Part shown: positions 1-64,000 of the stretch, piece by piece | Layout of the letters: each line of letters opens with the position of its first letter | Numbering within the stretch: the first letter of the stretch is position 1 | Origin: Heterodontus francisci | Taxonomy: Eukaryota | Length of the DNA: 64,000 nucleotides | Assembly: GCF_036365525.1 (NCBI RefSeq) | Contig: NC_090409.1 | Span: 39,194,437-39,258,436 of the forward strand | Direction: 5' to 3' | Notes under the pieces: model-generated | What the model saw: only the letters and a program-made list of their open reading frames with translations | What the model was told of the DNA's origin: nothing | Databases searched by the model: none | Made by a program: the position numbers and the translations under genes

Positions 1-343
1 AGTACTTCGCTCCCTCCTGACATCACTACCTCCATCCCACCCCCAGCAGTACCTCACTCCCTCCTGCCATCACCATCGCCATCCCACCCCCAACAGTACC
101 TCGCTCCCTCCTGCCATCACCACCTCCATCCCACCCCCAGCAGTCCCTCGCTCCCTCCTGACATCGCCATCCCACCCCCAACAGTACCTCGCTCCCTCCT
201 GCCATCGCCACCTCCATTCCACCCCCAGCAGTCCCTCGCTCCCTCCTGACATCGCCATTCCACCCCCAACAGTACCTCGCTCCCTCTTGCCATCGCCACC
301 TCCATCCCACCCCCAACAATACCTCGCTCCCTCCTGCCATCAT
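1..343. repeat. GC-skewed minisatellite (36-47 bp variable unit, agtacctcgctccctcctgccatcgccacctccatcccacccc), intron of gene A
   Basis: Tandem units visible; reverse-complement copy at 17595-18330. Confidence 0.95.
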
Positions 344-1578
344 TGCTGCCTACCGCAGCAGTCTACTCACCACTTGCTCCTGGCATCGCTGCTTCATTCC
401 CTCTGCCATCCCTCTGCTCCCCTCCCCTGCTTATCTTTTCTGTCTCTGTGCGAGGAAGAAAGGCAGCAATCGCGGGACGGAGTGGGGAGGCTGGAGTGAA
501 TGGCCCACAGATAGGTGGAGGTGTGAAGCGTGGAGTGAGTAGGTGGGGGGGTGGGTGGTGGAGGGCGGAGATGAAGCGAGGCTGGGGGTGAGCGGTGAGC
601 AGACATTGCAGTACACAATGATGTTTGAGCGTAGACATGAGTAAGTCCTGGTAAACCGGGTGCTGACGTAGACTGCACATGGGCAGCACTGTACGAACAG
701 CAAGACTCTGATCTGCACATGTGTGAAGCTGGGAGCTTCTGATGTTGGCAGTGGGTTGCGTTGTCAGCAGTCACTTTGTTTTATTTTATTCATGTTAGTG
801 GGATGTCTGCGTCACTGGCCAGGCCAGCATTTATTGCCCATCCCTAATTGCTGTTGAACTGAGTGGCTTGCTCGGCCATTTCAGAGGGCAGTTCAGAGTT
901 AACCATATTGCTGTGAGTCTGGAGTTACGTGTAGGCCAGACCAGCAGATTTCTTTCTCTAAAGGACATTCATGAACAAATCGACTGTTTTCATGGTCACC
1001 ATTATTCTAGCTTTTTATTTTAAATTACTGATTTTATTAATTAAATTCAAATTTCACCATTTGCTGTGGGTGGGATTCAAACCCCTGTCCCCAGAGCATT
1101 CACCTGGGCTCTGGAGTACTAGTCCAGTAACAGTCCCACTACACCCCACCAGTTCCCCATAGGCCCCAGGACTCCTCAGCATTGAAGTCAGTGGAAAGTA
1201 ATACTGATCCCATTGTAAACCAGCGTTCCATCCAATCCTGTGGTTTACCCAAACAGCAAATTATTTTAAATTCCTGCTCTATTTCAGCGGGCTGTTGGGT
1301 TTAATTAAAGGGAGGCTGCTGCTGGTCAGGGTCTGGTTATCTCCATTGGAAACCATGTATTGATCACATTGTGGGTGTGTAAGAAAGTCGAGCTGTGGGG
1401 TGGCTTCCTGTGTCTGTGGCTGTTTATTGGTGTTTAATCTCCCACATCCCTCCAGGACTAGAATTGACCAGGGATGTGTTTGCACTGGGGATGGTTCTGA
1501 AACACTAGGTGCTGACAGTCTCTGCTGTTAGTTTTGTTAGTGTGTCCCAGTCTGTTAACAGCTTCATTCTGTCTCTAG

Positions 1579-1699
1579 GTCCTGGACCCTCTACTGGATT
1601 GGTAGTTGGATTGGTCATCGCAATTCTGGTTCTTGTTTGCATAATTCTTGTTCTTCTTTGCATAATTCTGGTTTTCATAATCCAAAACCGACAAAGATG
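1579..1699 (+). CDS. Gene A transmembrane exon: (G)PGPSTGLVVGLVIAILVLVCIILVLLCIILVFIIQNRQR(W)
   Basis: tctctag acceptor and gtgagt donor; phase 1 to phase 2; hydrophobic stretch followed by basic residues; paralog of gene B TM exon. Confidence 0.88.
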
Positions 1700-2844
1700 G
1701 TGAGTTCCAGAATGATCTGCAGTTCCCATTGTTAATTCTAGTTTTGTTTTATTATATTTGGTGTTGTGGAAATGTTGTGTACACTGATACACTTTGTGCT
1801 GTGTAGGATGTTTCAATGCTGCATTATCCAGTCACTTCCAGCTTGTTGTCATCCTCTAGCTGCTGAACTGAAGGTGAAGAGCAGGAATGTGCGGCTCCCT
1901 CTATCACACAGTTAATAGACACTCGCCTAATCTCTGCAGCAAACAACTCACCAGCCTACACCTAAAATCCCCTTGTCCCCTCTCCTCTGACTTTTCACCA
2001 GCCTCTGATCCTTGCTCTGTTCCCCAGTCACTGACTCCATCCCCTTCCCTGGCCACTGTCTGAGGCTGAACCAGACTGTTCACAACCTCGGAGTCCTATC
2101 AGACCCTGAGCTGAGCTTCTGACTCCATATTCTCCCATCACTCAAATCCCACCTACCTCCGCTTCTGTGATGTACCCTGTGTCCACTCTCATCCCTTGAC
2201 CTGACCATCAGTGGTTTTGATCACTAACAATAAAATATGTTGCATTTCTCTGCCTCCCTCAACATCCACATCTCCCTGCCCATCTCTTGCCCATCTGCCA
2301 GTTGTGGGGGGGAAACTATTGCAGATTCTCTAACTCTGTCCTCTGACTCTTTTTTCCCCATCACAATATTTCTGCCTCCGTCAGCCTGTTTGGTCACTGC
2401 TGGGTCGGGTTTGATCACATCAGGGAATATCCTGTCCATCTGACTCCTCTCAATAATTCAGGATCAGTCTGGAGAGTCTGGACATTCCCAGCCTCCTCCT
2501 GTCTGATCTGATCCCCATCATCTTCAGCTCAGTGTTAACTGAGATCCTCATCAATTCTTCTTAATCTCCAATGTTGAGGTGAGCTGTCATTTTTCTATTG
2601 GTCTGGTTCCTCGGTCAGCACAGGTCCTGTGGAGTGTCCAGCTCTTGCCCATTGCCTCCTCTCCTCTGCACTCTGTGCTCCATCACCGTGCAGCTCCTGT
2701 GACCCATTTTCCAGCTGCCATTGGGGCCCAGGAGGTTGAGTGTAATTTAATCGGTCTGTGCTCCTGAACAGCTCCTTTACACACTTGTACAAAGTGTTGG
2801 ATTCTTTTAATGTAACCTGAACTCTGCTGTTTTTTCCCTCCCAG

Positions 2845-3013
2845 GAAAGCGAACAAACACAACATCAATCACAATGAAGCATCTAATGTCATCCCTTTGA
2901 CAGGGGTGACTTGTTTAGGTAGCAAGGTCCCATGTTTCACAACAGCACCTGAGCATCAGAATGGAGCAGCTGGAGAACAAAACCTTCTGGGGAACGGGGC
3001 TGTCCAGCACTAA
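2845..3013 (+). CDS. Gene A last coding exon, cytoplasmic tail: (W)KANKHNINHNEASNVIPLTGVTCLGSKVPCFTTAPEHQNGAAGEQNLLGNGAVQH*
   Basis: Polypyrimidine tract plus ccag acceptor; phase 2 matches the TM exon; open to TAA at 3011-3013; frame conserved in gene B despite a 6-nt indel. Confidence 0.8.
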
Positions 3014-3319
3014 CTGAGTTTACACTGCACTGAGCCTGGGTCAGGGAGGGAAAATCAGCCCAGTATTGTGGTTATCCAGTGAATCCTGGTGGAAAGTCTG
3101 AGATCGGGATCAACAATCACTTCCCACTCTGTACAAATCCCTCTGACCAGCAGAGTCTTGAGATAATCACCCAATGAAAGTTTTGTCCCGTTACTCGAAA
3201 ACCTGTCCGATTGATATTTCATTGTATCTCAGTATTACTGATACACACTGTGTCCAAACCCAGTCTCAGGAACACACAGGACCAACTTCAGCTGTGTAAC
3301 CCATTGATCACTCCCTGTG

Positions 3320-4470
3320 TGAGATGGTAACTTCCAAAGTATCCAAATGATGAGCGAGTGGTTTTATGAAAGTGACTCTGTTTTCCTAAATAATTTTTTT
3401 AAAAAAAGGAATTTCTAGTTAAGCTAAGTAAATGTTTTTTTAATGAAGAGGACAATGAGGGCTGATTGACCAGTGTTGCTCTTTGTCACCTGGCTGGGCT
3501 CGGCTTTGAACAGAAGCCATGGCAACAGAGGCAGAAATTGACAAGCCCAGTAACAACAGACAAGATCTGGGTGGGCAGAGAACTGCCAAGCTGTTTGGTT
3601 GTTCGTCAGTGCGTGTGTGATACCTTCTGGAAGGAGACAAAAGTCAAATGCTGCTGAAGTGCCAAAGAAGGACAGAAAAAGGAAAGAATTCCAAGGAAGA
3701 ACAGAAGACTACAACCCAGTGCTTTTACTTGCAACTCCCTCAAAGATTCTGAAGTTCAGTGTGTTAATTTGTCTTGTTCCTGCATTTCAACAAGGCCTGC
3801 TAATTTGCTTTTCAACACCGCCTGAAGAGAACTAATTCTGGAAGAATCCTTTTTAACAGTTGCTCGGACGTTGGACTGTCTGCAAGTTTGGTGCAGTGCG
3901 TCTCATCTGCTATTCTTTTAGGGTGGACACGTGATCTATTTGTGTTTTTGTCTGTAACAGAGCTCTAATCTAAAAATTCTTTTTATTTTTCCAGTTGACC
4001 GATATATGTATAAGAATATATGAACATATGAATTAGGAGCAGAAGTAGGCCATTCAGCCCCTTGAGTCTGCTCCGTCATTCAATAAGATGTGTTTGTGTC
4101 TCACATCCCACACTCCCATCTACACCTCCCCCACCGCCCCCCATAACCTTTGATTCCCTTGTCTAACAAGAATCTATCTGTCTCCACTTTAAATATATTC
4201 AATGATTCCGCCTCCACCACTTTCTGAGGCAGAATATATGTATATATGACTTTATTAAAAAAAAACTTCAGGTTGCATATTCAAAAATATGCTGGTATTT
4301 TTCTTTAGCTTTTTTTAAATAAAATTGTTAATTTTGGACTGTTAAGAGGGCTGGTTAGTGTGTTCTATTCTGGGGAATAATAGTGTGGGGAAACTTTTAA
4401 AGAATATGCTGTGACCTGTGGAGAAGTGGGACTGAATTAACAGTGCACACCTCCTGCTTTGGTCATATCA
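3320..4470 (+). mobile_element. Gypsy LTR (5' boundary approximate), interrupted by an antisense CR1 3' tail at about 4010-4230
   Basis: Ends ...ggtcatatca, followed by a degenerate tRNA-Pro PBS (tgggggctc at 4480) and gag; homologous copy at about 13650-14600. Confidence 0.7.
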
Positions 4471-4479
4471 ATATTTATT

Positions 4480-6810
4480 TGGGGGCTCTCTTTTTCCAGG
4501 ATAAACCAACGCTGACCAAGTTCAATTGTAAGTGGGTTATAATAATTGGAAAAGGGAATATAAAAAGAACCAGGTTTCGTGTGTCATGGAGTAACATTTA
4601 CACCACTGGAATGTCTTTAACAGCAGCTGCAACTTGTCTGGGGAAGGTGAATGTATCCCTCAGTGATTTGAGATACTTAACCAAGATGAAATTAAAGGAT
4701 TTGGCAGACCTGTTGACATTAGAGTTACAACCAGGGGCGAAGAAAGCAGGAATAATTGACATAATAGCCCTACATTTGAAATTGGAAGAAGAAAGCAAAC
4801 CAGAGGGTAATGCAGTTGAATTAACTAAAATTCAGTTACAGACAAAGCAACTGGAGCTTCAACAAGAAACAGAATTGGAAAAAACTTGAGGCTGAAGAAG
4901 AAATGTCAGTGGAAAAACTTGAATTTGCAAAAGAGGAAAGTGAAAAAGGGAGAGCATTTCAGAGAGAAAGAAAGAAGGGAATTTGAATTTTTTTTTAAAA
5001 GCTGGAACTAAAGTAACAGGGTGATCCTGACTCCAGGAAGAATCTAAGTCCAACCCAGGACACAGTGAAAAGCTGTTTAAATTGATACAAGCTCTCCCTA
5101 AGTTTGAAGAAAGGGACGTAGAGGTATTTTTCATTGCTTTTGAAACGATAGTTAAACAAGTGAAATGGCCAAAGGAAAGCTGAACACTGCTTATGCAAAT
5201 CAGGTTGATGGGCAGAGTTCATGAACTTTATGCCATGCTTTCTGCAGAGGCTTCCACAGATTGAGATGGTAAAAAAGGCCATTCTCACTGCGTACGAGTT
5301 AGTCCCTGAAGTTTACTGACAGAAGTTTCAGAACCTCTGGTGATTGGCTGGGCAGATTAACATAGAATTTGAGAGGGTAAAACAAATTAATTTTGATTGT
5401 TGGATACGAGCATTAAAGATGGAAACCACGTATGAGAACCTTAGAGAACGGATTCTCCTGGAAGAATTTAAGAATTCACTCCCTCCAGTTGTAAGAACTC
5501 GGGTAGAGAATCAGAAGGTTTCAACAGCCGACAGGCAGCAGAAATTGCTGCTGATTGAGTTTGTGTATAAACTCAAACCCTTTGTCCGTCACCTCCACAA
5601 ACCCAAGCAGGATAGGAGGTGGGAGAGTGAAAGGAAGGCAAGTAGCCGGGGACAAGAATGGACAGCTGGGAATGCACCAGGATCTCCTCCTTGGTCCAGA
5701 AAAGAAGATGCTGAGGGTGGGAGTGAGGTCCGCAAGCCTAAATGTTACCATTGTCACAAGGTGGGACATATTCGAGCAGATTGCTGGAAGTTGTGAATTA
5801 AACCCATGGGATTTAATACGGTGCATAAAGACAATGAAGAGAAAGAGGCCCTGACCGAGCATGTAGATCAGGCTGTAGTTCTGACTGCAGCTGTAAGGAC
5901 AAGTACAAAAACCACAGAGTGTAGGGGTTGTGAATAAGATACTGGAAATTCTTGTCAAAAGGAAAAGTAACTCTTATCCCGCGAGTGAGGCAGGCAAACC
6001 TATAATTATACTTAGGGATACAGGAGCCACCCAAACGTTTGCTGGGAAAAGGCATAAAATTTGCACCAGAGAGTGCACTGAATGCTAATGTTTTAGTGAA
6101 TGGTATTGATGGGGAGTGTATACCCCTACCTTAGAGTGTGATCTAATGTCTGGAATGGTAACTGTAGGAGTTGTTCATAGCTTGCCAGTAGACAGAGTTG
6201 ATCTACTCCTGGGGAAAGATTCCAGGACTTTTTCCTCGTGTAATAACCCGAGCAATGGCTAAACAAGTTCCATTGTCGGAGGTAAAATTGCCACCACAGT
6301 CAGGTAGTTGAATATATGAAACTATCTTTGGGGATTTAGATAATCCAAATGAAATATTTGATAAATCTTCTCTGATCACAGCTCGGCTAGCTGACCCAGA
6401 GTTGAAGAATGTGACACAAACAGCTCTATCAGAAGCTGAGGTAAAAGGAGTTCCAGAAGGCTCTGATATTGAAAATGGGATTGTGATGAGGAAGTGGAGA
6501 CCTTCTCACAGACCTGTGGATGAAGACTGGACAGTTCTTCATCAGATAGTGGTATCTCTAAAGTATCACCGGGAACTATTCAGGTTAGTGCGTGGGATTC
6601 CTCCAGCGGGACATATAGGGATCCGGAAGACCGAAACACATAGAAATCAACATTACTACTGGCCAGGTCATTCCAAGGACATGGTGCAGTTTTGTAAAAA
6701 GTGCCATACATTCCAGATTGTGGGAAAACCACAACCTGCCATAATTCCCATCCCAGTTATTGGGGAACCATTTAGTAGGGTGTTGGTAGACTGTGTAGGA
6801 CACTTAACAA
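4480..6810 (+). mobile_element. Degenerate Gmr1-type Gypsy internal region (gag/SCAN-like, zinc knuckle, protease, integrase N-terminus)
   Basis: LPKFEERDVEVFF, ILLEEFKNSLP, CYHCHKVGHIRADC, LRDTGA protease motif, then GHIGIRKT..C..C and PFSRVLVDCVG directly after protease (PR-INT order); stops and frameshifts. Confidence 0.85.
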
Positions 6811-6811
6811 A

Positions 6812-7060
6812 AAGTAGTAGAGTTGGTGAGGGGGAGCCAATGGATGTGGTTTATTTGGAATTTCAGAAGGCTTTCGACAAAGTCCCACATAAGAGATTAG
6901 CGTGTAAAATTAAAGCACATGGGTTTGGGGGTAGTGTATTGCGATAGATAGAAAATTTTTTGGCGGACAGGAAACGAAGAGTAGGGATAAATGGGTCTTT
7001 TTCCGAATGGCAGGCAGTGACTAGTGAGGTACCACAGGGATCGGTGCTCGGACCCCAGCT
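6812..7060 (+). mobile_element. CR1 LINE reverse transcriptase fragment
   Basis: MDVVYLEFQKAFDKVPHKRL and VPQGSVLGP motifs. Confidence 0.9.
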
Positions 7061-7084
7061 AACCAGTGCAAGCCTGATTAAAAA

Positions 7085-7440
7085 AACAGGTTTGCACTTG
7101 CTGCTGTTCAATATTCAGTCCGTTAACACCTAATCTGTACTAATGCTTTCTCTTTCAACACACCATTAACATATTGTTTGTCTTTGCTCCATGACCTTTT
7201 GGTCAGCTATGTGGCCTTGTCCAATCTTCACCTTCTCCTTTGTTATCTCTTGCCCCACCCCCACCTCACTTGCTTATAACCTGTGACTTTTCTAATATTT
7301 GTCAGTTCTGAAGAAGGGTCACTGACCTGAAACGTTAACTCTGCTTCTCTTTTCACAGATGCTGCCAGACCTGCTGAGTGGTTCCAGCATTTCTTGTTTT
7401 TATTTCAGATTTCCAGCATCTGCAGTATTTTGCTTTTATT
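7085..7440 (+). mobile_element. Penelope-like element 3' tail
   Basis: Same tail sequence that follows the GIY-YIG ORF at 28700-29446. Confidence 0.8.
7304..7340 (+). ncRNA. Minimal type I hammerhead ribozyme motif in Penelope tail
   Basis: AGTT-CTGAAGA-[AGGGTCACTGACCT]-GAAA-C-GT-T-AACT: both core boxes, stem II hairpin, stem I AGTT/AACT, minimal palindromic stem III. Confidence 0.7.
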
Positions 7441-8319
7441 GCTCCGTTTCTAGTTCAGCTTGGACCGCTGCGCCATCTAGTGCTGAACTCCTTTACTACA
7501 GGAACCGGACTCTGCGTTGATCTGTCCTCCCTCCCTTTGCTATTAATCTCCTCTGGGTCTGTCACCCTGCGACGATGAAGGGTTTTGATGGAGTAAAGAG
7601 GGAGAAACTTTCCAGGAAGGAAAGGAGGGAGACATTACACTGCCATCAAAAACTCTGCTGCCCCGTATCCTAACTCACACCAAGTCCCGTTTATCCAACA
7701 CCCACTTCCCCGCACTGTGCCATGTGAAACATCTTGTGATGTTCTATTACATTAAAAGTGCTATATAAATGCAAGTTGTTGTTATGTGAATACAAACTCT
7801 TCTCTCAGTTCCGCCTCATGGCCTGGAACCCAGCTGTCTCCAAGCTGGTTCTCACCCATCCCTGTTTTTGTGAGATTGTGACTCTGTATTTCTGTGGGAG
7901 AATTATCATCCTTTCATTATTCTTGGTATGAACACCATATCCCAGCCCTTCCAATGACCCTGTGGCTAAAGGACCATCTGGTGCCCTAAGGGAAAAGATC
8001 CCTCAGCCAGAGCAGCAGCTAATATTGATCTCAGTACTCTGAGTGAGAGGGGAATGAGTGGCTGGTGTTCCTGTCCTGATCCCTGTCTGGAAACTCCTGC
8101 TGGACATCAGGATCAGGCTGAGATGCAATGTTAAATAAGCTGCTGAATCTAAAGGAGTTGTTTAACAAGGCTCTGCTCCCAGCATCGAGCCTTCCTACAC
8201 AGTGAATGTAGCAACAGAGAAAGGGCCACAACACAGCAGGCCAAATATTCCAACCCTCACCTAGGTGAGTCCTTCCTGGTTTATTTATCAATTTTTAGCA
8301 TTTAACCTAAACACAAAAC

Positions 8320-9540
8320 AGATTATCTGGTCACTTATCTCTCTGCTACTTGTGGGAACTTGCTGTGTGTAAATTGGTGAGAAAGACACTGTATAAATGG
8401 GAGAAACTGAAACTGAATTTTACCTTTTGGAGATACATTGAACTGTTGGTTGGGGCTCTCTCCTCATGTTGCTCTGATTTGGAACATGTTTGACTGTCCG
8501 TGTGGCCTCAAGACACACGACTTTTAATGGAATCCATACTTCAGGATAAACTAGATCTTCCTCATTGTTGTGAGTGAGTTTACTTCAGTACCCAGGACAC
8601 ATTGATCACTCCATTTAGTTGCTGTTGGCCTTGTTTCAGTATCTGAGACACATTGAATGTCCTCAAGGCTGTGGCTTTTTCACCTCTATTATAATCCTCA
8701 CTTGTTACCTCTACCCCGGTGAGCAGAGGTGAGAATTCCAGTCTCTGAATACTGGGTTTACATCCAGCAGGGAACTGGTACCCGATGGGAGCGGAGAGTC
8801 AACCCACCACCCATTGTATCTACCCAGACTCTCCTGGTAGGGCGTTGTTAGTCAGGATAAGGACCTGTCTATATAAAGAAAGAGTCTTCCTTATGGAGCA
8901 CAATCTACTGGGTGTAAAAGCAGTGGAAGGAATCAGCTGCCTCATTTTAAAATGATATATTAATTCCTGAGATGTGGGTGTCACTGACAAGGCTGGTATT
9001 TATTGTCCATCCCGAGATGCCCCTTGTGAAGGTGGTGCTGGGTCTTGAACCATTTCAGTCCCATGTGGTGAAGGTGCTCCCGCGGTGCCGTTAGGGAGGG
9101 AGATCCAGGATTTTGACCCAGTGACGATGAAGGAACGGCCGATATATCTCCAAGTTGGGACGGTGTGTGTGTGACTCGGATGGGAACATGGAGGCAATGG
9201 TGTTCCCATGCTCCTGCTGCCCTTGTCCTTCTAGGGGAGGCTGGAGGTTGTGGGTTTGTGAGGTTTTATTGAAGAATGTGGGACTGGGAACAGAAGAGAA
9301 AGAAGACTTGTTATCCTCCTTGTCCTGTCACCCTCCTCTAGGAAACCTCAATCCCAGACAATAAATTCATTCATTAAATAAAAAACACCTTTACAATAAA
9401 TACAACTGCTTTTCCCATTCCAATAAACACTTTACCCCAATTATTCCTTCTCTGATATTCCTTACTGTGATTTGCCCCTCAATAAACTGAACTTTCTAAA
9501 TTTGGTCAGTGTGACCTTTCACCTCCTGACACCCTTTTCA
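8320..9540 (+). repeat. About 1.2-kb direct duplication, copy 1 (copy 2 at about 24960-26155)
   Basis: Near-identical sequence incl. ORFs 9000-9209 and 25621-25833. Confidence 0.92.
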
Positions 9541-9609
9541 ATTTCATTGTTTCGGATTACATTGGAGATACAGCAGAGAAACAGGTCATTCTTTTCCTCA
9601 ATTTTAAAT

Positions 9610-11110
9610 TATTCATTCTTGGAATGTGGGCACTGTTACCAAGGACAGCATTTATTGCCCATCCTTAATTGTCCCTGACAAGGTGGCAGTGAGCTTCCTT
9701 CTTGAACCGCTGCAGTCCACGTGGTGGATTTACACCCACAGTTCTGTCCTGTAATTTTGCTGTCGAGGTTTGATAAAACTGAGTGTCTTGCTCGGCCATT
9801 TCAGAGGGCAGTTAAGAGTTAACCACATTGCTGTGGGTCTGGAGTTACTTGTAGACCAGACCAGACCAGGTAAGGGCGGTAGATTTACCTTCCTGAAAGG
9901 ATATTAGTGAATCAGATGGGTTTTTACAACAATCGGTAATGGTCATCTTTAAACTAGCTTTTTAATTCCAGATTTAAGTGAATTCAAATTTCACCATCTG
10001 CTCTGGTGAGATTCGTAATTATCGAGTTTCCTATTATCACATTTCTATTCTTCTCTCCCCTCCCCTGGACAGCCTCCTGACAGGGCCAGTGTCTGCGGGA
10101 CCTCCTTCTCAACCTCTCCTAAATCCCCACTACCCAGCTCCGTATTAGTCACACCCTCCCTTTCCTGAACCTGTGTTTTCCTCTGGGGTGTATTCTGGAT
10201 AAAACCGTCCAGAAATTCCTCCCCCTCTCTTATGTGTCAGAGTCTCTCCAGCTCAATGACTCTGAGCCGGAGAGATTCGAGATGGAGACATCACCTGCAG
10301 ACGTGTTTGCTCAGGACAGTCTCGCTGTCCACAAACTCCCACATTCTGCAGTCCAGACACACAATCTGCTCTGCTATATCTTAAACTAGCCTTATTTTAT
10401 TTATTTAACTGAAGTCTTTAATCAATGATTATTTGTAATTTTATAACGTAGTTTAACACGTGAAATAATAACCTTAATACACTACTTATACTTTCCCAGT
10501 TCTATGTTTAAACCACTGACGTAGTTTAGAGAAAAAGAAGCCTTAAAACTCACTAACTAATCATTTACCTGTTTATCTAATTAATGCCTCTGGACTTCAG
10601 CTCTCTGGTCTCACTGTCTCCCGCTCCCACTCTCGGATCACTCCTTGTTTTGTGAAAGACCAGAACAGCACCTCTTCCCTCCCTGCGCCGAATTCCCTCA
10701 CTCACCAAATTGTCCGAGTGAAGTACTCTGTCGCAGCAGTACGCCATCGTGCTGGCCTCCATGCTGCTCACTTGGTGTGTAAGTAAAAACCAATTCCAAA
10801 GACCTGAGTCAGGCCCTGCTGACCGGGTAAGCAGTTCTAACTCGTCACCTCATTAACTAACCGTGTAGCGACATGAGGGGAGGGCGGATCTTTTTTGGGC
10901 AGCGAGTGTTTGGGATGTGGAATGCGCTGCCTGAGAGTGTGGTGGAGGCACATTCAATGGTGGCTTTCAAAAGGGAATTGGATAATGATGTGAAGAGTAA
11001 AGTTGTGCGGGGGCTAGGGGAGGAAAAGGCGGGGGGGGCAGTGAGACTAGCTGAGTTGCTCTGACAGAGAGCCAGCACAGACAGGACGGGCCGAATGGCC
11101 TCCTCCTCTG
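9610..11110. mobile_element. Nested SINE and CR1 fragments (SINE about 9610-10020, CR1 ORF1 5' fragment on - at about 10030-10400, CR1 3' end on + at about 10870-11110)
   Basis: 9780-10010 matches 860-1080; FFGQRVFGMWNALPESVVEA is a CR1 ORF2 C-terminus. Confidence 0.65.
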
Positions 11111-11149
11111 CTCTCACCATTCTCTCATTCCATTCACTTCAACCCCTTC

Positions 11150-11330
11150 TCCCTCCAACGGCTTCTGCTCGCGCCGGGGGGGGCGGGGTCACAGCCAGCC
11201 TCCCAATCAGCGGCCGAGCCGGACTGTCACTCAGCTCTCGCCCCGCCCCCCGGCCCCGCCCCTTGGCGGCAAGGGCTTCTCCTGGCGCCAGTGTGTCAGG
11301 CTCACACTGCCGAGTGTGTGTGTGTAAGCT
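11150..11330. promoter_or_regulatory. Small CpG island/promoter-like segment with GC boxes and a CCAAT box
   Basis: ggggcgggg, ccaatcag and two ccccgcccc in a CpG-dense patch. Confidence 0.55.
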
Positions 11331-14300
11331 TCACACTACTGCTCCTGTGTGTCTGCATCGATTGCAGATAGAATTCACACAGTCTCTGCATTAGAAATAG
11401 AAAAGCTCAGCAATCTCACACAATATCAGCTGAGTCCACATTGCCTCACAGCTGATTCTTATTTCTAATCTTTACAGTGGCGAGTGTCTGACATTAAACT
11501 GAAATATCCCACAGCCTCTCTTCATATCTATCTCTTCAATTCAATCATTATGGATCTGACTGCTGTCATATATAATGTTTTATACACTTCCTACATTTCC
11601 TGTTCCTGATCTCTGTCTCTCCTGTTGAAATCTTGGCGCCTGTCTCGGGGAAGGAGCTGGGCTGTGATGCCTCCCACAGTCAAATAGCCTGTCTACATCC
11701 AGTGTAACACCAGAGAGGGCCTGGAGACCGCAGAACGGTCTGGAACGAAGGTCTTGGCCATAAACGAGTTCGTTTTGGTGTGTAATGTTGATTGGACAAT
11801 ATATTTAAAATTTGTACAAAAAAGGGATTTGGGGGAAGTGGTTCCTGAAGATCAGGTGTTGAGGAACAAGTCTGGATCCCTGATAATGAGTTACTCTGTC
11901 AACCTCCTGATTGATCTAATGCTGGGTCAGAGGGGTTTGATCTGGTTAGGCCCCATCTGGAGTCACTGTGTTCAGTCTGGGCACCGCCCTTCAGGATGGA
12001 TATATTGCCCGAGAGGGTGCAATGCAGATTCAGCAGAATGATACTGGAGTGAAAAGGGTTAAATTACAAGGACAGGTTGCACAGACGAGGCTTGTATTCC
12101 CTTTTCTATCAAAAATTAAAAGGTGATCTAATCGCTGTGTTTAAGGTAATTAAAGGATTTGACAGAATAAATAGGAGAGCCAACACAGATTAGATGGGCT
12201 GAACAGCCTCATTCTGAGTTGTAACTATTGTTTAATTGAGTTCTCTCCCCCTACATGCCCCATTCAGGTCAATAGCCCTGAACCAACATCACTTTAAATA
12301 AAACTGATGATCTGAATCATTATCACATTGCTGTTCATGGGATCTTGCTGTGCACAAGGTAGCTGCTGCATTTCCTACATTACAACAGTAACTACATTTG
12401 AAAAAGTACTTCCCTGACTGTGAAACACTTTGGGATGTCCTGAGGTGGTGAAAGACGCTATATAAATGTAAACTCTTTCTTTTATAGAGAGTACCAGAAA
12501 TGCTCACACTATCAAAGCTCGACAGTCCTGCCACATCCAGTCTTGAACGGTGGGGAACAATTAAACAACAGGCGGAGGAGGCTCCATGAACATCCCCATC
12601 CTCAGTGATGGGGGAGCCCAGCACCAGTGAAAAAGACCAGGCTGAAGTGATCACAACCATCTTCAGCTGTAAGTGCCGACTGGATGATCCATCCCGGCCT
12701 CTTCCTGAGATCCCACAATCACAGATACCGTCATCAGACAATTCAATTCACTCCAGTTAGGATCAAGAGACTTCCTGCCTGTACACAGCAGCATCTCTGT
12801 TCAGGCAGTGACAGACAGAGTCATTAAACATAACAAGACTGTACATTCACTAATATTAACACTGACTTCTCTTTAATCAGAGATTAAATCAAAAATTACA
12901 TATAGAAAAGTAACATTAATTATACAGAATAGAGGTACAGATATAGACAAAATCTATAGGACTCAGTTTCAATTGTAGAAAACATGTATAAAATATTTAC
13001 AGTATAAATTACACATAAAAACAGTGACAATGAGGACCTGGACTGCAGAGAGAGAGATCGGAGTCCAAGATATACAAATCATTAAAAGCTGGTGAACAGG
13101 CACAGATCCTTGAATTAATAAATATTGCTCGAGTGCAAAAGTGAGGACTTTCTGGTAAACCTTCATAAATTCACCAGTTTCAGCTTCAGCTGGAGTATTG
13201 AGTCTGGGGATCACACTTTAGGGAGGATGTCAAGGCTTTGGAGAGGAGATTTACTAGAATGGTTCCAGGGTGAGAGACTTCAGTAACAGAAACCACAGAA
13301 GGAGCCCATTCAGCCCATTGTGTCAACACAGCCGAAAAAACTGGCCGCCCAATATAATATGTGGAGACTGGAGAAGCCACAGGCAGTTTCAATCTATAAA
13401 ATATCTAGAAGATGGAATCGGTATATAAACAGTTACTGGCAATAATGTCGCTGCTGGTTTTGCCCAGTGGATGCTGCTGCACAGAGAGTTTCTGAAGCCT
13501 CTTCCCATGTTCACCACTGTGGGAGAACCATCGCTACAAGGACTGCAGTGGTTCAGGTACAGATGGACAATAAATGGGGCCCTGCCAGTATCACCCACAC
13601 TGAGAACAGGTTAATAAATGCATCACAAACTACCTGATGTTCCCACTGTTTGGACCGAGGCGGGAGGAGTGCACTGTTAATTCAGTCCCGCTTCTCCACA
13701 GATCACAATATATTCTTTAAGTTTTCCATTTGTTGAAACAATTCCCCAGAATAAAACACACTAACCAGGTTTCTTTACTAAACAAAATTAACAGATTATA
13801 AAACAATTCTTAACTAGTAATGCAGTAAAATAATATCACAGATCAAATTTTTAAATATCCAACATTAGATTTTAAAATGTCCCCTTTACCTTAGTTCCTT
13901 CACACTCACACATTCCTATACATAAATCAGTTAACTGGAAAAAGAAAAAGAATTTTTAGATTAGAGCTCTGTTACAGACAAAAACACAAATAGATCACGT
14001 GTCCACCCCAAAAAGAATAGCAGATGAGACTCACTGCACCAAAGAAGCAGACAGTCCAACGTCTAAGCAACTGTTACAGAAACTTCCAGAATTAGTTCTC
14101 TTCAGGCAGTGTTGAAAAGCAATTTAGCTGGCCTTGTTAAAATGCAGGAACATGACAAATTAACATGCTGAACTTCAGAGTCTTTGAGGGAATTGAGAGT
14201 AAAAGCACTGGGTTGTAGTCTTCTGTTCTTCCTTGGAATTCTTTCCTTTTTCTGTCCTTCTTTGGCACTTTAGTAGCACTTGACTTTTGTCTCCTTCCAG

Positions 14301-14905
14301 AAGGTATCACACACATGCACTGACTGACAACCAAACAGCTTGGCAGTTCGCTGCCCACCCAGATGTTCTCTGTTGTTACTGGGCTTGTCAATTTCTGCCC
14401 TTTGCCATGGCTTCTGTTCTAAGCCGAGCCCAACCAGGTGACAAACCGTTGCCAATCATCCCTCACTGTCTTCTTGAGTGAAAAACATTTAGCTTAATTT
14501 TAAATTCCTTTATTTTATTAAATAATTTTTTAAAAGTCACTTTCATAAAACCACTCGCTCATAAAGAGGATATTTTGGAAGTTACCATCTCACACAGGGA
14601 GTGATCAATGGGTTTCACAGCTGAAGTTGGTCCTGTGTGTTCCTGAGACTGGGTTTGGACACAGTGTGTATCAGTAATACTGAGATATAATGTAATATCA
14701 ATCGGACAGGTTTTCTAGTAAAGGGACAACACTGTCACTGGGTGATTATCTCAAGACTCTGCTGGTCAGAGGGGTTTGTGCAGAGTGGGAAGTGATTGTT
14801 GATCCCGATCCTGAGCTCAGACTTTCCACCAGGATTCACTGGATAACCACAATACTGGGCTGATTTTCCCCTCCCCGACCCAGGCTCAGTGCAGTGTAAA
14901 CTCAG

Positions 14906-15080
14906 TTAGTGCTGGACAGCCCCGTTCCCCAGAAGGTTTTGTTCTCCAGCTGCTCCATTCTGATGCTCAGGTGCTGTTGTGAAACATGGGACCTTGTGAC
15001 CTAAACAAGTCACCCCTGTCAAAGGGACGACATGAGATGCTTCATTTTGATTGATGCTGTGATGCTTTTGAACACAATTC
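14906..15080 (-). CDS. Gene B exon 7, cytoplasmic tail: (W)NCVQKHHSINQNEASHVVPLTGVTCLGHKVPCFTTAPEHQNGAAGEQNLLGNGAVQH*
   Basis: tttttttctcccag acceptor, phase 2, 58 codons to TAA. Confidence 0.8.
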
Positions 15081-16241
15081 CTGGGAGAAAAAAAACAGCA
15101 GAGTTCAGGTTACATTAAAAGAATCCAACACTTTGTACAAGTGTGTAAAGGAGCTGTTCAGGAGCACAGACCGATTAAATTACACTCAACATCCTGGGCA
15201 CCAATGGCAGCTGGAAAATGGGTCACAGGAGCTGCACGGTGATGGAGCACAGAGTGTAGAGGAGAGGAGGCTTATAGAGGAGGCAATGGGCAAGAGCTGG
15301 ACACTCCACAGGACCTGTGCTGACCGAGGCACCAGACCAATAGAAAAATGACAGCTCACCTCAACATTGGAGATTAAGAAGAATTGACGAGGATCTCGGT
15401 TAACACTGAGCTGAAGATGATGGGGATCAGATCAGACAGGAGGAGGCTGGGAATGTCTGTACTCTCCACACTGATCCTGAATTATTGAGAGGAGTCACAG
15501 ATGGACAGGACATTCCCTGATGTGATCAAACCCGACCCAGCAGTGACCAAACAGGCTGACGGAGGCAGAAATATTGTGATGGGGGAAAAAGAGTCAGAGG
15601 ACAGAGTTAGAGAATCTGCAATAGTTTCCCCCCCACAACTGGCAGATGGGTAAGAGATGGGCAGGGAGATGTGGATGTTGAGGGAGGCAGAGAAATGCAA
15701 CATATTTTATTGTCAGTGATCAAAAGCACTGATGGTCAGGTCAAGGGATGAGAGTGGACACAGGGTATATCACAGAAGCGGAGGTAGGTGGGATTTGAGT
15801 GATGGGGAGAATATGGAGTCAGAAGCACAGCTCAGGGTCTGATAGGACTCAGAGGTTGTGAACAGTCTGGTTCAGCCTCAGACAGTGGCCAGGGAGGGGG
15901 ATGGAGTCAGTGACTGGGGAACAGAGCAAGGATCAGAGGCTGGTGAAAAGTCAGAGGAGAGGGGCCAAGGGGATTTTAGGTGTAGGCTGGTGAGTTGTTT
16001 GCTGCAGAGATTAGGCGAGTGTCTATTAACTGTGTGATAGAGGGAGCCGCACATTCCTGCTCTTCACCTTCAGTTCATTAGCTAGAGGATGACAACAAGC
16101 TGGAAGTGACTGGATAATGCAGCATTGAAACATCCCACACAGCACAAAGTGTATCAGTGTACACAACATTTCCACAACACCAAATAGAATAAAACAAAAC
16201 TAGAATTAACAATGGGAACTGCAGAACATTCTAGAACTCAC

Positions 16242-16347
16242 CATCTTTGTCGCTTTTGGATTATGAAAACTATAAATCCCTGAAGAAGAAGAAGAAAAAG
16301 AATTCCGACAACCAATCCAACTACTGCTCCAGTAGAGGGTCCAGGAC
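16242..16347 (-). CDS. Gene B exon 6, transmembrane: (G)PGPSTGAVVGLVVGILFLLLLQGFIVFIIQKRQR(W)
   Basis: tctctag acceptor and gtgagt donor; 106 nt; phases 1/2. Confidence 0.88.
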
Positions 16348-17594
16348 CTAGAGACAGAATGAAGCCGTTAACAGACTGCGACACACTAAACAAAACTAAC
16401 AGCAGAGACTGTCAGCACCTAGTGTTTCAGAACCATCCCCAGTACAAACACATCCCTGGTCAATTCTAGTCCTGGAGGGATGTGGGAGATTAAACACCAA
16501 TAAACAGCCGCAGACACAGGAAGCCACCCCACAGCTCGACTTTCTTACACACCCACAATGTGATCAATATATGGTTTCCAATGGAGATAACCAGACCCTG
16601 ACCAGCAGCAGCCTCCCTTTAATTAAACCCAACAGCCCGCTGAAATAAAGCAGGAATTTAAAATAATTTGCCGTTTGGGTAAACCACAGGATTGGATGGA
16701 ACGCTGGTTTACAGTGGGATCAGTATTACTTTCCACTGACTTCAATGCTGAGGAGTCCTGGGGCCTATGGGGAACCGGTGGGGTGTAGTGGGACTGTTAC
16801 TGGACTAGTACTCCAGAGCCCAGGTGAATGCTCTGGGGACAGGGGTTTGAATCCCACCCACAGCAGATGGTGAAATTTGAATTTAATTAATAAAATCAGT
16901 AATTTAAAATAAAAAGCTAGAATAATGGTGACCATGAAAACAGTCGATTTGTTCATGAATGTCCTTCAGAGAAAGAAATCTGCTGGTCTGGCCTACACGT
17001 AACTCCAGACTCACAGCAATATGGTTAACTCTGAACTGCCCTCTGAAATGGCCGAGCAAGCCACTCAGTTCAACAGCAATTAGGGATGGGCAATAAATGC
17101 TGGCCTGGCCAGTGACGCAGACATCCCACTAACATGAATAAAATAAAACAAAGTGACTGCTGACAATGCAACCCACTGCCAACATCAGAGTGCTCCCAGC
17201 TTCACACATGTGCAGATCAGAGTCTTGCTGTTAGTACAGTGCTGCCCATGTGCAGTCTACGTCAGCACCCGGTTTACCAGGACTTATTCATGTCTACGCT
17301 CAAACATCATTGTGTACTGCAATGTCTGCTCACCGCTCACCCCCAGCCTCGCTTCATCTCCCCTCCCCACCCCACCCACTCACTCCACACTTCACACCTC
17401 CACCTATCTGTGGGCCATTCACTCCAGCCTCCCCACTCCCTCTGCCACCCCACGATTGCTGCCTTTCTTCCTCGCACAGAGACAGAAAAGATAAGCAGGG
17501 GAGGAGAGGGGGAGGGGAGCAGAGGGATGGCAGAGGGAATGAAGCAGCGATGCCAGGAGCAAGTGGTGAGTAGACTGCTGCGGTAGGCAGCGAT

Positions 17595-18330
17595 GATGGC
17601 AGGAGGGAGCGAGGTACTGATGGAGGTGGCGACGGCAGGAGGGAGCGAGGTACTGATGGAGGTGGCGATGTCAGGAGGGAGCGAGGTACTGCTGGGGGTC
17701 GGATGGAGGTCGTGATGTCAGGAGGGAGCGAGGTACTGCTGGGGGTGGGATGGACGTGGCAAAGGCAGGAGGGAGCGAGGTACTGTTGGGGGTGGGATGG
17801 AGGTGACGAAGGCAGGAGGGAGCGCGGTACTGATGGAGGTGGCGAAGGCAGGAGGGAGCGAGGTACTGATGGAGGTGGGATGGAGGTAGTGATGTCAGGA
17901 GGGAACGAGGTACTGTTGGGGGTAGGATGGAGGTAGCGAAGGCAGGAGGGAGCGAGGTACTGATGGGGGTGGGATGGAGGTGGCGAAGGCAGGAGGGAGC
18001 GAGGTACTGATGGAGGTGGCGATGGCAGGAGGGAGCGAGGTACTGCTGGGGGTGGGATGGAGGTGGCGATGGCAGGAGGGAGCGAGGTACTGATGGGGGT
18101 GGGATGGAGGTGGCGAAGGCAGGAGGGAGCGAGGTACTGATGGAGGTGGCGATGGCAGGAGGGAGCGAGGTACTGCTGGGGGTGGGATGGCGATGTCAGG
18201 AGGGAGCGAGGTATTGCTGGGGGTGGGATGGAGGTGGTGATGGCAGGAGGGAGCGAGGTACTGTTGGGGGTGGGATGGAGATGGCGATGGCAGGAGGGAG
18301 CGAGGTACTGTTGGGGGTGTGATGGAGGCA
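17595..18330. repeat. G-rich minisatellite in gene B intron 5
   Basis: ggcaggagggagcgaggtactgctgggggtgggatggaggtggcgat and shorter variants. Confidence 0.95.
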
Positions 18331-19192
18331 GTGATCACAGCCACTGTGGGCATTTGTGTTTCATTTGTTTTGTGATAAATTGAGCGTCGCCATCTTTATT
18401 ACTGGCAGCTGCCAAAAAAGGTCACAGACAGCGACGTTTCAGTGGATCAGGCTGCATTTTCACATATGCAAGTATTGCGACACCTAGTGGATGAATTGTC
18501 AGAAAATGCAGCAAAAGAATAAAAAACTCCCTCCTGACTGTATACCACTGTGCCCCCACCTCGGGTGGGTCTGTCCTGCCAGTGGGACAAGACATACCCA
18601 GGGATGGTGATAGAGGAGTCTGGGATGTAGGGTTGATTCTGTGAGTGTGACTGTCTCACACAGCTCGCCCAACATGGAGACCAGTCTCCAGAGGTCAGTG
18701 AGGGGGACTTTGCAGTGTTGACTGGGCTGGGTTTGCCTTTGCTGTGTCCTTATTCGATTCCTGGGTCACAGCCAGTGGGCCAGTTTTATTCTTGTTTTTC
18801 TTTCTAGTGGTTTGATACAAACTGATTGAAGTGGCCGAGCAAATCAGAGGGCAGTTAAAAGTCAACCAGGTTAATGTGGGACAGGAGTCACATATAGACC
18901 AGACCGGGTAAGGACGGCAGGTTTCCTTCCCTAGAGGGACATTAGTGAACCAGTTGGGTTTTCCAACAATCCAACAGCTTCATGGTCACTTTTATTGGGA
19001 CCAACTTTATATTTCCAGATTTATTTTAAACTGAATTTCAATTCTGAAAGTGCCATGGTGGGATTTGAAGCCACGTTCTCTAGATTATTAGTCCAGGCCT
19101 CTGGATTACTAGTCGAGTAACATAACCACTGCACTGCCGTACCCATAAAATCAGAGAGTAAATGCAGAATACCTGAAACAGAAACCTCTCAC

Positions 19193-19519
19193 CTGTTACA
19201 GAGAGATGGATTGAATCAGTTTGTTGCCATTGATAGTGCTCACCAATCCTCTTGTAAATCTGACACTGATACTCATTCTGGTCTGACTGCCTGAGGTCAG
19301 AGATCATTAGTGACCAGTTGCCTTGTTCCAGTTGATCTTGGAACAGGTTTGTTCTGTTTCTGAACTGTGGGTCTTGTTGTGTTAAATCATCGTTCCCATC
19401 GATAAACTTGTGTAAAATTTCACGATTGGATATCCACCAAATTACCTGTAATTCAGAGACTGGGACATTCCCTTTGTAGATACAGGGCAGCACAACCTGC
19501 TCCCCAAGGAACCCAGAAA
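19193..19519 (-). CDS. Gene B exon 5, second IgV domain (B7/BTN/CD276-like)
   Basis: VVLPC, VIWW, DPQFRNRTNLF..QLEQGNWSLMISDLRQSDQNEYQC; ttttccag acceptor and gtgaga donor; 327 nt, phase 1-1. Confidence 0.92.
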
Positions 19520-20181
19520 CTGGAAAAGATTGAAAGTATTTATCCACAGATATAACCTCCCTGCTGGTACATTCCATCCCAAGCTTCACATGGTTACACT
19601 GCGATGCTTGATTTACAAGAAGCACTGATCAGTAACTCACTGCTTTCATTTCTGTGGGAAGGTTAAAGGTCAGCAATGCAGTATTTATAATGACAAGTCT
19701 CCAGTACAGTGTACACTATTCTTGTCATTTTTAAAATGGAAACATCTCCGTGTCACACACTGAAACAAGTAAATATCTACATTTTTACAATTTAACGCTG
19801 GTTTTACAACTGGGTCAATATTACTTGCCGTTGACCTCAATTAGCATTGCACCAATCCCAGTTTCCCAACTGGAGGGTTCGGTTAAAATTGTACCGAATC
19901 TTTTCACAGACTCCCAGAAACACTGATGCTAGTGGGAAGCAGGAATCCTCAGAGTTCTGTATCAGAGGGACAGGAAGGCGAGTCTCAGAAACAGAAATAA
20001 CAATTGCAGGTAGTTTAAGGAGCAGTTACAGGTAACGGTGTCCCACATCACTCACTCTCACAGAATCATTCATTGGTAAAATATCACAGCATTTCAAACC
20101 TTCCAATATTACTACCTGTCTATCCAGCATGATCAAATGTAAAATCTAAAAACACATGCAGTAGTTTAGAAATAGATTTAC

Positions 20182-20220
20182 CTGGTACAGGTGTGTTCGG
20201 TACAGGTGTACGAGCTCGCT
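20182..20220 (-). CDS. Gene B exon 4, 39-nt Pro/Thr linker: (E)RARTPVPNTPVP
   Basis: ttttctttag acceptor and gtaaat donor; phase 1-1; conserved in gene C at 63061-63099. Confidence 0.75.
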
Positions 20221-21545
20221 CTAAAGAAAACATCATGTGTTTAGTATTGTGTGTGAAACAAACTGCAGAAATGTTCAAAGACTCTATCGGGCTGGAGGGA
20301 AACACATCCCGGGAGGAACGAGACTTGGGTCAAACTGATCAGGAACAGGGTCGGCAGAGTGAAAAATCCAACAGGATTGCATTCACTTTGAGGGATAGAA
20401 TGGAAGTTTTCCAGAGTTACCCCCAACAGGATCATTCCCAGCAGACTACACCCACCTGTGGAGAGAATTCCCACAGGATCCTGGGCGACTGGGATACACT
20501 TTCAAGGTAAGTGCACTGGGTCTTGTAAAGGCTGCCTGAGGGGTGCTATGGACCCCACCTCCTGCACCCCAACATCTGGAGACAGATGGAGCACGTTTCT
20601 GGAGAGTGAGAGCAGCTTGATAGCACCGTTAACTCCTTCCATCACCCAGTTTAGCAGCTCTGTCCTTCAGGGCTCAGCCAGCTCGGTCAGTGGTGGGATT
20701 ACAGAGTGACCCTTGGTGATGGAAAGTGAAGTCCCCACTCAGTACATTCTGTGTCCTTGTTACCCTCAGTGCTTCCTCCAAGTGGTGTTCAACATGGAGG
20801 AGAACTGATTCATCAGCTGAGGGAGGGCAGTAGGTGGGAATCAGCAGGAGGTCTCCAGGCCCATGTTTGACCTGAAGCTGTGAGATTTCATGGGGTTCAG
20901 AGTCAATGTTGAGGAGTCCTGGGGTCACTGACTCCAGACTGGATACCACTGTGTCCCCACCTCTGGTGGGTCTGTCCTGCAGGTGCGACAGAACATACCC
21001 AGGGATGGTGATAGAGGGGTCTGGGATGTCGGGTTGATTCTGTGATGATGACTCTGTCACACAGCTCTCCCAACATGGACACCAGTCTCCAGATGTCAGT
21101 GAGGGGAACATGGCAGTGTCAACTGGGCTGCATTTGCCTTTGCTGTGTCCTGATTCAATATGTGTGTCACAGCCAGTGGGCCGTTCAATTTTATTCCTGT
21201 TTTCCTTTCCAGTGGTTTGATACAAACTGATTGAAGTGGCCGAGCAGGTCAGAGGGCAGTTAAAAGTCAACCAGGTTAATGTGGGACTGGAGTCATATAG
21301 ACCAGACCGGGTAAGGACGGCAGGTTTCCTTCCCGAGAGGGACATTAATGAACTGAATTTAAATTCAGTTCAAAATAAATCTGGAAATTTTAAATTCTGA
21401 AAGTGCCATGGTGGGATTTGAACTCAAGTTCTCGGGATTATTAGACCAGGCCTCTGGATTACTAGTCTAGTAACATAACCACTGCACTACTGCACCCATA
21501 AAATCAGAGAGTAAATGCAGAATACCTGAAACAGAATCCTCTCAC

Positions 21546-21869
21546 CTGTTACAGAGAGATGGACAACTTGATGAAAGACTGGACTCGACCTCTGCAGAAT
21601 CTGACATCGATACTCATTCTGGTCTGACTGCCTGAGGTCAGAGATCATGAGTGACCAGTTGCCTTGTTCCAGTTGATCTTTGAACAGGTTTGTTCTGTTT
21701 CTGAACTGTGGGTCTTGTTGTGTTAAATCATCGTTCCCATCGACAAAATTATGTAAAACTCCGCGCTTGAATATCCACCAAATTACCTGTAACTCAGAGA
21801 CTGGGACATTCCCTTTGTAGGTACAGGGCAGCACAACCTGCTCCCCAAGGAACCCAGAAACTGAGTAAC
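21546..21869 (-). CDS. Gene B exon 3, first IgV domain (B7/BTN/CD276-like)
   Basis: Canonical Cys, Trp and DxxxYxC; splice sites intact; 324 nt, phase 1-1. Confidence 0.92.
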
Positions 21870-23004
21870 CTGGAAAAGATTGAAAGTATTTATCCACAGA
21901 TATAACCTCCCTGCTGGTACATTCCATCCCAAGCTCCACATGGTTACACTGCGATGCTTGATTTACAAGAAGCATTGATCAGTAACTCACTGCTTTCATT
22001 TCTGTGGGAAGGTTAAAGGTCAGGCATTAAGGGCCTTCAACTAAAACCAGCTTGTGCTGGATATTTGTATCCACAGAGCAGCTGGACAGCACTTTGAATC
22101 GTGTGTTTCCCATTGTACACATGCTGGGAGAACACATCAGGATATTGGTCACCCTGCCCACCTCCCCCCTTTGGGAGAACAATGACAGACTGGGGGGGGC
22201 ACAATGTGAGGTGGAGCTCAGGAGCAGAAAACTGACCCTGAAATGTAAAGACAGGAACGGGTGGGGGAGGGGGTACCCGAGGATGTGGAAAGGGCTTTGG
22301 ACAGGTTGGGGGGACAATGACGGACGAGTACACTGTGTAGGGGGTGAGGCAGCACCTGATGGTCTGAAAGGGGCCGAGGCAACGTGGATCCTCACCTCCC
22401 TCCACCACTAACCTGTCAGACCTTGCTCCTCACCCTAATACGGCCAGACTCTGCCCCCTCCCAGGACCCAAAACCCAACCCCCAGTCCTGATGACCCTAC
22501 TCCCCATGCTCAGAGGCAATTCCCAGTTCTAGTTGATCCAGGACTGTCCCAGACTCCTGATCCCAGTGCTCAGCACCCCATCCCAGTACCACTGGATCCC
22601 AGTCACCCATCCCAGTGTCACCGAGTGTTGCTCAGTGTCCAGATTCCACTGTTCACATCACAGGGGTTAATCTGAAGACATTAACTGCCTTCCTTTCAGG
22701 TCTCATGATCATTATGTGTAATGTGAACCGACTGTGTCCACTCCCTCAATGGGCCCACTCACAGTGAACACAGCACCTTAAAGTAAGATGAATTCCTGAT
22801 ATAATGAACACTATTCCCCAGTAATATACACATTACTGATTTCAGTCCCAGACACCCAGACAAATGTTCTTTCCAGGAGACAGCTAACTGCAGTCTGTAT
22901 AAATTCACAAGGTTAGCACCATCCAGGAAGATCAATCCTGATATAATCCATGTCACCAGCAGCCCCGAGCTCTGCTGAAATGTGAGAGCAGTCACAGCGC
23001 TTAC

Positions 23005-23068
23005 CTGAAACAGCAGCAACAGCATTTAGCAGCAGCAGCAGGAGGAGGAGTTTCTGTAAGTTGGGTCC
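23005..23068 (-). CDS. Gene B exon 2, signal peptide: GPNLQKLLLLLLLLNAVAAVS(G)
   Basis: ttttcttgttgcag acceptor and gtaagc donor; poly-Leu core with AVAAVS cleavage region; phase 0 to 1. Confidence 0.85.
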
Positions 23069-23142
23069 CTGCAACAAGAAAACACAGTTACCCCCCTTTA
23101 CCACAGTTTCTTGCTGCTCACGTCCATTTCTGAGCCGGGACA

Positions 23143-23600
23143 GGACACAGTCCATGGTCCCTCTCCCCATTACTGATCCCCCTCCCTCCTGGCTCTGAGA
23201 CACATTGAGACCGGGAGCAGCTCTGACACAGTCCATGGTCCCGCTCCCCATGACTGACCTCCCCCCCCTCCCTCCCAGCTCTCGAGACACATTGAGACCA
23301 GGAGCAGCCCTGACACAGTCCATGGTCCCGCTCCCCATTACTGACCCCCCTCCCTCTCTGCTCTGAGACACATTGAGACCAGGAGCAGCCCTGACACAGT
23401 CCATGGTCCCACTCCCCATTACTGACTCCCCTCCCTCCTCCCTCCCAGCTCTGAAACACATTGAGACCAGGAGCAGCCCTGACACAGTCCATGGTCCCTC
23501 TCCCCATTACTGACCCCCCTCCCTCCCAGCTCTGAGACACATTGAGACCAGGAGCAGCCCTGACACAGTCCATGGTCCCTCTCCCCATAACTGACCCCCG
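23143..23600. repeat. 81-bp VNTR in gene B intron 1 (about 5.5 units)
   Basis: Unit gtcagtaatggggagtgggaccatggactgtgtcagggctgctcccggtctcaatgtgtctcagagccgggagggaggggg. Confidence 0.92.
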
Positions 23601-23621
23601 GGTGTGAGACACTGACAATAC

Positions 23622-23642
23622 CTGCAGTGTTTTTCCATCCAT
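23622..23642 (-). CDS. Gene B exon 1 coding part: MDGKTLQ
   Basis: gcaATGG Kozak context; cag|gtattg donor; phase 0 matches exon 2; the same arrangement recurs in all leader cassettes. Confidence 0.7.
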
Positions 23643-24214
23643 TGCCCTGATCCTGGATTATCACAAAAACACTAAAAACCCTGCAACAGCTGTCCAGATG
23701 TAGCGGTAAACATTTGTGATGGAGACAAAAGCAAAATTGGGGGGTGGTGGGGGAAATCAGTCCCTGTCTCGATCCCTTATGGATCCCCATGGTCTGAAGT
23801 GAACAGTTTCCCGGGAGCCGACACTCGGATTGTTGTTTCACTCAAATCCCTTCCCGGGAAAAGCAGCTTTTAACACGGCTTTTCCTGACAGAGGCTGCAC
23901 CATTATTACACACTCCCCCCTCAGTGTGGGAATGGATCAGTCCAGACCATCCCTGAAACTGAAACATTGAGATCAGGTTTTTACAGAAATGTCTGAACAG
24001 GAAATGCTGTAAAACCTCAATTTGTAAAAACAGAAACAGAGTTTCACCCTTTCAGCTCCATTCTCCTCCTCCTGTGCTGTTTCTATTCTATTTTATTCTC
24101 TGACTGTTCCTCAGAACTGAATCCACATCTTCCAGGGTGTTTTCTTTCACTGAATTTGAGATCCAGCTGTGGTTCAGTTGGTAGCTCTCCAGGACTTGGG
24201 AACAAAAATCAAGC

Positions 24215-25040
24215 TTTATTTGAGGGTGGGTGCAGAGGGAGCCCCGCACTGCCGGAGGGCGCGGTGCAGAGGGAGCTGTCTGAGAAACGGGGAGGGGTGG
24301 GGGGGGGTGTTCTGGGTGGTCACTATCACATTGCTGTTTGTGGGATCTTGCTGTGCACACACTGACTGCTGCATTTCCTACATTACAACAGTCAATACAC
24401 TTCAGAAAAAGTATATCATTGGCTGGGAAGCATTTTCAGATGCCGGTGGTCGTGAAAAGCACGACAGAAATGCGAGACTTTTTTCTCCAGCCACATCAGC
24501 TCCATCAGTGAGAGCTCGAACCTCCCTCTCTGTTACATCTCCCAGACTTTACCCACTCAGCCCATCTGCTGCTGAAACCCTCATTCCTGCCTTTCTTACC
24601 TCCATACTCAATTATTCCAACCCTCTCTTGGCCTGAATGAGGCACCACATTGAGGATTGAACCTTACAAACGTTTACCTTCACTGTCAAAACTCACACAT
24701 GAAGAATGGATGTTTATGTGGGCTAACAGAAGGCTGCAGGCATCCACGTGTCAGACATGACTCAGTGGGTAACACTCTCACCTCAGTCAGAAGGCACTGC
24801 AGAACTGAGGGAATGCTGCACTGTCAGAGGTACTGTCTTTCAGGTGAGAGGTTAAACTGAGGGCCCTGTCTGCCCTCTGATGTGAAGGATCCCACAACCA
24901 CAAAGCCAGATCCTCCTGGTGTATTTGTCAATGTTTAGAATTTAACCAACACATAAAACAGTTTAGTGCAGACATTTATCACATTGTTATTTGTGGGAAC
25001 TTGCTGTGTGTAAATTGGTGAGAAAGACACTGTATAAATG
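24215..25040 (+). mobile_element. Deu-SINE-type (SacSINE1-like) fragments
   Basis: cattgctgtttgtgggatcttgctgtgc...tcctacattacaacag core shared with 12290-12480, 48170-48600 and 58995-59890. Family name is from recall. Confidence 0.55.
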
Positions 25041-26155
25041 GGAGAAACTGAAACTGGAATTTACCTTTCGGAGATACATTGAACTGTTGGTTGGGGCTCT
25101 CTCCTCATGTTTGACTGTCCCTGTGGCCTCAAGACACACGACTTTTAATGGAATCCATACTTCAGGATAAACTAGATCTTCCTCATTGTTGTGAGTGAGT
25201 TTACTTCAGTACCCAGGACACATTGATCACTCCATTTAGTTGCTGTTGTCCTTGTTTCAGTATCTGAGACTCATTGAATGTCCTCAAGGCTGTGGCCTTT
25301 TCACCTCTATTATAATCCCCACTTGTTATCTCTACCCCGGTGAGCAGAGGTGAGAATTCCAGTCTCTGAATACAGGGTTCACATCCAGCAGGAAACTGGT
25401 ACCCGATGGGAGCAGAGAGTCAACCCACCACCCATTGTATCTACCCAGACCCTCCTGGTAGGGCGTTGTTAGTCAGGATAAGGACCTGTCCATATAAAGA
25501 AAGAGTCTTCCTGATGGAGAACAATCTACTGGGTGTAAAAGCAGTGGAAATAATCAGCTGCCTCATTTTAAAATGATATATTAATTCCTTAGATGTGGGT
25601 GTCACTGGCAAGGCTGGTATTTATTGTCCATCCCGAGACGCCCCTTGTGAAGGTGTTGCTGGGTCTTCTTGAACCGTTTCAGTCCCGTGTGGTGAAGGTG
25701 CTCCCACGGTGCCGTTAGGGAGGGAGATCCAGGATTTTGATCCAGTGACGATGAAGGAACGGCCGATATTTCTCCAAGTTGGGACGGTGTGTCTGAGACT
25801 CGGAGGGGAACATGGAGGCGATGGTGTTCCCATGCTCCTGCTGCCCTTGTCCTTCTAGGGGAGGCTGGAGGTTGTGGGTTTGTGAGGTTTTATTGAAGAA
25901 TGTGGGACTGGGAACAGAAGAGAAAGAAGACTTGTTATCCTCCTCGTCCTGTCACCCTCCTCTAGGAAACCTCAATCCCAGACAATAAATTCATTCATTA
26001 AATAAAAAACACCTTTACAATAAATACAACTTCTTATTCCATTAAACATTTCCCCCAACAATTCCTTCTCGGAGCTTCCTTAATGTGATTTATCCTTCAC
26101 TAAAATAAACTTTCTGAAGTTGGCCATTCACTTTGACCTTTCACCTCCTCACACA
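24960..26155 (+). repeat. About 1.2-kb direct duplication, copy 2
   Basis: Matches 8320-9540, with an 18-bp deletion near 25110. Confidence 0.92.
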
Positions 26156-26179
26156 TATTTAAATTTCAACTGTTTTATC

Positions 26180-26650
26180 TTTGAACGGTTTCTGCTCGGG
26201 GCCGTGGCACCTGAGACAGCCGCCAATCAGGTGCCACAACGCCCTGTCACTCAGGATTCCCCGCCCAACCGACGGGCTGAGAAAACAGCCAGCCAATCAG
26301 GGAAAGGATGTGCGAGCTGCACTTCCGCCAATCGGTGCTTTCCGCAGATATGACGACACTGTAAAGCTGGATTGCTATTGGTCCCTGATGCCATTAGAAA
26401 CCGATAAACAAGGTTACGTGTTCAGCCGCTGATTGGCTGGTGGCTCGCCCAATGGCGGAGGATGAAGAAGGCGGGGGAAAATCAGCCGCCATTTTATGAC
26501 GCAGTCTGATTCACCGCCAAACTGTTAATTCCGGGAATTGTGAAACAAATGTTTGTTTGAGGTGATATTTCGGCGTCGATGTTATCCAGAGGAGATGCGT
26601 TTGCTCAGGATGCAGTGTGATCGGGAACACCGGGATTTTCAGGAGCAGCC
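26180..26650 (+). promoter_or_regulatory. CpG-rich promoter with multiple CCAAT boxes and a YY1-type motif, possible first exon ending gccg|gtaaca
   Basis: ccaatcag twice, ccaatcgg, gattgg, ccaatgg, gccgccatttt; inverted paralog at 46260-46700. Confidence 0.6.
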
Positions 26651-26780
26651 GGTAACAGCAGCTGAGGAACAAATGTCAGAAATGGATGTTTGTCTCCACA
26701 GAGCAGCTGGACATCGCTTTGAATCGTGTGTTTCCCATTGTAAACATATTGGTCACAATGTCCACCCCCAGTCTGTCATT

Positions 26781-29446
26781 AAAATTAAAGCAAATGACTG
26801 CAGATGCTGGAAATATAAAAAAAAAGGCTGGAAATACTCAGCAGGTCTGGCAGCGTCTGTGGAGAGAGAAACAGAGTTAATGTTTCAGCTCAGTGACCCT
26901 TCATCAGAACTGACAAATATTAGAAATGTGAAAGGTTCTCAGCAAGTAAAGTGGGGGTAGGGCAAGAGGTAACAAAGGAGGTCTCGATAGGACAAGGTCA
27001 CAGTGAGTAACTGACCAGAAGGTCATGGAGCAAAGGTAAACAATATGTTAATAGTGTGTTGAAAGACAAAGCATTAGTACAGATAGGGTGTTCATGGCCT
27101 GAAACTGAACAGCCACAAGCAAAACAATAAAAAAGTGGGTAAGCAAACTGAACAAACTAAGATAAAATAAAAACAAACAAAAAAGAACTAAAAATAAAAG
27201 TAAAATGGGGGGCCCGCTATGCTTTGAAGTTATTGAACTCAATGTTCAGTCCGGCAGGCTGCAGCGTGCCTAATCGGTAGATGAGATGCTGTTCCTCGAG
27301 CTTGCGTTGATGTTCACTGGAACACTGCAGCAATCCCAGGGCAGAGATGTGAGCACGAGAGCGGAGGGGGAGGGGAGTGTTGAAATGGCCAGCAACCGGA
27401 CGCTCGGGTACATGCTTTCGGACCAATTCTCCATTGCACTACCACCTCATCACCTATCCACGGCACCTTCCCCTGCAATTGCAGGAGGTGTAATACCTGC
27501 CCATTCAATTCCTCTCTCCTCACTATCCCAGGCCCCAAACACTCCTTTCAGGTGAAGCAGTGATTTACTTGTACTTCTTTCAATGTAGTATTCTGTATTA
27601 GCTGCTCACAATGTGGTCTCCTCTACATTGGGGAGACCAAGCACAGAGTGGGTGACCGCTTGGCTGAACACCTCCAATCAGTCCGCAAGCAGGACCCTGA
27701 GCTTCCGGTTGCTGGCCATTTCAACACTCCCCTTGCGCCCCCCCACCACCCCCGCCCTCATGCTTACATCTGTGTCCTGGGATTGCTGCAGTGTTCCAGT
27801 GAACATCAACGCAAGCTCGAGGAACAGCATCTCATTTCCCAATTAGGCACACTACAGCCTGCCGGACTGAACATTGAATTCAATAATTTCAGAGCATGAC
27901 GGGCCCCCATTTTACTTGTATTTTGTGTTACTTATTTCTTCAATTGTTCTGTTTTATTTTTATCTTAGTTTGTTCAGTTTGCTTACCCACTGTTTTTTTT
28001 CATGTTTGTACTTGCGGCTGTATAGTTTTCAGTTCATTAACACCCTCTCTGTACTAATGCTTTGTCTTTCAACACACCATTAATATACTGTTTGTCTTTG
28101 CTCCATGACCTTCTGGTCAGTTACTCTCTGACCTTGTCCCATCTACACCGCCTTTGTTATCTCTTGCCCCAACCCCACTTTACTTGCTTAAAAAGCTTCA
28201 CATTCCTGTAAGGACTCCATTCCATTCTCCCAGTTTCTCCGTCTCCGACACATCTGCTCTGATGATGCGACCTTCCATGATGGTGCTTCTGTTATGACCT
28301 TTTTCCTAAACCGAGGATTTCCCCCCCACTGTTGTTGACAGGGCCCTCAACCGTGTCCGGCCCATTTCCCGCACCGCTACCCTCACTCCTTCCCCTCCCT
28401 CCCAGATCCGTGATAGGGTTCCCCTTGTCCTCACTTTCCACCCCATCAGCCTCCATATCCAAAGGATCATCCTTCGCCATTTCCGCCACCTCCAGCGTGA
28501 TGCCACTACCAATGGCATCTTCCCCTCCCTTCCCCTGTCAGCATTCTGAAGGGATCGTTCCCTCCGTGACACCCTCGTCCACTCCTCCATTACCCCCACC
28601 ACCTCGTCCCCGTCCCATGGCACCGTCCCCTGCAATCGCAGAGGTGTAATACCTACCCGTTTACCTACTCTGTCCTCACTATCCCAGGCCCCAAACACTC
28701 CTTTCAAGTGAAGCAGCGATTTACTTGTACTTCTTTCAATGTAGTATACTGTATTCACTGCTCACAACGTGGTCTGCTCTGCATTGGGGAGACGAAACGC
28801 AGACTGGGTGACCGCTTTGCGGAATACCTCCACTCAGTCCGCAAGCAGGACCCAGAGCTTCCGGTTGCTTGCCATTTCAACACTCCCCCCTGCTCTCATC
28901 TCTATCCTGGGATTGCTGCAGTGTTCCAGTGAACATCAACGCAAGCTCGAAGAACAGCATCTCATTTTCCGATTAGGCACACGACAGTCTGCCGGACTGA
29001 ACATTAAGTTCAATAACTTCAAAGCATGGCCGGCCCCCCATTTTAATTTTATTTTTAGTTATTTTTACAATTTTTTTTCTTCTGTTTATTTCATTTCATC
29101 GTAGTTTATTCAGTTTGCTTACCCACTGTTGTTTTTTTCATGTTTGTTACTTGCTGCTGTTCAATATTTAATCCGTTAACACCTTATCTGTACTAATGCT
29201 TTGTCTTTCAACACACCATTAACAAATTGTTTGCCTTTGCTCCAAGACCTTTTGGTCAGCTGTGTGGCCTTATCCAATCTACACCTTCTCCTTTGTTACC
29301 TCTTACCCATCCCCACCTCACTTGCTTATAACCTTTGACATTTTGAATATTTGCTAGATCCGAAGAAGGGTCACTGACCAGAAACATTAACTCTGCTTCT
29401 CTTTCCACAGATGCTGCCAGACCTGCTGAGAATTTCTTGTTTTTAT
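26781..29446. mobile_element. Composite Penelope-like insertion (inverted tail plus partial tandem copies) with 14-bp TSD
   Basis: GIY-YIG endonuclease remnants (FTCTSFNVVYCIHCSQRGLLCIGETKRRLGDRFAE); cccagtctgtcatt at 26767-26780 and 29447-29460. Confidence 0.88.
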
Positions 29447-29707
29447 CCCAGTCTGTCATTGTTCTCCCAATGTGAGGTGGAGCTCAGGAGATGAATTCCT
29501 GATATAACTAACACGATTCCCCAGTAATATACACATTACTGATTTCAGTCCCAGACACCCAGACAAATGTTCTTTCCAGGAGACAGCTAACTGCAGTCTG
29601 TATAAATTCACAAGGTTAGCACCATCCAGGAAGATCAATCCTGATATGATCCATATCACCAGCAGCCCCGAGCTCTGCTGAAATGTGAGAGCAGTCACAG
29701 CGTTTAC

Positions 29708-29771
29708 CTGAAACAGCAGCAACAGCATTTAGCAGCAGCAGCAGGAGGAGGAGTTTCTGTAAATTGGGTCC
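29708..29771 (-). CDS. Orphan leader cassette 2, signal-peptide exon GPNLQKLLLLLLLLNAVAAVS (no own V exon)
   Basis: Intact acceptor, gtaaac donor and frame; homology to gene B intron 2 breaks near 29490. Confidence 0.55.
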
Positions 29772-29844
29772 CTGCAACAAGAAAACACAGTTACCCCCCC
29801 TTTACCACAGTTTCTTGCTGTTCATGTCCATTTCTGAGCCGGGA

Positions 29845-30780
29845 CAGGACACAGTCCATGGTCCCTCTCCCCATTACTGACCCCCCTCCCTCCCGGCTCT
29901 GAGACACATTGAGACCGAGAGCAGCCCTGACACAGTCCATGGTCCCTCTCCCCATTACTGACCCTCCTCCCTCCCGGCTCTGAGACACATTGAGACCGGG
30001 AGCAGCCCTGACACAGTCCATGGTCCCTCTCCCCATTACTGACCCCCCTCCCTCCCGGCTCTGAGACACATTGAGACCGGGAGCAGCCCTGACACAGTCC
30101 ATGGTCCCTCTCCCCATTACTGACCCCCCTCCCTCCCGGCTCTGAGACACATTGAGACCGGGAGCAGCCCTGACACAGTCCATGGTCCCACTCCCCATTA
30201 CTGACCCCCCTCCCTCCCGGCTCTGAGACACATTGAGACCGGGAGCAGCCCTGACACAGTCCATGGTCCCACTCCCCATTACTGACCCCCCTCCCTCCCG
30301 GCTCTGAGACACATTGAGACCGGGAGCAGCCCTGACACAGTCCATGGTCCCACTCCCCATTACTGACCCCCCTCCCTCCCGGCTCTGAGACACATTGAGA
30401 CCGGGAGCAGCCCTGACACAGTCCATGGTCCCTCTCCCCATTACTGACCCCCCTCCCTCCCGGCTCTGAGACACATTGAGACCGGGAGCAGCCCTGACAC
30501 AGTCCATGGTCCCACTCCCCATTACTGACCCCCCTCCCTCCCGGCTCTGAGACACATTGAGACCGGGAGCAGCCCTGACACAGTCCATGGTCCCTCTCCC
30601 CATTACTGACCCCCCTCCCTCCCGGCTCTGAGACACATTGAGACCGGGAGCAGCCCTGACACAGTCCATGGTCCCTCTCCCCATTACTGACCCCCCTCCC
30701 TCCCGGCTCTGAGACACATTGAGACCGGGAGCAGCCCTGACACAGTCCATGGTCCCTCTCCCCATTACTGACCCTCCCCC
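29845..30780. repeat. 81-bp VNTR, about 11.5 homogeneous units
   Basis: 27-aa periodic ORFs at 29791-30765. Confidence 0.95.
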
Positions 30781-30802
30781 GGGTGTGAGACACTGACAAT
30801 AC

Positions 30803-30930
30803 CTGCAGCTCCTTTCCCATGAGGAGATGGAGAAGAATCACTTCCTGCTCAGCCGCATGTTCAAGCCGGTCCTGGAGCATGTGACCCAGCGAGGGGCGGG
30901 GCCTGGGATTTCGGGGCGGGGCCAGGCGAT
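30803..30930 (-). promoter_or_regulatory. Leader cassette 2 exon 1 (MGKELQ, 30803-30820) with upstream GC boxes and an Ets-like caggaagtg
   Basis: cag|gtattg donor; two ggggcggggc at about 30892-30923. Confidence 0.55.
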
Positions 30931-31449
30931 AGGAGCGGCCACTATCTGCATCTGGGCCCCTGGTGTGGGGAGAGGCTGTTACTCTGAGGACAGACAGAGG
31001 GAGATCAGTCCCGGTACCTTTCCCCTCTCAGAGGGGATGAAATGAACAGCCGGCAGGGAATCAGCACTTGCTTGTTCTTTGACTCAAATCCCTTCAGACA
31101 GAGGCTGCACCATTATTCCACTCACTCACAAAACCCCCCTTCTCAGTGTGAAAATGGGTCAGTCCAGTCCCCCCGCCGCCATCTGAGTCACGTGACTGCT
31201 GAACCCAATCGGAATTTGACTTCAAATTAGACCGGAAATGATGTAAATTCTCAGACTTTGTCAAAACAGAAACAGAGTTTCACCCTTTCAGCTCCATTCT
31301 CCTCCTCCTGTGCTGTTTCTATTCTATTTTATTCTCTGACTGTTCCTCAGAACTGAATCCACATCTTCCAGGGTGTTTTCTTTCACTGAATTTGAGATCC
31401 AGCTGTGGTTCAGTTGGTAGCTCTCCAGGACTTGGGAACAAAAATCAAG

Positions 31450-32830
31450 GTTAACACAGCAGTGCAGAGAAATTTACAGGCAACACAAAAATTGGCCTGG
31501 TGGTTAATAGTGAGGAGGGAAGCTGGAGACTGCAGGAGGATATTGATGGACTGGTCAGGTGGGCAGAAAAGTTCCAAATGGAATTTAACCCAGAAAAGAG
31601 AGAGGTGATACTTTTTGGGGAAGTCAAACAAGGCAAAGGAATACACAATTAATGGGAAAATGCTGAGAAATGTAGAGTAAGTGAGGGACCTTGGAGTAAA
31701 TGTCCAGAGATCCTGTCGATAACCACCCTTTCAACCTGTCCTGATAAGAAGGCATTTGGAATACTTTCCTTTATTAGCAGAGTATAGAATATAAGCAGGG
31801 AGGTTACACTGGAGCTATATAAAACACTAGTTAGGTTACAACTTGAGTATGGTGTGCAGTTCTGATCACTTCATTACAGAAAATGGATGCAATTGCACTG
31901 GAGAGGGTACAAAGGAGGTTTTTTGAGGATGTTGCCAGGACTGGAAAATTGCAGCCACGAGGAAGAATTGGATAGGCTGGGTTGTTTTCCTTGGAACAGA
32001 GGAGACTGAGGGGAGATTTGATTGAGATGTCAAGGTTGTGAGGGGCCTGGATAAAGTTGATGGGAAGCTCCTTTTACCTCAGTGCAGTGGTCAGTGACTA
32101 GGGGATATAGATTTAAAGTGATTGGTAGAAGGATTAGAGAAGGGAGATGAGGAAACATTTTATCACCCAGAGGGTGGAGGAGGTCTGGAACTCACTGCCT
32201 GAAAGGGTCATAGAGGCAGAAACTCTCAACTCATTCTAACGGTGTCTGGATACGCACCTGAATATTGAGGAGTACATGACATTTAGGAAGGAGAGGAAGC
32301 TAGGTACAGGTGGAGGGGTTGCTCTGTTAATTAATGATGGTATTAGCACTATTGAGAGAGACGACCCAAGTTCTGAAAACCAAGCTATAGAAGCAGTTTG
32401 GGTCGAGATGAGAAATGATAAAGGCAAGAAGTCACTTGTGGGAGTGGTGTCGAGGCCCCCTAACAGTAACCACACAGTAGAACGGGGTATAAAAGAAATA
32501 TGGGAGCATGTCAGAAAGGTACGGCAAAAATCATGGGGAATTTTAATCTACATATAGACTGGAAAAATCAGATGGGCAAAGGCAGCCCAGATAAGGAGTT
32601 CATAGAATGGTTTTGTGATAGTTTCTTAGATCACCACATTCTGGAGTCAGAGAGCAGGACATACTAAACCTCATGTTGTGCAACAAGAGAGGATTAACTC
32701 ATGACCTCGTAGTGAAGGTCCCCTCAGCTGTGATCATAGTACAATTGAATTTTATATTCAGTTTGAGGGAAAGAGTGGGTCCACAACTAGTATGTTAAAG
32801 TTAAACAAGGACAATTGTGAGGACAGGAAT
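31450..32830 (+). mobile_element. CR1 LINE fragments (3' ORF2, then an endonuclease fragment)
   Basis: GGGVALLINDGI, EAVWVEMRN, SRPPNS; C-terminal CR1 motifs. Confidence 0.85.
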
Positions 32831-32834
32831 ACAG

Positions 32835-33530
32835 AAGGTGGAGAGGCTAGCATTCCAGGCTAACTGCTAAGATGGCCAAATACACAAACAGACGTGGTCA
32901 GACCGGATTTGTCACATGACTAACTGGCTGGTGGAGTTTTTTTGAATCTGAACTTGCCACAGAGTTTTAAAACACAAAACTGTTTGCTCCTGGACTGAAA
33001 AGACCTCTCTCCTGTCTGCTCTCATCTCGCTCTCACCGGCTTCGGAAGCCATTGAAGACACACGAACCCCAAGATAGAAAAGTGTCCTATGGTGAACAAG
33101 GTTTAAAAATACCGGGCCCCAACGAAAAGCAAGAATTACCTACAAGTGAGAACTATCTTCAAAAGCGAGCTCGAAGCACCGTAACAAGAAACTCTTCTGA
33201 TATTGCCTTAAAACTCTTTTCTTCTGCTCTTTTCTCTCTCTATTTACATGTGTGTATTGTGTATACATGCTAGTGGGGGGGGGGGGTGTTGGGGGGGGGT
33301 GGTGTGTATCCATATTCGTTAACCAAATTAGAGTTTAAGTTTTAATTAATTTCACTTTTCTTCTTTAAACCTAAGAAAGCCTGTTTGTACTCATTCTTTG
33401 CCTTATAATTGGAAAGCGGTGAACAAGCATTCACCAAGGGGGAGCTCAAAGTACACTGTATAAAATTAAATCCTGTTACAATAAGACCAGGTGAAGGCTG
33501 AGAAAGAACCCGAGACACCTTTCTCACCTG
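32835..33530 (+). mobile_element. Probable solo LTR fragment
   Basis: Non-coding LTR-like insert interrupting CR1; boundaries approximate. Confidence 0.45.
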
Positions 33531-33870
33531 GTTTAGTTTAGTTTTGAGATACAGCACTGAAACAGGCCCTTCGGCCCAACACGTCTGTGCCGACCATCAA
33601 CCACCCATTTATACTAATCCTACACTAATTCCAAATTCCTACCACATCCCTATCTTTCCCTACCACCTACCTATACTAGGGGCTATTGCTAATGGCCAAT
33701 TAACCTATTGGCCATTATAAGTCTTTTGGCATGTGGGAGGAAACCGGAGCACCTGGAGGAAACCCATGCAGACACAGGGAGAACTTGCAAACTCCACACA
33801 GGCAGTACCCAGACTTGAACCTGGATCGCTGGAGCTGTGAGGCTATGGTGCTAACCACTGTGCCACCCTA
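33530..33870 (-). mobile_element. V-SINE (HE1-like)
   Basis: gggaggaaaccggagcacctggaggaaaccc V-core, tRNA-like head and (aaact)n tail. Confidence 0.7.
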
Positions 33871-34900
33871 TGTGGTCATAACACTGGCTAGAAATATGAA
33901 GACAGATAGTAAGAGTTTCTGTAGATATTTTTTAAAAAAGTTAACAAAGATGCTCCACAGATGATGCCAGATCAGAGTATTTCCAGCACTTTTTGTTTTT
34001 AATTTAACAAAGTGAGCGTCAGGGAAAAAAGGAGATGGCAGATGAATTGAACAGGTATTTTGCATCAGTCTTCAACATATAGGATATAAGTAACATCCCA
34101 GAAATAGCTGTAAATCAGGAAATGGAAGGGATGGAGGAACTTGAGAAAATTACCATCACCAGGGATGTAGCACTGAGCAAATTGTTGGAGTTGCGGGCTG
34201 ACAAGTCTCAGGGTCCTGATAGACTTCAACCCAAGGACTCAAAAGTGGCTAGTGAAATAGTTGATGGGTTGGTTTGAATTTTCCAAAATTCCCTAGATTC
34301 AGAGAAGGTTCCATTAGATTGGAAAATAGCAAATGGAACTTCTTTATTGAAAAAGGGAGGGAGCCAGAAAGCAGGAAACTACAGGGCAGTTAGCTTAACA
34401 TTTATCATCGGGAAAATGTTAGATATTATAAAAGACATTACGGCAGGGTACATAGAAAAATTCAAGGTAACCAGAGAGAATCAACATTGTTCTGTAACAG
34501 GGAAATCATGTTGAACCAATTTATTGGGCTTCTTTGAAGTAGTAACATATGCTGTGGATAAAGGGGAACTGGTGGATGTACTGTACGTAGAATTCCAGAA
34601 GGCACTTGATAAGGTCCACATCAAAGGTTATTGTGGAAAATAAAAGCTCATGGCATAGGGAGTTACATATTAGCATGGATAGAAGATTGGCTAGCTAACA
34701 GGAAACAGTAGGCATAAATGGGTCATTTTCTGGTTGATAAGGTGGAACAAGTGGTGTGCCACAGATGTCAGTGCTGGGGCTTCAACTTTTTACAATTTAT
34801 ATAAATGACTTCGATGAAGGAACCAAAAGGTACGGTTGCTAAATTTGCTAACGATACAGAAATAGGTAGGAAAGTAAATTGTGAAGGGGACAATAAGGAG
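33870..34900 (+). mobile_element. CR1 ORF2 RT fragment
   Basis: Degenerate GNYRAVSLT, GKSC.TNL and KFANDT motifs. Confidence 0.85.
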
Positions 34901-35219
34901 GCTGCTCAGGGTCAGAAACAGCAGACTGAGAGAGAAAGGACAGAGCAGAGTCATCTGAACTTCACCGGCCAATCGGGTGAGTCGGCTCTGTCGACCCGCC
35001 CACTGTAAACACCACTGTCCAATTGCCTTCTCCTGATCTCTGATCACCAGCTGCAATCAGCAGTGACGTTTTCGTATTTGTATTTGCGCATGTGCCAAAA
35101 CAGCACCACCTGCCGATCGCGTTCTCAACAATTGCGGTCATTTTTAAAACCGGATCCAGGTTTTAGCGGCAGATTCCCAGTCTCCTGTGTCCGGGAGGAG
35201 ATGATCCAGGATCAGGGCA

Positions 35220-35915
35220 ATGGATGGAAAAACACTGCAGGTACTGTCAGTGTCTCACACCCGGGGGGTCAGTAATGGGGAGCGGGACCATGGACTGTGT
35301 CAGGGCTGCTCCCGGTCTCAATGTGTCTCAGAGCCGGGAGGGAGGGGGGTCAGTAATGGGGAGTGGGACCATGGACTGCGTCAGGGCTGCTCCCGGTCTC
35401 AATGTGTCTCAGAGCCGGGAGGGAGGGGGGTCAGTAATGGGGAGTGGGACCATGGACTGTGTCAGGGCTGCTCCCGGTCTCAATGTGTCTCAGAGCCGGG
35501 AGGGAGGGGGGTCAGTAATGGGGAGAGGGACCATGGACTGTGTCAGGGCTGCTCCCGGTCTCAATGTGTCTCAGAGCCGGGAGGGAGGGGGGTCAGTAAT
35601 GGGGAGTGGGACCATGGACTGCGTCAGGGCTGCTCCCGGTCTCAATGTGTCTCAGAGCCGGGAGGGAGGGGGGTCAGTAATGGGGAGTGGGACCATGGAC
35701 TGTGTCAGGGCTGCTCCCGGTCTCAATGTGTCTCAGAGCCGGGAGGGAGGGGGGTCAGTAATGGGGAGTGGGACCATGGACTGTGTCAGGGCTGCTCCCG
35801 GTCTCAATGTGTCTCAGAGCCGGGAGGGAGGGGAGTCAGTAATGGGGAGTGGGACCATGGACTGTGTCAGGGCTGCTCCCGGTCTCAATGTGTTTCAGAG
35901 CCGGGAGGGAGGGGT
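35220..35915 (+). pseudogene. Orphan leader cassette 3: exon 1 MDGKTLQ (35220-35240) plus about 8 units of the 81-bp VNTR, truncated by CR1
   Basis: Same exon 1 and donor as genes B and C; no exon 2 follows. Confidence 0.7.
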
Positions 35916-38900
35916 GTATAAATGTGAGTATGAAGACAGAGGTTATACTGCAGCTGTACCAAACCCTGGTTAGAGCCCACTTGGAGTACTGTGAGCAGTT
36001 CTGGGCACCACACCTTAGGAAGGATATATTGGCCATGGAGGGAGTGCAACGGAGGTTTACAAGAATTTGTTTCAGATTTCCAGCATCCGCAGTATTTTGC
36101 TTTTATTTACAAGAATGATACCTGGACTACAGGGTTTAAGTTATGAGGAGAGATTACACAAATTAGGCCTGTTCTTGCTGGAATTTAGAAGGTTAAGGGG
36201 TGATCTGATTGAAGTCTTCCTGTTATTAACAGGGAAAGACAGGCTAGATAAACTGTTTCCACTGGTTGCAGATTCTGAAACGAGGGGGCATTGTCTATAA
36301 ATTAGGGCCAGACCGTTCAGGAGAGATGTTGGGAAGCACTTCTTCACGTAAAGGGTGGTAGAGGTTTGGAACTCGCTCCCACAAACAGCAGTTGAAACTA
36401 GAACAGCTGTTAGTTTTAAATCAGAGATAGATTTTTTTGTTAAGTAAAGATATTAAGGGATATGGAGTTAGGCAGTGGATCAGCCATGATCTCATTGAAT
36501 GGTGGGACAGGCTCGAGGGGCTGAATGGCCTCCTGCTGTTCCTATCTTCCTATTGGTAATGTTTTAATAGTGGTAGTATTTAACTGTAACAGCTGTGGTA
36601 GTTCAGGAAGGCCTGCCTCCTCACCCTGACCCTCAAGCCATACGTCACCAACTGTCTCTCCCTAACGGGCTATGGTCAGAGCAGCTGATTTTGTAGGGTA
36701 TATTCATAATGGAAAGATATATTAATGTTGGTAAAGTTTAGTATTAGCAGCATTTAGGTTATTATTACTATTGGCAGGATTTTAGTATTAGTGGCAGCAA
36801 GGTTTAATTGTCGTACCGAGAGAGAGCGACTGACCAACCCAACCAGCCAATGAGTCTGCAATACAGAGGAAACAAAGATTAGAAAATTAGAGTTTGGCAG
36901 TGCTCCAGGTATCTACTTTAATGCAGGGAGTATAGCAAATTAAGCATACTAGCTGAGAGCACAGACATATGGCAGTATGATATCATAGCTATTACAGAAA
37001 CATGGTTTAAGGAGGGACAGGATTAGCAGCTCAATGTTCCTGGTTTACGTGGTTTTCAGACGCGATAGCGAGAGGGATAGAAAGGAGGGGGAGTGGTAAT
37101 TTTGGTCAAAGAAACTATTACATCAGTGAGGAGAGGTGATATGTTAGATGGCTCATCAAATGAGGCCACATGGATTGAGCTAAGGAACAGAAAAGGGACA
37201 ATCACTGCTAGGAATGTACTATAGAGCCCCAAACAGACAGAGGGAGGTAGAAGAGCAGATATATAGGCAAAGGGGAGATTCAAGTGGTTCAGAATAAACC
37301 TATTCCCACAAAGAAAAAGGGTGGGACGACCAAATCTAGAGCCCCATGAAAGTCAAGGTGCTTGCAGAGTAAGATAATGCAGAGAAGGAAAGCTTATGTC
37401 CGACACTGAGAGCTCAATACTACAGAAAGCCGAGAGGAGTATAGAAAATGGAGGGTGAAATCAAAAAGGACAGCAAAGAGCGGGCAAGAAGACCGAATAA
37501 TTACAGACCAGTCAATTTAACCTCAGTGTGCAAATTAGTGGATTCAATTCTGAGAAACAGGATAAACTGTCACTTAGAAGGGCACGGGTTAATCAAGGAT
37601 AGTCAACATGGATTTGTTAAAGGAAGATCGTGTCTGACTAACTTGCTTGAATTTTTTGAAGAAATAACGAGGATTGATGAGGGTAGTGCAGTTGATGTGG
37701 TCTACATGGATTTTAGCAAGGCAAGGTCCCACATGGCAGACTGGTTTTAAAAAAAAATAAAATAAAATCCCATGGAATCCAGGGAAATGTAGCAAGCTGG
37801 ATATAAATTGGCTCAGTGGCAGGAAATGAAGGATAATTGTTGACTGGTGTTTTTGTGACGGGAAGGCTGTCTCCAGTGGCGTTCCACAGGGCTCCGGACT
37901 AGATCCTCTATCTTGTGGGAGATGTTAAAGATTTGGATGTAAATGTAAGGGGCATGATCAAGATGTTTGCAGACGATACGGAAATTGGCTGTGTGATAGA
38001 TAGAGAGGAGGATAGCTGTAGGCTGCAGGAAGATATTGATGGACTGGGCAGGTGAGTAGAAAAGTGGCAAATGGAATTCAACTTGGAGAAGTGTGAGGTG
38101 ATGCATTTGGGGAGGTCAAACAAGGCAAAGGAATACACGATTAATGGAAGAATATGGAGGGGTGCAGAGGAAGTGAGGGACCTTGGAGTGAATATCCACA
38201 GATCCCTGAAGGTAGCAGGACAGGTCGATAAGGTGGTTAAGAAAGCCTCGGGAATCCTTTCCTTTATTAGAGAAGGTTTAGAATACAAGAACAGGGAGGT
38301 TATGCTGGAACTGTATAACTCATTGGTTGGGCCACAATTGGAGTACTGTGTGCAGTTCTGGTCACCTCATTACAGAAAGGATGTCATTGCACTAGAGAGG
38401 GTACAGAGATTAGAGGATGTTGCTGGGCCTGGAAAAATGCAGCTATGAGGAAAGATTGGATAGGCTGGGGTTGTTCTCCATGGAACAGAGAAGGCTAAGG
38501 GGAGATCTGCTTGAAATGTACAAAATTTTGAGGGGCCTGGATAGAGTGGAGGTGAAGGGTCTATTCACCTTAGCAGAGAGGTCAGTGACGAGGGGTCAGA
38601 CATTTAAAGTGATTGGTAGAAGAATAGAAACATAGAAAATAGGAGGAGTAGGCCATTCGGCCCTTCAAGCCTGCTCTGCCATTCATTATGATCATTAAAG
38701 GGGAGATGAAAAATCTTTTCACCCAGAGGGTGGTGGGGGTCTGGAACTCACTGTCTGAAAGGGTAGTTGAGGCAGAGACCCTCAATTCATTCAAAGGTGT
38801 CTGGATATGTACCTCAAGTGTCAGTCTGCAGGACTACGGACCAAATCACTGAAGGTGGGATTAAGCTGGGTGGCTTGTTTTAGGGCTGGTGCAGACATGA

Positions 38901-38950
38901 TGGGCCGAGTGGCCTCTTCCTGTGCTGTAAACATTCTGATTCTATGATTA
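35915..38950 (+). mobile_element. CR1 LINE fragments
   Basis: NYRPVNLTS, SQHGFVKGRSCLTNLLEFFE, MEFNLEKCEVMHLG, LEYCVQFWSPHY. Confidence 0.9.
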
Positions 38951-39329
38951 GCCTAAAGTCCCCCTGTTGGATGTGGTGGGGTGGGGCTACACTGATTGAC
39001 ATGAGAACCCACCAATAGGAACTGAGCTAAAACCAGACTACAGTAAAATACTGAAATCAAAAAACAGACAAATACTTTGACCAGTTCTGATAAAATGTCA
39101 GTGACTAGAAAGCAGGATATAGTTTATAATTCCAGTTTCTGTCCAGGCTGAGGCCAGGCTTGTTTTTAAATCTTTCAGTGTCAAATCCAAAATTTAATTA
39201 AGAATTGCAGAGAGCAGAACAAGTACAAAATATTCATATAAGCAAGGACAAAAATGGTGCAGTCAGTGTGAGGAGGCCTCGCATGTTCCCTTCCAGGTCA
39301 CTCACCATCCTGACTTGGAAATATCCCCC

Positions 39330-39870
39330 CGCCCCCCAGACTCAACATTCTGGGGGTTACCAATGACCAGAAACTGAATTGGACCAACCACACAAATACC
39401 GTGGCGACAAGAGCAGGCTTGGAATTCTGTGGCGAGTAACTCACCTCCTGACTCCCCCAAAGCCTGTCTACCATCTACAAGGCATAAGTCAGGAGTGTGA
39501 TGGAATACTCTCCACTTGCCTGGATGGGTGCAGCTCCAACAACACTCAAGAAGCTCGACACCATCCAAAACAAAGCAGCCCGTTTGATTGGCACTCCATC
39601 CACAAACATTCACTCCCTCCACCACCGACGCACAGTGGCAGCAGTGTGTACCATCTGCAAGATGCACTGCAGCAATGCACCAAGGCTCCTTAGACAGCAC
39701 CTTCCAAACTCACGATTTCTACCAATTAGAAGGACGAGGGCAGCAGATGCATGGGAACACCACCACCTGCAAGTTCCCCTCCAAGCCAAACACCATCTCA
39801 ACTTGGAACAATATCGCTGTTCCTTCACTGTCGCTGGGTCAAAATCCTGCAACTCCCTTCCGAACACTAC
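39330..39870 (+). mobile_element. LINE 3' fragment (same family as 55610-57550)
   Basis: MEYSPLAWMGAAPTTLKKLDTIQNKAARLI. Confidence 0.85.
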
Positions 39871-40033
39871 GGGTGTGCGTATATCACATGGACGCAGGGG
39901 TCAGGAATGTTCCCCCTCTGTCTGGACCCCATCCCCGTGGTCCGTGTTGCAATGTGTAGCACTTGCTGTTGGCTGACATTGGTTGAGCAGCAGCTTCCAT
40001 GTCTGCAGGAAGGGATGATCCAGGATCGGGGCA

Positions 40034-40345
40034 ATGGGTGGAAAAGCACTGCAGGTACTGTCACTGTCTCACAACCGGGGGGTCAGTAATGGGGAGCGAG
40101 ACCATGGGCTGTGTCAGGGCTGCTCCCGGTCCCAATGTGTCTCAGAGCCGGGAAAGAGGGGTGGGGGTCAGTAATGGGGAGCGGGACCATGGGCTGTGTC
40201 CTGGCTCACGTTGTGAATTTATACAGACTGCAGTTAGCTGTCTCCTACAAAGAACACTTGTCTGGGTGTCTGGGACTGAAATCAGTAATGTGTATATTAC
40301 TGGGGAATAGTCTTCATTATATCAGGAATTCATCTCCTGCGCTTC
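40034..40345 (+). pseudogene. Orphan leader cassette 4: exon 1 MGGKALQ (40034-40054), about 1.5 VNTR units, exon 2 deleted
   Basis: VNTR joins directly to intron-2 sequence (ttgtgaatttatacagactgc). Confidence 0.7.
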
Positions 40346-41404
40346 ACTTTGGGAGCATTGTCTATAATCTACACTTAAAGAATTCACAAATGTGGACTGG
40401 TGAAAGGTATATCAATGTTTCATTCACACATTAAATCATCAAATACAAACTCTCACTACTTGCACAGTATACTACCCGTCAAGACACGATGTGATCAGTT
40501 TTAGACTTGTGGCTGCCCTTCTCTTCAGAGTCCTTGACTCAGGTATCTTCCAGTGTACTTCCTCAGGTTTCTTGTGCCGTCCCAAGTTTCAGTCAGGGAT
40601 TAAATCTGGTTTCCAAGACCCTCCCCTCTTGCTTAAGGATAGAGGTCTGGTATAATAATGATAATTCCTTATTTGGTTCAGTGAGAACCTGGTCAGCACT
40701 TCTTGTTTCTTTGCACTCTCCCATTGTCTACTGTGGGTTTAATCATATCTCATATCCATCGTAACTCCTTTATCTGGATTGTGCAAGGACAGTCTGGTAG
40801 CATCTCTCATTTCAGCCTGTTTTTCTGTCCTGTCTACAATTCCTTGGTCATCTGTGCTGTTCCCCTTTCTGCCCAGCGCGTGCACCCCCCCCCCCACCCC
40901 CACGTTTCAACAAACTGTATTGTTGTGTGACTAGCCCTTTGTTTCAACTGAGTTCTTGTGTTTTTACTGGGTCTACAGTCCCCCCCCCCCCCCCCCTCCA
41001 TTGATCCTGCAGGGCTATGCCCAAGGGATCACACTGTTATGTCTCTTAGGTAGTCTACTTGTGTAATTACAATTTCATTTTCAAAGCAAGAGCATAAACA
41101 GTGTAATGTTAAACAAAACACAATTTAAGTATCACTATTACATCATCACTTGTGTCAACACAAGTCGCAATTTTATTTTTAGAATACATTTATCATTCAT
41201 TAATTCATTTTAAGCATTTAACAATAGGTTATACAATTACCCAGTTCTGAAGAAGGGTCACTGACCTGAAACATTAACTCTGCTTCTCTCTCCACAGATG
41301 CTGCCAGACCTGCTGAGTATTTCCAGCATTTTTGTTTCAGATTTCCAGCATCTGCAGTATTTTGCTTTTATTTTTATTTATACAGTTACTCTCATATTAC
41401 ATAA

Positions 41405-43348
41405 TTAATTGTCTATCTTTTTATACAGCAAGTTTGAATACTGATTGCCTTTAAGGTAGCTGTCCAATCTGCGTTCATACATCCTCTCACATTGCTTCAT
41501 CAATTTCAGTTTCCAAATTCGGTCTGTTACAGATAACACCATGATACCCAGGACATGAGAGAGAATTCTAAACCAGGGGTGTATCTGCACATTTGACCCC
41601 CAGTTCCACAAGTCCTCCCACCAAGCTGCTTCGACTGTTCCAGATTGTAGTTATCATTTCTGTCCTTTATGTATGTCTACCAACTCCATCTCTCCTACTC
41701 TGCTTGGTATTTGTGGATTGAAACTGAACTTAACTGTGGCTCACCAGACAAGTCCGGTTATGTCTGTACTGGTACTCCTTCGCCATGGCTGTTAAGCAAT
41801 ATCTCCCTTTCCCATATAGGCCACATGGGTCAGCCCCGACAGTGCTTTCCTCGTCTCCATGGTGCAATTTACAGCAACATTAAATCCACATTTTGACTCT
41901 GCTGTTCTATATATAGGATGAGGACATGTGACCACCTGGCTTCCCAGACTACACTCAGACAAGGTTGTCCCAGTTATCTCCTTCCAATTTCCACAACATA
42001 ATGTAATATAACATAGTATCTTATAGGGGTAGTAAGGGGAAAAGATTACATATTTTCGACATCGTACAATTGCATCCCTAACTTATCTCTTGGAATTACA
42101 GGTATTCCCGACGCTACTCCAGTACTCCGATCTTGTATTTACACACTCCTGACCTTTCCATACCTTAAGTTTTCAGATTTGGCACCTGGTAATTTTAATC
42201 ATTTGTGTAACTAGCTGAGTCCTCCAACTGGGTGTCATTTCTCCAAACTGACAAATGTCCCACACCAATTTGATTCAAATTTTCCTGAGTTTGTTCTAGC
42301 ATCTACGAACCGTACGAAATACAAACACTTTCATTATTTGAAATGTCGTGGACCTCCTTTCCCTTTTCTATTATATCATTAATAGTGTGAGCATGACCTT
42401 CCAGTACTCTCACCAGTCCTGTCACTGCATTCGTCAAATCCTGTCCTCCTTTAGCTACACCACTCTGTCCCTTTTGCAAAATATCCTTTACTAGCTGGCT
42501 GAGAGTTCTAACCTTTTGGTCCATGCTTTCCAAATCTCTAGTACTGACAACTGAAGTTCCTGTATTAAAGACTGTAGCCACGTCACTCACTAAACTACAT
42601 TTACATCTCTTTCCCTTTATTATTCCCTCGTCACCGAACTCTTGTCCCAGCAATTGTTGCAGTAATACCTTGTACAACTCTCAGGTCTTCTCAGGGCACC
42701 AGTCATGGATCGGAGATATTCAATATTACTGGTAACAATTGTATATCACATACAATTTTCTTCGTTTTTATTATCGCAAGTCCATTTTCGGGTCCTGCAG
42801 TTAAGGCAGGACAAGGGAGATCAGTCACTTGTGGCTGCTGGGTTGTAACCTGACTTGTTGGTAAATCAGATGTGGGGGGTAACTGTGGGGGTTGGTGCCT
42901 CTCGCCCGAATAACCCCACGATCTGCAATAGGGGATGTCCTTCTCTATTTTTTCCGAAACATTCAAGCTCGTATCTCCTACCGTTGGGTAATTTCACACA
43001 CATTGATCGGTTTCTGCAGTTTTCATCATTGCACTGCCATACAGGGAACTCTGCTCGGGACCTTGGAGTGACCCTAATGATGGTGGTCTCTTTTGGGCAT
43101 TCAATACATACCCATTGTCCACTAGTGACGTTTACATTGAAAGTCATCAACTCGTCACGAACCAGTTCATCTTTCTGTAGCTGCAGGTAGTTGCCATGTA
43201 TTTCTACTGGTCGGGCGATGTCATCCGGATCTCCTCCCCCGAACCAGTTTCCGTTACAGCACTTGGTGTTATACGGTCTGTCATCCTCCACCGCATTGAC
43301 TGCCACAATCGCAGCAACTGTCACAAGTGATAGATGCCAAAGTTTCAT
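41405..43348 (-). pseudogene. Disrupted env/fusion glycoprotein of the ERV
   Basis: Signal peptide MKLWHLSLVTVAAIVAVNA; decayed basic cleavage site then SLVSDVATVFNTGTSVV and heptads; Cys cluster; WWEDLWNWG followed by a TM-like segment; stops and frameshifts. Confidence 0.75.
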
Positions 43349-43712
43349 CCTGTTATCTGCAAGATCAAGATATCAGCTGCTCATATTTACAGTTCTGATT
43401 AATGAATGATGAATACAGTTTGGTTATGAATTCCAAGTCCCAAAATCTGTCAAACTCCCTGTCCCGATGCCAAGGACAACACAGGTTCAACTAGTTCACA
43501 ACCAAAACACTCAAGGTTCCCACAAATGTAACATACATGTAAAAAAAAAATAGATCCAGTAACAGACTCATGCTTTCATAGAGGCCAGACAACAAAGAGT
43601 TAACAACTGTCAGTTCTACAGAACACATGCTGCACATCCCAAGGACATTCATTTAATTCATGGAAGCTTTCAACATTCACACATTCGAATCAAAAGACAA
43701 AGTAACCTCTTT

Positions 43713-44629
43713 TTACTCACTTGAAATTTCACTAAAACAGTCTTTTTGTAACTCTGTCATAAACCTAGTCATTAGCCGTCTGACCCCCACCTGTTCTGGT
43801 ACCATAACTAATGCCAGGGTGGGGGCTGAAGGCTCGATTGGGGGGTTCGGGCAGAGGTCATCCCAAGGACTAACTATCGTCATGGTACTAGCTGGCCTTA
43901 TCTGCCAAGTCGGCCCGATTAAAGTCATCCTTCTCCCTATTCAAAGGTGCATATTATACCCCTTTGTGCTGAGAGCTGAGACTGTAGTTTGCTTCTCTCC
44001 TGCTAACATTTTGTATGAACCGCTGACTGGTACGCCCGCTCCTGCTGGGAGCGGTATAGAACCGTCACTGCGGTCTGTAAGTCAGAGCATTTCTGTTCAG
44101 CTCTTGTGAGCTGTTCCTTCACTCTCTCCTCTTCCTCCCTCTCAGCCTGACTGAGACTGTGTTCAGCCTTTCCGGCCTGAGACTGGAATTTGCTCATGTG
44201 AACCATCTGTGCTGCACTAACTGTTTCTGCCTTCAGGACCCTATCACACCACTCAGCAGTGGATTTCACTAACTTCAGCACCCGTTTGGCTCGGTGGGTA
44301 CGCATATCCTCCCAAAGCTGTACCTCAACGGACCCCTGGCCCATGTGCTGTTTAACTGCAAAATCTATCCACGAGACAGACCCCTGGCCCGTGTGCTGTT
44401 TAACTGCAAAATCTATCCACGAGACAGACCCCTGGCCCGTGTGCTGTTTAACTGCAAAATCTATCCACGAGACAGACCCCTGGCCCGTGTGCTGTTTAAC
44501 TGCAAAATCTATCCACGAGACAGACCCCTGGCCCGTGTGCAGCTTAACTGCAAAATCTATCCACGAGGGCCACTTGATGTTCAAATATCTTCGGACGTCC
44601 AACTCCCACTCTGGCCTGGCCAGGGCCAT
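43713..44629 (-). pseudogene. Truncated gag of the ERV, with a 48-bp in-frame tandem expansion (about 44330-44570) and a PSAP motif
   Basis: ATG about 100 nt after the PBS; SWIDFAVKQHTGQGSV x5; coiled-coil-like segment; PIEPSAPT. Confidence 0.65.
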
Positions 44630-45559
44630 AATTACTCAACTGTTCACCAATCCATTCAACTCAACTTAGTTTTTAAATTAATTTGAACGCGGCAAGACTA
44701 TTCAAAATAACTTGAAATAGCACTACAACCGAGCCCACCCAGGGGCGCCAATTATGTTGTGCCTAATCTGCACTTACTCTGAAAGAATTCAAGAAAGCGG
44801 ACTGGTGGAAGGTCCATCAATGTTTTATTCACACATTAAATCATCAAGTACAAGCTCTCACTACTTGCACAGTATACTACCCGTCAGGACACAAGGTGAT
44901 CAGTCTTAGACTTGTGGCTGCTCTTCTGTTTGGAGTCCTTGACTCGGGGTATCTTCCAGTGTTCTTCCCTGGGGTTCTCATGTCATCCCAAGTTTCAGTC
45001 AGGGGTTAAATCTGGTTTCCAAGACCCTCCCCTCTTACCTAAGCATAGGGGTCTGGTATAATAACCATGATAATTCCTTATTTGATTCAGTGAGAACCTG
45101 GTCAGCACTTGCTTCTTTACACTCTCCCATTGTCTACTGTGGGTCTAATCATATCTCATATCCATAGTAACTCCTTTATATGGATTGTGCAAGGACACTG
45201 GTAGCATCTCCTTTCAGCCTGTTTTTCTGGACGGTCTACAATTCCTTGGCCATCTGTGTGCTGCTCCCCTTTCTACCGAGTGCCCCCCCTGTGTTTCAAC
45301 ACACTGTATTGTTGTGTGACTAGCCCTTTGTTTCAGCTAAGTTCTGTGTTTCTACTTGTTCTGCAGGAGAACAATGACAGACTGGGGTGGACATTGTGAC
45401 CAATATGTTTACAATGGGAAACACACGATTCAAAGCGCTGTCCAGCTGCTCTGTTGGAGACAAACATCCATTTCTGACATTTGTTTCTCAGCTGCTGTTC
45501 ACAGCTACTCCTGCAAATGCCAGTGTTCCCCATCACACTGGATATCCTTACAGCAAACA

Positions 45560-46250
45560 GTGCACCATTTAACAATGTGGTCCCCTCTGCACTGAGGAGA
45601 CCAAATGCAGACTGGGTGACCGCTTTGCAGAACACCTCTGCTCAGTCCGAAAGCATGACCGAGTTTCCGGTTGCCATTTCAACATCCCCCCCCCCCCCCA
45701 CCCCTGCTCTCATGCCCACATCTCTGTCCTGGGACTGCTGCAGTGTTCCAGTGAACATCAACACAATCTCGAGTAACACCATCTCATTTACCAATTAGGC
45801 ACACTACAGCCTGCCCAACTGAACACGGAGTTCAATAATTTCAGAGCATGAGTGGGGGGGGGGGGGGGGGGGGTCCCTTTTTATTTTCAGCTTTGTTTTA
45901 TTTCATTTTGTTTCTTTTTTTCGTGTACCATGTACCTACCCACTGCTTTTTTTCCCCCATGTTTGTTCTTGGGGCTGTCCAGTTTTCTGTCCATTAACAC
46001 CCTCTCTGCACTGACACTTTGTCTTTCACCACACTATTAACTCACCCTTTACCTTTGCTCCATGACCTTCTGGTCAGTTACTCTCTGTGACCTTGTCCTA
46101 TCAACACTTTCTCTTACCCCACCCCCTGCTTTACTTTGCTTATAACCTTTTACATTTCTAATATTTGTCAGTTCTGATGAAGGGTCACTGACCTGAAACA
46201 TTAACTCTGCCAGACCTGCTGAGTATTTCCACCATTTCTTTTTTTATTTC
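45560..46250 (+). mobile_element. Degenerate Penelope 3' fragment with hammerhead motif (about 46170-46206)
   Basis: Homologous to 28760-29440; ctgatga agggtcactgacct gaaa. Confidence 0.8.
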
Positions 46251-46259
46251 ACCGTTTAA

Positions 46260-47000
46260 CTGTCTCAATTCCCACTCCAGTAAATGCTCAGTGTGTAAAT
46301 CCCGGATCACACTGGATCCTGAGCGGCCGCATCTCCTCTGGATAACATCCAGGCTGAAATATCACCTCAAACAGACATTTGTGAATCAGACTGCGCGCTA
46401 AAATGGCCGCCCCTCCTCCCCCCCCGGCTTTCTTCCTCCTCCACCATTGGGCGAAGTGCCGGCCAATCAGCAGCTGTCCTCAGACCCCCCGTGGCAGGGA
46501 AGGTCACATGGGACCAGGGACCAATGGAAAATCCGGCCTTGCAGTGTCGTCACAGATACACGAAGCACTGACTGGCGGAGCTGCACCTCGGGCTGCCTTT
46601 CTGATTGGCTGGGAAGCCTGAGTGACAGGCCGGGCGCCGCGTATTTCCAGCCTTGCTTGTTTTTTTTCACTGTGAAGGGACTCCTGACAACGCAGCGGCC
46701 TGCTGACGTCCACATGCGCAAACGGTCTCCTGCACTGAGGTGATGCGCATGTGCAGCTTGCCTTGCCGGTGCATGGGCAGACAATCTTTCTCCCTCTATC
46801 TCTCTGTCCGGAGGTGCGGTCCTTCTGATGAAACTTTAAAGAGCGCAATGTCAAACATGTCCGTAATGTGCTGAAGTTGTTCTTCTGTGATAAATTGAGC
46901 AGCGCCATCTTTAATCCTGGCAATGCCTGAACGTCAATCAATGACGTTTGGTGGATGAGTCTGTATTTGCGCATGTGCTAGTACAGCGCCACCTAGTGTG
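46260..47000 (-). promoter_or_regulatory. CpG promoter paralog (CCAAT, aaaatggc, NRF1-like tgcgcatgtgc) plus a CTCF-like motif at about 46984-46998
   Basis: Inverted homology to 26450-26640; cagcgccacctagtg. Confidence 0.55.
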
Positions 47001-47417
47001 ATGGGCAGCGACACCCACATTCAGTCATGTGAATTCCTGACACAATGAAGACTATTCCCCAGTAATATACACATTACTGATTTCAGTCCCAGACACCCAG
47101 ACAAATGTTCTTCCCAGGAGACAGCTAACTGCAGTCTGTATAAATTTACAAGGTTAGCCTGTCTGAACTTTGCAGGGAGGAAAGCAGGAATACAGAAATT
47201 TCACATGATGTAGGATGGAGCTTTGCATCTATCAGAGAGGGAGCAGCAATTTCATCTGAATGAAGGAAGTTCCTGTTCAGTAGCTCCCTGGCTGCATCTT
47301 AAAGAGCAGTGAACTACCATTGGATTTGGGACTGAGGATTACAGACTCACCCAGGCTTCAACACTGAACCAACTAATCCGAGCTCTGCTGAAATGTGAGA
47401 GCAGTCACAGCGTTTAC

Positions 47418-47646
47418 CTGAAACAGCAGCAACAGCATTTAGCAGCAGCAGCAGGAGGAGGAGTTTCTGGAAGTTGGGTCCCTGCAACAAGAAAACACAG
47501 TTACCCCCCTTTACCACCGTTTCTTGCTGCTCATGTCCATTACTGAGCCGGGACAGGACACAGTCCATGGTCCCTCTCCCCATTACTGACCCTCCCGCCC
47601 CCCGGGTGTGAGACACTGACAATACCTGCAGCGCATTTCCAACCAT
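47418..47646 (-). CDS. Orphan leader cassette 5: exon 1 MVGNALQ (47626-47646) and exon 2 GPNFQKLLLLLLLLNAVAAVS (47418-47481)
   Basis: Intact splice sites and frame; only half a VNTR unit in intron 1; no adjacent V exon. Confidence 0.55.
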
Positions 47647-47714
47647 TTTCTGACAGAAGCTTCATCATTATCACAAACCCTCCTCCCTTCTCAGTGTAGG
47701 AATGGTCCAGTCAT

Positions 47715-48015
47715 TAAAAATGGGGCTCTGATGAGGAAGTAGAGACCTCCTCACAGACTTGTGCAAGCAGAATGGACGGATGTTCAGCTGTTAGTAATAC
47801 CACCTCAGTATCGCCAGAAACTGCTAAGGTTAGCACATGAAATTCCTATAGTGAGACATGTGGGGATCTGGAAGATCAAATCACGTATAAATCAACATTA
47901 TTACTGGCCAGATTGTGGGAAAACTGCATCCTGCCATAAAACCAGCACCTCTAATTCCCATCCCAATTATTGGAAAAACATTTAGCAGGGTGTTGGTAGA
48001 CTGTGTAGGACCTTT
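47715..48015 (+). mobile_element. Gypsy integrase N-terminal fragment (family of 6470-6800)
   Basis: LLRLAHEIP..HVGIWK and PIPIIGKTFSRVLVDCVGPL. Confidence 0.8.
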
Positions 48016-48695
48016 ACAAACACATTCCTTATGGCAGTTCCCTTGGCACCAGCATGGCATGGACAGTCCTGCCTATACCCCTGTCCCTTACAGTGTGAGG
48101 GACTGAAACCTCACCCAACATCACAGGTCACCTGTGGTTCAGTGGGGAGCTCGAGTCCAAAGGTCGTGGGTTTACAGACTCACTCCAGAGACCTGAGCAC
48201 ATAATTCAGACTGAAATTCCCAGTCCCGAGGGAGCACCGCAGTGTCGGATGTGCTGTACAGAGGGAGTGCTGCATTGTCAAAGGTGCTATCTTTCAGATG
48301 AGAAGGTAAATCGCGGCCCCGCCTGCTCTCTTTGGTAAAAACACCCATTGCCAATAGTAAAAAAAAGTAGAGGCCCTCTTCAACCATCAATCAACATCAC
48401 TAAAAACAGATTATCTGGGTCATTATTTCATTGCTGTTTAGGGCAGTTGGCTGTGTGCAAATTGGCTGCTGCATTTCCCACTTTAAAACAGTGAGATTTG
48501 GGCCAAAAAAATGTTCATTTCAAAAGTACTTATTGCTGTAAAACGTGATGGGGCGTCCTGTGGCTGTGAAAGGCGCAACATAAATGCAAGTTTTTCGAAG
48601 TTGCTCCAAGGTGACCCTGCCATACCGCAGTGTGATCATGTGGTGGCGCTGTTGCCCCGTTTGTAGTTGAGTTGGACAGCGACGCCATCTAGTGG

Positions 48696-51600
48696 CTGAA
48701 CCCCTTTAATACAGGAACCAGACTCTGGGTCAATCCGACTGAACCCCTTTAATACAGGAACCAGACTCTGGGTCAATCCGACTGAACCCCTTTAATACGG
48801 GAACCGGACTCTGGGTCGATCCGACTGAACCCCTTTAATACAGGAACCAGACTATGGGTCGATCCGACTGAACCCCTTTAATACAGGAACCGGACTCTGG
48901 GTCGATCCGACTGAACCCCTTTAATACAGGAACCGGACTCTGGGTCAATCCGACTGAACCCCTTTAATACGGGAACCGGACTCTGGGTCGACCAGGCTGA
49001 ACCCCTTTAATACAGGAACCGGACTCTGGGTCGATCCGACTGAACCCCTTTAATACAGGAACCAGACTCTGGGTCAATCTGACTGAACCCCTTGAATACA
49101 GGAACCAGACTCTGGGTCGATCCGACTGAACCCCTTTAATACGGGAACCGGACTCTGGGTCGATCCGACTGAACCCCTTTAATACAGGAACCAGACTCTG
49201 GGTCGATCCGACTGAACCCCTTTAATACAGGAACCGGACTCTGGGTCGATCCGACTGAACCCCTTTAATACAGGAACCGGACTCTGGGTCAATCCGACTG
49301 AACCCCTTTAATACAGGAACCGGACTCTGGGTCAATCCGATTGAACCCCTTTAATACAGGAACCGGACTCTGGGTCAATCCGACTGAACCCCTTTAATAC
49401 AGGAACCAGACTCTGGGTCAATCCGACTGAACCCCTTTAATACAGGAACCGGACTCTGGGTCAATCCGACTGAACCCCTTTAATACAGGAACCGGACTCT
49501 GGGTCGATCCGACTGAACCCCTTTAATACAGGAACCAGACTCTGGGTCGATCCGACTGAACCCCTTTAATACAGGAACCAGACTCTGGGTCAATCCGACT
49601 GAACCCCTTTAATACAGGAACCGGACTCTGGGTCAATCCGACTGAACCCCTTTAATACAGGAACCAGACTCTGGGTCAATCCGACTGAACCCCTTTAATA
49701 CAGGAACCAGACTCTGGGTCGATCCGACTGAACCCCTTTAATACAGGAACCGGACTCTGGGTCGATCCGACTGAACCCCTTTAATACAGGAACCGGACTC
49801 TGGGTCGATCCGACTGAACCCCTTTAATACAGGAACCAGACTCTGGGTCAATCCGACTGAACCCCTTTAATACAGGAACCGGACTCTGGGTCGATCCGAC
49901 TGAACCCCTTTAATACAGGAACCGGACTCTGGGTCGATCCGACTGAACCCCTTTAATACGGGAACCAGACTCTGGGTCAATCCGACTGAACCCCTTTAAT
50001 ACAGGAACCGGACTCTGGGTCGATCCGACTGAACCCCTTTAATACGGGAACCGGACTCTGGGTCGATCCGACTGAACCCCTTTAATACAGGAACCAGACT
50101 CTGGGTCGATCCGACTGAACCCCTTTAATACGGGAACCAGACTCTGGGTCAATCCGACTGAACCCCTTTAATACAGGAACCGGACTCTGGGTCGATCCGA
50201 CTGAATCCCTTTAATACGGGAACCGGACTCTGGGTCGATCCGACTGAACCCCTTTAATACAGGAACCGGACTCTGGGTCAATCCGACTGAACCCCTTTAA
50301 TACAGGAACCAGACTCTGGGTCGATCCGACTGAACCCCTTTAATACAGGAACCGGACTCTGGGTCGATCCGACTGAACCCCTTTAATACAGGAACCAGAC
50401 GCTGGGTCGATCCGACTGAACCCCTTTAATACAGGAACCGGACTCTGGGTCGATCCGACTGAACCCCTTTAATACAGGAACCGGACTCTGGGTCGATCCG
50501 ACTGAACCCCTTTAATACAGGAACCGGACTCTGGGTCGATCCGACTGAACCTCTTTAATACAGGAACCGGACTCTGGGTCGATCCGACTGAACCCCTTTA
50601 ATACGGGAACCGGACTCTGGGTCGATCGGACTGAACCCCTTTAATACAGGAACCGGACTCTGGGTCGATCCGACTGAACCCCTTTAATACAGGAACCGGA
50701 CTCTGGGTCGATCCGACTGAACCCCTTTAATACGGGAACCGGACTCTGGGTCGATCCGACTGAACCCCTTTAATACAGGAACCAGACTCTGGGTCGATCC
50801 GACTGAACCCCTTTAATACGGGAACCGGACTCTGCGTCGATCCGACTGAACCCCTTTAATACAGGAACCGGACTCTGGGTCGATTCGACTGAACCCCTTT
50901 AATACAGGAACCAGACTCTGCGGTCGCTCCGACTGAACCCCTTTAATACGGGAACCGGACTCTGGGTCGATCCGACTGAACCCCTTTAATACAGGAACCG
51001 GACTCTGGGTCGATCCGACTGAACCCCTTTAATACAGGAACCGGACTCTGGGTCGATCCGACTGAACCCCTTTAATACAGGAACCGGACTCTGGGTCGAT
51101 CCGACTGAACCCCTTTAATACGGGAACCGGACTCTGGGTCGATCCGACTGAACCCCTTTAATACAGGAACCAGACTCTGGGTCGATCCGACTGAACCCCT
51201 TTAATACAGGAACCGGACTCTGGGTCGATCCGACTGAACCCCTTTAATACAGGAACCGGACTCTGGGTCAATCCGACTGAACCCCTTTAATACAGGAACC
51301 GGACTCTGGGTCAATCCGACTGAACCCCTTTAATACAGGAACCGGACTCTGGGTCAATCCGACTGAACCCCTTTAATACAGGAACCAGACTCTGGGTCAA
51401 TCCGACTGAACCCCTTTAATACAGGAACCGGACTCTGGGTCAATCCGACTGAACCCCTTTAATACAGGAACCGGACTCTGGGTCGATCCGACTGAACCCC
51501 TTTAATACAGGAACCAGACTCTGGGTCGATCCGACTGAACCCCTTTAATACAGGAACCAGACTCTGGGTCGATCCGACTGAACCCCTTTAATACAGGAAC

Positions 51601-54600
51601 CGGACTCTGGGTCAATCCGACTGAACCCCTTTAATACAGGAACCAGACTCTGGGTCAATCCGACTGAACCCCTTTAATACAGGAACCAGACTCTGGGTCG
51701 ATCCGACTGAACCCCTTTAATACAGGAACCGGACTCTGGGTCGATCCGACTGAACCCCTTTAATACAGGAACCGGACTCTGGGTCGATCCGACTGAACCC
51801 CTTTAATACAGGAACCAGACTCTGGCTCAATCCGACTGAACCCCTTTAATACAGGAACCGGACTCTGGGTCGATCCGACTGAACCCCTTTAATACAGGAA
51901 CCGGACTCTGGGTCGATCCGACTGAACCCCTTTAATACGGGAACCAGACTCTGGGTCAATCCGACTGAACCCCTTTAATACAGGAACCGGACTCTGGGTC
52001 GATCCGACTGAACCCCTTTAATACGGGAACCGGACTCTGGGTCGATCCGACTGAACCCCTTTAATACAGGAACCAGACTCTGGGTCGATCCGACTGAACC
52101 CCTTTAATACGGGAACCAGACTCTGGGTCAATCCGACTGAACCCCTTTAATACAGGAACCGGACTCTGGGTCGATCCGACTGAATCCCTTTAATACGGGA
52201 ACCGGACTCTGGGTCGATCCGACTGAACCCCTTTAATACAGGAACCGGACTCTGGGTCAATCCGACTGAACCCCTTTAATACAGGAACCAGACTCTGGGT
52301 CGATCCGACTGAACCCCTTTAATACAGGAACCGGACTCTGGGTCGATCCGACTGAACCCCTTTAATACAGGAACCAGACGCTGGGTCGATCCGACTGAAC
52401 CCCTTTAATACAGGAACCGGACTCTGGGTCGATCCGACTGAACCCCTTTAATACAGGAACCGGACACTGGGTCGATCCGACTGAACCCCTTTAATACAGG
52501 AACCGGACTCTGGGTCGATCCGACTGAACCTCTTTAATACAGGAACCGGACTCTGGGTCGATCCGACTGAACCCCTTTAATACGGGAACCGGACTCTGGG
52601 TCGATCGGACTGAACCCCTTTAATACAGGAACCGGACTCTGGGTCGATCCGACTGAACCCCTTTAATACAGGAACCGGACTCTGGGTCGATCCGACTGAA
52701 CCCCTTTAATACGGGAACCGGACTCTGGGTCGATCCGACTGAACCCCTTTAATACAGGAACCAGACTCTGGGTCGATCCGACTGAACCCCTTTAATACGG
52801 GAACCGGACTCTGCGTCGATCCGACTGAACCCCTTTAATACAGGAACCGGACTCTGGGTCGATTCGACTGAACCCCTTTAATACAGGAACCAGACTCTGC
52901 GGTCGCTCTGACTGAACCCCTTTAATACGGGAACCGGACTCTGGGTCGATCCGACTGAACCCCTTTAATACAGGAACCGGACTCTGGGTCGATCCGACTG
53001 AACCCCTTTAATACAGGAACCGGACTCTGGGTCGATCCGACTGAACCCCTTTAATACAGGAACCGGACTCTGGGTCGATCCGACTGAACCCCTTTAATAC
53101 AGGAACCGGACTCTGGGTCGATGCGACTGAACCCCTTTAATACAGGAACCGGACTCTGTGTCAATCAGACTGAACCCCTTTAATACAGGAACCAGACTCT
53201 GCGGTTGCTCCGACTGAACCCCTTTAATACAGGAACCAGACTCTGTGTCAATCAGACTGAACCCCTTTAATACAGGAACCAGACTCTGCGGTCGCTCCGA
53301 CTGAACCCCTTTAATACGGGAACCGGACTCTGGGTCGATCCGAGTGAATCCCTTTAATACAGGAACCGGACTCTGGGTCGCTCCGACTGAACCCCTTTAA
53401 TACAGGAACCGGACTCTGGGTCGATCCGACTGAACCCCTTTAATACAGGAACCGGACTCTGTGTCAATCAGACTGAACCCCTTTAATACAGGAACCAGAC
53501 TCTGCGGTCGCTCCGACTGAACCCCTTTAATACAGGAACCGGACTCTGGGTCGATCCGACTGAACCCCTTTAATACAGGAACCAGACTCTGGGTCAATCA
53601 GACTGAACCCCTATAATACAGGAACCGGACTCCAGGTCGATCCGGCTGAACCCCTTTAATACAGGAACCGGACTCTGGGTCGATCCGACTGAACCCCTTT
53701 AATACTGGAACTGGACTCTGGGTCAATCCGACTGAACCCCTTTAATACGGGAACCGGACACTGGGTCGATCCGACTGAATCCCTTTAATACAGGAACCGG
53801 ACTCTGGGTCGATCCGACTGAACCCCTTTAATACGGGAACCGGACTCTGGGTCGATCCGACTGAACCCCTTTAATACAGGAACCGGACTCTGTGTCAATC
53901 AGACTGAACCCCTTTAATACAGGAACCAGACTCTGCGGTCGCTCCGACTGAACCCCTTTAATACGGGAACCGGACTCTGGGTCGATCCGAGTGAATCCCT
54001 TTAATACAGGAACCGGACTCTGGGTCGCTCCGACTGAACCCCTTTAATACAGGAACCGGACTCTGGGTCGATCCGACTGAACCCCTTTAATACAGGAACC
54101 GGACTCTGTGTCAATCAGACTGAACCCCTTTAATACAGGAACCAGACTCTGCGGTCGCTCCGACTGAACCCCTTTAATACAGGAACCGGACTCTGGGTCG
54201 ATCCGACTGAACCCCTTTAATACAGGAACCAGACTCTGGGTCAATCAGACTGAACCCCTTTAATACAGGAACCGGACTCCAGGTCGATCCGGCTGAACCC
54301 CTTTAATACAGGAACCGGACTCTGGGTCGATCCGACTGAACCCCTTTAATACAGGAACCGGACTCTGGGTCGATCCGACTGAACCCCTTTAATACGGGAA
54401 CCGGACTCTGGGTCGATCCGACTGAACCCCTTTAATACAGGAACCAGACTCTGGGTCAATCAGACTGAACCCCTTTAATACAGGAACCAGACTCTGCGGT
54501 CGCTCCGACTGAATCCCTTTAATACAGGAACCGGACTCTGGGTCGATCCGACTGAACCCCTTTAATACGGGAACCGGACTCTGGGTCGCTCCGACTGAAA

Positions 54601-55530
54601 CCCTTTAATACAGGAACAGGACTCTGGGTCGATCTGACTGAACCCCTTTAATACAGGAACCAGACTCTGGGTCGATCCGACAGAACCCCTTTAATACAGG
54701 AACCGGACTCTGGGTCGATCCGACTGAACCCCTTTAATACAGGAACCGGACTCTGGGTCGATCCGACTGAACCCCTTTAATGCAGGAACCGGACTCTGGG
54801 TCGATCCGACTGAACCCCTTTAATACGGGAACCGGACTCTGGGTCGATCCGACTGAACCCCTTTAATACAGGAACCGGACTCTGGGTCGATCCGACTGAA
54901 CCCCTTGAATACAGGAACCGGACTCTGGGTCGATCAGGCTGAACCCCTTTAATACAGGAACCGGACTCTGGGTCGATCCGACTGAACCCCTTTAATACAG
55001 GAACAGGACTCTGGGTCGATCCGACTGAACCCCTTTAATACAGGAACAGGACTCTGGGTCGATCTGACTGAACCCCTTTAATACAGGAACCAGACTCTTG
55101 GTCGATCCGACTGAACCCCTTTAATACAGGAACCAGACTCTGGGTCGATCCGACTGAACCCCTTTAATACAGGAACCGGACTCTGGGTCGATCCGACTGA
55201 ACCCCTTTAATACAGGAACCGGACTCTGGGTCGATCCGACTGAACCCCTTTAATACAGGAACCAGACTCTGGGTCGATCCGACTGAACCCCTTTAATACG
55301 GGAACCCGACTCTGGGTCGATCTGACTGAACCCCTTTAATACAGGAACCGGACTCTGGGTCGATCCGACTGAACCCCTTTAATACAGGAACCGGACTCTG
55401 GGTCGATCCGACTGAACCCCTTTAATACAGGAACCGGACTCTGGGTCGATCCGACTGAACCCCTTTAATACAGGAACCTTACTCGGTGTCGATCTGACTG
55501 AACCCCTTTAATACAGGAACCAGACTCTGG
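48696..55530. repeat. 43-bp satellite array, about 159 units (gactgaacccctttaatacaggaaccggactctgggtcgatcc)
   Basis: Uninterrupted tandem array with internal block duplications. Confidence 0.98.
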
Positions 55531-55609
55531 GTGGTATTGACTGGATGGCTGTGTGGAGAGCTGACTTGGACTGGATGGGCTGAATGGCCTCCTGTGCCTT
55601 CTATGACTC

Positions 55610-57550
55610 TCTCTAACATTCTTCCTTCAATGAAGACTGCAGGGGGGCATGCCAGCAGCAGGTATATCTCAAAATGCGGTGTCAACCCAGTGAAGCTACA
55701 ATCTAGGACCACTTGCATGTGAAACAGCATAAGCAGCGTGCGATAGACAGAGCTAAGTGATCCCAGAACCAATGGATCAGATGTAAGCTCTGCAGTCCTG
55801 CCACATCCAGTGGTGAATGGCGGTGGACCATTAAACAACAAACTGAAGGAGGTGGTTCCACAAATATCCCCATCCTCAATGATGGGGAAGTCCAACACAT
55901 CAGTGCAAAAGATAAGGCTGAAGCATTTGCAACAATCTTCAGCCAGAAGCGCTGAGTTGATGATCCATCTCAGCCTCCTCCTGAAGTCCCCAGCATCACA
56001 GATGCCAGTCTTCAGCCAATTTGTTTCACTCTGCGTGATATCAAGAAACGACTGAAGGCCCTGGATACTGCAAAGGCTATGGGCCCTGACAATATTCCGG
56101 CAATAGTACTGAAGACCTGTGCTCCAGAACTTGCCACACCCCTAGCCAAGCTTTCCAGTACAGCTACAACACTGTCATCTGCCTGACAGTGTGGAAACTT
56201 GCCCAGGTATGTCCTGTACATAGAAAGCAGGACAAGTCCAACCCGGCCATTTACTGCCCCATCAGTCTACTCTCAATCATCAGTAAAATGATGGAAGGTA
56301 TCATTGACAGTGTTATCAAGCAGCATTTGTTTAGCAATAACCTGCTCAGTGATGTTCAGTTTGGGTTCCATCAGGGCCACTCAGCTCCTGACCTCATTAC
56401 AGCCTTGGCTCAAACATGGACAAAAGAGCTGAACTCCAGAGGTGAGGTGAGAATGACTGCCCTTGATATCAAGGCAGCATTTGACCGAGTATGGCATCAA
56501 GGAGCCCTGGAAAAATTGGAGTGATTGAGAATCGGGGAAAAATTCTTCGCTGGTTGGAGTCGTATCTAACGCAAAGGAAGATGGTTGTGGTTGTTGGAGG
56601 TCAATCATCTCAGCTCCAGGACATCACTGCAGGAGTTCCTCAGGGTAGTGTCCTAGGCCCAACCATCTTCAGTTACTTCATCAATGACCTTCTTTCAATC
56701 ATAAGGTCAGAAATGGGGATATTCACTGATGATTGCACAATATTTAGCACAATTCGCGACTCCTCAGATACTGAAGCAGTCCGTGTAGAAATGCTGCAAG
56801 ACCTGGACCATATCCAGGCTTGGGCTGATAAGTGGCAACTAACATTTGTGCCACACAAGTGCCAGGCAATGACCATCTCCATTAAGAGAGAATCCAACCC
56901 TCTTCCCTTGACATTCAATGGCATTACGATCGCTGAATCCGCCGCTATCAACATCCTGGGTGTTACCATTGACCAGAACTGGAGTAACCATATAAATACC
57001 GTGGCTGCAAGAGCAAGTCAGAGGCTGGGAATCCTGCAGTGAGTAACTCACCTCCTGACTCGCCAAAGCCTGTCCACCATCTACAAGGCACAAGTCAGGA
57101 GTGTGACGGAATACTCTCCACTTGCCTGGTGCAGCTCCAACAACACTCAAGAAGCTCAACACCATCCAGAACAAAGCACTTGATTGGCACCCCATCTACA
57201 AACATTCACTCCCTCCACCACCGACGCACAGTGGCAGCAGTGTGTACCATCTACAAGATGCACTGCAGCAACTCACCAAGGCTCCTTAGACAGCACCTTC
57301 CAAACCCATGACCTCTACCAACTAGAAGGACAAGGGCAGCTGATGCATGGGAACACCACCACCTGCAAGTTCCCCTCCAAGTCACACACCATCCTGACTT
57401 GGAACTGTATCGCCGTTCCTTCACTGCCATTAGGTCAAAATCCTGGAACTCCCTTCCTAACAGCACTGTGGGTGTACCTACCCCACATGGACTGCAGCGG
57501 TTCAAGAAGGCAGCTCACCACCACCTTCTCAAGGGCAATTAGGGATGGGC
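55610..57550 (+). mobile_element. CR1-superfamily LINE, degenerate ORF2 RT and 3' end
   Basis: YCPISLLSIISK, QFGF, ALDIKAAFDRVWH, GVPQGSVLGP, FTDD. Confidence 0.92.
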
Positions 57551-57689
57551 ATTATGGAGCCAAGACAGGTGGATGGAGTTCAGATACAGATAGCCATGAT
57601 CACGTTGAATTTCAGGACAGGCTCGAGGGGCTGAATGGCCTCCTCCTGTTCCAATATTCCAATATATTATCAATGGAGATAGTTCTATC

Positions 57690-58500
57690 TCTCCTATAAA
57701 GTCCTTTAATCATCGTAAACATCTCAATTAGATCTCTCTTAATCTTCATTATTCAAGCCTCTTCTGTGCAACCTCTCCACATAATTTAACCCTTTTCATC
57801 CCATTACCATTCTGGTAAATCTGTGCTGCACCCCCTCCAAGGCCAATATATCCTTCCTGAGGGGCGGTGCCCAGAACTGAACACAGTGACTCCAGATGGG
57901 GCCAGACCAGTGATTTATATAATATAACTTCTACCTCTTTATATTCCAGCCCTCTCGAGATAGAGGCCAACATTCCATTCACCTTTTAAATTATTTCTTG
58001 TAACTGTCCACCCAATATATAATGTTGTAAAACAGCCTGTAGCATTTCCTAGACAGTGAGGTGGAGGGAGAAGAGTCAGGAGTGTTAACTGAAAACAAGA
58101 TCAGAGAGATACATTGGGAAGAAGCCTTCGAAGGATGGTTGAGGTGAAGCCAGGCAGGGAAAGGGGGTCAGGCAGAAAGTCTCAGAGTGTGGGGTCAATA
58201 TGGTTTAAAGAGGAGTTTACATAGGATATACGACACAAACACAGGCCATTCGGCCCAACCAGTCCATGCTAGTGTTTATGCTCCACCCAAGCCTCCTCCC
58301 GTCTTTCCTTATCTAAATCTATCATTGTAACCCTCTGTTCCCTTACTCCTCATGTGTTTATCCAGCTTCCCCTTAAATGAATCAATACTATTCACCTCAA
58401 CCACTCCCTGTGGGAGCGAGTTCCACATTCTCACCACTCTCTGGGGAAAGAAGTTTCTCCTGAATTCCCGACTGGATTTCTGGGTGACTATATAGGATTA
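57690..58500 (-). mobile_element. CR1 3' fragments
   Basis: RGLEYKEVEVILYKSLVWPHLE; CR1-type tail at 58230-58490. Confidence 0.7.
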
Positions 58501-58994
58501 CATAGGAATTATGGCACAAGGAGGGAAAGGAAGGAGGTGCATGTGGAGGAGGAGAGAACTGGAAGATGAAAGGCCTTGACTCAAACACAGGACTAAAGGA
58601 GATTCCAAGTGGAAGAGTGAGAGGGGAAACACAATGAGGACGAGGAATTGGAAATCAATGGGTTGGTACATCAGGGCCAATGATGATTGGTGAGGACATG
58701 GGTGATAAGGAACAGGGCAGACAGCAGTTACTGAAGGTTTGTGTGAGTTGTGATGGATAGAGGGGATCAATCAGGAGGCCAGTAAGGACAGTATTGGAGT
58801 GGGAACATAATAAAGGCTGGGATAAGATTGACTTTGGAAAACAAACAGTTCCAAAATAATGAACAGGCTTGGAGTTGTTTGCACTTGTATTTTCAGTTTG
58901 TTGTAACCGACCTCTGTCTGCCCAGTTTTTACTTTGGAGATGATCCAGTGTCTCATTCCTGTAAACCTTGAGGTCAGTTAGTGTTTAATTGTTG

Positions 58995-59890
58995 GTGAAT
59001 AAAAAGAACGTGCATTTCTATAGCGCCTTTCAGGATGGCACAAAGTGCTTCACAGCCAATGAAATACTTTTCTTGAAATGTGGTCACTGTTGTAATGTAG
59101 GAAACGAGGCAGCCAATTCCTGCACAGCAAGATCCCACAAACAGCAATGTGAAAATGACCCAGATTGTTTGTTTTAGTGATGTCGGTTGAGGGATAAATA
59201 TTGTCCCCAGGACACCGGGGAGAACTCCCCCCCACCGCTCTTCTTCCAAATAGTGGCCGTGGGATCTTTTACACCCACCTGAGAGGGCAGACGGGGGCCT
59301 CGGTTTAATGTCTCATCTGAAAGATGGCACCTCCGGCAGTGCAGCACTCCCTCAGTACTGACCGTCCAACAGTGCAGCACCCCCTCTGTACAGACCCTCC
59401 GACAGTGCAGCACTCCCTCAGTACAGACCCTCCGACAGTGCAGCACTCTCTCAGTACTGACCCTCCGACAGTGCAGCACCCCCTCAGTACTGACCCTCTG
59501 ACAGTGCAGCACCCCCTCAGTCCTGACTCTCCGACAGTGCAGCACCCCCTCAGTACTGACCCTCCGACAGTGCAGCACCCCCTCAGTACAGACCCTCCAA
59601 CAGTGCAGCACTCTCTCAGTACTGACCCTCCGACAGTGCAGCACCCCCTCAGTCCTGACTCTCCGACAGTGCGGCACTCCCTGCGACAGTGCAGCACTCC
59701 CTCAGTACTGACCCTCCGACAGTGCAGCACTCCCTCAGTATTGACCCTCCGACAGTGCGGGGCTCCCTCTGCACCGACCCCCCGGCAGTGCGGGGCTCCC
59801 TCTGCACCGACCCCCCGACAGTGCGGGTCTCCCTCTGCACCGACCCCTCCGACAGTGCGGGGCTCCCTCTGCACCCACCCTCAAATAAAG
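58995..59890 (-). mobile_element. Deu-SINE-type element with an internal 33-bp tandem expansion (about 59335-59870)
   Basis: Unit ccctccgacagtgcagcactccctcagtactga; the paralog at 24215-24480 lacks the expansion. Confidence 0.75.
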
Positions 59891-60460
59891 CTTGATTTTT
59901 GTGCCCAAGTCCTGGAGAGCTACCAACTGAACCACAGCTGGATCTCAAATTCAGTGAAAGAAAACACCCTGGAAGATGTGGATTCAGTTCTGAGGAACAG
60001 TCAGAGAATAAAATAGAATAGAAACAGCACAGGGGGAGGAGAATGGAGCTGAAAGGGTTAAACTCTGTTTCTGTTTTGACAAATTGAGGTTTTGCAGCAT
60101 TTCCTGTTCAGACATTTCTGTAAAAACCTGATCTCAATGTTTCAGTTTCAGGGATGGTCTGGACTGATCCATTCCCACACTGAGGGGGGAGTGTGTAATA
60201 ATGGTGCAGCCTCTGTCAGGAAAAGCCGTGTTAAAAGCTGCTTTTCCCGGGAAGGGATTTGAGTGAAACAACAATCCGAGTGTCGGCCACCGGGAAACTG
60301 TTCACTTCAGACCATGGGGATCCATAAGGGATCGAGACAGGGACTGATTTCCCCCACCACCCCACATTTTGCTTTTGTCTCCATCACAACTGTTTTCCGC
60401 TACATCTGAACAGCTGTTTCAGGGTTTTTAGTGTTTTTGTGATAATCCAGGATCGGGGCA

Positions 60461-60481
60461 ATGGATGGGAAAACACTGCAG
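60461..60481 (+). CDS. Gene C exon 1: MDGKTLQ
   Basis: ATG with cag|gtactg donor; paralog of gene B exon 1. Confidence 0.7.
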
Positions 60482-60826
60482 GTACTGTCAGTGTCTCACA
60501 CCCGGGGAGAGGGAGGGAGATGTGGGGGAAAGTTTCCCTCCCCAAGGATTCGCCTCTTTATTGTTTATCGCCCTCGAAACAGGAGGAGAATTTGTTCCAT
60601 TTCGGGGCTTTGTGTTTCTGACCCTGAGGCAGGGTCTCGTTTATAAAAGGAGAAATGTCAGACATTGGAGATGGAGCGAGAGAAACTGTGTTTAAACTGA
60701 AAATAAACACCTAGCTGTTAATCTTCACCCGGGGGTGGGGAACACAGTGACACAGCCCGGTTCAGAAATGGACATGAGCAGCAAGAAACTGTGGTAAAGG
60801 GGGGTAACTGTGTTTTCTTGTTGCAG

Positions 60827-60881
60827 GGACCCAACTTCCAGAAACTCCTCCTCCTGCTGCTGCTGCTAAATGCTGTTGCAG
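60827..60881 (+). CDS. Gene C exon 2, signal peptide: GPNFQKLLLLLLLLNAVA(G)
   Basis: ttgcag acceptor and gtaagc donor; in-frame 9-nt deletion relative to gene B. Confidence 0.85.
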
Positions 60882-62015
60882 GTAAGCACTGTGACTGCTC
60901 TCACATTTCAGCAGAGCTCGGGGCTGCTGGTGATATGGATTATATCAGGATTGATCTTCCTGGATGGTGCTAACCTTGTGAATTTATACAGACTGCAGTT
61001 AGCTATCTCCTGGAAAGAACATTTGTCTGGGTGTCTGGGACTGAAATCAGTAATGTGTATATTACTGGGGAATAGTCTTCATTATATCAGGAATTCATCT
61101 TGCTTTAAGGTGCTGTGTTCACTGTGAGTGGGCCCATTGAGGGAGTGGACACAGTCGGTTCACATTACACATAATGATCATGAGACCTGAAAGGAAGGCA
61201 GTTAATGTCTTCAGATTAACCCCTGTGATGTGAACAGTGGAATCTGGACACTGAGCAACACTCGGTGACACTGGGATGGGTGACTGGGGTCCAGTGGTAC
61301 TGGGATGGGGTCCTGAGCACTGGGATCAGGAGTCTGGGACAGTCCTGGATCAAATAGAACTGGGAATTGCCTCTGAGCATGGGGAGTAGGGTCATCAGGA
61401 CTGGGGGTTGTGTTTTGGGTCCTGGGAGGGGGCAGAGTCTGGCCGTATTGGGGTGAGGAGCAAGGTCTGACAGGTTAGTGGTGGAGGGAGATGAGGATCC
61501 ACATTACCTCGGCCCCTTTCAGACCATCAGGTGCAGCCTCACCCCCTACACAGTGTACTCGTCCGTCATTGTCCCCCCAACCTGTCCAAAGCCCTTTCCA
61601 CATCCTCGGGTACCCCCTCCCCCACCCGTTCCTGTCTTTACATTTCAGGGTCAGTTTTCTGCTCCTGAGCTCCACCTCACATTGTGCACCCCCAGTCTGT
61701 CATTGTTCTCCCAAAGTGGGGAGGTGGGCAGGGTGACCAATATCCTGATGTGTTCTCCCAGCATGTGTACAATGGGAAACACACGATTCAAAGTGCTGTC
61801 CAGCTGCTCTGTGGATACAAATATCCAGCACAAGCTGGTTTTAGTTGAAGGCCCTTAATGCCTGACCTTTAACCTTCCCACAGAAATGAAAGCAGTGAGT
61901 TACTGATCAGTGCTTCTTGTAAATCAAGCATCGCAGTGTAACCATGTGGAGCTTGGGATGGAATGTACCAGCAGGGAGGTTATATCTGTGGATAAATACT
62001 TTCAATCTTTTCCAG

Positions 62016-62348
62016 GTTACCCGTCTGTCCCAGTTTCTGGGTTCCTTGGGGAGCAGGTTGTGCTGCCCTGTATCTACAAAGGGAATGTCCCAGTCTCTGA
62101 ATTACAGGTAATTTGGTGGATATTCAATCGTGGAATTTTACACAAATTTATCGATGGGAACGATGATTTAACACAACAAGACCCATGGTTCAGAAACAGA
62201 ACAAACCTGTTCAAAGATCAACTGGAACAAGACAACTGGTCAATTATGATCTCTGACCTCAGGCAGTCAGACCAGAATGAGTATCAGTGTGAGATTCAAC
62301 AGAGGGAGACTCCAGTCTTTCATCAAGATATTCATCTCTTTGTAACAA
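62016..62348 (+). CDS. Gene C exon 3, IgV domain (B7/BTN/CD276-like)
   Basis: 333 nt, phase 1-1, canonical residues; donor aa|gtgaga is weaker than in the paralogs. Confidence 0.9.
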
Positions 62349-63060
62349 GTGAGAGGTTTCTGTTTCAGGTATTCTGCATTTACTCTCCGATTTTATGGGT
62401 ACGGTAGTGCAGTGGTTATGTTACTAGACTAGTAATCCAGAGGCCTGGTCTAATAATCCAGAGAATGTGAGTTCAAATCCCACCATGGCAATTTCAGAAT
62501 TTAAATTCAGTTTAAAATAAATCTGGAAATATAAAGTTGGTCCCAATAAAAGTGACCATGAAGCTGTTGGATTGTTGTAAAACCCAACTGGTTCACTAAT
62601 GTCCCTCGAGGGAAGGAAACCTGCCGTCCTTACCCGGTCTGGTCTATATGTGACTCCTGTCCCACATTAACCTGGTTGCCTTTTAACTGCCCTCTGAAGT
62701 GGCCGAGCAGGTCAATCAGTTTGTATCAAACTACTGGAAAGAAAAACAAGTATAAAACTGAACGGACCACTGGCTGTGACCCAGGAATCGAATCAGGACA
62801 CAGCAAAGGCAAACCCACGGTGCTATCAAGCTGCTCTCACTCTCCAGAAATGTGCTACATCTGTCTCCAGATGTTGGGGTGCAGGAAGTGGGGCCCATAG
62901 CACCATTTTTCACTCTGCCGACCCTGTTCCTGATCCTTCCTGATCAGTTTTCCCGAGTCTCGTTCCTCCCATGATGTGTTTACCCACAGCCCTATAGAGT
63001 CTTTGAACATTTCTACAGTTTGTTTCACACACAATACTAAACACATGATGTTTTCTTTAG

Positions 63061-63099
63061 AGCGAGCTCGTACACCGGTACCGGACACACCTGTACCAG
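63061..63099 (+). CDS. Gene C exon 4, linker: (K)RARTPVPDTPVP
   Basis: ttttctttag acceptor and gtaaat donor. Confidence 0.75.
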
Positions 63100-63317
63100 G
63101 TAAATCTGTTTCTAAACTACTGCATGTGCTTTTAGCTCTTGTGGTGTACAGTCAGGTGGGAGTGACCCCAGGAGTCCTCAGTATTAAGTCAATGAGGAGT
63201 AATATTGATACACGTATAAACCGTGTTCCACCCAATCCCATGGTTCTCCAAACCGACAAATTATTTTAAAATTCCCGCTCCATTTCAGCGAGCTGTTGGG
63301 CTTAATTGAAGGGAGGC

Positions 63318-64000
63318 TGTGTGGAAGTGAGCAGAAAGGCATGGCACAATGCTTAATGGGAAATATAGCCAAGTTAGGAATAGTAGCTTTGCTGAGCTTT
63401 GATTTTAAGTAGCAGAAACCACAATGAAATAGTTAAAAGTAAAGGCAGAGCGTGTGAGACTGTAAAGACTAGCCGACACTGGTAATTGCAAGGACATCTG
63501 TTCTTTATGGCCTGATTGTGTGACTCCCTGTGGTTTGGAACAAATGGACTCCTGTGAATCAAATGATGTCCATCCCTGTGTGAGTGATAAGGAGTGATAG
63601 GCCCCTCTTATCTTCGTGAGCTGCCACTACTTGATGTTTCTGCAGACTGAACGAAACACTCAGGAATGTAAACCTAATAGAGATAGCAGGATGCTCCGCA
63701 ATTACTTGTCACAAGGTAGAGACAGACTCATGATCCATGTAGGGAGTGAGACTAGAATGATTATTGATGATTCCTATGCTCTTGCTAATTAGCTTGCTTG
63801 TCCGCTTTCTTTTATCTTGCTGGTACAAAACAATATTTTATTAGTAACAAGTATGTATGGAGAATAGAGTGTATTGTAACCTCAGTAACAGATGTACTGC
63901 ATGTCACCACGTGGGTGAAGTCGAATTGTATCGCACTGATTGGTTAAACAAGGGGGTGTAGCATGAATCTTAATGTATAAACAGTAGTACCTGTATCAAA
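63318..64000. mobile_element. Insertion (possibly an LTR) in the gene C pre-TM intron
   Basis: Homology to 1160-1320 stops abruptly at gggaggc|tgtgtgg; insert begins with TG. Confidence 0.35.

Follow-up and report, generated by a model that had tools for sequence, protein, structure and literature searches.

The window, i.e. the whole stretch of 64,000 nucleotides of horn shark (Heterodontus francisci) DNA analysed here, shows three of the 19 genes of a B7-derived multigene family, which is real, evolves like the CEACAMs, is putative in its function and is apparently undescribed; no paper describing a shark V-only B7-like family was found in the literature searched. The complete cluster extends over 485 kb and contains 22 V exons, all of them open. 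The sequence supports a family that is non-rearranging, IgC-less and spliced. The variation falls mostly on the predicted binding face, thus the family likely chases fast-changing partners, e.g. pathogen proteins.

Genes of the window and their splicing

The exon models of the genes A, B and C were rebuilt from the sequence (Table 1). The joined exons of gene B (G03) gave a leader-V-stalk-V-TM-tail protein of 351 aa, identical to XP_067874622.1 (P0062), an automatic RefSeq horn shark model, and this confirmed the product predicted for B by the sequence-only reading. The two-V design is not the family norm, since one V is present in 16 genes and two only in three. In the case of gene A the window holds only the TM and tail exons, its leader and single V being 1.3-6 kb upstream (V exon at C39:39192796-39193140). 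The TM exon (64406-64532) and the frameshift-shortened tail (from 66292) of gene C are located past the window end. The three V exons of the window were all recognised as Pfam V-set (E 5e-14 to 6e-11), and the size of the stalk exon among the paralogues is 39-69 nt, in 15-nt steps. The orphan leaders at 29693-30808 are possibly a remnant or an alternative 5' end of B. A group of env-like ORFs at 42.3-44.1 kb gave no Pfam match.

Table 1. Positions of the gene features, counted from the first nucleotide of the window
Feature	Position	Strand	Evidence or remark
Inverted duplicate, 92% identity	1-4023 vs 13906-17914		V-to-tail segment common to A and B
Gene A (G02) transmembrane exon	1579-1699	+	Model identical to RefSeq XP_067874667.1 (P0074)
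Gene A exon of the cytoplasmic tail, up to the stop	2845-3013	+	Without tyrosine
Gene B tail exon to stop	14906-15080	-	58 aa; without tyrosine; C-terminal motif conserved
Gene B transmembrane exon	16242-16347	-	GxxxG; core without charged residue; family joints reach this exon
Gene B V2 exon, A-type V	19193-19519	-	Pfam V-set
Gene B Pro/Thr-rich stalk exon, 39 nt	20182-20220	-	V-to-stalk joint in at least 3/4 runs
Gene B V1 exon, B7-type IgV	21546-21869	-	Pfam V-set; B-F disulfide; two N-glycan sequons
Gene B leader exon 2, signal peptide core	23005-23068	-	Joint seen in contigs
Gene B 81-bp minisatellite in leader intron	23144-23599	-	Fills the intron after leader exon 1
Gene B leader exon 1, coding part with start codon	23622-23642	-	The following intron is skipped in 4/4 runs
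Orphan leader exons with minisatellite, no own V	29693-30808	-	Exon rebuilding
Orphan leader exon 1 and 81-bp minisatellite	35200-35914	+	Repeat search, exon rebuilding
Orphan leader exon 1 copy	40014-40117	+	Exon rebuilding
Orphan leader exons 1 and 2	47403-47647	-	Exon rebuilding
Gene C (G04) leader exons	60461-60481, 60827-60881	+	Exon rebuilding
Gene C V exon	62016-62348	+	Pfam V-set; matches RefSeq model P0018
Gene C stalk exon	63061-63099	+	Exon rebuilding

Splice joints were taken from the public contigs of four runs, none of which is on record as RNA. The predicted junctions were recovered in part: leader, leader-to-V, V-to-stalk and stalk-to-TM joints of the family were present, and a TM-skipping joint (stalk directly to tail) was found in run X1 as well as in the RefSeq isoforms P0095 and P0096, while the stalk-to-V2 joint of B was neither among the joints or loose ends listed for the four runs (a listing that is short of 27 loose ends) nor among the best 15 of 154 joints. 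Since these contigs drop rare forms, the missing joint does not mean absence. Two candidate exons were rejected. Each V exon is preceded by an apparently perfect 11-nt mini-exon, which is phase-incompatible and is bypassed by the leader-to-V joints; the 47-bp minisatellite between V and TM, considered as a mucin exon, has a unit which is not a multiple of 3, and the RefSeq models join V to TM.

Organisation of the cluster

The cluster was built by recent segmental duplication. Identity reaches 99.4-99.5% between duplicated blocks of 24-29 kb. A single contig carries four copies of the A cassette and three of the B cassette, and exon-level mosaics were found among the genes. Three groups of V exons are nucleotide-identical, while 18 of the 22 are distinct, with identities down to 69%. 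Practically all modelled splice sites are canonical (186/187). The region is rich in repeats and large duplications. The view of an expanding, diversifying family was upheld. The proposed birth-and-death evolution is evident as far as birth is concerned, but death is limited to orphan leaders and four shortened tails. Similarly, the alternating orientation holds for A(+), B(-) and C(+) but not strictly over the cluster (-+-+--+-+-+---+---+).

On contig C39 the cluster lies between XRCC1/KCNN4-like and IRG genes (XRCC1 at 38.84 Mb, an SK-channel exon at 39.146 Mb, an IRG GTPase at 39.72 Mb). Three B7-type genes with V-C structure are 0.5 Mb away from the cluster. XRCC1 is a marker of the CEACAM locus, according to an excerpt of PMC3628338, and the block from XRCC1/KCNN4-like to IRG is the one holding CEACAMs elsewhere. 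A search for UPAR/LY6 synteny gave no match anywhere, which is evidence neither way. The cluster is not linked to the MHC: of 64 MHC_I matches, the 60 that are placed on chromosomes all fall on C29, four are on small contigs and none is on C39. The BTN/MOG-like V-C genes, together with MHC class I, are on another chromosome (contig 29).

Domains and sequence motifs

As had been claimed, neither an IgC nor a B30.2 exon was detected. Four shark IgC queries had no match over 650 kb and duck BTN1A1 as query matched only the 22 V exons, while at control loci these queries did give IgC exons; a B30.2-fused long family member was not found among the proteins of 518-2000 aa, which is a weak test. Rearranging receptors and non-rearranging VJ genes (UrIg, NKp30) have split V-J with RSS or a J-type FGxG, and C1 domains. 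In the shark genes strands A to G of V are in one exon without FGxG, and there is no C1 exon. Cys15 and Cys88 are invariant in the 18 distinct horn shark V domains.

No ITIM or ITAM was present in the 19 horn shark tails. The tail without tyrosine, reported earlier for B, was confirmed and was also seen in A; two of the 19 tails (G05 and G17) contain one tyrosine each, in no motif. In other sharks 40 of the 41 TM-bearing models had no ITIM/ITAM if tyrosines at the TM edge are disregarded; the remaining one is a fused PRDM model. GxxxG occurs in all 19 TM exons, and acidic or His residues in three, not conserved. Since both ITIM/ITAM and a conserved TM charge are lacking, the 'receptor' half of the earlier ligand/receptor claim is doubtful.

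Relationship and distribution of the family

When the family profile was compared with solved structures, all 44 PDB matches at E<=1e-11 were CD276, VTCN1 or PD-L1 and none was BTN or MOG; thus, of the suggested B7/butyrophilin/MOG-type V, B7 is nearest by similarity. No CEACAM was among the PDB matches listed. The AlphaFold model of V1 (pLDDT 87) had PD-L1 and B7-H4 as best structural matches (TM-score about 0.85), and the V1 homodimer prediction scored 0.02. In a V tree made without BG and without mammalian sequences, the 18 distinct horn shark V domains formed one clade (support 95/85). The best tree placed the family apart from BTN/MOG and left its sister group unplaced, the AU test rejecting a sister relation neither with CD276 (p=0.148) nor with BTN (p=0.305). 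The horn shark has a separate CD276 orthologue on contig 35 and the family makes its own clade, which rules out the family being the CD276 orthologue, i.e. a one-to-one counterpart of that single-copy B7 gene. No confident VTCN1, HHLA2 or NCR3LG1 orthologue was identified in the horn shark. Identity with the MHC-linked BTN/MOG-like genes is ruled out by the location of those V-C genes on contig 29.

The family was found in 11 other sharks, five shark orders in all, and is multi-copy in several lineages; some V types are common to different genera. In four other sharks a second, degenerate Ig domain was seen as ectodomain. The family is shark-wide, but the 'cartilaginous fish' scope is not borne out, as neither rays nor chimaeras yielded a member; bony fish gave no member either. 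The claim that the family is uncharacterised agrees with the literature searched, but its members are already in RefSeq, where automatic naming has labelled them, among others, CD276 homolog, MOG-like, VTCN1-like, ICOSL-like, SCN4B-like or JAML-like.

Variation on the predicted face

Mean entropy at outward GFCC' versus outward ABED positions (12 each) was 0.87 versus 0.21 in the horn shark (p=0.004) and 1.73 versus 0.48 in other sharks (p=0.0002), a post hoc contrast with GFCC' positions picked by predicted strand alternation after the variability was seen. Ig V domains are commonly variable on the front face, and the strand-E N-glycan could itself keep the back face constant. Among 12 V exons taken as representatives, divergence was 21-31% in the windows C-C' and F-G, and 0.6-2.7% (5') and 1.6-5.5% (3') in the adjoining intron windows. 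Since other sharks, too, show a conserved 5' flank (in the read-through models P0008, P0033, P0034), it may be kept by constraint and not by conversion. The dN/dS of the rest of V was 0.42 (below 1, 2dlnL about 11.5), indicating that it is under purifying selection. For the face dN/dS was 1.4-2.0, where the excess over 1 is only suggestive and not significant (2dlnL 1.4 if the FG loop is included, and 3.4, p about 0.07, if it is left out). Such tests are biased by recombination.

Discussion

Our preferred explanation, a tentative one, is that the genes encode predicted type I surface glycoproteins which bind partners through GFCC', and which were multiplied and varied as fast-changing, probably pathogen-derived proteins engaged this sheet. 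The predicted plan is one or two B7-type V domains carried by a short Pro/Thr stalk, followed by a TM helix and a tail without tyrosine motifs. The family would have arisen from a V-C B7 gene that lost its IgC exon. Partners are likely bound through the front GFCC' sheet, and its engagement likely drove the copies to multiply and vary. Through gene conversion the framework and the flanks may have stayed uniform, with the face evading this process. The proteins would act as ligand or decoy and not as signalling receptor, with the TM-skipped forms as putative secreted decoys. This explanation is supported by the fold, the face entropy, the contrast between introns and face, the dN/dS of the rest of V against that of the face, the single clade, the tails free of ITIM/ITAM, the TM-skip and the parallel with Xenopus CEACAMs, for which the accessible part of PMC5112662 describes a variable CC'C''FG face, a conserved opposite sheet, conversion and opposite orientations as a pathogen arms race. 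Against it are the non-significant excess of the face dN/dS, the post hoc choice of face positions, the front-face variability common to Ig V domains, the possible effect of the strand-E glycan, the conserved 5' flank of other sharks, the lack of an activating/inhibitory pair in the cluster, unlike in CEACAM paired receptors, and the unplaced sister group. In a bolder version, which is possible but rather unlikely, the V of a B7 checkpoint ligand would have given rise in sharks, independently and within the CEACAM/LRC block, to a receptor/decoy family that is CEACAM-like and chased by pathogens. One leader-stalk-TM-tail chassis would carry exchangeable ectodomains (a single B7 V, two of them or none, or else a second, degenerate Ig), and an ancestral B7 cluster that human 19q13 has lost would persist in this block.

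The B7-type V with its ligand-like tail free of tyrosine motifs, the nearby V-C B7-type genes, the V types common to different genera and the several shark CD28-family receptors without assigned ligand (in the part of PMC11599192 available) would also suit host-to-host ligands co-evolving with diversified lymphocyte receptors (NKp30-like, CD28-family, gamma-delta TCR), one paralogue per lymphocyte subset, as in B7H6, Skint/BTNL and chicken BG. A conserved single receptor should, however, hold GFCC' constant, and this is the most variable part; the cluster is, moreover, not MHC-linked and lacks B30.2. We consider such ligands rather doubtful. It is improbable that these are adhesion or structural Ig molecules (MOG/MPZ/SCN4B-like role) whose copies and face variation come from a duplication-prone region and relaxed constraint. 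The V-stalk-TM layout, the universal GxxxG, a face dN/dS compatible with 1 and the repeats and duplications of the region would agree with this, but every V exon is open, the splice sites are canonical with a single exception, the rest of V is under purifying selection, divergence peaks in two coding segments far over the adjoining introns, and several shark lineages are multi-copy. Finally, the near-identical blocks and V groups could suggest that there are only a few genes, most of the copies being an artefact of the assembly (haplotype duplication). This is very improbable, since the A and B cassettes on one contig are more than two haplotypes allow, most V exons are distinct and other sharks hold several paralogues too.

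A 19-member IgC-less B7-type family with a variable face, present in five shark orders and in a non-MHC CEACAM block next to V-C B7 genes, is a missing piece of B7/BTN history. It offers a defined set of targets for two questions, namely whether pathogens hijacked checkpoint ligands at an early stage of jawed vertebrate history, or whether sharks use a ligand code of the BG/Skint type. The assorted RefSeq names for one family mislead shark transcriptome work.

Comparison with known systems

The family resembles the B7 family (CD276/B7-H3, VTCN1/B7-H4, PD-L1, ICOSL) in V sequence and fold, split leader, type I membrane topology and a tail without ITIM/ITAM. B7 ligands are normally few, conserved V-C proteins, whereas the shark family has no IgC, 19 near-identical copies and a front face that is variable, not conserved; it scores about 33 bits per domain against CD276, compared with 123 bits for the true orthologue. 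With butyrophilins, MOG, chicken BG and mouse Skint it shares the B7-related V and the multigene expansion, and with MOG and BG the V-only ectodomain, but it is without IgC and B30.2 and off the MHC chromosome. Against MOG the BTN/MOG-like genes of contig 29 reach 113 bits and the shark V 44 bits, and neither the heptad tail of BG nor the second hydrophobic segment of MOG was evident by eye in the shark family. Paired activating/inhibitory receptors differ by their ITIM/ITAM tails and conserved charged TM residue. CEACAM N domains have no B-F disulfide and are followed by C2 domains, whereas the shark V is B7-type with this disulfide, without C2 domains and without ITIM/ITAM pairs; the syntenic block (near XRCC1) and the mode of evolution are common to both, the latter including CC'FG variation, gene conversion, mixed orientation and soluble forms in the accessible parts of PMC5112662 and PMC7042247. 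The teleost tandem-V 'BTN-like/CD276-like' proteins are also IgC-less single or tandem B7/BTN-type V proteins, but with at most 68 bits per domain, compared with at least 173 for full-length family members, and with different stalk, TM and tail. Birds, mice and teleosts have expansions comparable to this one, so that the shark family is no new kind of system.

Gene content and growth of the cluster

The window holds three V exons, two in gene B (- strand) and one in gene C (+ strand), together with the TM and tail exons of gene A (+ strand), the V exon of which lies 1.3 kb upstream of the window. Canonical splicing of gene B yields the 351-aa protein predicted earlier, which agrees in every residue with XP_067874622.1, a RefSeq protein of Heterodontus francisci. 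When the horn shark genome was searched, 69 matches were obtained; 22 (78-100% identity, at least 198 bits) all lay at 39.177-39.645 Mb of the contig C39, while the other 47 scored at most 58 bits. Modelling of 650 kb of contiguous sequence gave nineteen family genes, of which 16 have a single V and 3 a pair. The cluster of the sequence-only reading is real, and it extends beyond the three genes noted there. Every one of the 22 V exons is open, and the modelled splice sites are canonical in 186 of 187 cases; a common C-terminal motif ends 15 of the 19 genes, and 4 tails are shortened by frameshift. Since 25 leader-2 exons were counted for 19 genes, some of the leaders are orphans. The reported lack of an IgC exon was confirmed: no part of the region matched any of four IgC queries, and duck BTN1A1 as query matched V exons only, other loci being positive as controls. 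The RefSeq three-V models P0054 and P0060 join the leader and V of the downstream gene G05 to gene B over about 60 kb, possibly by read-through or as annotation chimeras.

Identity between duplicate blocks in the cluster is 99.4-99.5% for direct blocks of 24-29 kb and 92-97% for inverted ones; gene A is present four times and gene B three times. The genes are mosaic. One V type was found with three TM types, G06 and G18 have TM and tail in common with different V, and gene B combines a G19-like V1, an A-type V2 and a G12/G14-type TM. The part of V outside the GFCC' sheet (the face) gained 36 log-units when fitted to a tree of its own instead of the whole-exon tree, as expected from recombination. 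The first intron contains an 81-bp minisatellite that has none to dozens of units among the paralogues and could be a seed of unequal crossover.

Location of features in the window, on C39 and elsewhere in the horn shark genome (G000)
Feature	Location	Strand	Remark
V-C B7-type genes (L061, L062, L093)	C39 38.58, 38.67, 38.71 Mb		two with 82% identical IgC, V unlike
XRCC1	C39 38.84 Mb
SK-channel exon	C39 39.146 Mb		most divergent of four loci; probably KCNN4
Family cluster	C39, between SK-channel exon and BTG gene
BTG gene	C39 39.658 Mb
IRG GTPase	C39 39.72 Mb
L063	C39 41.72 Mb		more CD276-like gene
81-bp minisatellite	window 23144-23599, 29848-30774, 35263-35914
Pre-V intron, about 160 nt	window 21870-22030, 19520-19673, 61855-62015		ahead of every V exon
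43-bp satellite	window 48696-55532		159 copies, 94% identical
Larger copy of 43-bp satellite	near C39:39.56-39.57 Mb		in duplicated block
Broken ORFs	window 42306-44106	-	by eye like retroviral envelope or fusion protein; no Pfam match
Intergenic ORF fragment	window 5344-5793		gag-like (weak SCAN match)
Intergenic ORF fragment	window 47743-47982		integrase-like
Intergenic ORF fragment	window 56485-57039		LINE reverse-transcriptase-like
Lone tail-like fragment	G000:C1:216009465-216009629		with stop; far from cluster
Multi-copy B7/BTN-type V cluster	G000:C28:15.5-36 Mb
Multi-copy B7/BTN-type V cluster	G000:C29:5.5-12 Mb		BTN-like V-C; on MHC chromosome

Splicing

The splice joints were judged on contigs of public sequencing runs; seven runs, none recorded as RNA, contain the stretch, and the four examined provide joint evidence from two samples of two studies. 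In these contigs the predicted introns are skipped at GT-AG ends, at the leader 1-leader 2 joint in all four runs, at the V-stalk and stalk-TM joints in three of four each, and from stalk to tail, omitting the TM exon, in one of four. Because the paralogues cross-map, the joints demonstrate splicing at the level of the family, not gene by gene. The gene B-specific stalk-V2 joint was not seen among the joints and ends shown for the four runs' contigs; two-V RefSeq models with the same stalk, all predictions, exist in other sharks (e.g. P0006, P0007, P0010). TM-skipped RefSeq isoforms (P0095, P0096) have a C-terminus that departs in one residue from that given by the frame derived for gene B. 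The pre-V intron is near-invariant among the paralogues; the same stretch is conserved in other sharks, holds an apparently unused acceptor-donor pair, and is possibly a splicing regulator or a conversion tract.

Relationships and distribution

The predicted structure of V1 is an IgV (pLDDT 87), with PD-L1 and B7-H4 as the closest structures. A tree built from 64 family V and 16 other horn shark V (representatives of the 47 non-family matches) unites the family in a single branch (90/98) and groups the 18 distinct V of horn shark as one clade (95/85). With 10 family and 15 other V, two long branches having been removed, a reduced tree gave 96/99 for the family and a weak grouping (72/78) with two V-C genes of C39 and one gene of C41. 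The trees were made without mammalian, BG or NCR3LG1 sequences; within them the V sequences place the family as a distinct branch, but AU tests did not reject a sister position of either BTN (p=0.305) or CD276 (p=0.148). Horn shark has a separate CD276 on C35, and its BTN/MOG-like V-C genes are on C29, the chromosome of MHC class I; the cluster itself is on C39. By the features tested the family is related to B7 but, being without IgC, does not belong to it, nor does it belong to BTN, MOG or CEACAM. It is automatically annotated and apparently unrecognised as one family; no description of it was found among the papers that full-text searches brought up, and the main B7-evolution papers and the supplements of shark genome papers may list members.

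XRCC1, IRGQ/IRGC and KCNN4 are adjacent in human 19q13.31. L061, L062, L093 and L063 are a small B7 cluster in this 19q13-like block. Origin of the family from a local V-C B7 gene by IgC loss is plausible; no similarity of leader, TM or tail was found between the family and the neighbouring V-C B7-type genes. PMC3628338 gives XRCC1 as a marker of the CEACAM locus.

At a threshold of E<=1e-10, a profile search of 8000 candidates retrieved 72 proteins; 68 came from 12 sharks of five orders, and the remaining 4 scored at most 70 bits. No ray or chimaera member was among the 72, and divergent ray members below 110 bits could escape the listing of the full HMMER search. Among the best 150 of its 4376 matches, down to 110 bits, non-family domains scored at most 68 bits vs at least 173 bits for full-length family members; the 10 matches identified were 5 shark family or chassis (leader-stalk-TM-tail frame) members, 1 other horn shark B7-type gene and 4 bony-fish proteins. 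In most species the members are all on contigs of one length and so are probably clustered. One basking shark family model is a fusion with a PRDM7/9-like gene; in horn shark, genes of this kind are found 1.1 Mb away from the cluster.

The family stalk-TM-tail carries a different ectodomain in four other sharks (P0163, P0172, P0215 and P0039, from epaulette, basking, small-spotted cat and whale shark), P0039 having both. It stands alone or ahead of a V domain, and P0163 and P0039 also have the family leader. For the second ectodomain a degenerate Ig fold is predicted, with a domain pLDDT of 75-89, and its Foldseek matches are generic V/I-set domains; it was looked for in horn shark and not found.

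Variation of the V domain and possible function

Identity among the 22 V exons of the cluster ranges from 69 to 100%. The 12 outward C, C', F and G positions are far more variable than the 12 outward A', B, D and E positions (0.87 vs 0.21 bits in horn shark, 1.73 vs 0.48 in 46 other-shark V); these positions were taken from predicted strands and the strand topology after the alignment variability had been seen. The DNA diverges by 21-31% in the C-C' and F-G windows vs 0.6-5.5% in adjacent intron windows, the 5' flank being no neutral yardstick because it is also conserved in other sharks. The dN/dS of the rest of V was 0.42, significantly below 1, that of the face with the FG loop 1.38 (not significant), and that of the face without FG 1.97 (p about 0.07). 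Since the face values do not significantly exceed 1, the term diversifying, used in the sequence-only reading, holds for the pattern of variation, and positive selection on the face is at most suggested.

The proteins have a signal peptide, glycosylation sequons, a stalk, a GxxxG TM and a tail which, as stated before, is free of tyrosine motifs; the C-terminal tail motif was matched, as a short pattern, in 27 of 55 other-shark models. Such proteins would offer the V domain to partners in trans, with GFCC' as the binding surface, and would themselves signal little, and many variants may be maintained because the partners change quickly. A pathogen-driven ligand or decoy is our tentative reading of the face variation. 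Co-evolution with host lymphocyte receptors, which is compatible with a pathogen-driven ligand or decoy, appears less likely, and adhesion-type genes under relaxed constraint are the least probable of the three. For the pathogen-driven reading, the closest described dynamic to that proposed for the shark family is the pathogen-receptor race of the CEACAM proteins, as portrayed in PMC5112662 and PMC7042247.

Follow-up and report, generated by a model that had tools for sequence, protein, structure and literature searches.

A shark cluster of B7-like genes in which recombination may join three transmembrane exon types to the same ectodomains

Introduction

Among the systems described so far, the chicken BG family comes closest to the genes reported here. 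According to two papers (PMC4046983, PMC5043582), its members consist of a signal peptide, a single V-like domain and a transmembrane (TM) segment, are arrayed in tandem, vary in copy number, form hybrid genes, exchange cassettes and fall into two TM groups. The shark family likewise joins a single V domain to a TM segment in a tandem array with hybrid genes. The BG genes, however, are described as having TM segments that are virtually identical from gene to gene and tails of many heptad exons, whereas in the shark family the TM exon is the most divergent exon and a heptad-repeat tail of many small exons is absent, the tail being one exon of 19-57 codons. The shark family also differs in having no extra Cys at the CDR1-like loop.

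The B7 ligands CD276 (B7-H3), VTCN1 (B7-H4) and PD-L1, together with MOG, provide the best matches to the shark IgV domain in sequence and fold, and share with the shark proteins a type I topology, a short tail and a TM-skipped isoform. Canonical B7 ligands, in contrast, possess a constant Ig domain, whereas the shark family has V or V-V only, and exists in 19 copies. In the red and green opsins, exon 5 is far more divergent than the converted introns that flank it in neighbouring duplicates, and according to PMC3924837 this divergence peak marks selected sites; in the opsins, function tells which sites are selected and one pair is concerned, whereas the shark family comprises 19 genes and three TM types. 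Paired leukocyte receptors (KLRC, Ly49, PIR) carry a similar ectodomain on different TM and cytoplasmic lineages (PMC3210942), but the shark genes have no ITIM, no basic TM residue and near-identical tails.

Our literature search, whose coverage lacks most subscription journals, found no paper on this family, which has so far been known by automatic database names only (CD276-like, MOG-like, ICOS ligand-like); such names do not imply orthology to those genes. Its members are candidate shark equivalents of the BG/butyrophilin-like T-cell ligands.

Organization of the locus

The cluster consists of 19 B7/CD276-like genes, each with a signal peptide, IgV, an optional stalk, a TM segment and a short tail. 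The window, by which we mean the whole 64-kb stretch of DNA analysed, contains parts of genes A (g02) and B (g03) in the two arms of an inverted repeat, and the beginning of a third member, g04. Coordinates are those of the window.

1..4023, + strand: left arm of the inverted repeat (IgV-TM intron with a 47-bp minisatellite, TM exon, intron, tail exon and 3' flank)
1579..1699, + strand: gene A TM exon, type I (121 nt, from AG/GT ends and translation; identical in four A copies)
1632..1673, + strand: 21-nt (heptad) tandem duplication defining TM type I (19/21 match in A, 21/21 in g04)
2845..3013, + strand: coding part of the tail exon of gene A (55 aa without Tyr, K-type start)
13906..19673, - strand: right arm of the inverted repeat (homology to gene A continues through the second IgV exon of B, with alignments over 14366-19673 and 13906-19673)
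14906..15080, - strand: coding part of the tail exon of gene B (57 aa without Tyr; NCVQ-type start that brings a juxtamembrane Cys)
16242..16347, - strand: gene B TM exon, type II (106 nt; 24-residue core with Gln-Gly)
19193..19519, - strand: gene B second IgV exon, A-like (from sequence comparison with the IgV of A)
20182..20220, - strand: Pro/Thr stalk exon of gene B (39 nt; flanked by GT-AG joints)
21546..21869, - strand: gene B first IgV exon (joint 20220-21546)
23005..23068, - strand: gene B signal-peptide exon (joints to IgV exons)
23622..23642, - strand: probable first coding exon of gene B (begins with ATG, 7 codons; N-terminus shared with database proteins P0018 and P0024)
60827..63101, approximate, + strand: signal, IgV and stalk exons of g04, whose type I TM exon lies just beyond the window end

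The first-pass annotation had described A and B as near-identical inverted twins. This holds for the arms, which are 92.4% identical by alignment (1-4023 against 17914-13906), and fails for the whole genes: in B, two IgV exons are accompanied by a stalk exon, whereas A, whose IgV and signal exons precede the start of the window, has one IgV exon and no stalk exon that we could find. The IgV of A and the second IgV of B differ at 11 nucleotides (3 synonymous, 8 non-synonymous), and the first IgV of B matches the A-type IgV at 83 of 105 residues. The joints listed include none from the second IgV of B to its TM exon, which is no evidence of absence.

In run X5, the NCVQ-type tail of B is joined to the type II TM, and the tail exon of A is spliced to a TM exon (at joint 15061-16241, where the letters agree with the start of the A tail). 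Run X9 has no coverage of the type II TM core, and this too is no evidence of absence. We considered a mucin-like stalk encoded by the 47-bp repeats (1-342 and 17595-18335) and rejected it; the repeats lie in the IgV-TM intron and are skipped by database models and joints. The flanks contain an IIGP-type GTPase, and two other B7-type IgV exons lie 0.5-0.6 Mb away.

The ectodomain is of B7 ligand type

Judged by its sequence and predicted fold, the ectodomain of the family is of B7 ligand type. The IgV domain scores above the cut-off for Pfam V-set, its best PDB sequence matches are CD276 (2e-19), B7-H4 (2e-14) and MOG (5e-11), and its top Foldseek matches are the IgV domains of PD-L1 and B7-H4. 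The exon structure provides a signal peptide and a single-pass type I topology, and the structural model has a helix at 30-46, V strands at 53-162 and one helix at 168-213. The V-like domain places the family in the B7 superfamily in its broad sense, which includes MOG, BG and the butyrophilins. The V plus constant arrangement is absent, with only V-set above the cut-off in P0016 and V-V in P0003, and the IgV joins the stalk or TM directly. No Pfam match to the cytoplasmic B30.2 (PRY-SPRY) domain typical of butyrophilins was found, and the tails stop after at most 57 residues.

Three transmembrane types

Three TM types occur within the 19 genes, and all three are seen spliced in one RNA-like run; no source among those listed is recorded as RNA. 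The hydrophobic core of type I in A comprises 29 residues, with two Cys spaced seven residues apart, that is, one heptad, on the same helical side. The duplication behind this type had been taken for a 13-nt microduplication; its actual unit is 21 nt, or seven codons (1632-1673). Across the family, the inner half of the TM helix varies (length 23-31; Cys, Gln or Ala), as do the first tail residues, and most TM changes replace one hydrophobic residue with another. In the C-terminal block, 12/12 codons before the final QR are variable, while the central Val-Gly-Leu is invariant. Asp in g09 and His in g10 are unusual, and these sequences make some TM changes look like tolerated damage.

All 19 TM exons are open and in frame, which bears out for the whole family the earlier observation that indels preserve frame, and translation confirms the TM peptides and tail starts reported for A and B. 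Two full-length orphan copies on other contigs (C1, C22) carry stops; dead as they are, they too are in frame.

Gene B is a hybrid

The pairing of TM type and ectodomain is loose. Genes g01, g06, g10 and g14 differ at 0-3 of 97 IgV residues, yet their TM types are III, I, III and II, and five of the six combinations of TM type and tail start occur. The upstream intron of B differs from that of A by 1.6% and from those of g12/g14 by 11.5-12%. The relation is reversed in the TM exon, where the distance is 15% to A and 2% to g12/g14, and in the downstream intron the distance to g12/g14 is 0.7-1.1%. On the 3' side, B and g14 are 98% identical across 5.7 kb. The changeover can be placed narrowly:

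1589..1615 in A coordinates, + strand (B about 16337-16311): switch interval from A-like to g12/g14-like, from informative sites

Informative sites divide 20:1 before position 1595 and 7:56 after it (Fisher p = 1.6e-12); the last upstream site shared by A and B is 1588, and the first coding sites specific to B/g12/g14 are 1616-1617. In AU tests of trees for the TM, intron and tail, each partition's tree was rejected on the other two (all p <= 2e-5). Gene B is a hybrid with an A-like upstream intron and a TM and 3' part from the g12/g14 lineage, the switch falling inside the TM exon; that B, and not g12/g14, is the recombinant would follow from parsimony only. The TM hotspot between A and B therefore arises mainly because B carries the TM of another lineage, and on this pattern of distances and informative sites we rejected a recent mutational hotspot between true twins in favour of the hybrid origin.

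Divergence of the transmembrane exon

The claim that the TM exon is a divergence hotspot with sparse differences in the adjacent introns was upheld. A and B differ by substitution at 16/106 sites in the TM exon, against 21/1226 in the upstream and 28/1146 in the downstream intron (about 2% each; binomial p = 7e-10 for the excess over the intron rate), and at 6/30 sites in the first 30 nt of the tail exon, against 4/138 in the remainder. Family diversity reaches 0.20 at 1620-1679, compared with 0.01-0.03 in the nearest intron windows.

It is not the sole peak. The non-coding 3' flank at 3343-4023 differs at 60/681 sites (8.8%, a figure from global alignment, the A projection used elsewhere ending at 3563) and includes one 106-nt window with 21 A/B differences by BLAST projection; relative to this unconverted flank the TM excess is modest (p = 0.02). 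Within the intron, diversity of 0.14-0.15 is found at 2100-2219, and the 3' flank shows a peak in the family as well.

Peaks of similar height in non-coding DNA are among the observations that a neutral island would produce. Under this alternative, old paralogous TM lineages under weak constraint, for which any hydrophobic stretch suffices, altered in length by triplet slippage, would block conversion tracts by their heterology and do the same job; we regard it as possible, though doubtful. It accords with the closeness of pS (0.15) to pN (0.19) in the A/B TM exon, with a TM pS between types of 0.14 that equals the mean IgV pS of 0.138, and with the odd residues tolerated in g09 and g10. CTT/GTT runs also make in-frame indels unaided. 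The five length changes inferred are all multiples of 3, against 3/22 non-coding indels, and we discarded this contrast as proof of selection: it is weak because of the triplet repeats and the in-frame dead orphans. For the same reason, the frequency of frameshifting variants among paralogs, proposed in the first-pass annotation as a test of neutral slippage, does not discriminate, since slippage in CTT/GTT triplet runs alone yields in-frame indels and the two dead orphans are in frame too. Against the neutral reading, moderate indels made no peaks by themselves: next to four indels of 7-13 nt in the introns, the 55 nt to each side contain no more than 1-3 substitutions, though these indels may be younger. 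All three types, moreover, are kept and spliced.

The M2a signal in the TM exon also counts against neutrality. M2a is preferred there over M1a with p = 0.015 (0.03 without three multi-hit codons), in a test of 30 codons and 11 distinct TM sequences of 19, recombining and hand-anchored, conditions that inflate false positives. Overall omega is 1.68 and not significantly above 1 (p = 0.13), as a neutral island would have it. TM tree length is 0.71 for codon positions 1+2 and 0.47 for position 3, against 0.21 for the intron. In the IgV, M2a indicates sites under selection (p = 1e-4), from 12 of 22 exons with near-identical copies dropped; g06 was absent from the pattern search and included in the later IgV comparison. 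M0, M1a and M2a were run with our own code on fixed nucleotide trees, with recombination left out of the model, and the TM alignment omits the length-variable middle.

A selected anchor and its alternatives

In our preferred reading, to which we give about an even chance, the TM types are selected anchor modules, recombined onto the same ectodomains and tuning membrane residence, trafficking and turnover. A and B belong to a 19-gene cluster of B7-like, V-domain-only membrane proteins, predicted to act as ligands through the IgV, in which recombination has joined three TM exon types to the same ectodomains. The types would be older than the flanking introns, which separate exchanges, about 1.6% ago upstream and 2.3% downstream, may have homogenised, so that the exon now stands out as an island. 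It is likely that selection maintains the separate types, since they would set membrane residence and turnover. The inner helix half and the first tail residues (length 23-31, Cys in or just after the helix, Lys after) are predicted to control acylation, partitioning into ordered membrane and ubiquitin-dependent removal. As precedents, the TM core of CD86 determines recognition by MARCH1 (PMC8319528), and palmitoylation of PD-L1 increases its raft affinity (10.1101/2021.10.17.464736).

Should the types prove functionally different, nature would have carried out a swap experiment in this cluster, the same ectodomain being already present on three anchors, and one could test directly what TM length and acylation do in B7-type ligands. 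If they are neutral, it is a clean example of recombination mimicking a selection peak.

The earlier proposal that TM divergence, combined with tyrosine-free tails, reflects partner choice survives in part: the family-wide peak and conserved frame stand, the tails of A and B do lack Tyr, and a functional difference is plausible. The types might form different homo- or heterodimers without the help of charges, using a glycine face, the Gln or the pair of Cys, which we think unlikely. A small-xxx-small motif is present in all types, type II has its Gln and type I its two same-side Cys, and chicken BG proteins, which fall into two TM groups, are described as dimers whose TM face is flattened (PMC4046983). 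The glycine face, however, forms the conserved half of the exon, in A and B alike; the GxxxGxxxG motif thought special to B has a small-xxx-small-xxx-small counterpart in A (G, G, A at 0, 4, 8), and on a simple 100-degree wheel the type II Gln points about 120 degrees away from the middle of this face.

The adaptor part of the proposal fares worst. Paired receptors, one signalling through DAP10, DAP12 or FcR-gamma and the other inhibitory, would fit a shared ectodomain with divergent TM and tail (PMC3210942), and Arg does occur in the TM core of 3/39 homologous proteins with a called TM, all from two white shark genes. Yet Lys and Arg are absent from all 19 TM cores of this genome, 17/19 tails are Tyr-free and the two that bear Tyr lack a YxxL-type motif, no ITIM occurs in the family, the A and B tails are 43/46 identical beyond their start, and the ectodomain is that of a B7-type ligand. 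We consider this reading very improbable.

Evasion of pathogen proteins that recognise B7-type ligands in the membrane and clear them from the cell surface could also drive TM and juxtamembrane change. In CD86, a viral MARCH-type ligase was resisted by many single TM substitutions (PMC8319528), and both the IgV sites under selection and the TM typing in several shark orders would agree with such an arms race. The family, however, shows few stable types rather than continuous turnover, and four A copies have identical TM exons. We know of no shark pathogen factor that acts in this way on B7-type ligands, and hold this explanation to be quite unlikely, somewhat more so than partner choice.

Other sharks

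Among homologous database proteins, TM typing recurs in several shark orders. From the sequences compared, the uncoupling of IgV and TM recurs in white shark: P0028 and P0041 match at 91/109 IgV residues and only 9/22 TM residues, whereas P0027 and P0041 match at 70/109 and 24/28. It is conceivable, and we put it forward tentatively, that V-only B7-like ligands with an interchangeable selected anchor exist in several shark orders, a few TM types and two juxtamembrane types being recombined onto each binding domain and giving one specificity different membrane residence and half-life. Were the anchor module real, the diversity of an immune gene family would extend beyond the binding face to the anchor, a pattern repeated across several shark orders. 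Whale shark and zebra shark share one separate TM type without a single change (21/21, with IgV 100/109 and tail 38/46), which argues against a neutral island.

Divergence between the inverted-repeat arms

The window starts inside an inverted repeat whose arms align at 92.4% identity. Each arm holds one transmembrane (TM) exon and one tail exon, so the neighbouring genes A (g02) and B (g03) are oriented tail to tail.

1-4023 versus 17914-13906, opposite strands: inverted-repeat arms
1579-1699, forward strand: A TM exon, left arm
16347-16242, reverse strand: B TM exon, right arm
2845-3013: A tail exon, left arm
15080-14906: B tail exon, right arm

The first-pass annotation singled out the TM exon as the point where A and B diverge, and this was confirmed: 16 of 106 aligned sites differ (binomial p = 7e-10 against the intron rate), compared with 21/1226 in the upstream intron and 28/1146 in the downstream one. 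In the tail exon, six sites and a 6-nt indel separate the two genes over the first 30 nt, and 4/138 sites over the remainder. Since the 3' flank past position 3343 is 8.8% divergent, the low intron values should not be the sole baseline for this peak. The microduplication proposed in A exists and gives two Cys one heptad apart; its unit was revised to 21 nt.

The gene family

A genome search located, inside 0.48 Mb of contig C39, 19 TM exons plus 22 IgV exons free of stops at 70% identity or above, including four copies of A, with identical TM exons, and three of B. TM exon lengths range from 103 to 127 nt, and the claim that the frame is kept holds for all 19. Two orphan copies, on contigs C1 and C22, both contain stops.

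TM-exon types in the cluster
Type; hallmark; core; genes
I; Cys heptad duplication; 27-31 residues; 9
II; Gln-Gly; 23-24 residues; 5
III; Ala-Val, similar to the form in other sharks; 23-25 residues; 5

Tail starts are either K-type (8 genes) or NCVQ-type, with a juxtamembrane Cys (11 genes), and similar forms are present in other shark orders. In g04, g05, g10 and g17 on C39 the tail is shortened to 19-30 residues; the missing C-terminal segment has an acidic di-leucine-like motif conserved across sharks.

B is complete within the window, running on the reverse strand through a short first exon, signal exon, IgV, Pro/Thr stalk, second IgV, TM and tail, and A has one IgV, 1.3-1.7 kb upstream of the window start. 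The IgV is a V-set domain whose closest solved structures are CD276, B7-H4, MOG, PD-L1 and BTN3A. The AlphaFold2 prediction for an A-type protein (mean pLDDT 74) has a single V domain and a single long helix, with the tail disordered; the modelled fold matches the PD-L1 and B7-H4 IgV. Every one of the 46 database relatives is a shark protein, the nearest (99%) being labelled Heterodontus francisci; their names are automatic and mutually inconsistent. Among the four A copies, 1-4 IgV residues differ, although their introns are 0-0.3% apart. The IgV of the A copy next to the window (locus L031, 4796-5140, upstream of it) has Pro in the D-strand region where every other IgV has Leu, a possibly damaging replacement.

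Recombination of TM exons

Judged by its sequence affinities, B is a hybrid gene. Its distance from A is 1.6% upstream of the TM exon, 15% within it and 2.3% downstream; the corresponding distances from g12 and g14 are 11.5-12%, 2% and 0.7-1.1%. Informative sites run 20:1 for A and then 7:56 for g14 (p = 1.6e-12), switching in the 5' part of the exon, and the 3' side of B matches g14 at 98% over 5.7 kb, far beyond where A homology stops. A parsimony argument points to B, not g12 or g14, as the recombinant. A downstream segment unites A, B, g12, g14, g06 and g18 irrespective of TM type, which requires a second exchange there, and the trees built from the TM, the downstream intron and the tail are mutually incompatible (AU p <= 2e-5). 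The clearest example of TM exchange on a near-constant IgV comes from g01, g06, g10 and g14, which sit at the equivalent place in four copies of the repeated cluster unit: 0-3 of 97 IgV residues differ, and the TM types are III, I, III and II, respectively. The A/B peak is real and largely explained by recombination.

Possible selection on the TM exon

The evidence on selection is mixed. All cluster TM copies are open, the TM tree length at codon positions 1+2 is 0.71 versus 0.21 in the intron, and no divergence peaks flank intron indels of 7-13 nt. M2a is favored over M1a (p = 0.015; 0.03 after dropping three multi-hit codons) in a test that takes no account of recombination. In database gene models, IgV and TM are likewise uncoupled in white shark, and a separate TM type is identical at 21/21 between whale shark and zebra shark (tail 83%, IgV 92%). 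A divergence peak between converted introns is described as a signature of selection (PMC3924837, excerpt). Set against this, third codon positions are also elevated (tree length 0.47 on 30 sites), A/B pS (0.15) is close to pN (0.19), the overall omega of 1.68 fails to reach significance (p = 0.13), the TM exon exceeds the 3' flank by a modest margin (p = 0.02) and peaks are present in non-coding sequence too. A neutral island, in which the TM types carry no selected difference, is a possible, if somewhat unlikely, explanation.

The site signal in the IgV is stronger than that in the TM (p = 1e-4), and its variation clusters in the C-C' and F-G segments, which would correspond to the receptor-binding face of B7 proteins. 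We consider an arms race within the membrane quite improbable.

Probable role of the membrane anchor

The genes had been proposed to encode paired receptors, whose defining features are given as a TM basic residue and an ITIM (PMC3210942, excerpt). With Lys/Arg in 0 of 19 TM cores and no ITIM found in the family's tails, both features fail, and classical paired receptors are very hard to credit. Among 39 homologues in which a TM was called, 3 have an Arg in its core, all from two white shark genes (P0006/P0007 and P0027); the Heterodontus francisci genome has no such copy.

Helix positions 0, 4 and 8 are Gly, Gly, Ala in A and Gly, Gly, Gly in B. Conservation lies in the helix's outer half, while all 12 codons preceding the final QR in the C-terminal block are variable. 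The variation thus comes down to helix length, a Cys/Gln/Ala site near the inner end and the presence of Cys or Lys immediately inside the membrane. Partner choice through the TM, the earlier suggestion, seems improbable. In mammalian B7 proteins, the TM core is reported to determine MARCH1 recognition (PMC8319528, excerpt) and palmitoylation to increase raft affinity (10.1101/2021.10.17.464736, excerpt). From these precedents and the TM and juxtamembrane differences we infer, at roughly even odds, that the family proteins would be ligands, with membrane residence and turnover both tuned by the type of anchor.

Presumed transcripts

In sequencing run X5 (organism A; presumed RNA, with GT-AG joints), a contig spans a type II core joined to an NCVQ tail start; the run also has loose ends that match types I and III, as well as a TM joined to the A tail start. 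Joints of the IgV-stalk, stalk-TM or TM-tail kind occur in runs X9, X11 and X12 (organism B), with a type I TM in X9; run contigs resolve neither gene copy nor expression amount. Another X5 joint (window 15080-20182) connects the stalk exon directly to the tail exon, leaving out the TM, and the tail is then read in a shifted frame for 19 residues before a stop. The product is predicted to be a secreted isoform of some family member.

Comparison with known families

Chicken BG genes are the closest in their workings, being described as a dynamic array of V-only B7 relatives that includes hybrid genes (PMC4046983, PMC5043582, excerpts). In those excerpts the BG TM is almost uniform, whereas in the shark family it is the most variable exon. 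BG, butyrophilin and canonical V-C B7 identities were ruled out on the features tested. Our literature search, which covered subscription journals thinly and included excerpts of PMC10751288, PMC11599192 and PMC6795676, found no description of the family.

Surroundings of the cluster

An 81-bp minisatellite lies in the family's first intron (window 23144-23599, 29848-30774, 35263-35914, ~40070-40200 and ~47350-47660). Several copies accompany isolated first or signal exons without a nearby IgV, which suggests gene fragments. Between the arms, 4600-6800 holds a decayed gag/pol-like retrotransposon with weak, sub-cut-off SCAN and zinc-knuckle matches. The reverse strand of 41795-44635 contains many ORFs, one with a signal-like start and numerous Cys; we take the stretch to resemble a retroelement envelope region, and a Pfam search with four of its ORFs gave no match. 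A 43-bp satellite occupies 48696-55532 (159 copies, 94% matches).

About 70 kb beyond the cluster is an interferon-inducible GTPase (IIGP) ORF (locus L062, 7453-8157; E = 8e-40). Two further B7-type IgV exons lie 0.5-0.6 Mb off on C39 (L064, 6499-6771, at 38.58 Mb; L065, 4641-4985, at 38.71 Mb), with ~31% identity to the cluster family and CD276 as best PDB match. Contig C29 carries a larger group of IgV exons, ~35% identical.

Follow-up and report, generated by a model that had tools for sequence, protein, structure and literature searches.

A horn shark cluster of B7-like IgV genes with variation concentrated on the front sheet of the V domain

The chicken BG genes, homologues of butyrophilin and B7, form a tandem array of genes with a single IgV domain and a membrane span, in which hybrid genes occur and the exchange of V-exon cassettes has been detected by PHI test (PMC5043582). 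Primate CEACAM N domains, also of IgV type, have been under repeated selection at the surfaces bound by bacterial adhesins, with repeated gene conversion between paralogues (PMC8860441). In the red and green opsins, introns are homogenised and a divergence peak surrounds the selected sites, the signature of selection under gene conversion (PMC3924837). For B7-type ligands, PD-1 binds a flat front surface of PD-L1 that includes Ile54, Tyr56, Gln66 and Arg113 (PMC5341541). The evolutionary mode of the shark family presented below is already known from other systems; a description of the family itself was found neither in the literature covered (paper listings with few subscription journals) nor by term look-up in PMC12151841 or PMC12841164.

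Organization of the gene family

The window is a stretch of 64,000 nucleotides from the horn shark, Heterodontus francisci. It belongs to a cluster of 19 intact genes with 22 open V exons, spanning 480 kb (39.17–39.65 Mb) of contig C39, and the flanking open reading frames, among those listed, are mostly repeats. All follow one layout of leader, IgV domain of B7 type, short stalk, membrane span and short tail. Sixteen of the 19 genes have a single V exon and the remaining three have two, in each case a V1 of the short F-G type followed by a V2 of the long type. Spliced forms exist, spliced joints having been seen for the stalk junctions of one gene, g03; a possible 11-nt micro-exon in the intron upstream of V had no joint among the spliced joints listed. 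None of the recorded sequencing runs is marked as RNA. Relatives are present in 11 other sharks; a profile search beyond the sharks, over proteins of 518–2000 residues, gave 1 protein and has no bearing on the family's distribution. In the framework tree the 18 horn shark V domains form a single group (93/88). These 18 are the distinct V exons among the 22 copies and are the ones that entered the analysis of variation, all from one haploid assembly, without alleles. The RefSeq names of the proteins ('CD276 homolog', 'MOG-like') are automatic labels.

Within the window (Table 1), the V exons at 21.5 kb and 19.2 kb do not represent two paralogous genes but form the V1 and V2 of a single gene, g03 (protein P0001), while a third exon noted earlier is the V exon of the neighbouring single-V gene g04. 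All six peptides that the earlier note had quoted from these three exons were recovered in place. The V exon of a further family gene, g02, sits just before the window start.

Table 1. Positions of family exons and cassettes in the window
Feature	Position	Strand	Basis or remark
g03 signal-peptide exon	23005..23068	-	tblastn with P0001; AG/GT borders read
g03 intron stretch upstream of V acceptor	21870..22060	-	97-100% identity in all 22 copies; cluster only
g03 V1 exon, short F-G type, 105-codon core	21546..21869	-	
g03 V1 C-C' cassette, codons 31-41	21739..21771	-	
g03 V1 F-G cassette, codons 85-101	21559..21609	-	
g03 stalk exon between V1 and V2, 39 nt, Pro/Thr-rich	20182..20220	-	tblastn; spliced joints
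g03 V2 exon, long F-G type, 109 codons	19193..19519	-	
g03 V2 C-C' cassette	19398-19430	-	
g03 V2 F-G cassette	19206-19268	-	
g03 membrane-span exon, span without charged residue	16242..16347	-	
g03 cytoplasmic tail exon and stop codon, without tyrosine	14906..15080	-	
g04 signal-peptide exon	60827..60881	+	
g04 V exon, short F-G type	62015..62348	+	
g04 C-C' cassette	62123-62155	+	
g04 F-G cassette	62285-62335	+	
g04 stalk exon	63061..63099	+	g04 membrane and tail exons beyond window end
g02 membrane and tail exons (neighbouring family gene)	1578..3010	+	approximate tblastn borders

The B7-type fold proposed for these exons is supported at three levels. The V domain matches Pfam V-set above the cut-off; its top PDB sequence matches are B7-H3, B7-H4 and PD-L1, at 28–30% identity only; and the model (pLDDT 94.8) compares best with B7-H4 (Z 17.2, rmsd 1.7 over 104 residues), PD-L1 (Z 17.0) and MOG (Z 16.6), three scores that are tied within 1 Z. 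This multigene family encodes membrane proteins that carry one or two IgV domains, with the B7/MOG type of fold. An IgC domain is absent from the annotated proteins and the exon map, and neither a C-set family nor a B30.2 or heptad-repeat family was detected by Pfam in the three proteins scanned (P0001, P0020 and P0024). The cytoplasmic tails are about 25–65 residues long. No ITIM or ITAM occurs in 10 horn shark proteins, the single tail tyrosine (P0017) lying outside the ITIM consensus, and no Lys or Arg is found within the membrane spans listed.

Distribution of variation in the V exon and its introns

Rather than being spread evenly, differences between the copies fall preferentially in the C-C' and F-G regions, as the earlier note had observed from three exons. 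These two patches make up 28 of 105 codons and hold 40 of the 70 minimum nonsynonymous steps among the 18 distinct V exons, a clustering matched by only 2 of 2000 permutations, even with the best two windows freely chosen. The pattern recurs in other sharks (49 V domains, 11 species), where mean entropy is 1.80 in the same patches and 0.64 elsewhere (p = 2e-9), the outward positions of strands C, C' and F are also variable, and back-sheet positions have an entropy under 0.5 in seven of eight cases. To call the frameworks almost invariant was an overstatement, with 30 of the 70 steps outside both patches, notably at codons 14–24, 47–52, 71 and 82–83. An in-frame length change in F-G is confirmed, at 12 nt (109 vs 105 codons); in the models each of strands F and G gains two residues through it. 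The aligner put this 4-residue gap in strand G, the models at the hairpin tip. The variable patches had been placed correctly but are mostly strands in the models, not loops: that of C-C' is a 3-residue turn (31–33) followed by strand C' (34–40). Mapped on the predicted structure, the variable sites lie mostly on the front face, as had been suggested, which by analogy with PD-L1 is a putative binding site. Counting against such a role, no horn shark copy varies at positions 25, 27 and 29, which form the centre of the face equivalent to that of PD-L1.

The near identity of the flanking introns holds upstream (pi 0.009 over 150 nt) but less so downstream (pi 0.043 over 112 columns, with insertion differences further on). 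The upstream stretch gave 22 matches, all on C39, though in the three V2 copies the similarity is confined to the last 152 nt; with every match inside the cluster, a dispersed repeat is ruled out. In other organisms it is 91–99% identical, against 84–91% for exon pieces (contigs filtered at 80%), and since it is so well conserved it may be under constraint and serves poorly as a neutral yardstick.

When exon and intron divergence are compared, the expected replacement peak in the patches is seen, but silent divergence is raised there too. With segment borders chosen after the data were seen, dS tree length is 0.99 for codons 31–52 and 0.69 for 82–105, against 0.23 and 0.21 in the framework; by the same measure the flanking introns reach 0.054 and 0.219. 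Silent differences at third positions amount to 17.9% in codons 31–52; the two neighbouring segments have 2.8% and 2.7%, and aligned non-V DNA has 4.2%. Among 997 overlapping non-coding windows, only 6 are as divergent as codons 31–52 are at silent positions. Codons for invariant amino acids carry silent variants in 7 of 17 vs 5 of 41 cases (p = 0.02). The C'-C'' peak is clear while that of F-G is weak (6.0% overall, 8.1% in short types). CpG sites are involved in part of the silent variation, and local mutation rate may therefore contribute.

Cassette reassortment and probable selection

The C-C' and F-G cassettes reassort between copies, silent markers included. The F-G type EIQQRETP is paired with four different cassettes at 31–35, the RN cassette (32–33) is found on two F-G types, and HNFV (37–40) occurs with its silent CAT marker on three. 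A PHI-type test gave p = 0.0002 at four neighbourhood sizes, site incompatibility being 0.16 within 15 nt and 0.30–0.39 beyond, and the use of four segment trees improved lnL by 178 under M0 (with more parameters and no formal test). Long recent conversion tracts lack support, as longest identical runs reached p < 0.01 in 4 of 153 pairs, hardly above chance. This reassortment had been missed in the earlier note.

The explanation judged probable is that conversion homogenises the introns and framework, that divergent C-C' and F-G cassettes on the predicted binding face are maintained and reshuffled by selection, and that the copies likely differ mostly on the front sheet for this reason. Gene conversion is the presumed process, though double crossover would look alike; selection would be the cause of the divergence peak, an argument that rests on the joint silent and replacement peak at the front face between homogenised flanks. 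The proteins, which lack signalling motifs, would serve as ligands or decoys on the cell surface. Their partner would vary, and each combination of C-C' and F-G would bind it with its own affinity; it might be an attachment protein of a microbe or virus, or else a family of lymphocyte receptors. Selection would disfavour any conversion by which a cassette is lost and retain those that make new combinations. B7-type ligands are usually few and conserved, and some 19 shark copies that vary and reassort one face point to a fast-changing partner; the natural cassette combinations offer a ready-made mutant panel for finding it.

An extended version is rather doubtful: that this is an undescribed, shark-wide, IgC-less family of B7-like ligands with a germline combinatorial C-C'/F-G repertoire, some of whose cassettes predate the split of the shark orders, in an arms race with variable lymphocyte receptors or a pathogen attachment protein. 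If the combinatorial reading were true, the oldest lineage to have adaptive immunity would possess a system that diversifies on the ligand side. The short F-G type hints at a trans-order age, grouping with one catshark domain (P0010; 86/68), but a tree with all horn shark domains in one group is not significantly worse (p-AU 0.40, 28 columns), and the aligner and the models disagree on the place of the gap.

Diversifying selection, as first proposed, survives as some selection for diversity; its simple form, which would give the patches a dN/dS above 1, is not clearly borne out. In that form, point mutations at contact residues would have been positively selected after recent duplications, and homoplasy would be recurrent substitution. 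On a single tree the site test is strong (M2a vs M1a, 2dL 23.2, p = 9e-6, omega 3.0 at about 30% of sites), but simulations with recombination and without positive selection were falsely 'significant' in 28 of 45 cases, even if just one reached the observed value. The single-tree signal is largely explained by recombination, and the family is a clear case in which gene conversion inflates the selection seen by a standard dN/dS test. Using four segment trees, the site-test p values are 0.12 (M1a vs M2a), 0.11 and 0.039 (M8a vs M8), the last still in favour of point-mutation selection. The omega of 1.58 (vs 0.66 elsewhere, p = 2e-4) at 19 positions equivalent to the PD-1 contact face speaks both for this form and for the main explanation, in a set drawn after the variable sites had been seen and with p = 0.055 against 1. 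No segment has a regional dN/dS above 1 (omega 0.91, 0.82, 0.67 and 1.02, none different from 1), and among g03 V1, g03 V2 and g04 V, pN is below pS in both patches for all three pairs. The joint rise of silent and replacement sites and the recurrence of multi-nucleotide cassettes with silent markers on different backgrounds, together with the PHI result, speak against this account, which seems unlikely; it is compatible with conversion plus selection on cassettes, and point-mutation selection probably made the original cassettes.

Relaxed constraint with neutral, patchy conversion is less likely again. In Ig domains generally, loops and exposed positions are tolerant of change, and front-face residues might simply drift while divergence or an indel locally suppresses conversion, as would fit an omega near 1 in both patches and the failure to reject M1a with segment trees. 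Even with no selection, the presence of the 12-nt indel could be enough to prevent conversion around F-G. Yet all 22 V exons are open and spliced forms exist, the back-sheet positions, likewise exposed, are nearly invariant in other sharks, variation in these patches extends to 11 further species, and the C-C' silent peak, in the top 1% of non-coding windows, has no indel. Diversity for recognition within the family, with the GFCC' face mediating cis-dimers or adhesion (homo- or heterophilic) and with no outside partner, is very improbable: it would suit the lack of signalling motifs in tail and span, the pairing of short-type V1 with long-type V2 in all three two-V genes, and a fixed centre with variable rim as at a conserved dimer interface, but the V1 sequence, identical in those three genes, indicates nothing beyond recent duplication.

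Comparison with known systems

B7-H3, B7-H4 and PD-L1 give the best sequence and fold matches, but B7 ligands, which bind CD28-family or related lymphocyte receptors, have IgV followed by IgC and are single-copy, while the shark family has no IgC and 19 near-identical genes. The MOG/BG group is similar in its single IgV before the membrane span (16 of 19 shark genes). A cytoplasmic B30.2 domain or heptad repeats are a feature of the butyrophilin/BG/MOG group, and are absent from the three shark proteins scanned. Rearranging antigen receptors have a V exon that stops short of strand G and relies on V(D)J joining to complete it, whereas the shark exon carries F and G in the germline and ends in a GT donor spliced to the stalk. 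Paired receptors of the KIR, LILR, CD300 and NITR type include ITIM and charged-residue or ITAM members; the 10 shark proteins and the spans listed have neither. The opsins are two genes with fixed functions, in contrast to about 19 genes with combinatorial reassortment.

The chicken BG genes are alike in their tandem array, single IgV with membrane span and exchange of short V-exon cassettes. Those cassettes, however, lie in CDR1- and CDR2-equivalent loops atop a disulphide-linked dimer, rather than on a C-C'/F-G front sheet. BG tails are long heptad repeats, the shark tail one short exon. BG lies beside the MHC; in the horn shark both matches of MHC class II alpha, the only MHC gene searched, are on C29 and the cluster is on C39. 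CEACAMs, which belong to a different Ig subfamily and have known ligands, include ITIM and ITAM-like paired members that the shark family lacks. By analogy, the family would be a cartilaginous-fish parallel to the chicken BG genes and the CEACAMs.

Gene family and surroundings

The six peptides quoted in the earlier note are all located, in three V exons (see the table) that are Pfam V-set domains with B7-H3, B7-H4, PD-L1 and MOG as closest solved structures. A protein search gives 59 matches, every one labelled as a shark protein: ten are from Heterodontus francisci, two of which match the query at 100%; the others come from 11 further shark species at 60–76% identity. The horn shark genome gives 62 matches; the 22 close V exons all lie at 39.17–39.65 Mb of the window's contig, C39, and beyond these identity falls to 36% or less. 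Mapping 664 kb gives 19 family genes with leader, V, optional Pro/Thr stalk, membrane and tail exons; 16 have a single V and three have two. All 22 V exons are open, with 18 distinct sequences. One gene (P0001) holds the 21.5-kb exon as V1 and the 19.2-kb exon as V2, and the 62-kb exon is the sole V of the gene next to it. Among the joints listed, the V1–stalk joint is present in two of three presumed-RNA runs (and weakly in a DNA-labelled run) and the stalk–V2 joint in one; these runs, all from one sample, are RNA by our guess, and exon coverage on their contigs is far above intron coverage.

Features of the window and related loci (window nt unless stated)
Feature	Position	Strand	Remarks
V exon	19193–19519	-	
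V exon	21546–21869	-	
V exon	62015–62348	+	
Extra signal-peptide exon, without V exon	29709	 	within 29709–30774
Extra signal-peptide exon, without V exon	47419	 	within 47419–47481
81-nt tandem repeat adjoining leader copy	23144	 	within 23144–23599
81-nt tandem repeat adjoining leader copy	29848	 	within 29709–30774
Third 81-nt repeat array	35263–35914	 	
4-kb inverted repeat	1–4023 and 13906–17914	 	92%; made of the 3' ends of two family genes in convergent orientation
43-nt satellite	48696–55532	 	159 copies, 94% matches
21-nt internal repeat, membrane span	1622–1673	 	adds cysteines
Tail exon	14906–15080	 	
Acceptor-like/GTGAGT donor-like pair	21991–22001	-	11 nt apart; in 22/22 upstream introns
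IIGP/IRG frame	L083:1017–1721 (C39 39.72 Mb)	 	interferon-inducible GTPase, E 8.5e-40; 70 kb past cluster
B7-like V exon (L024)	C39 38.58 Mb	 	best match B7-H3
B7-like V exon (L026)	C39 41.72 Mb	 	
Cluster of weaker V matches, incl. L023 and L030	C29 5.5–12.1 Mb	 	contig also bears MHC class II

Orphan leaders also occur upstream of the other two two-V genes, and a three-gene unit (minus, plus, minus) occurs four times in the cluster. Membrane span length varies, partly through the internal repeat. In the tail exon and its relatives the final ~20 residues are conserved across sharks and the remainder is variable; the conserved end includes a leucine pair as well as an acidic residue, and is possibly a sorting signal. 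In a basking shark model (P0050) a family member is joined to a PRDM7/9-like SET protein; this is probably an annotation artefact and hints that the two genes are neighbours.

Clustering, reassortment and tests of selection

The earlier note saw V-domain variation concentrated in the C–C' and F–G regions (the patches, 28 of 105 codons), and this holds: they contain 40 of 70 minimum replacement steps (eight ambiguous F–G codons of the long type being masked), equalled in 2 of 2000 permutations with freely placed windows. In other sharks (49 distinct domains, at least four more being unparsed) entropy is 1.80 inside the patches versus 0.64 outside, and the profile correlates with that of the horn shark (rho 0.50). 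DNA alignment bears out the near-identical upstream flanks, the crowding of differences into two patches and the in-frame length change, the 19.2-kb exon being 12 bases longer.

Incompatible pairs make up one third of informative site pairs, with higher compatibility for near than far sites (PHI-type p 0.0002). The 22 exons carry 16 combinations of the 31–35, 38–41 and F–G types: a four-base RN change at codons 32–33 is found on two F–G types, the HNFV cassette (a short sequence type) with a silent marker on three, and V types also reassort against membrane exons. Only 4 of 153 pairs reach p<0.01 in a longest-run test, which suggests that conversion tracts are short or old.

On 65 framework columns the tree unites the 18 horn shark domains (93/88, not starred), as expected from either lineage-specific expansion or concerted evolution. 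The F–G part of the long type has 61–70% identity to other species and 22–35% (gaps counted) to horn shark short types; catshark also has a short type, and horn shark monophyly for this part is not rejected (p-AU 0.40).

A dN/dS above 1 in the patches, proposed as a check of diversifying selection, is not clearly found. Per-segment omega is 0.91, 0.82, 0.67 and 1.02, and every pair of the three exons has a lower pN than pS in each of the two patches. Across 18 exons pN/pS is 1.22 (C–C'), 0.81 (F–G) and 0.46 (rest), and the N:S ratio is no different inside the patches from outside them (Fisher p 0.39). One-tree codon models (custom implementation; masking leaves 17 rows) put ~30% of sites at omega 3.0 (p 9e-6); four segment trees give site-test p values of 0.12, 0.11 and 0.039 with omega 1.7, and are conservative because short segments overfit their trees. 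In null simulations on four trees, without positive selection, the one-tree test is significant in 28 of 45, and one reaches the real value of 29.1. At 19 PD-1-contact equivalents, chosen non-blind, omega is 1.58 versus 0.66 (p 2e-4; p 0.055 against 1). This points to a modest residual signal on the face. Positive selection by point mutation alone, favoured by the one-tree models and opposed by the reassortment of cassettes, is unlikely.

Silent divergence and similar flanks

In aligned non-V DNA the 10 type representatives show a mean difference of 4.2%; over the entire leader–V intron differences are mostly 0–5%. Silent third-position differences along the V exon are 2.8%, 17.9% (codons 31–52), 2.7% and 6.0% (codons 82–105), with three reservations: segment borders were set after data inspection, some silent variants involve CpG sites, and the F–G indel may itself impede conversion there. 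The dS tree lengths concur, 6 of 997 overlapping non-coding windows match the level of codons 31–52, and silent variants occur at 7/17 invariant residues in the patches versus 5/41 elsewhere (p 0.02). Relaxation of constraint by itself would leave silent sites unraised; we consider relaxed constraint with patchy conversion still less probable than point mutation. Selection opposing homogenising conversion is described, in parts of PMC3924837, as elevating silent divergence.

The final 190 nt of the upstream intron occur, within the horn shark genome, in the cluster only; contigs of two other organisms are 91–99% alike there and 84–91% in exon pieces, so constraint may explain part of the intron sameness. 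The acceptor-like sequence of the 11-nt pair is strong, and the pair might serve to control splicing or mark a micro-exon that shifts the frame; the joints listed include none for it.

Predicted binding face and known systems

Structure models are confident for both length types (pLDDT 94.8 and 94.7). Modelled strands are C 24–30, C' 34–40, F 82–90 and G 93–104 in the short type, and F 82–92 and G 95–108 in the long, whose hairpin is thus longer by two residues per strand. Fold matches are tied: B7-H4 (Z 17.2, rmsd 1.7, 104 aligned), PD-L1 (17.0) and MOG (16.6). By alignment to PD-L1, we take variable positions 38, 40 and 48 to be Gln66, Val68 and Val76, and 85, 87 and 89 to be Arg113, Met115 and Ser117, which places all six on the predicted front face, side-chain orientation being deduced from the way residues alternate along the strands on either side of the buried Trp and Cys. 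Positions 25, 27 and 29 (presumably Ile54, Tyr56 and Glu58) are unchanging across horn shark copies and variable in other sharks. PD-1 contacts this face of PD-L1, according to parts of PMC5341541.

The most likely explanation, and in our view a fairly probable one, is that these are surface proteins acting as ligands or decoys, whose front face would meet a variable partner. The gene anatomy, the clustering, the reassortment and the silent peak are direct observations; selection, the binding face and the kind of partner are deduced from them or by analogy. Duplication and conversion would make the genes alike, selection would retain divergent cassettes, and short conversions would create new combinations of them. 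That the partner is another family member is very improbable.

A literature search, covering few subscription journals, found no published account of this family. The V domain type is shared with the B7 family, but an IgC domain is absent (annotated proteins and domain scan). Butyrophilin/BG proteins differ in both tail and MHC linkage: MHC class II alpha maps to C29, the cluster to C39. The family is therefore classed as B7/MOG-like, outside B7 and butyrophilin/BG membership. The horn shark proteins examined have no ITIM, and the membrane spans examined no basic residue. The phenomenon is real, and the family is new but of a known kind: chicken BG genes likewise swap V-exon cassettes (in parts of PMC5043582), and CEACAMs, as parts of PMC8860441 describe them, work similarly.

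Follow-up and report, generated by a model that had tools for sequence, protein, structure and literature searches.

Short exons encoding the first residues of a leader lie among the B7-like genes of the horn shark (Heterodontus francisci), and the question is whether they serve as alternative starts or are the debris of duplication. A preliminary description of the 64,000-nt window analysed here listed six such exon-1 cassettes for two V-bearing genes, and proposed a divergent array of leader cassettes from which one promoter is chosen per cell, in the style of the protocadherins or NK receptors. With moderate confidence we favour alternative first exons and debris side by side in a birth-and-death cluster, where 23622, 25065 and 30803 are used and 47626, 40054 and probably 35240 are leftovers. 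The arrangement resembles the ordinary use of alternative promoters more than a choice system of the protocadherin type. Minus-strand cassettes are named by their donors (23622, 30803, 47626), as in that description; its plus-strand positions were ATGs (35220, 40034, 60461), for which the donors 35240, 40054 and 60481 are used below.

The cluster and its genes

The horn shark cluster of B7-like V-set genes covers about 480 kb and contains 19 gene bodies on both strands, together with 36 copies of exon 1, 25 of exon 2 and 16 of a third 5' exon, E0. Its blocks are mostly 97-99.9% identical; it is a cluster of B7-like immune genes of recent duplication and of the birth-and-death type. With an N-terminal V-set domain, a signal peptide and a single transmembrane (TM) segment, the predicted proteins belong, on sequence grounds, to the extended B7 family of V-set type I membrane proteins. 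The best solved-structure matches of V1 are CD276 (B7-H3) and VTCN1 (B7-H4), with E values of 2e-17 and 2e-16. Unlike these, the shark genes are arranged as V-hinge-V-TM or V-TM and occur in 19 copies, and no C-type domain was found in their proteins. RefSeq names the members inconsistently ('CD276 antigen homolog', 'MOG-like', 'VTCN1-like'), and its models already include alternative isoforms. No published paper on this cluster was found in a search with thin coverage of subscription journals.

All six exon-1 copies in the window have an ATG, an open frame and a CAG/GT donor, as first described, and the cassettes match one another as homologues far beyond chance. Six cassettes for two genes is nevertheless an incomplete count. 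It misses a third gene, the exon with donor 25065 and the hinge exon 20220-20182, and the pattern spans all 19 genes. In one paralogous block, modules of X (E0), exon 1 and exon 2 are stacked three times upstream of a single V gene. Elsewhere in the cluster even exon-1-only 'orphans' start annotated proteins, six in RefSeq for the MIEALTIEKGFQ type and three for the MDGKVLQ type. Every exon-1 copy ends in phase 0 and the exon-2 copies are near-identical across the cluster, so that upstream leaders can splice interchangeably. The window's portion of the third gene is its 3' end, at 1556-3039 (+).

Table 1. Exons and associated features of genes B and C and of the cassettes. Positions are counted from the first letter of the window; runs are those of one sample.
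Feature	Position	Strand	Evidence or remark
Gene B exon 1 (MDGKTLQ), phase-0 donor	23622..23642	-	RNA-like joint 23067-23621; RefSeq XP_067874622.1
Gene B exon 2, hydrophobic signal peptide, phase 0 to 1	23005..23068	-	
Gene B V1 exon, V-set	21546..21869	-	Pfam PF07686 E 5e-14; PDB E 2e-17
Gene B 39-nt hinge exon, V1-V2	20182..20220	-	RNA-like joints; present in RefSeq proteins
Gene B V2 exon	19193..19519	-	
Gene B transmembrane exon	16242..16347	-	
Gene B cytoplasmic exon, coding part, without tyrosine	14906..15080	-	
Exon E0/X, acceptor 25907, donor 25065	25065..25907	-	RNA-like joints; RefSeq XP_067874625-628
CpG-rich, CCAAT-rich stretch just upstream of E0/X	26200..26600	.	CpG o/e 0.89; 6 CCAAT matches/400 nt
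Upstream exon 1 (MGKELQ), two GC boxes upstream	30803..30820	-	RefSeq XP_067874621.1
Upstream exon 2 copy, intact	29708..29771	-	Joint 29708-25907, 1/4 runs
Orphan exon 1 (MVGNALQ), upstream CpG-poor	47626..47646	-	0/45 RefSeq proteins
Orphan exon 2 copy, intact	47418..47481	-	Homology to intron 2 stops at 47030
Orphan exon 1 (MDGKTLQ)	35220..35240	+	Followed by 8 copies of 81-nt intron unit, without exon 2
Orphan exon 1 (MGGKALQ)	40034..40054	+	0/45 RefSeq proteins
Gene C exon 1 (MDGKTLQ)	60461..60481	+	
Gene C exon 2, 55 nt, phase 1	60827..60881	+	
Gene C V exon	62016..62348	+	TM and tail past window, 64383-66485
Gene C hinge exon	63061..63099	+	RefSeq P0018

Probable starts of gene B

Splicing was judged from RNA-like contigs assembled from four bulk runs of one sample and from the 45 RefSeq proteins of the cluster. 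That the contigs are RNA is a guess, not a matter of record, suggested by their spliced CT..AC joints, and they may derive from any copy at least 93% alike. They carry exon 1-exon 2 and 25065-exon 2 junctions of the family. The CT..AC joints 23067-23621 and 23067-25064 were found alongside each other in 4/4 runs; with the RefSeq isoforms, they give two or more upstream exons spliced to one acceptor. The hinge exon was joined to V1 (20220-21546) in three of the four runs and to V2 (19519-20182) in one. The joint of exon 2 to V1 was not among the 15 of 92 joints listed, none of which lies at 21869. In 31-mer contigs the junctions 29708 or 47418 to 21869 look the same as 23005 to 21869, since the exon 2 copies share their final 55 and 52 nt.

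The preliminary description was partly right in expecting alternative starts, and the best supported of them, the exon with donor 25065 (E0/X), was absent from it. Besides the joint to exon 2, the joint 23658-25065 was seen in 2/4 runs, and the exon has an in-frame ATG at 25079 (MYLRK) near its donor. E0 translations match annotated N-termini in Mustelus (E 2e-5) and Carcharodon (E 3e-5 and 4e-5), where a similar exon is annotated as a 5' exon in models from two other shark orders. These matches lie in three different frames, and the exon is thus older than its reading frame. It is likely to be used as an alternative start, and the CpG- and CCAAT-rich stretch beside it is its likely promoter, to judge from composition. 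E0/X also receives a splice from 29708, and some transcripts may carry it as an internal exon.

For 30803, the leader of the RefSeq model maps to that exon only, and the protein ends in the window's V2. A leader of this type starts 6 of the 45 proteins, covering all three copies of the two-V gene; the exon itself is present in 3/3 copies, and both models found for the 163990 copy have it. Its peptide also retains GKELQ, a motif seen in exon 1 of other sharks. The suggestion that gene B uses upstream leaders is supported for 30803 and lacks support for 47626 and 40054. We regard 30803 as a likely alternative first exon of gene B; its use is read from the protein models of automated RefSeq annotation. 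Gene B would then likely have three nearby starts: 23622, 30803 and the exon with donor 25065. RefSeq has four two-V isoforms of this gene with different leaders, and the mature 323 aa are identical in all four compared.

Orphan cassettes

The minus-strand orphans retain intact phase-1 signal exons (29771-29708 and 47481-47418), and the plus-strand orphans 35240 and 40054 end in phase 0, as first reported; the plus-strand pair has no signal exon of its own. Each orphan was also said to sit behind different upstream DNA. This holds close by: over the 160 nt that precede the last 40 nt of each orphan, divergence from the nearest gene-linked copy is 22-28%; farther upstream, 30803 and gene B have a 222-nt block in common at 96% identity.

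The cassette ends are damaged. In the 29771-29708 cassette, intron 2 is internally deleted and ends about 330 nt short of the position of the V acceptor. The cassette at 40054 shares a deletion junction with it and runs through the deletion of exon 2 into intron-2 sequence (40204-40355); by its sequence it is a deletion relic. For the paralogous copies of the plus-strand orphans (352209 and 357266), no exon 2 lies on the plus strand within 90 kb, and a third copy of the block is without both orphans. No degenerate V exons were found next to the orphans by blastn. Since 35240 and 60481 encode the same peptide, RefSeq proteins cannot separate them; 35240 is probably an unused leftover, and 47626 is likely one. 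RNA-like contigs from three runs of one sample and one of another organism, placed over 39700-48200 at likeness 97, gave ten joints in all. None was 47626-47481 or 40054-exon 2, and coverage in the bin upstream of 47626 was close to nil; as contigs can reveal a transcript but not rule one out, these blanks are given no weight. The two stretches compared with contigs include neither 30803 nor 35240. Insertion of the cassettes by a transposon was rejected: a dispersed element carrying an exon-1 homologue has inverted ends, and no copy of these ends (at most 1 mismatch) was found in the 594-kb region.

How much weight should intactness have? In a neutral simulation all four orphans stayed intact with p = 0.36, 0.22 and 0.08 at 2, 3 and 5% divergence, respectively. 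Orphan exon 2 differs from the modal copy at 4/381 nt, compared with 9/1207 for gene-linked copies, and exon 2 and its flanks are equally similar (0.6-3.3% difference), a comparison uninformative on selection. Orphan intactness is not strongly in excess of the neutral expectation, and at 1-3% divergence intact ATGs and donors are weak evidence of function. The GT donor is kept in 36/36 exon-1 copies and lost in 5 of 16 E0 copies; more exon-1 copies than assumed here could be under selection, although these copies do not count as independent.

The neutral retention figures agree with a reading in which all four orphans are debris, only the ancestral 25065 and 23622 starts are productive, and the 30803 isoforms are leaky products or mis-joins between paralogues. 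The deletions and repeat insertions at the cassette ends fit it as well. So do implausibly long joins in RefSeq: models P0054, P0059, P0060 and P0069 connect exons that lie 60-100 kb from each other with other genes in between, which suggests misplacement of reads among paralogues. The only RNA junction seen for an orphan exon 2 runs to exon X and would give a signal peptide and 16 codons before a stop. Against this, the 30803-type leader starts models of each two-V gene copy, and the exon has GC boxes and a motif conserved in other sharks. We consider it unlikely that all four orphans are debris.

Comparison with known systems

Close in kind is the chicken BG cluster (PMC4046983), also a rapidly expanding and contracting group of V-TM B7-family genes with hybrids made by unequal crossing-over or deletion, in which the 5' end (promoter and 5' UTR) tracks the expression pattern. 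BG hybrids, as described there, are complete genes, each with a single 5' end, whereas in the shark several 5' ends pile up ahead of one gene body, both strands carry genes, and pieces lacking a gene body survive. Clusters of variable first exons such as UGT1 and GCNT2 (PMC1885805; PLEC1, NOS1 and GR are further examples) likewise join several first exons to common downstream exons, and first exons are born and die in UGT1-type clusters. In UGT1, however, the variable exons encode the whole substrate-binding domain; in the shark the variable part supplies 5-12 leader residues (counted at gene-proximal ATGs), and the role of the 'constant' part falls to one of 19 paralogous gene bodies.

The clustered protocadherins (PMC7811963) share tandem first exons, each with its own upstream DNA, spliced to shared exons. 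Their variable exons encode the signal peptide, six ectodomain repeats and the TM segment, and carry CSE/eCBS CTCF sites. On these defining features the analogy fails: each shark cassette contributes 5-7 residues and leaves the mature protein constant, and 19 gene bodies on both strands take the place of one constant exon set per array. CTCF-like sites (matches to a consensus with at most 1 mismatch, -1500 to +300 of exon 1) lay near 4 of 36 exon-1 copies, with about 5 expected. The Ly49/KIR genes, with probabilistic bidirectional promoters (PMC4222648), are also a cluster for immune surface proteins and have a distal promoter several kb upstream of the main one; the inhibitory tail motif of the variegated NK receptors is missing from the shark proteins, with no ITIM match in the 43 TM-bearing proteins of the 45 (the other two are without TM).

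Mechanism and other explanations

Anatomy, copy numbers and the truncation or deletion junctions at cassette ends are observed. On the explanation we favour, the cassettes would be 5' fragments of duplicated B7-like V-set genes, placed by partial duplication and unequal crossing-over, and same-strand upstream leaders would be spliced as alternative first exons onto a near-identical signal exon. As the leader is cleaved, alternative starts would leave the cell-surface protein the same and alter only its expression, ie the tissue, timing or amount.

A more ambitious proposal is that in sharks the B7-like ligands are diversified in expression and not in sequence, through interchangeable promoter-plus-leader modules, picked cell-type-specifically or stochastically. 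Any phase-0 leader would then serve any downstream signal exon, and recombination would stack unrelated promoters, the reverse of the protocadherin design. We think this distinctly improbable.

It is very doubtful that the upstream cassettes act through transcription and not translation, with read-through that starts at 30803 and passes exon 2 and exon X priming or dampening the downstream promoters, much as the distal Ly49 Pro1 element does. The junction 29708 to 25907, after which a short ORF is followed by 14 ATGs in exon X, and the block with three stacked modules fit such a role, but the junction is one contig from one run, of ambiguous source copy and with strand and start unrecorded, and RefSeq puts 30803 in coding transcripts.

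The promoter choice first proposed has the intact cassettes, their differing upstream DNA, the alternative starts annotated for gene B and elsewhere in the cluster and a CCAAT-rich element present in both orientations (a spliced transcript has the inverted copy, 46302-46612, at its start) in its favour, and is scarcely credible against an ectodomain unchanged by the start, the CTCF-like and ITIM counts, a plus-strand pair split from its partner gene in a paralogous copy, and 47626 and 40054 starting none of the 45 proteins.

If alternative first exons amid debris is the right account, it supplies the gene structure of a B7-like family that has expanded in sharks and received inconsistent names from automated annotation, and it illustrates how 5' partial duplications can add promoters with no change of protein. 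It would also make E0 an upstream exon common to three shark orders with an unconserved reading frame. Intact ATGs and splice sites in very young duplicates, it should be borne in mind, say little about function.

Of the remaining open reading frames, the 159-codon ORF 43345-42869 had no Pfam match and no exact database record; a six-frame search of its surroundings yielded a single sub-threshold match. Neither zinc-finger arrays nor a useful synteny marker were seen by eye among the long ORFs of the 594-kb region, which were mostly of LINE-type reverse transcriptase or endonuclease appearance.

Leader use in RefSeq models and RNA

Forty-five distinct H. francisci proteins of this B7-like family were found in RefSeq and their leaders mapped to the cluster. 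Models of gene B, the minus-strand two-V gene, begin at 23622, 25065 (four accessions), 30803 and 95501, and the mature 323 residues are identical whichever leader is used. The sole match to the leader of XP_067874621.1 is 30803, and leaders of that type start 6 of the 45 proteins. The alternative-promoter reading of the preliminary description is thus supported by annotation for 30803, but not for 47626 (MVGNALQ) or 40054 (MGGKALQ), which start none of the 45. Exon-1-only copies elsewhere in the cluster also start proteins (6 and 3 of 45). Where the two-V gene occurs for the third time, its models include either the gene's own exon 2 or the one upstream, recognisable by a run of 7 leucines that only 342575 has. 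The protein of gene C, the plus-strand one-V gene, has two accessions with one sequence, a pair which could conceal a start at 35240 without demonstrating one.

Certain models pass over other genes to connect exons separated by 60-100 kb, which makes some misplacement of reads likely; the RNA behind the annotation may also be of the kind examined here. XP_067874619 and 620 are three-V proteins spanning about 70 kb, in which the V of a gene at 87504 is spliced to V1 (21869) and V2 of gene B; they are either read-through or a paralogue mis-join.

Seven runs containing the gene were taken, by guess, to be RNA, and their contigs may derive from any close paralogue. Junctions over 18400-29840 came from four runs of one sample. 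Among the 15 joints listed, of 92, the CT..AC joints 23067-23621 (exon 1 to exon 2) and 23067-25064 were present in all four runs, 20220-21546 in three, and 19519-20182 and 25907-29708 in one each; 23658-25065, with non-canonical ends, was present in two. The 25064 joint revealed an exon missed previously, here called E0, which is joined to exon 2. There are 16 copies of E0 in the cluster, 11 retaining the GT and 10 both GT and ATG. Read in frame, an upstream exon 2 spliced into E0 gives a signal peptide and 16 codons, then a stop. A further copy, at 8424 on the minus strand (MYLQK), has kept its GT. The gene that it precedes, the next one on that strand, is outside the window, and this leader type starts 2 of the 45 proteins.

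Leader exons of the window. Exon 1 copies are named by donor, exon 2 copies by first base
Feature	Position	Strand	Remarks
Exon 1, gene B	23622	-	
Exon 1, orphan	30803	-	
Exon 1, orphan	47626	-	
Exon 1, orphan	35240	+	
Exon 1, orphan	40054	+	
Exon 1, gene C	60481	+	
Exon 2	23068	-	
Exon 2	29771	-	
Exon 2	47481	-	
Exon 2	60827	+	
E0	acceptor 25907, donor 25065	-	in-frame ATG 15 nt before donor; CpG- and CCAAT-rich stretch upstream

Comparison with other sharks

Annotated homologues in Carcharodon, Mustelus and Scyliorhinus begin with an MDGKELQ-like exon 1, so 30803 retains the older GKELQ. When 15 foreign N-termini were compared against the window, E0 was matched, in three different frames, by those of Mustelus (P0088, P0102, P0104) and Carcharodon (P0093, P0004); one other matched SINE-like repeats and the remainder gave no convincing match. 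One Mustelus model runs from E0 through exon 1 to exon 2. It follows that having two starts is likely the ancestral state in these sharks, and that E0 has likely been retained as a regulatory 5' exon.

Structure and divergence of the cassettes

Gene B has the order exon 1, exon 2, V1, a 39-nt hinge, V2, TM and tail. The V exons of both genes are V-set domains by domain search, CD276 and VTCN1 being the nearest solved structures, and the H. francisci proteins that match V1 exactly appear in RefSeq under the names 'CD276 antigen homolog' or 'MOG-like'. On inspection, all six exon-1 copies do have an ATG, an open frame and a CAG|GT donor, and an intact exon 2 does lie behind both minus-strand orphans (29771 and 47481).

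In copies this young, intactness is weak evidence against the alternative that the orphans are debris of duplication. Under neutral simulation the probability of all four window orphans being intact is 0.36, 0.22 and 0.08 at 2, 3 and 5% divergence. Compared with the modal exon 2, orphans differ at 4 of 381 nt and gene-linked copies at 9 of 1207, with flanks at 0.6-3.3%. Exon 1 is more diverged in 30803 and 47626, where its final 40 nt differ at 9 and 6 positions respectively, and these are therefore older or shielded from conversion. GT is kept in all 36 exon-1 copies of the cluster, which are not independent; the usual ATG is lost in four, each with an in-frame ATG further upstream. To judge by their ends, the cassettes have been through rearrangement: at 29771 intron 2 is internally deleted and ends about 330 nt short of the V acceptor position, the 40054 cassette has lost exon 2 at the same deletion junction, 47481 terminates at 47030, and 35240 runs out in an array of 81-nt units.

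An extra ATG, out of frame and 19 nt 5' of the leader ATG, is present at 35201 and 40015 (plus strand) and in many gene-linked copies, and is missing at 23622 and 60481; translation from it would give an overlapping uORF. A CpG-rich 43-nt satellite (159 copies, 6.8 kb, 48696-55532), whose edge bears a CTCF-like site at 48695, separates the orphan block from gene C; a second, 12-kb array lies at 366026-377984. Segments 1-4023 and 13906-17914 form a 92% inverted duplication that includes the TM and tail exons of two genes: gene B and a third gene, on the plus strand, which has its leader and V ahead of the window.

The wider cluster

The region surveyed, 594 kb, comprised the window with 100 kb of preceding and 430 kb of following sequence; positions past the window continue its numbering. 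It contains 22 V exons in 19 gene bodies on both strands, with 36 exon-1 and 25 exon-2 copies; six cassettes of exon 1 plus exon 2, and 11 copies of exon 1 alone, have no V of their own. Large blocks are mostly 97-99.9% identical. A 30803-type cassette lies upstream of all three copies of the two-V gene, and the 47626, 40054 and 35240 types are present in two of the three blocks. In the second block, the plus-strand pair (35240 and 40054 types) is followed by roughly 90 kb that lack an exon 2 on that strand. These copy numbers and block pattern make 'six cassettes for two genes' a window effect: the six copies stand, the two-gene framing is incomplete. At 163990-195400 (L020-L024) a single two-V gene is preceded by a stack of three E0/exon 1/exon 2 modules; the arrangement is head to head with a gene at 196184 on the plus strand.

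Origin and effect of the extra leaders

Every leader ends in phase 0 and the exon 2 copies are near-identical, so that, judged by sequence, the leaders are interchangeable. Partial duplication together with unequal crossing-over likely stacked extra 5' ends upstream. An added end whose promoter works, and which has no better acceptor between it and the gene, would become an alternative first exon, a status demonstrated at family level for 25065 and drawn from annotation for 30803; the remainder would decay. As the difference is confined to the cleaved leader, the choice of start likely bears on the site and the amount of protein production. We consider improbable the bolder idea of a library of promoters among which choice is made at the level of the cell.

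Protocadherin variable exons are described as ectodomain-coding and as carrying CTCF sites (PMC7811963). The horn shark cassettes, in contrast, code for no ectodomain, choice altering the leader only, and are not enriched in CTCF-like sites; on these defining features the proposed protocadherin analogy fails. Ly49/KIR switches are described as bidirectional and probabilistic (PMC4222648); unlike that system, the horn shark family has tails without ITIMs. Variable-first-exon genes are presented as an established class (PMC1885805), and the closest parallel is with chicken BG genes, where expression is reported to go with swapped 5' ends (PMC4046983). A literature search found no publication on the horn shark cluster.

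Associated elements

A minus-strand transcript (46331-46193 spliced to 43356-41346, CT..AC intron of 2836 nt) occurs in all three runs of one sample and is missing from a fourth run. The sequence in which it begins is homologous, in inverted orientation, to the CCAAT element at 26200-26600. The transcript lies between 85% identical 600-nt direct repeats (40370-40978 and 44775-45366) and is antisense to the proposed path from 40054 to gene C. Its opening 159-codon ORF has a signal-peptide-like start and the downstream frames are broken; a Pfam search of the ORF and surrounding frames gave no support for an envelope-like protein. By its anatomy it is possibly a decayed retroelement envelope-like gene under a host promoter.

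Sequence homologous to 30780-30990 also occurs in a dispersed element, some 600-700 nt long and bounded by short inverted ends. The homologous part is a copy, at approximately 70% identity, of promoter, exon 1 and intron start of the 30803 type. Of the 50 matches listed, 47 lie outside the cluster, which is a lower bound; some are two pieces of one copy. Among the 12 loci examined (L054-L060, L064-L068; contigs C1, C4, C12, C13, C15, C19, C20, C27 and C32), 8-nt target duplications are exact at L059 and L060 and have one mismatch at L065. It is likely a non-autonomous hAT-type element with a captured immune-gene promoter, which, if so, it could donate elsewhere.
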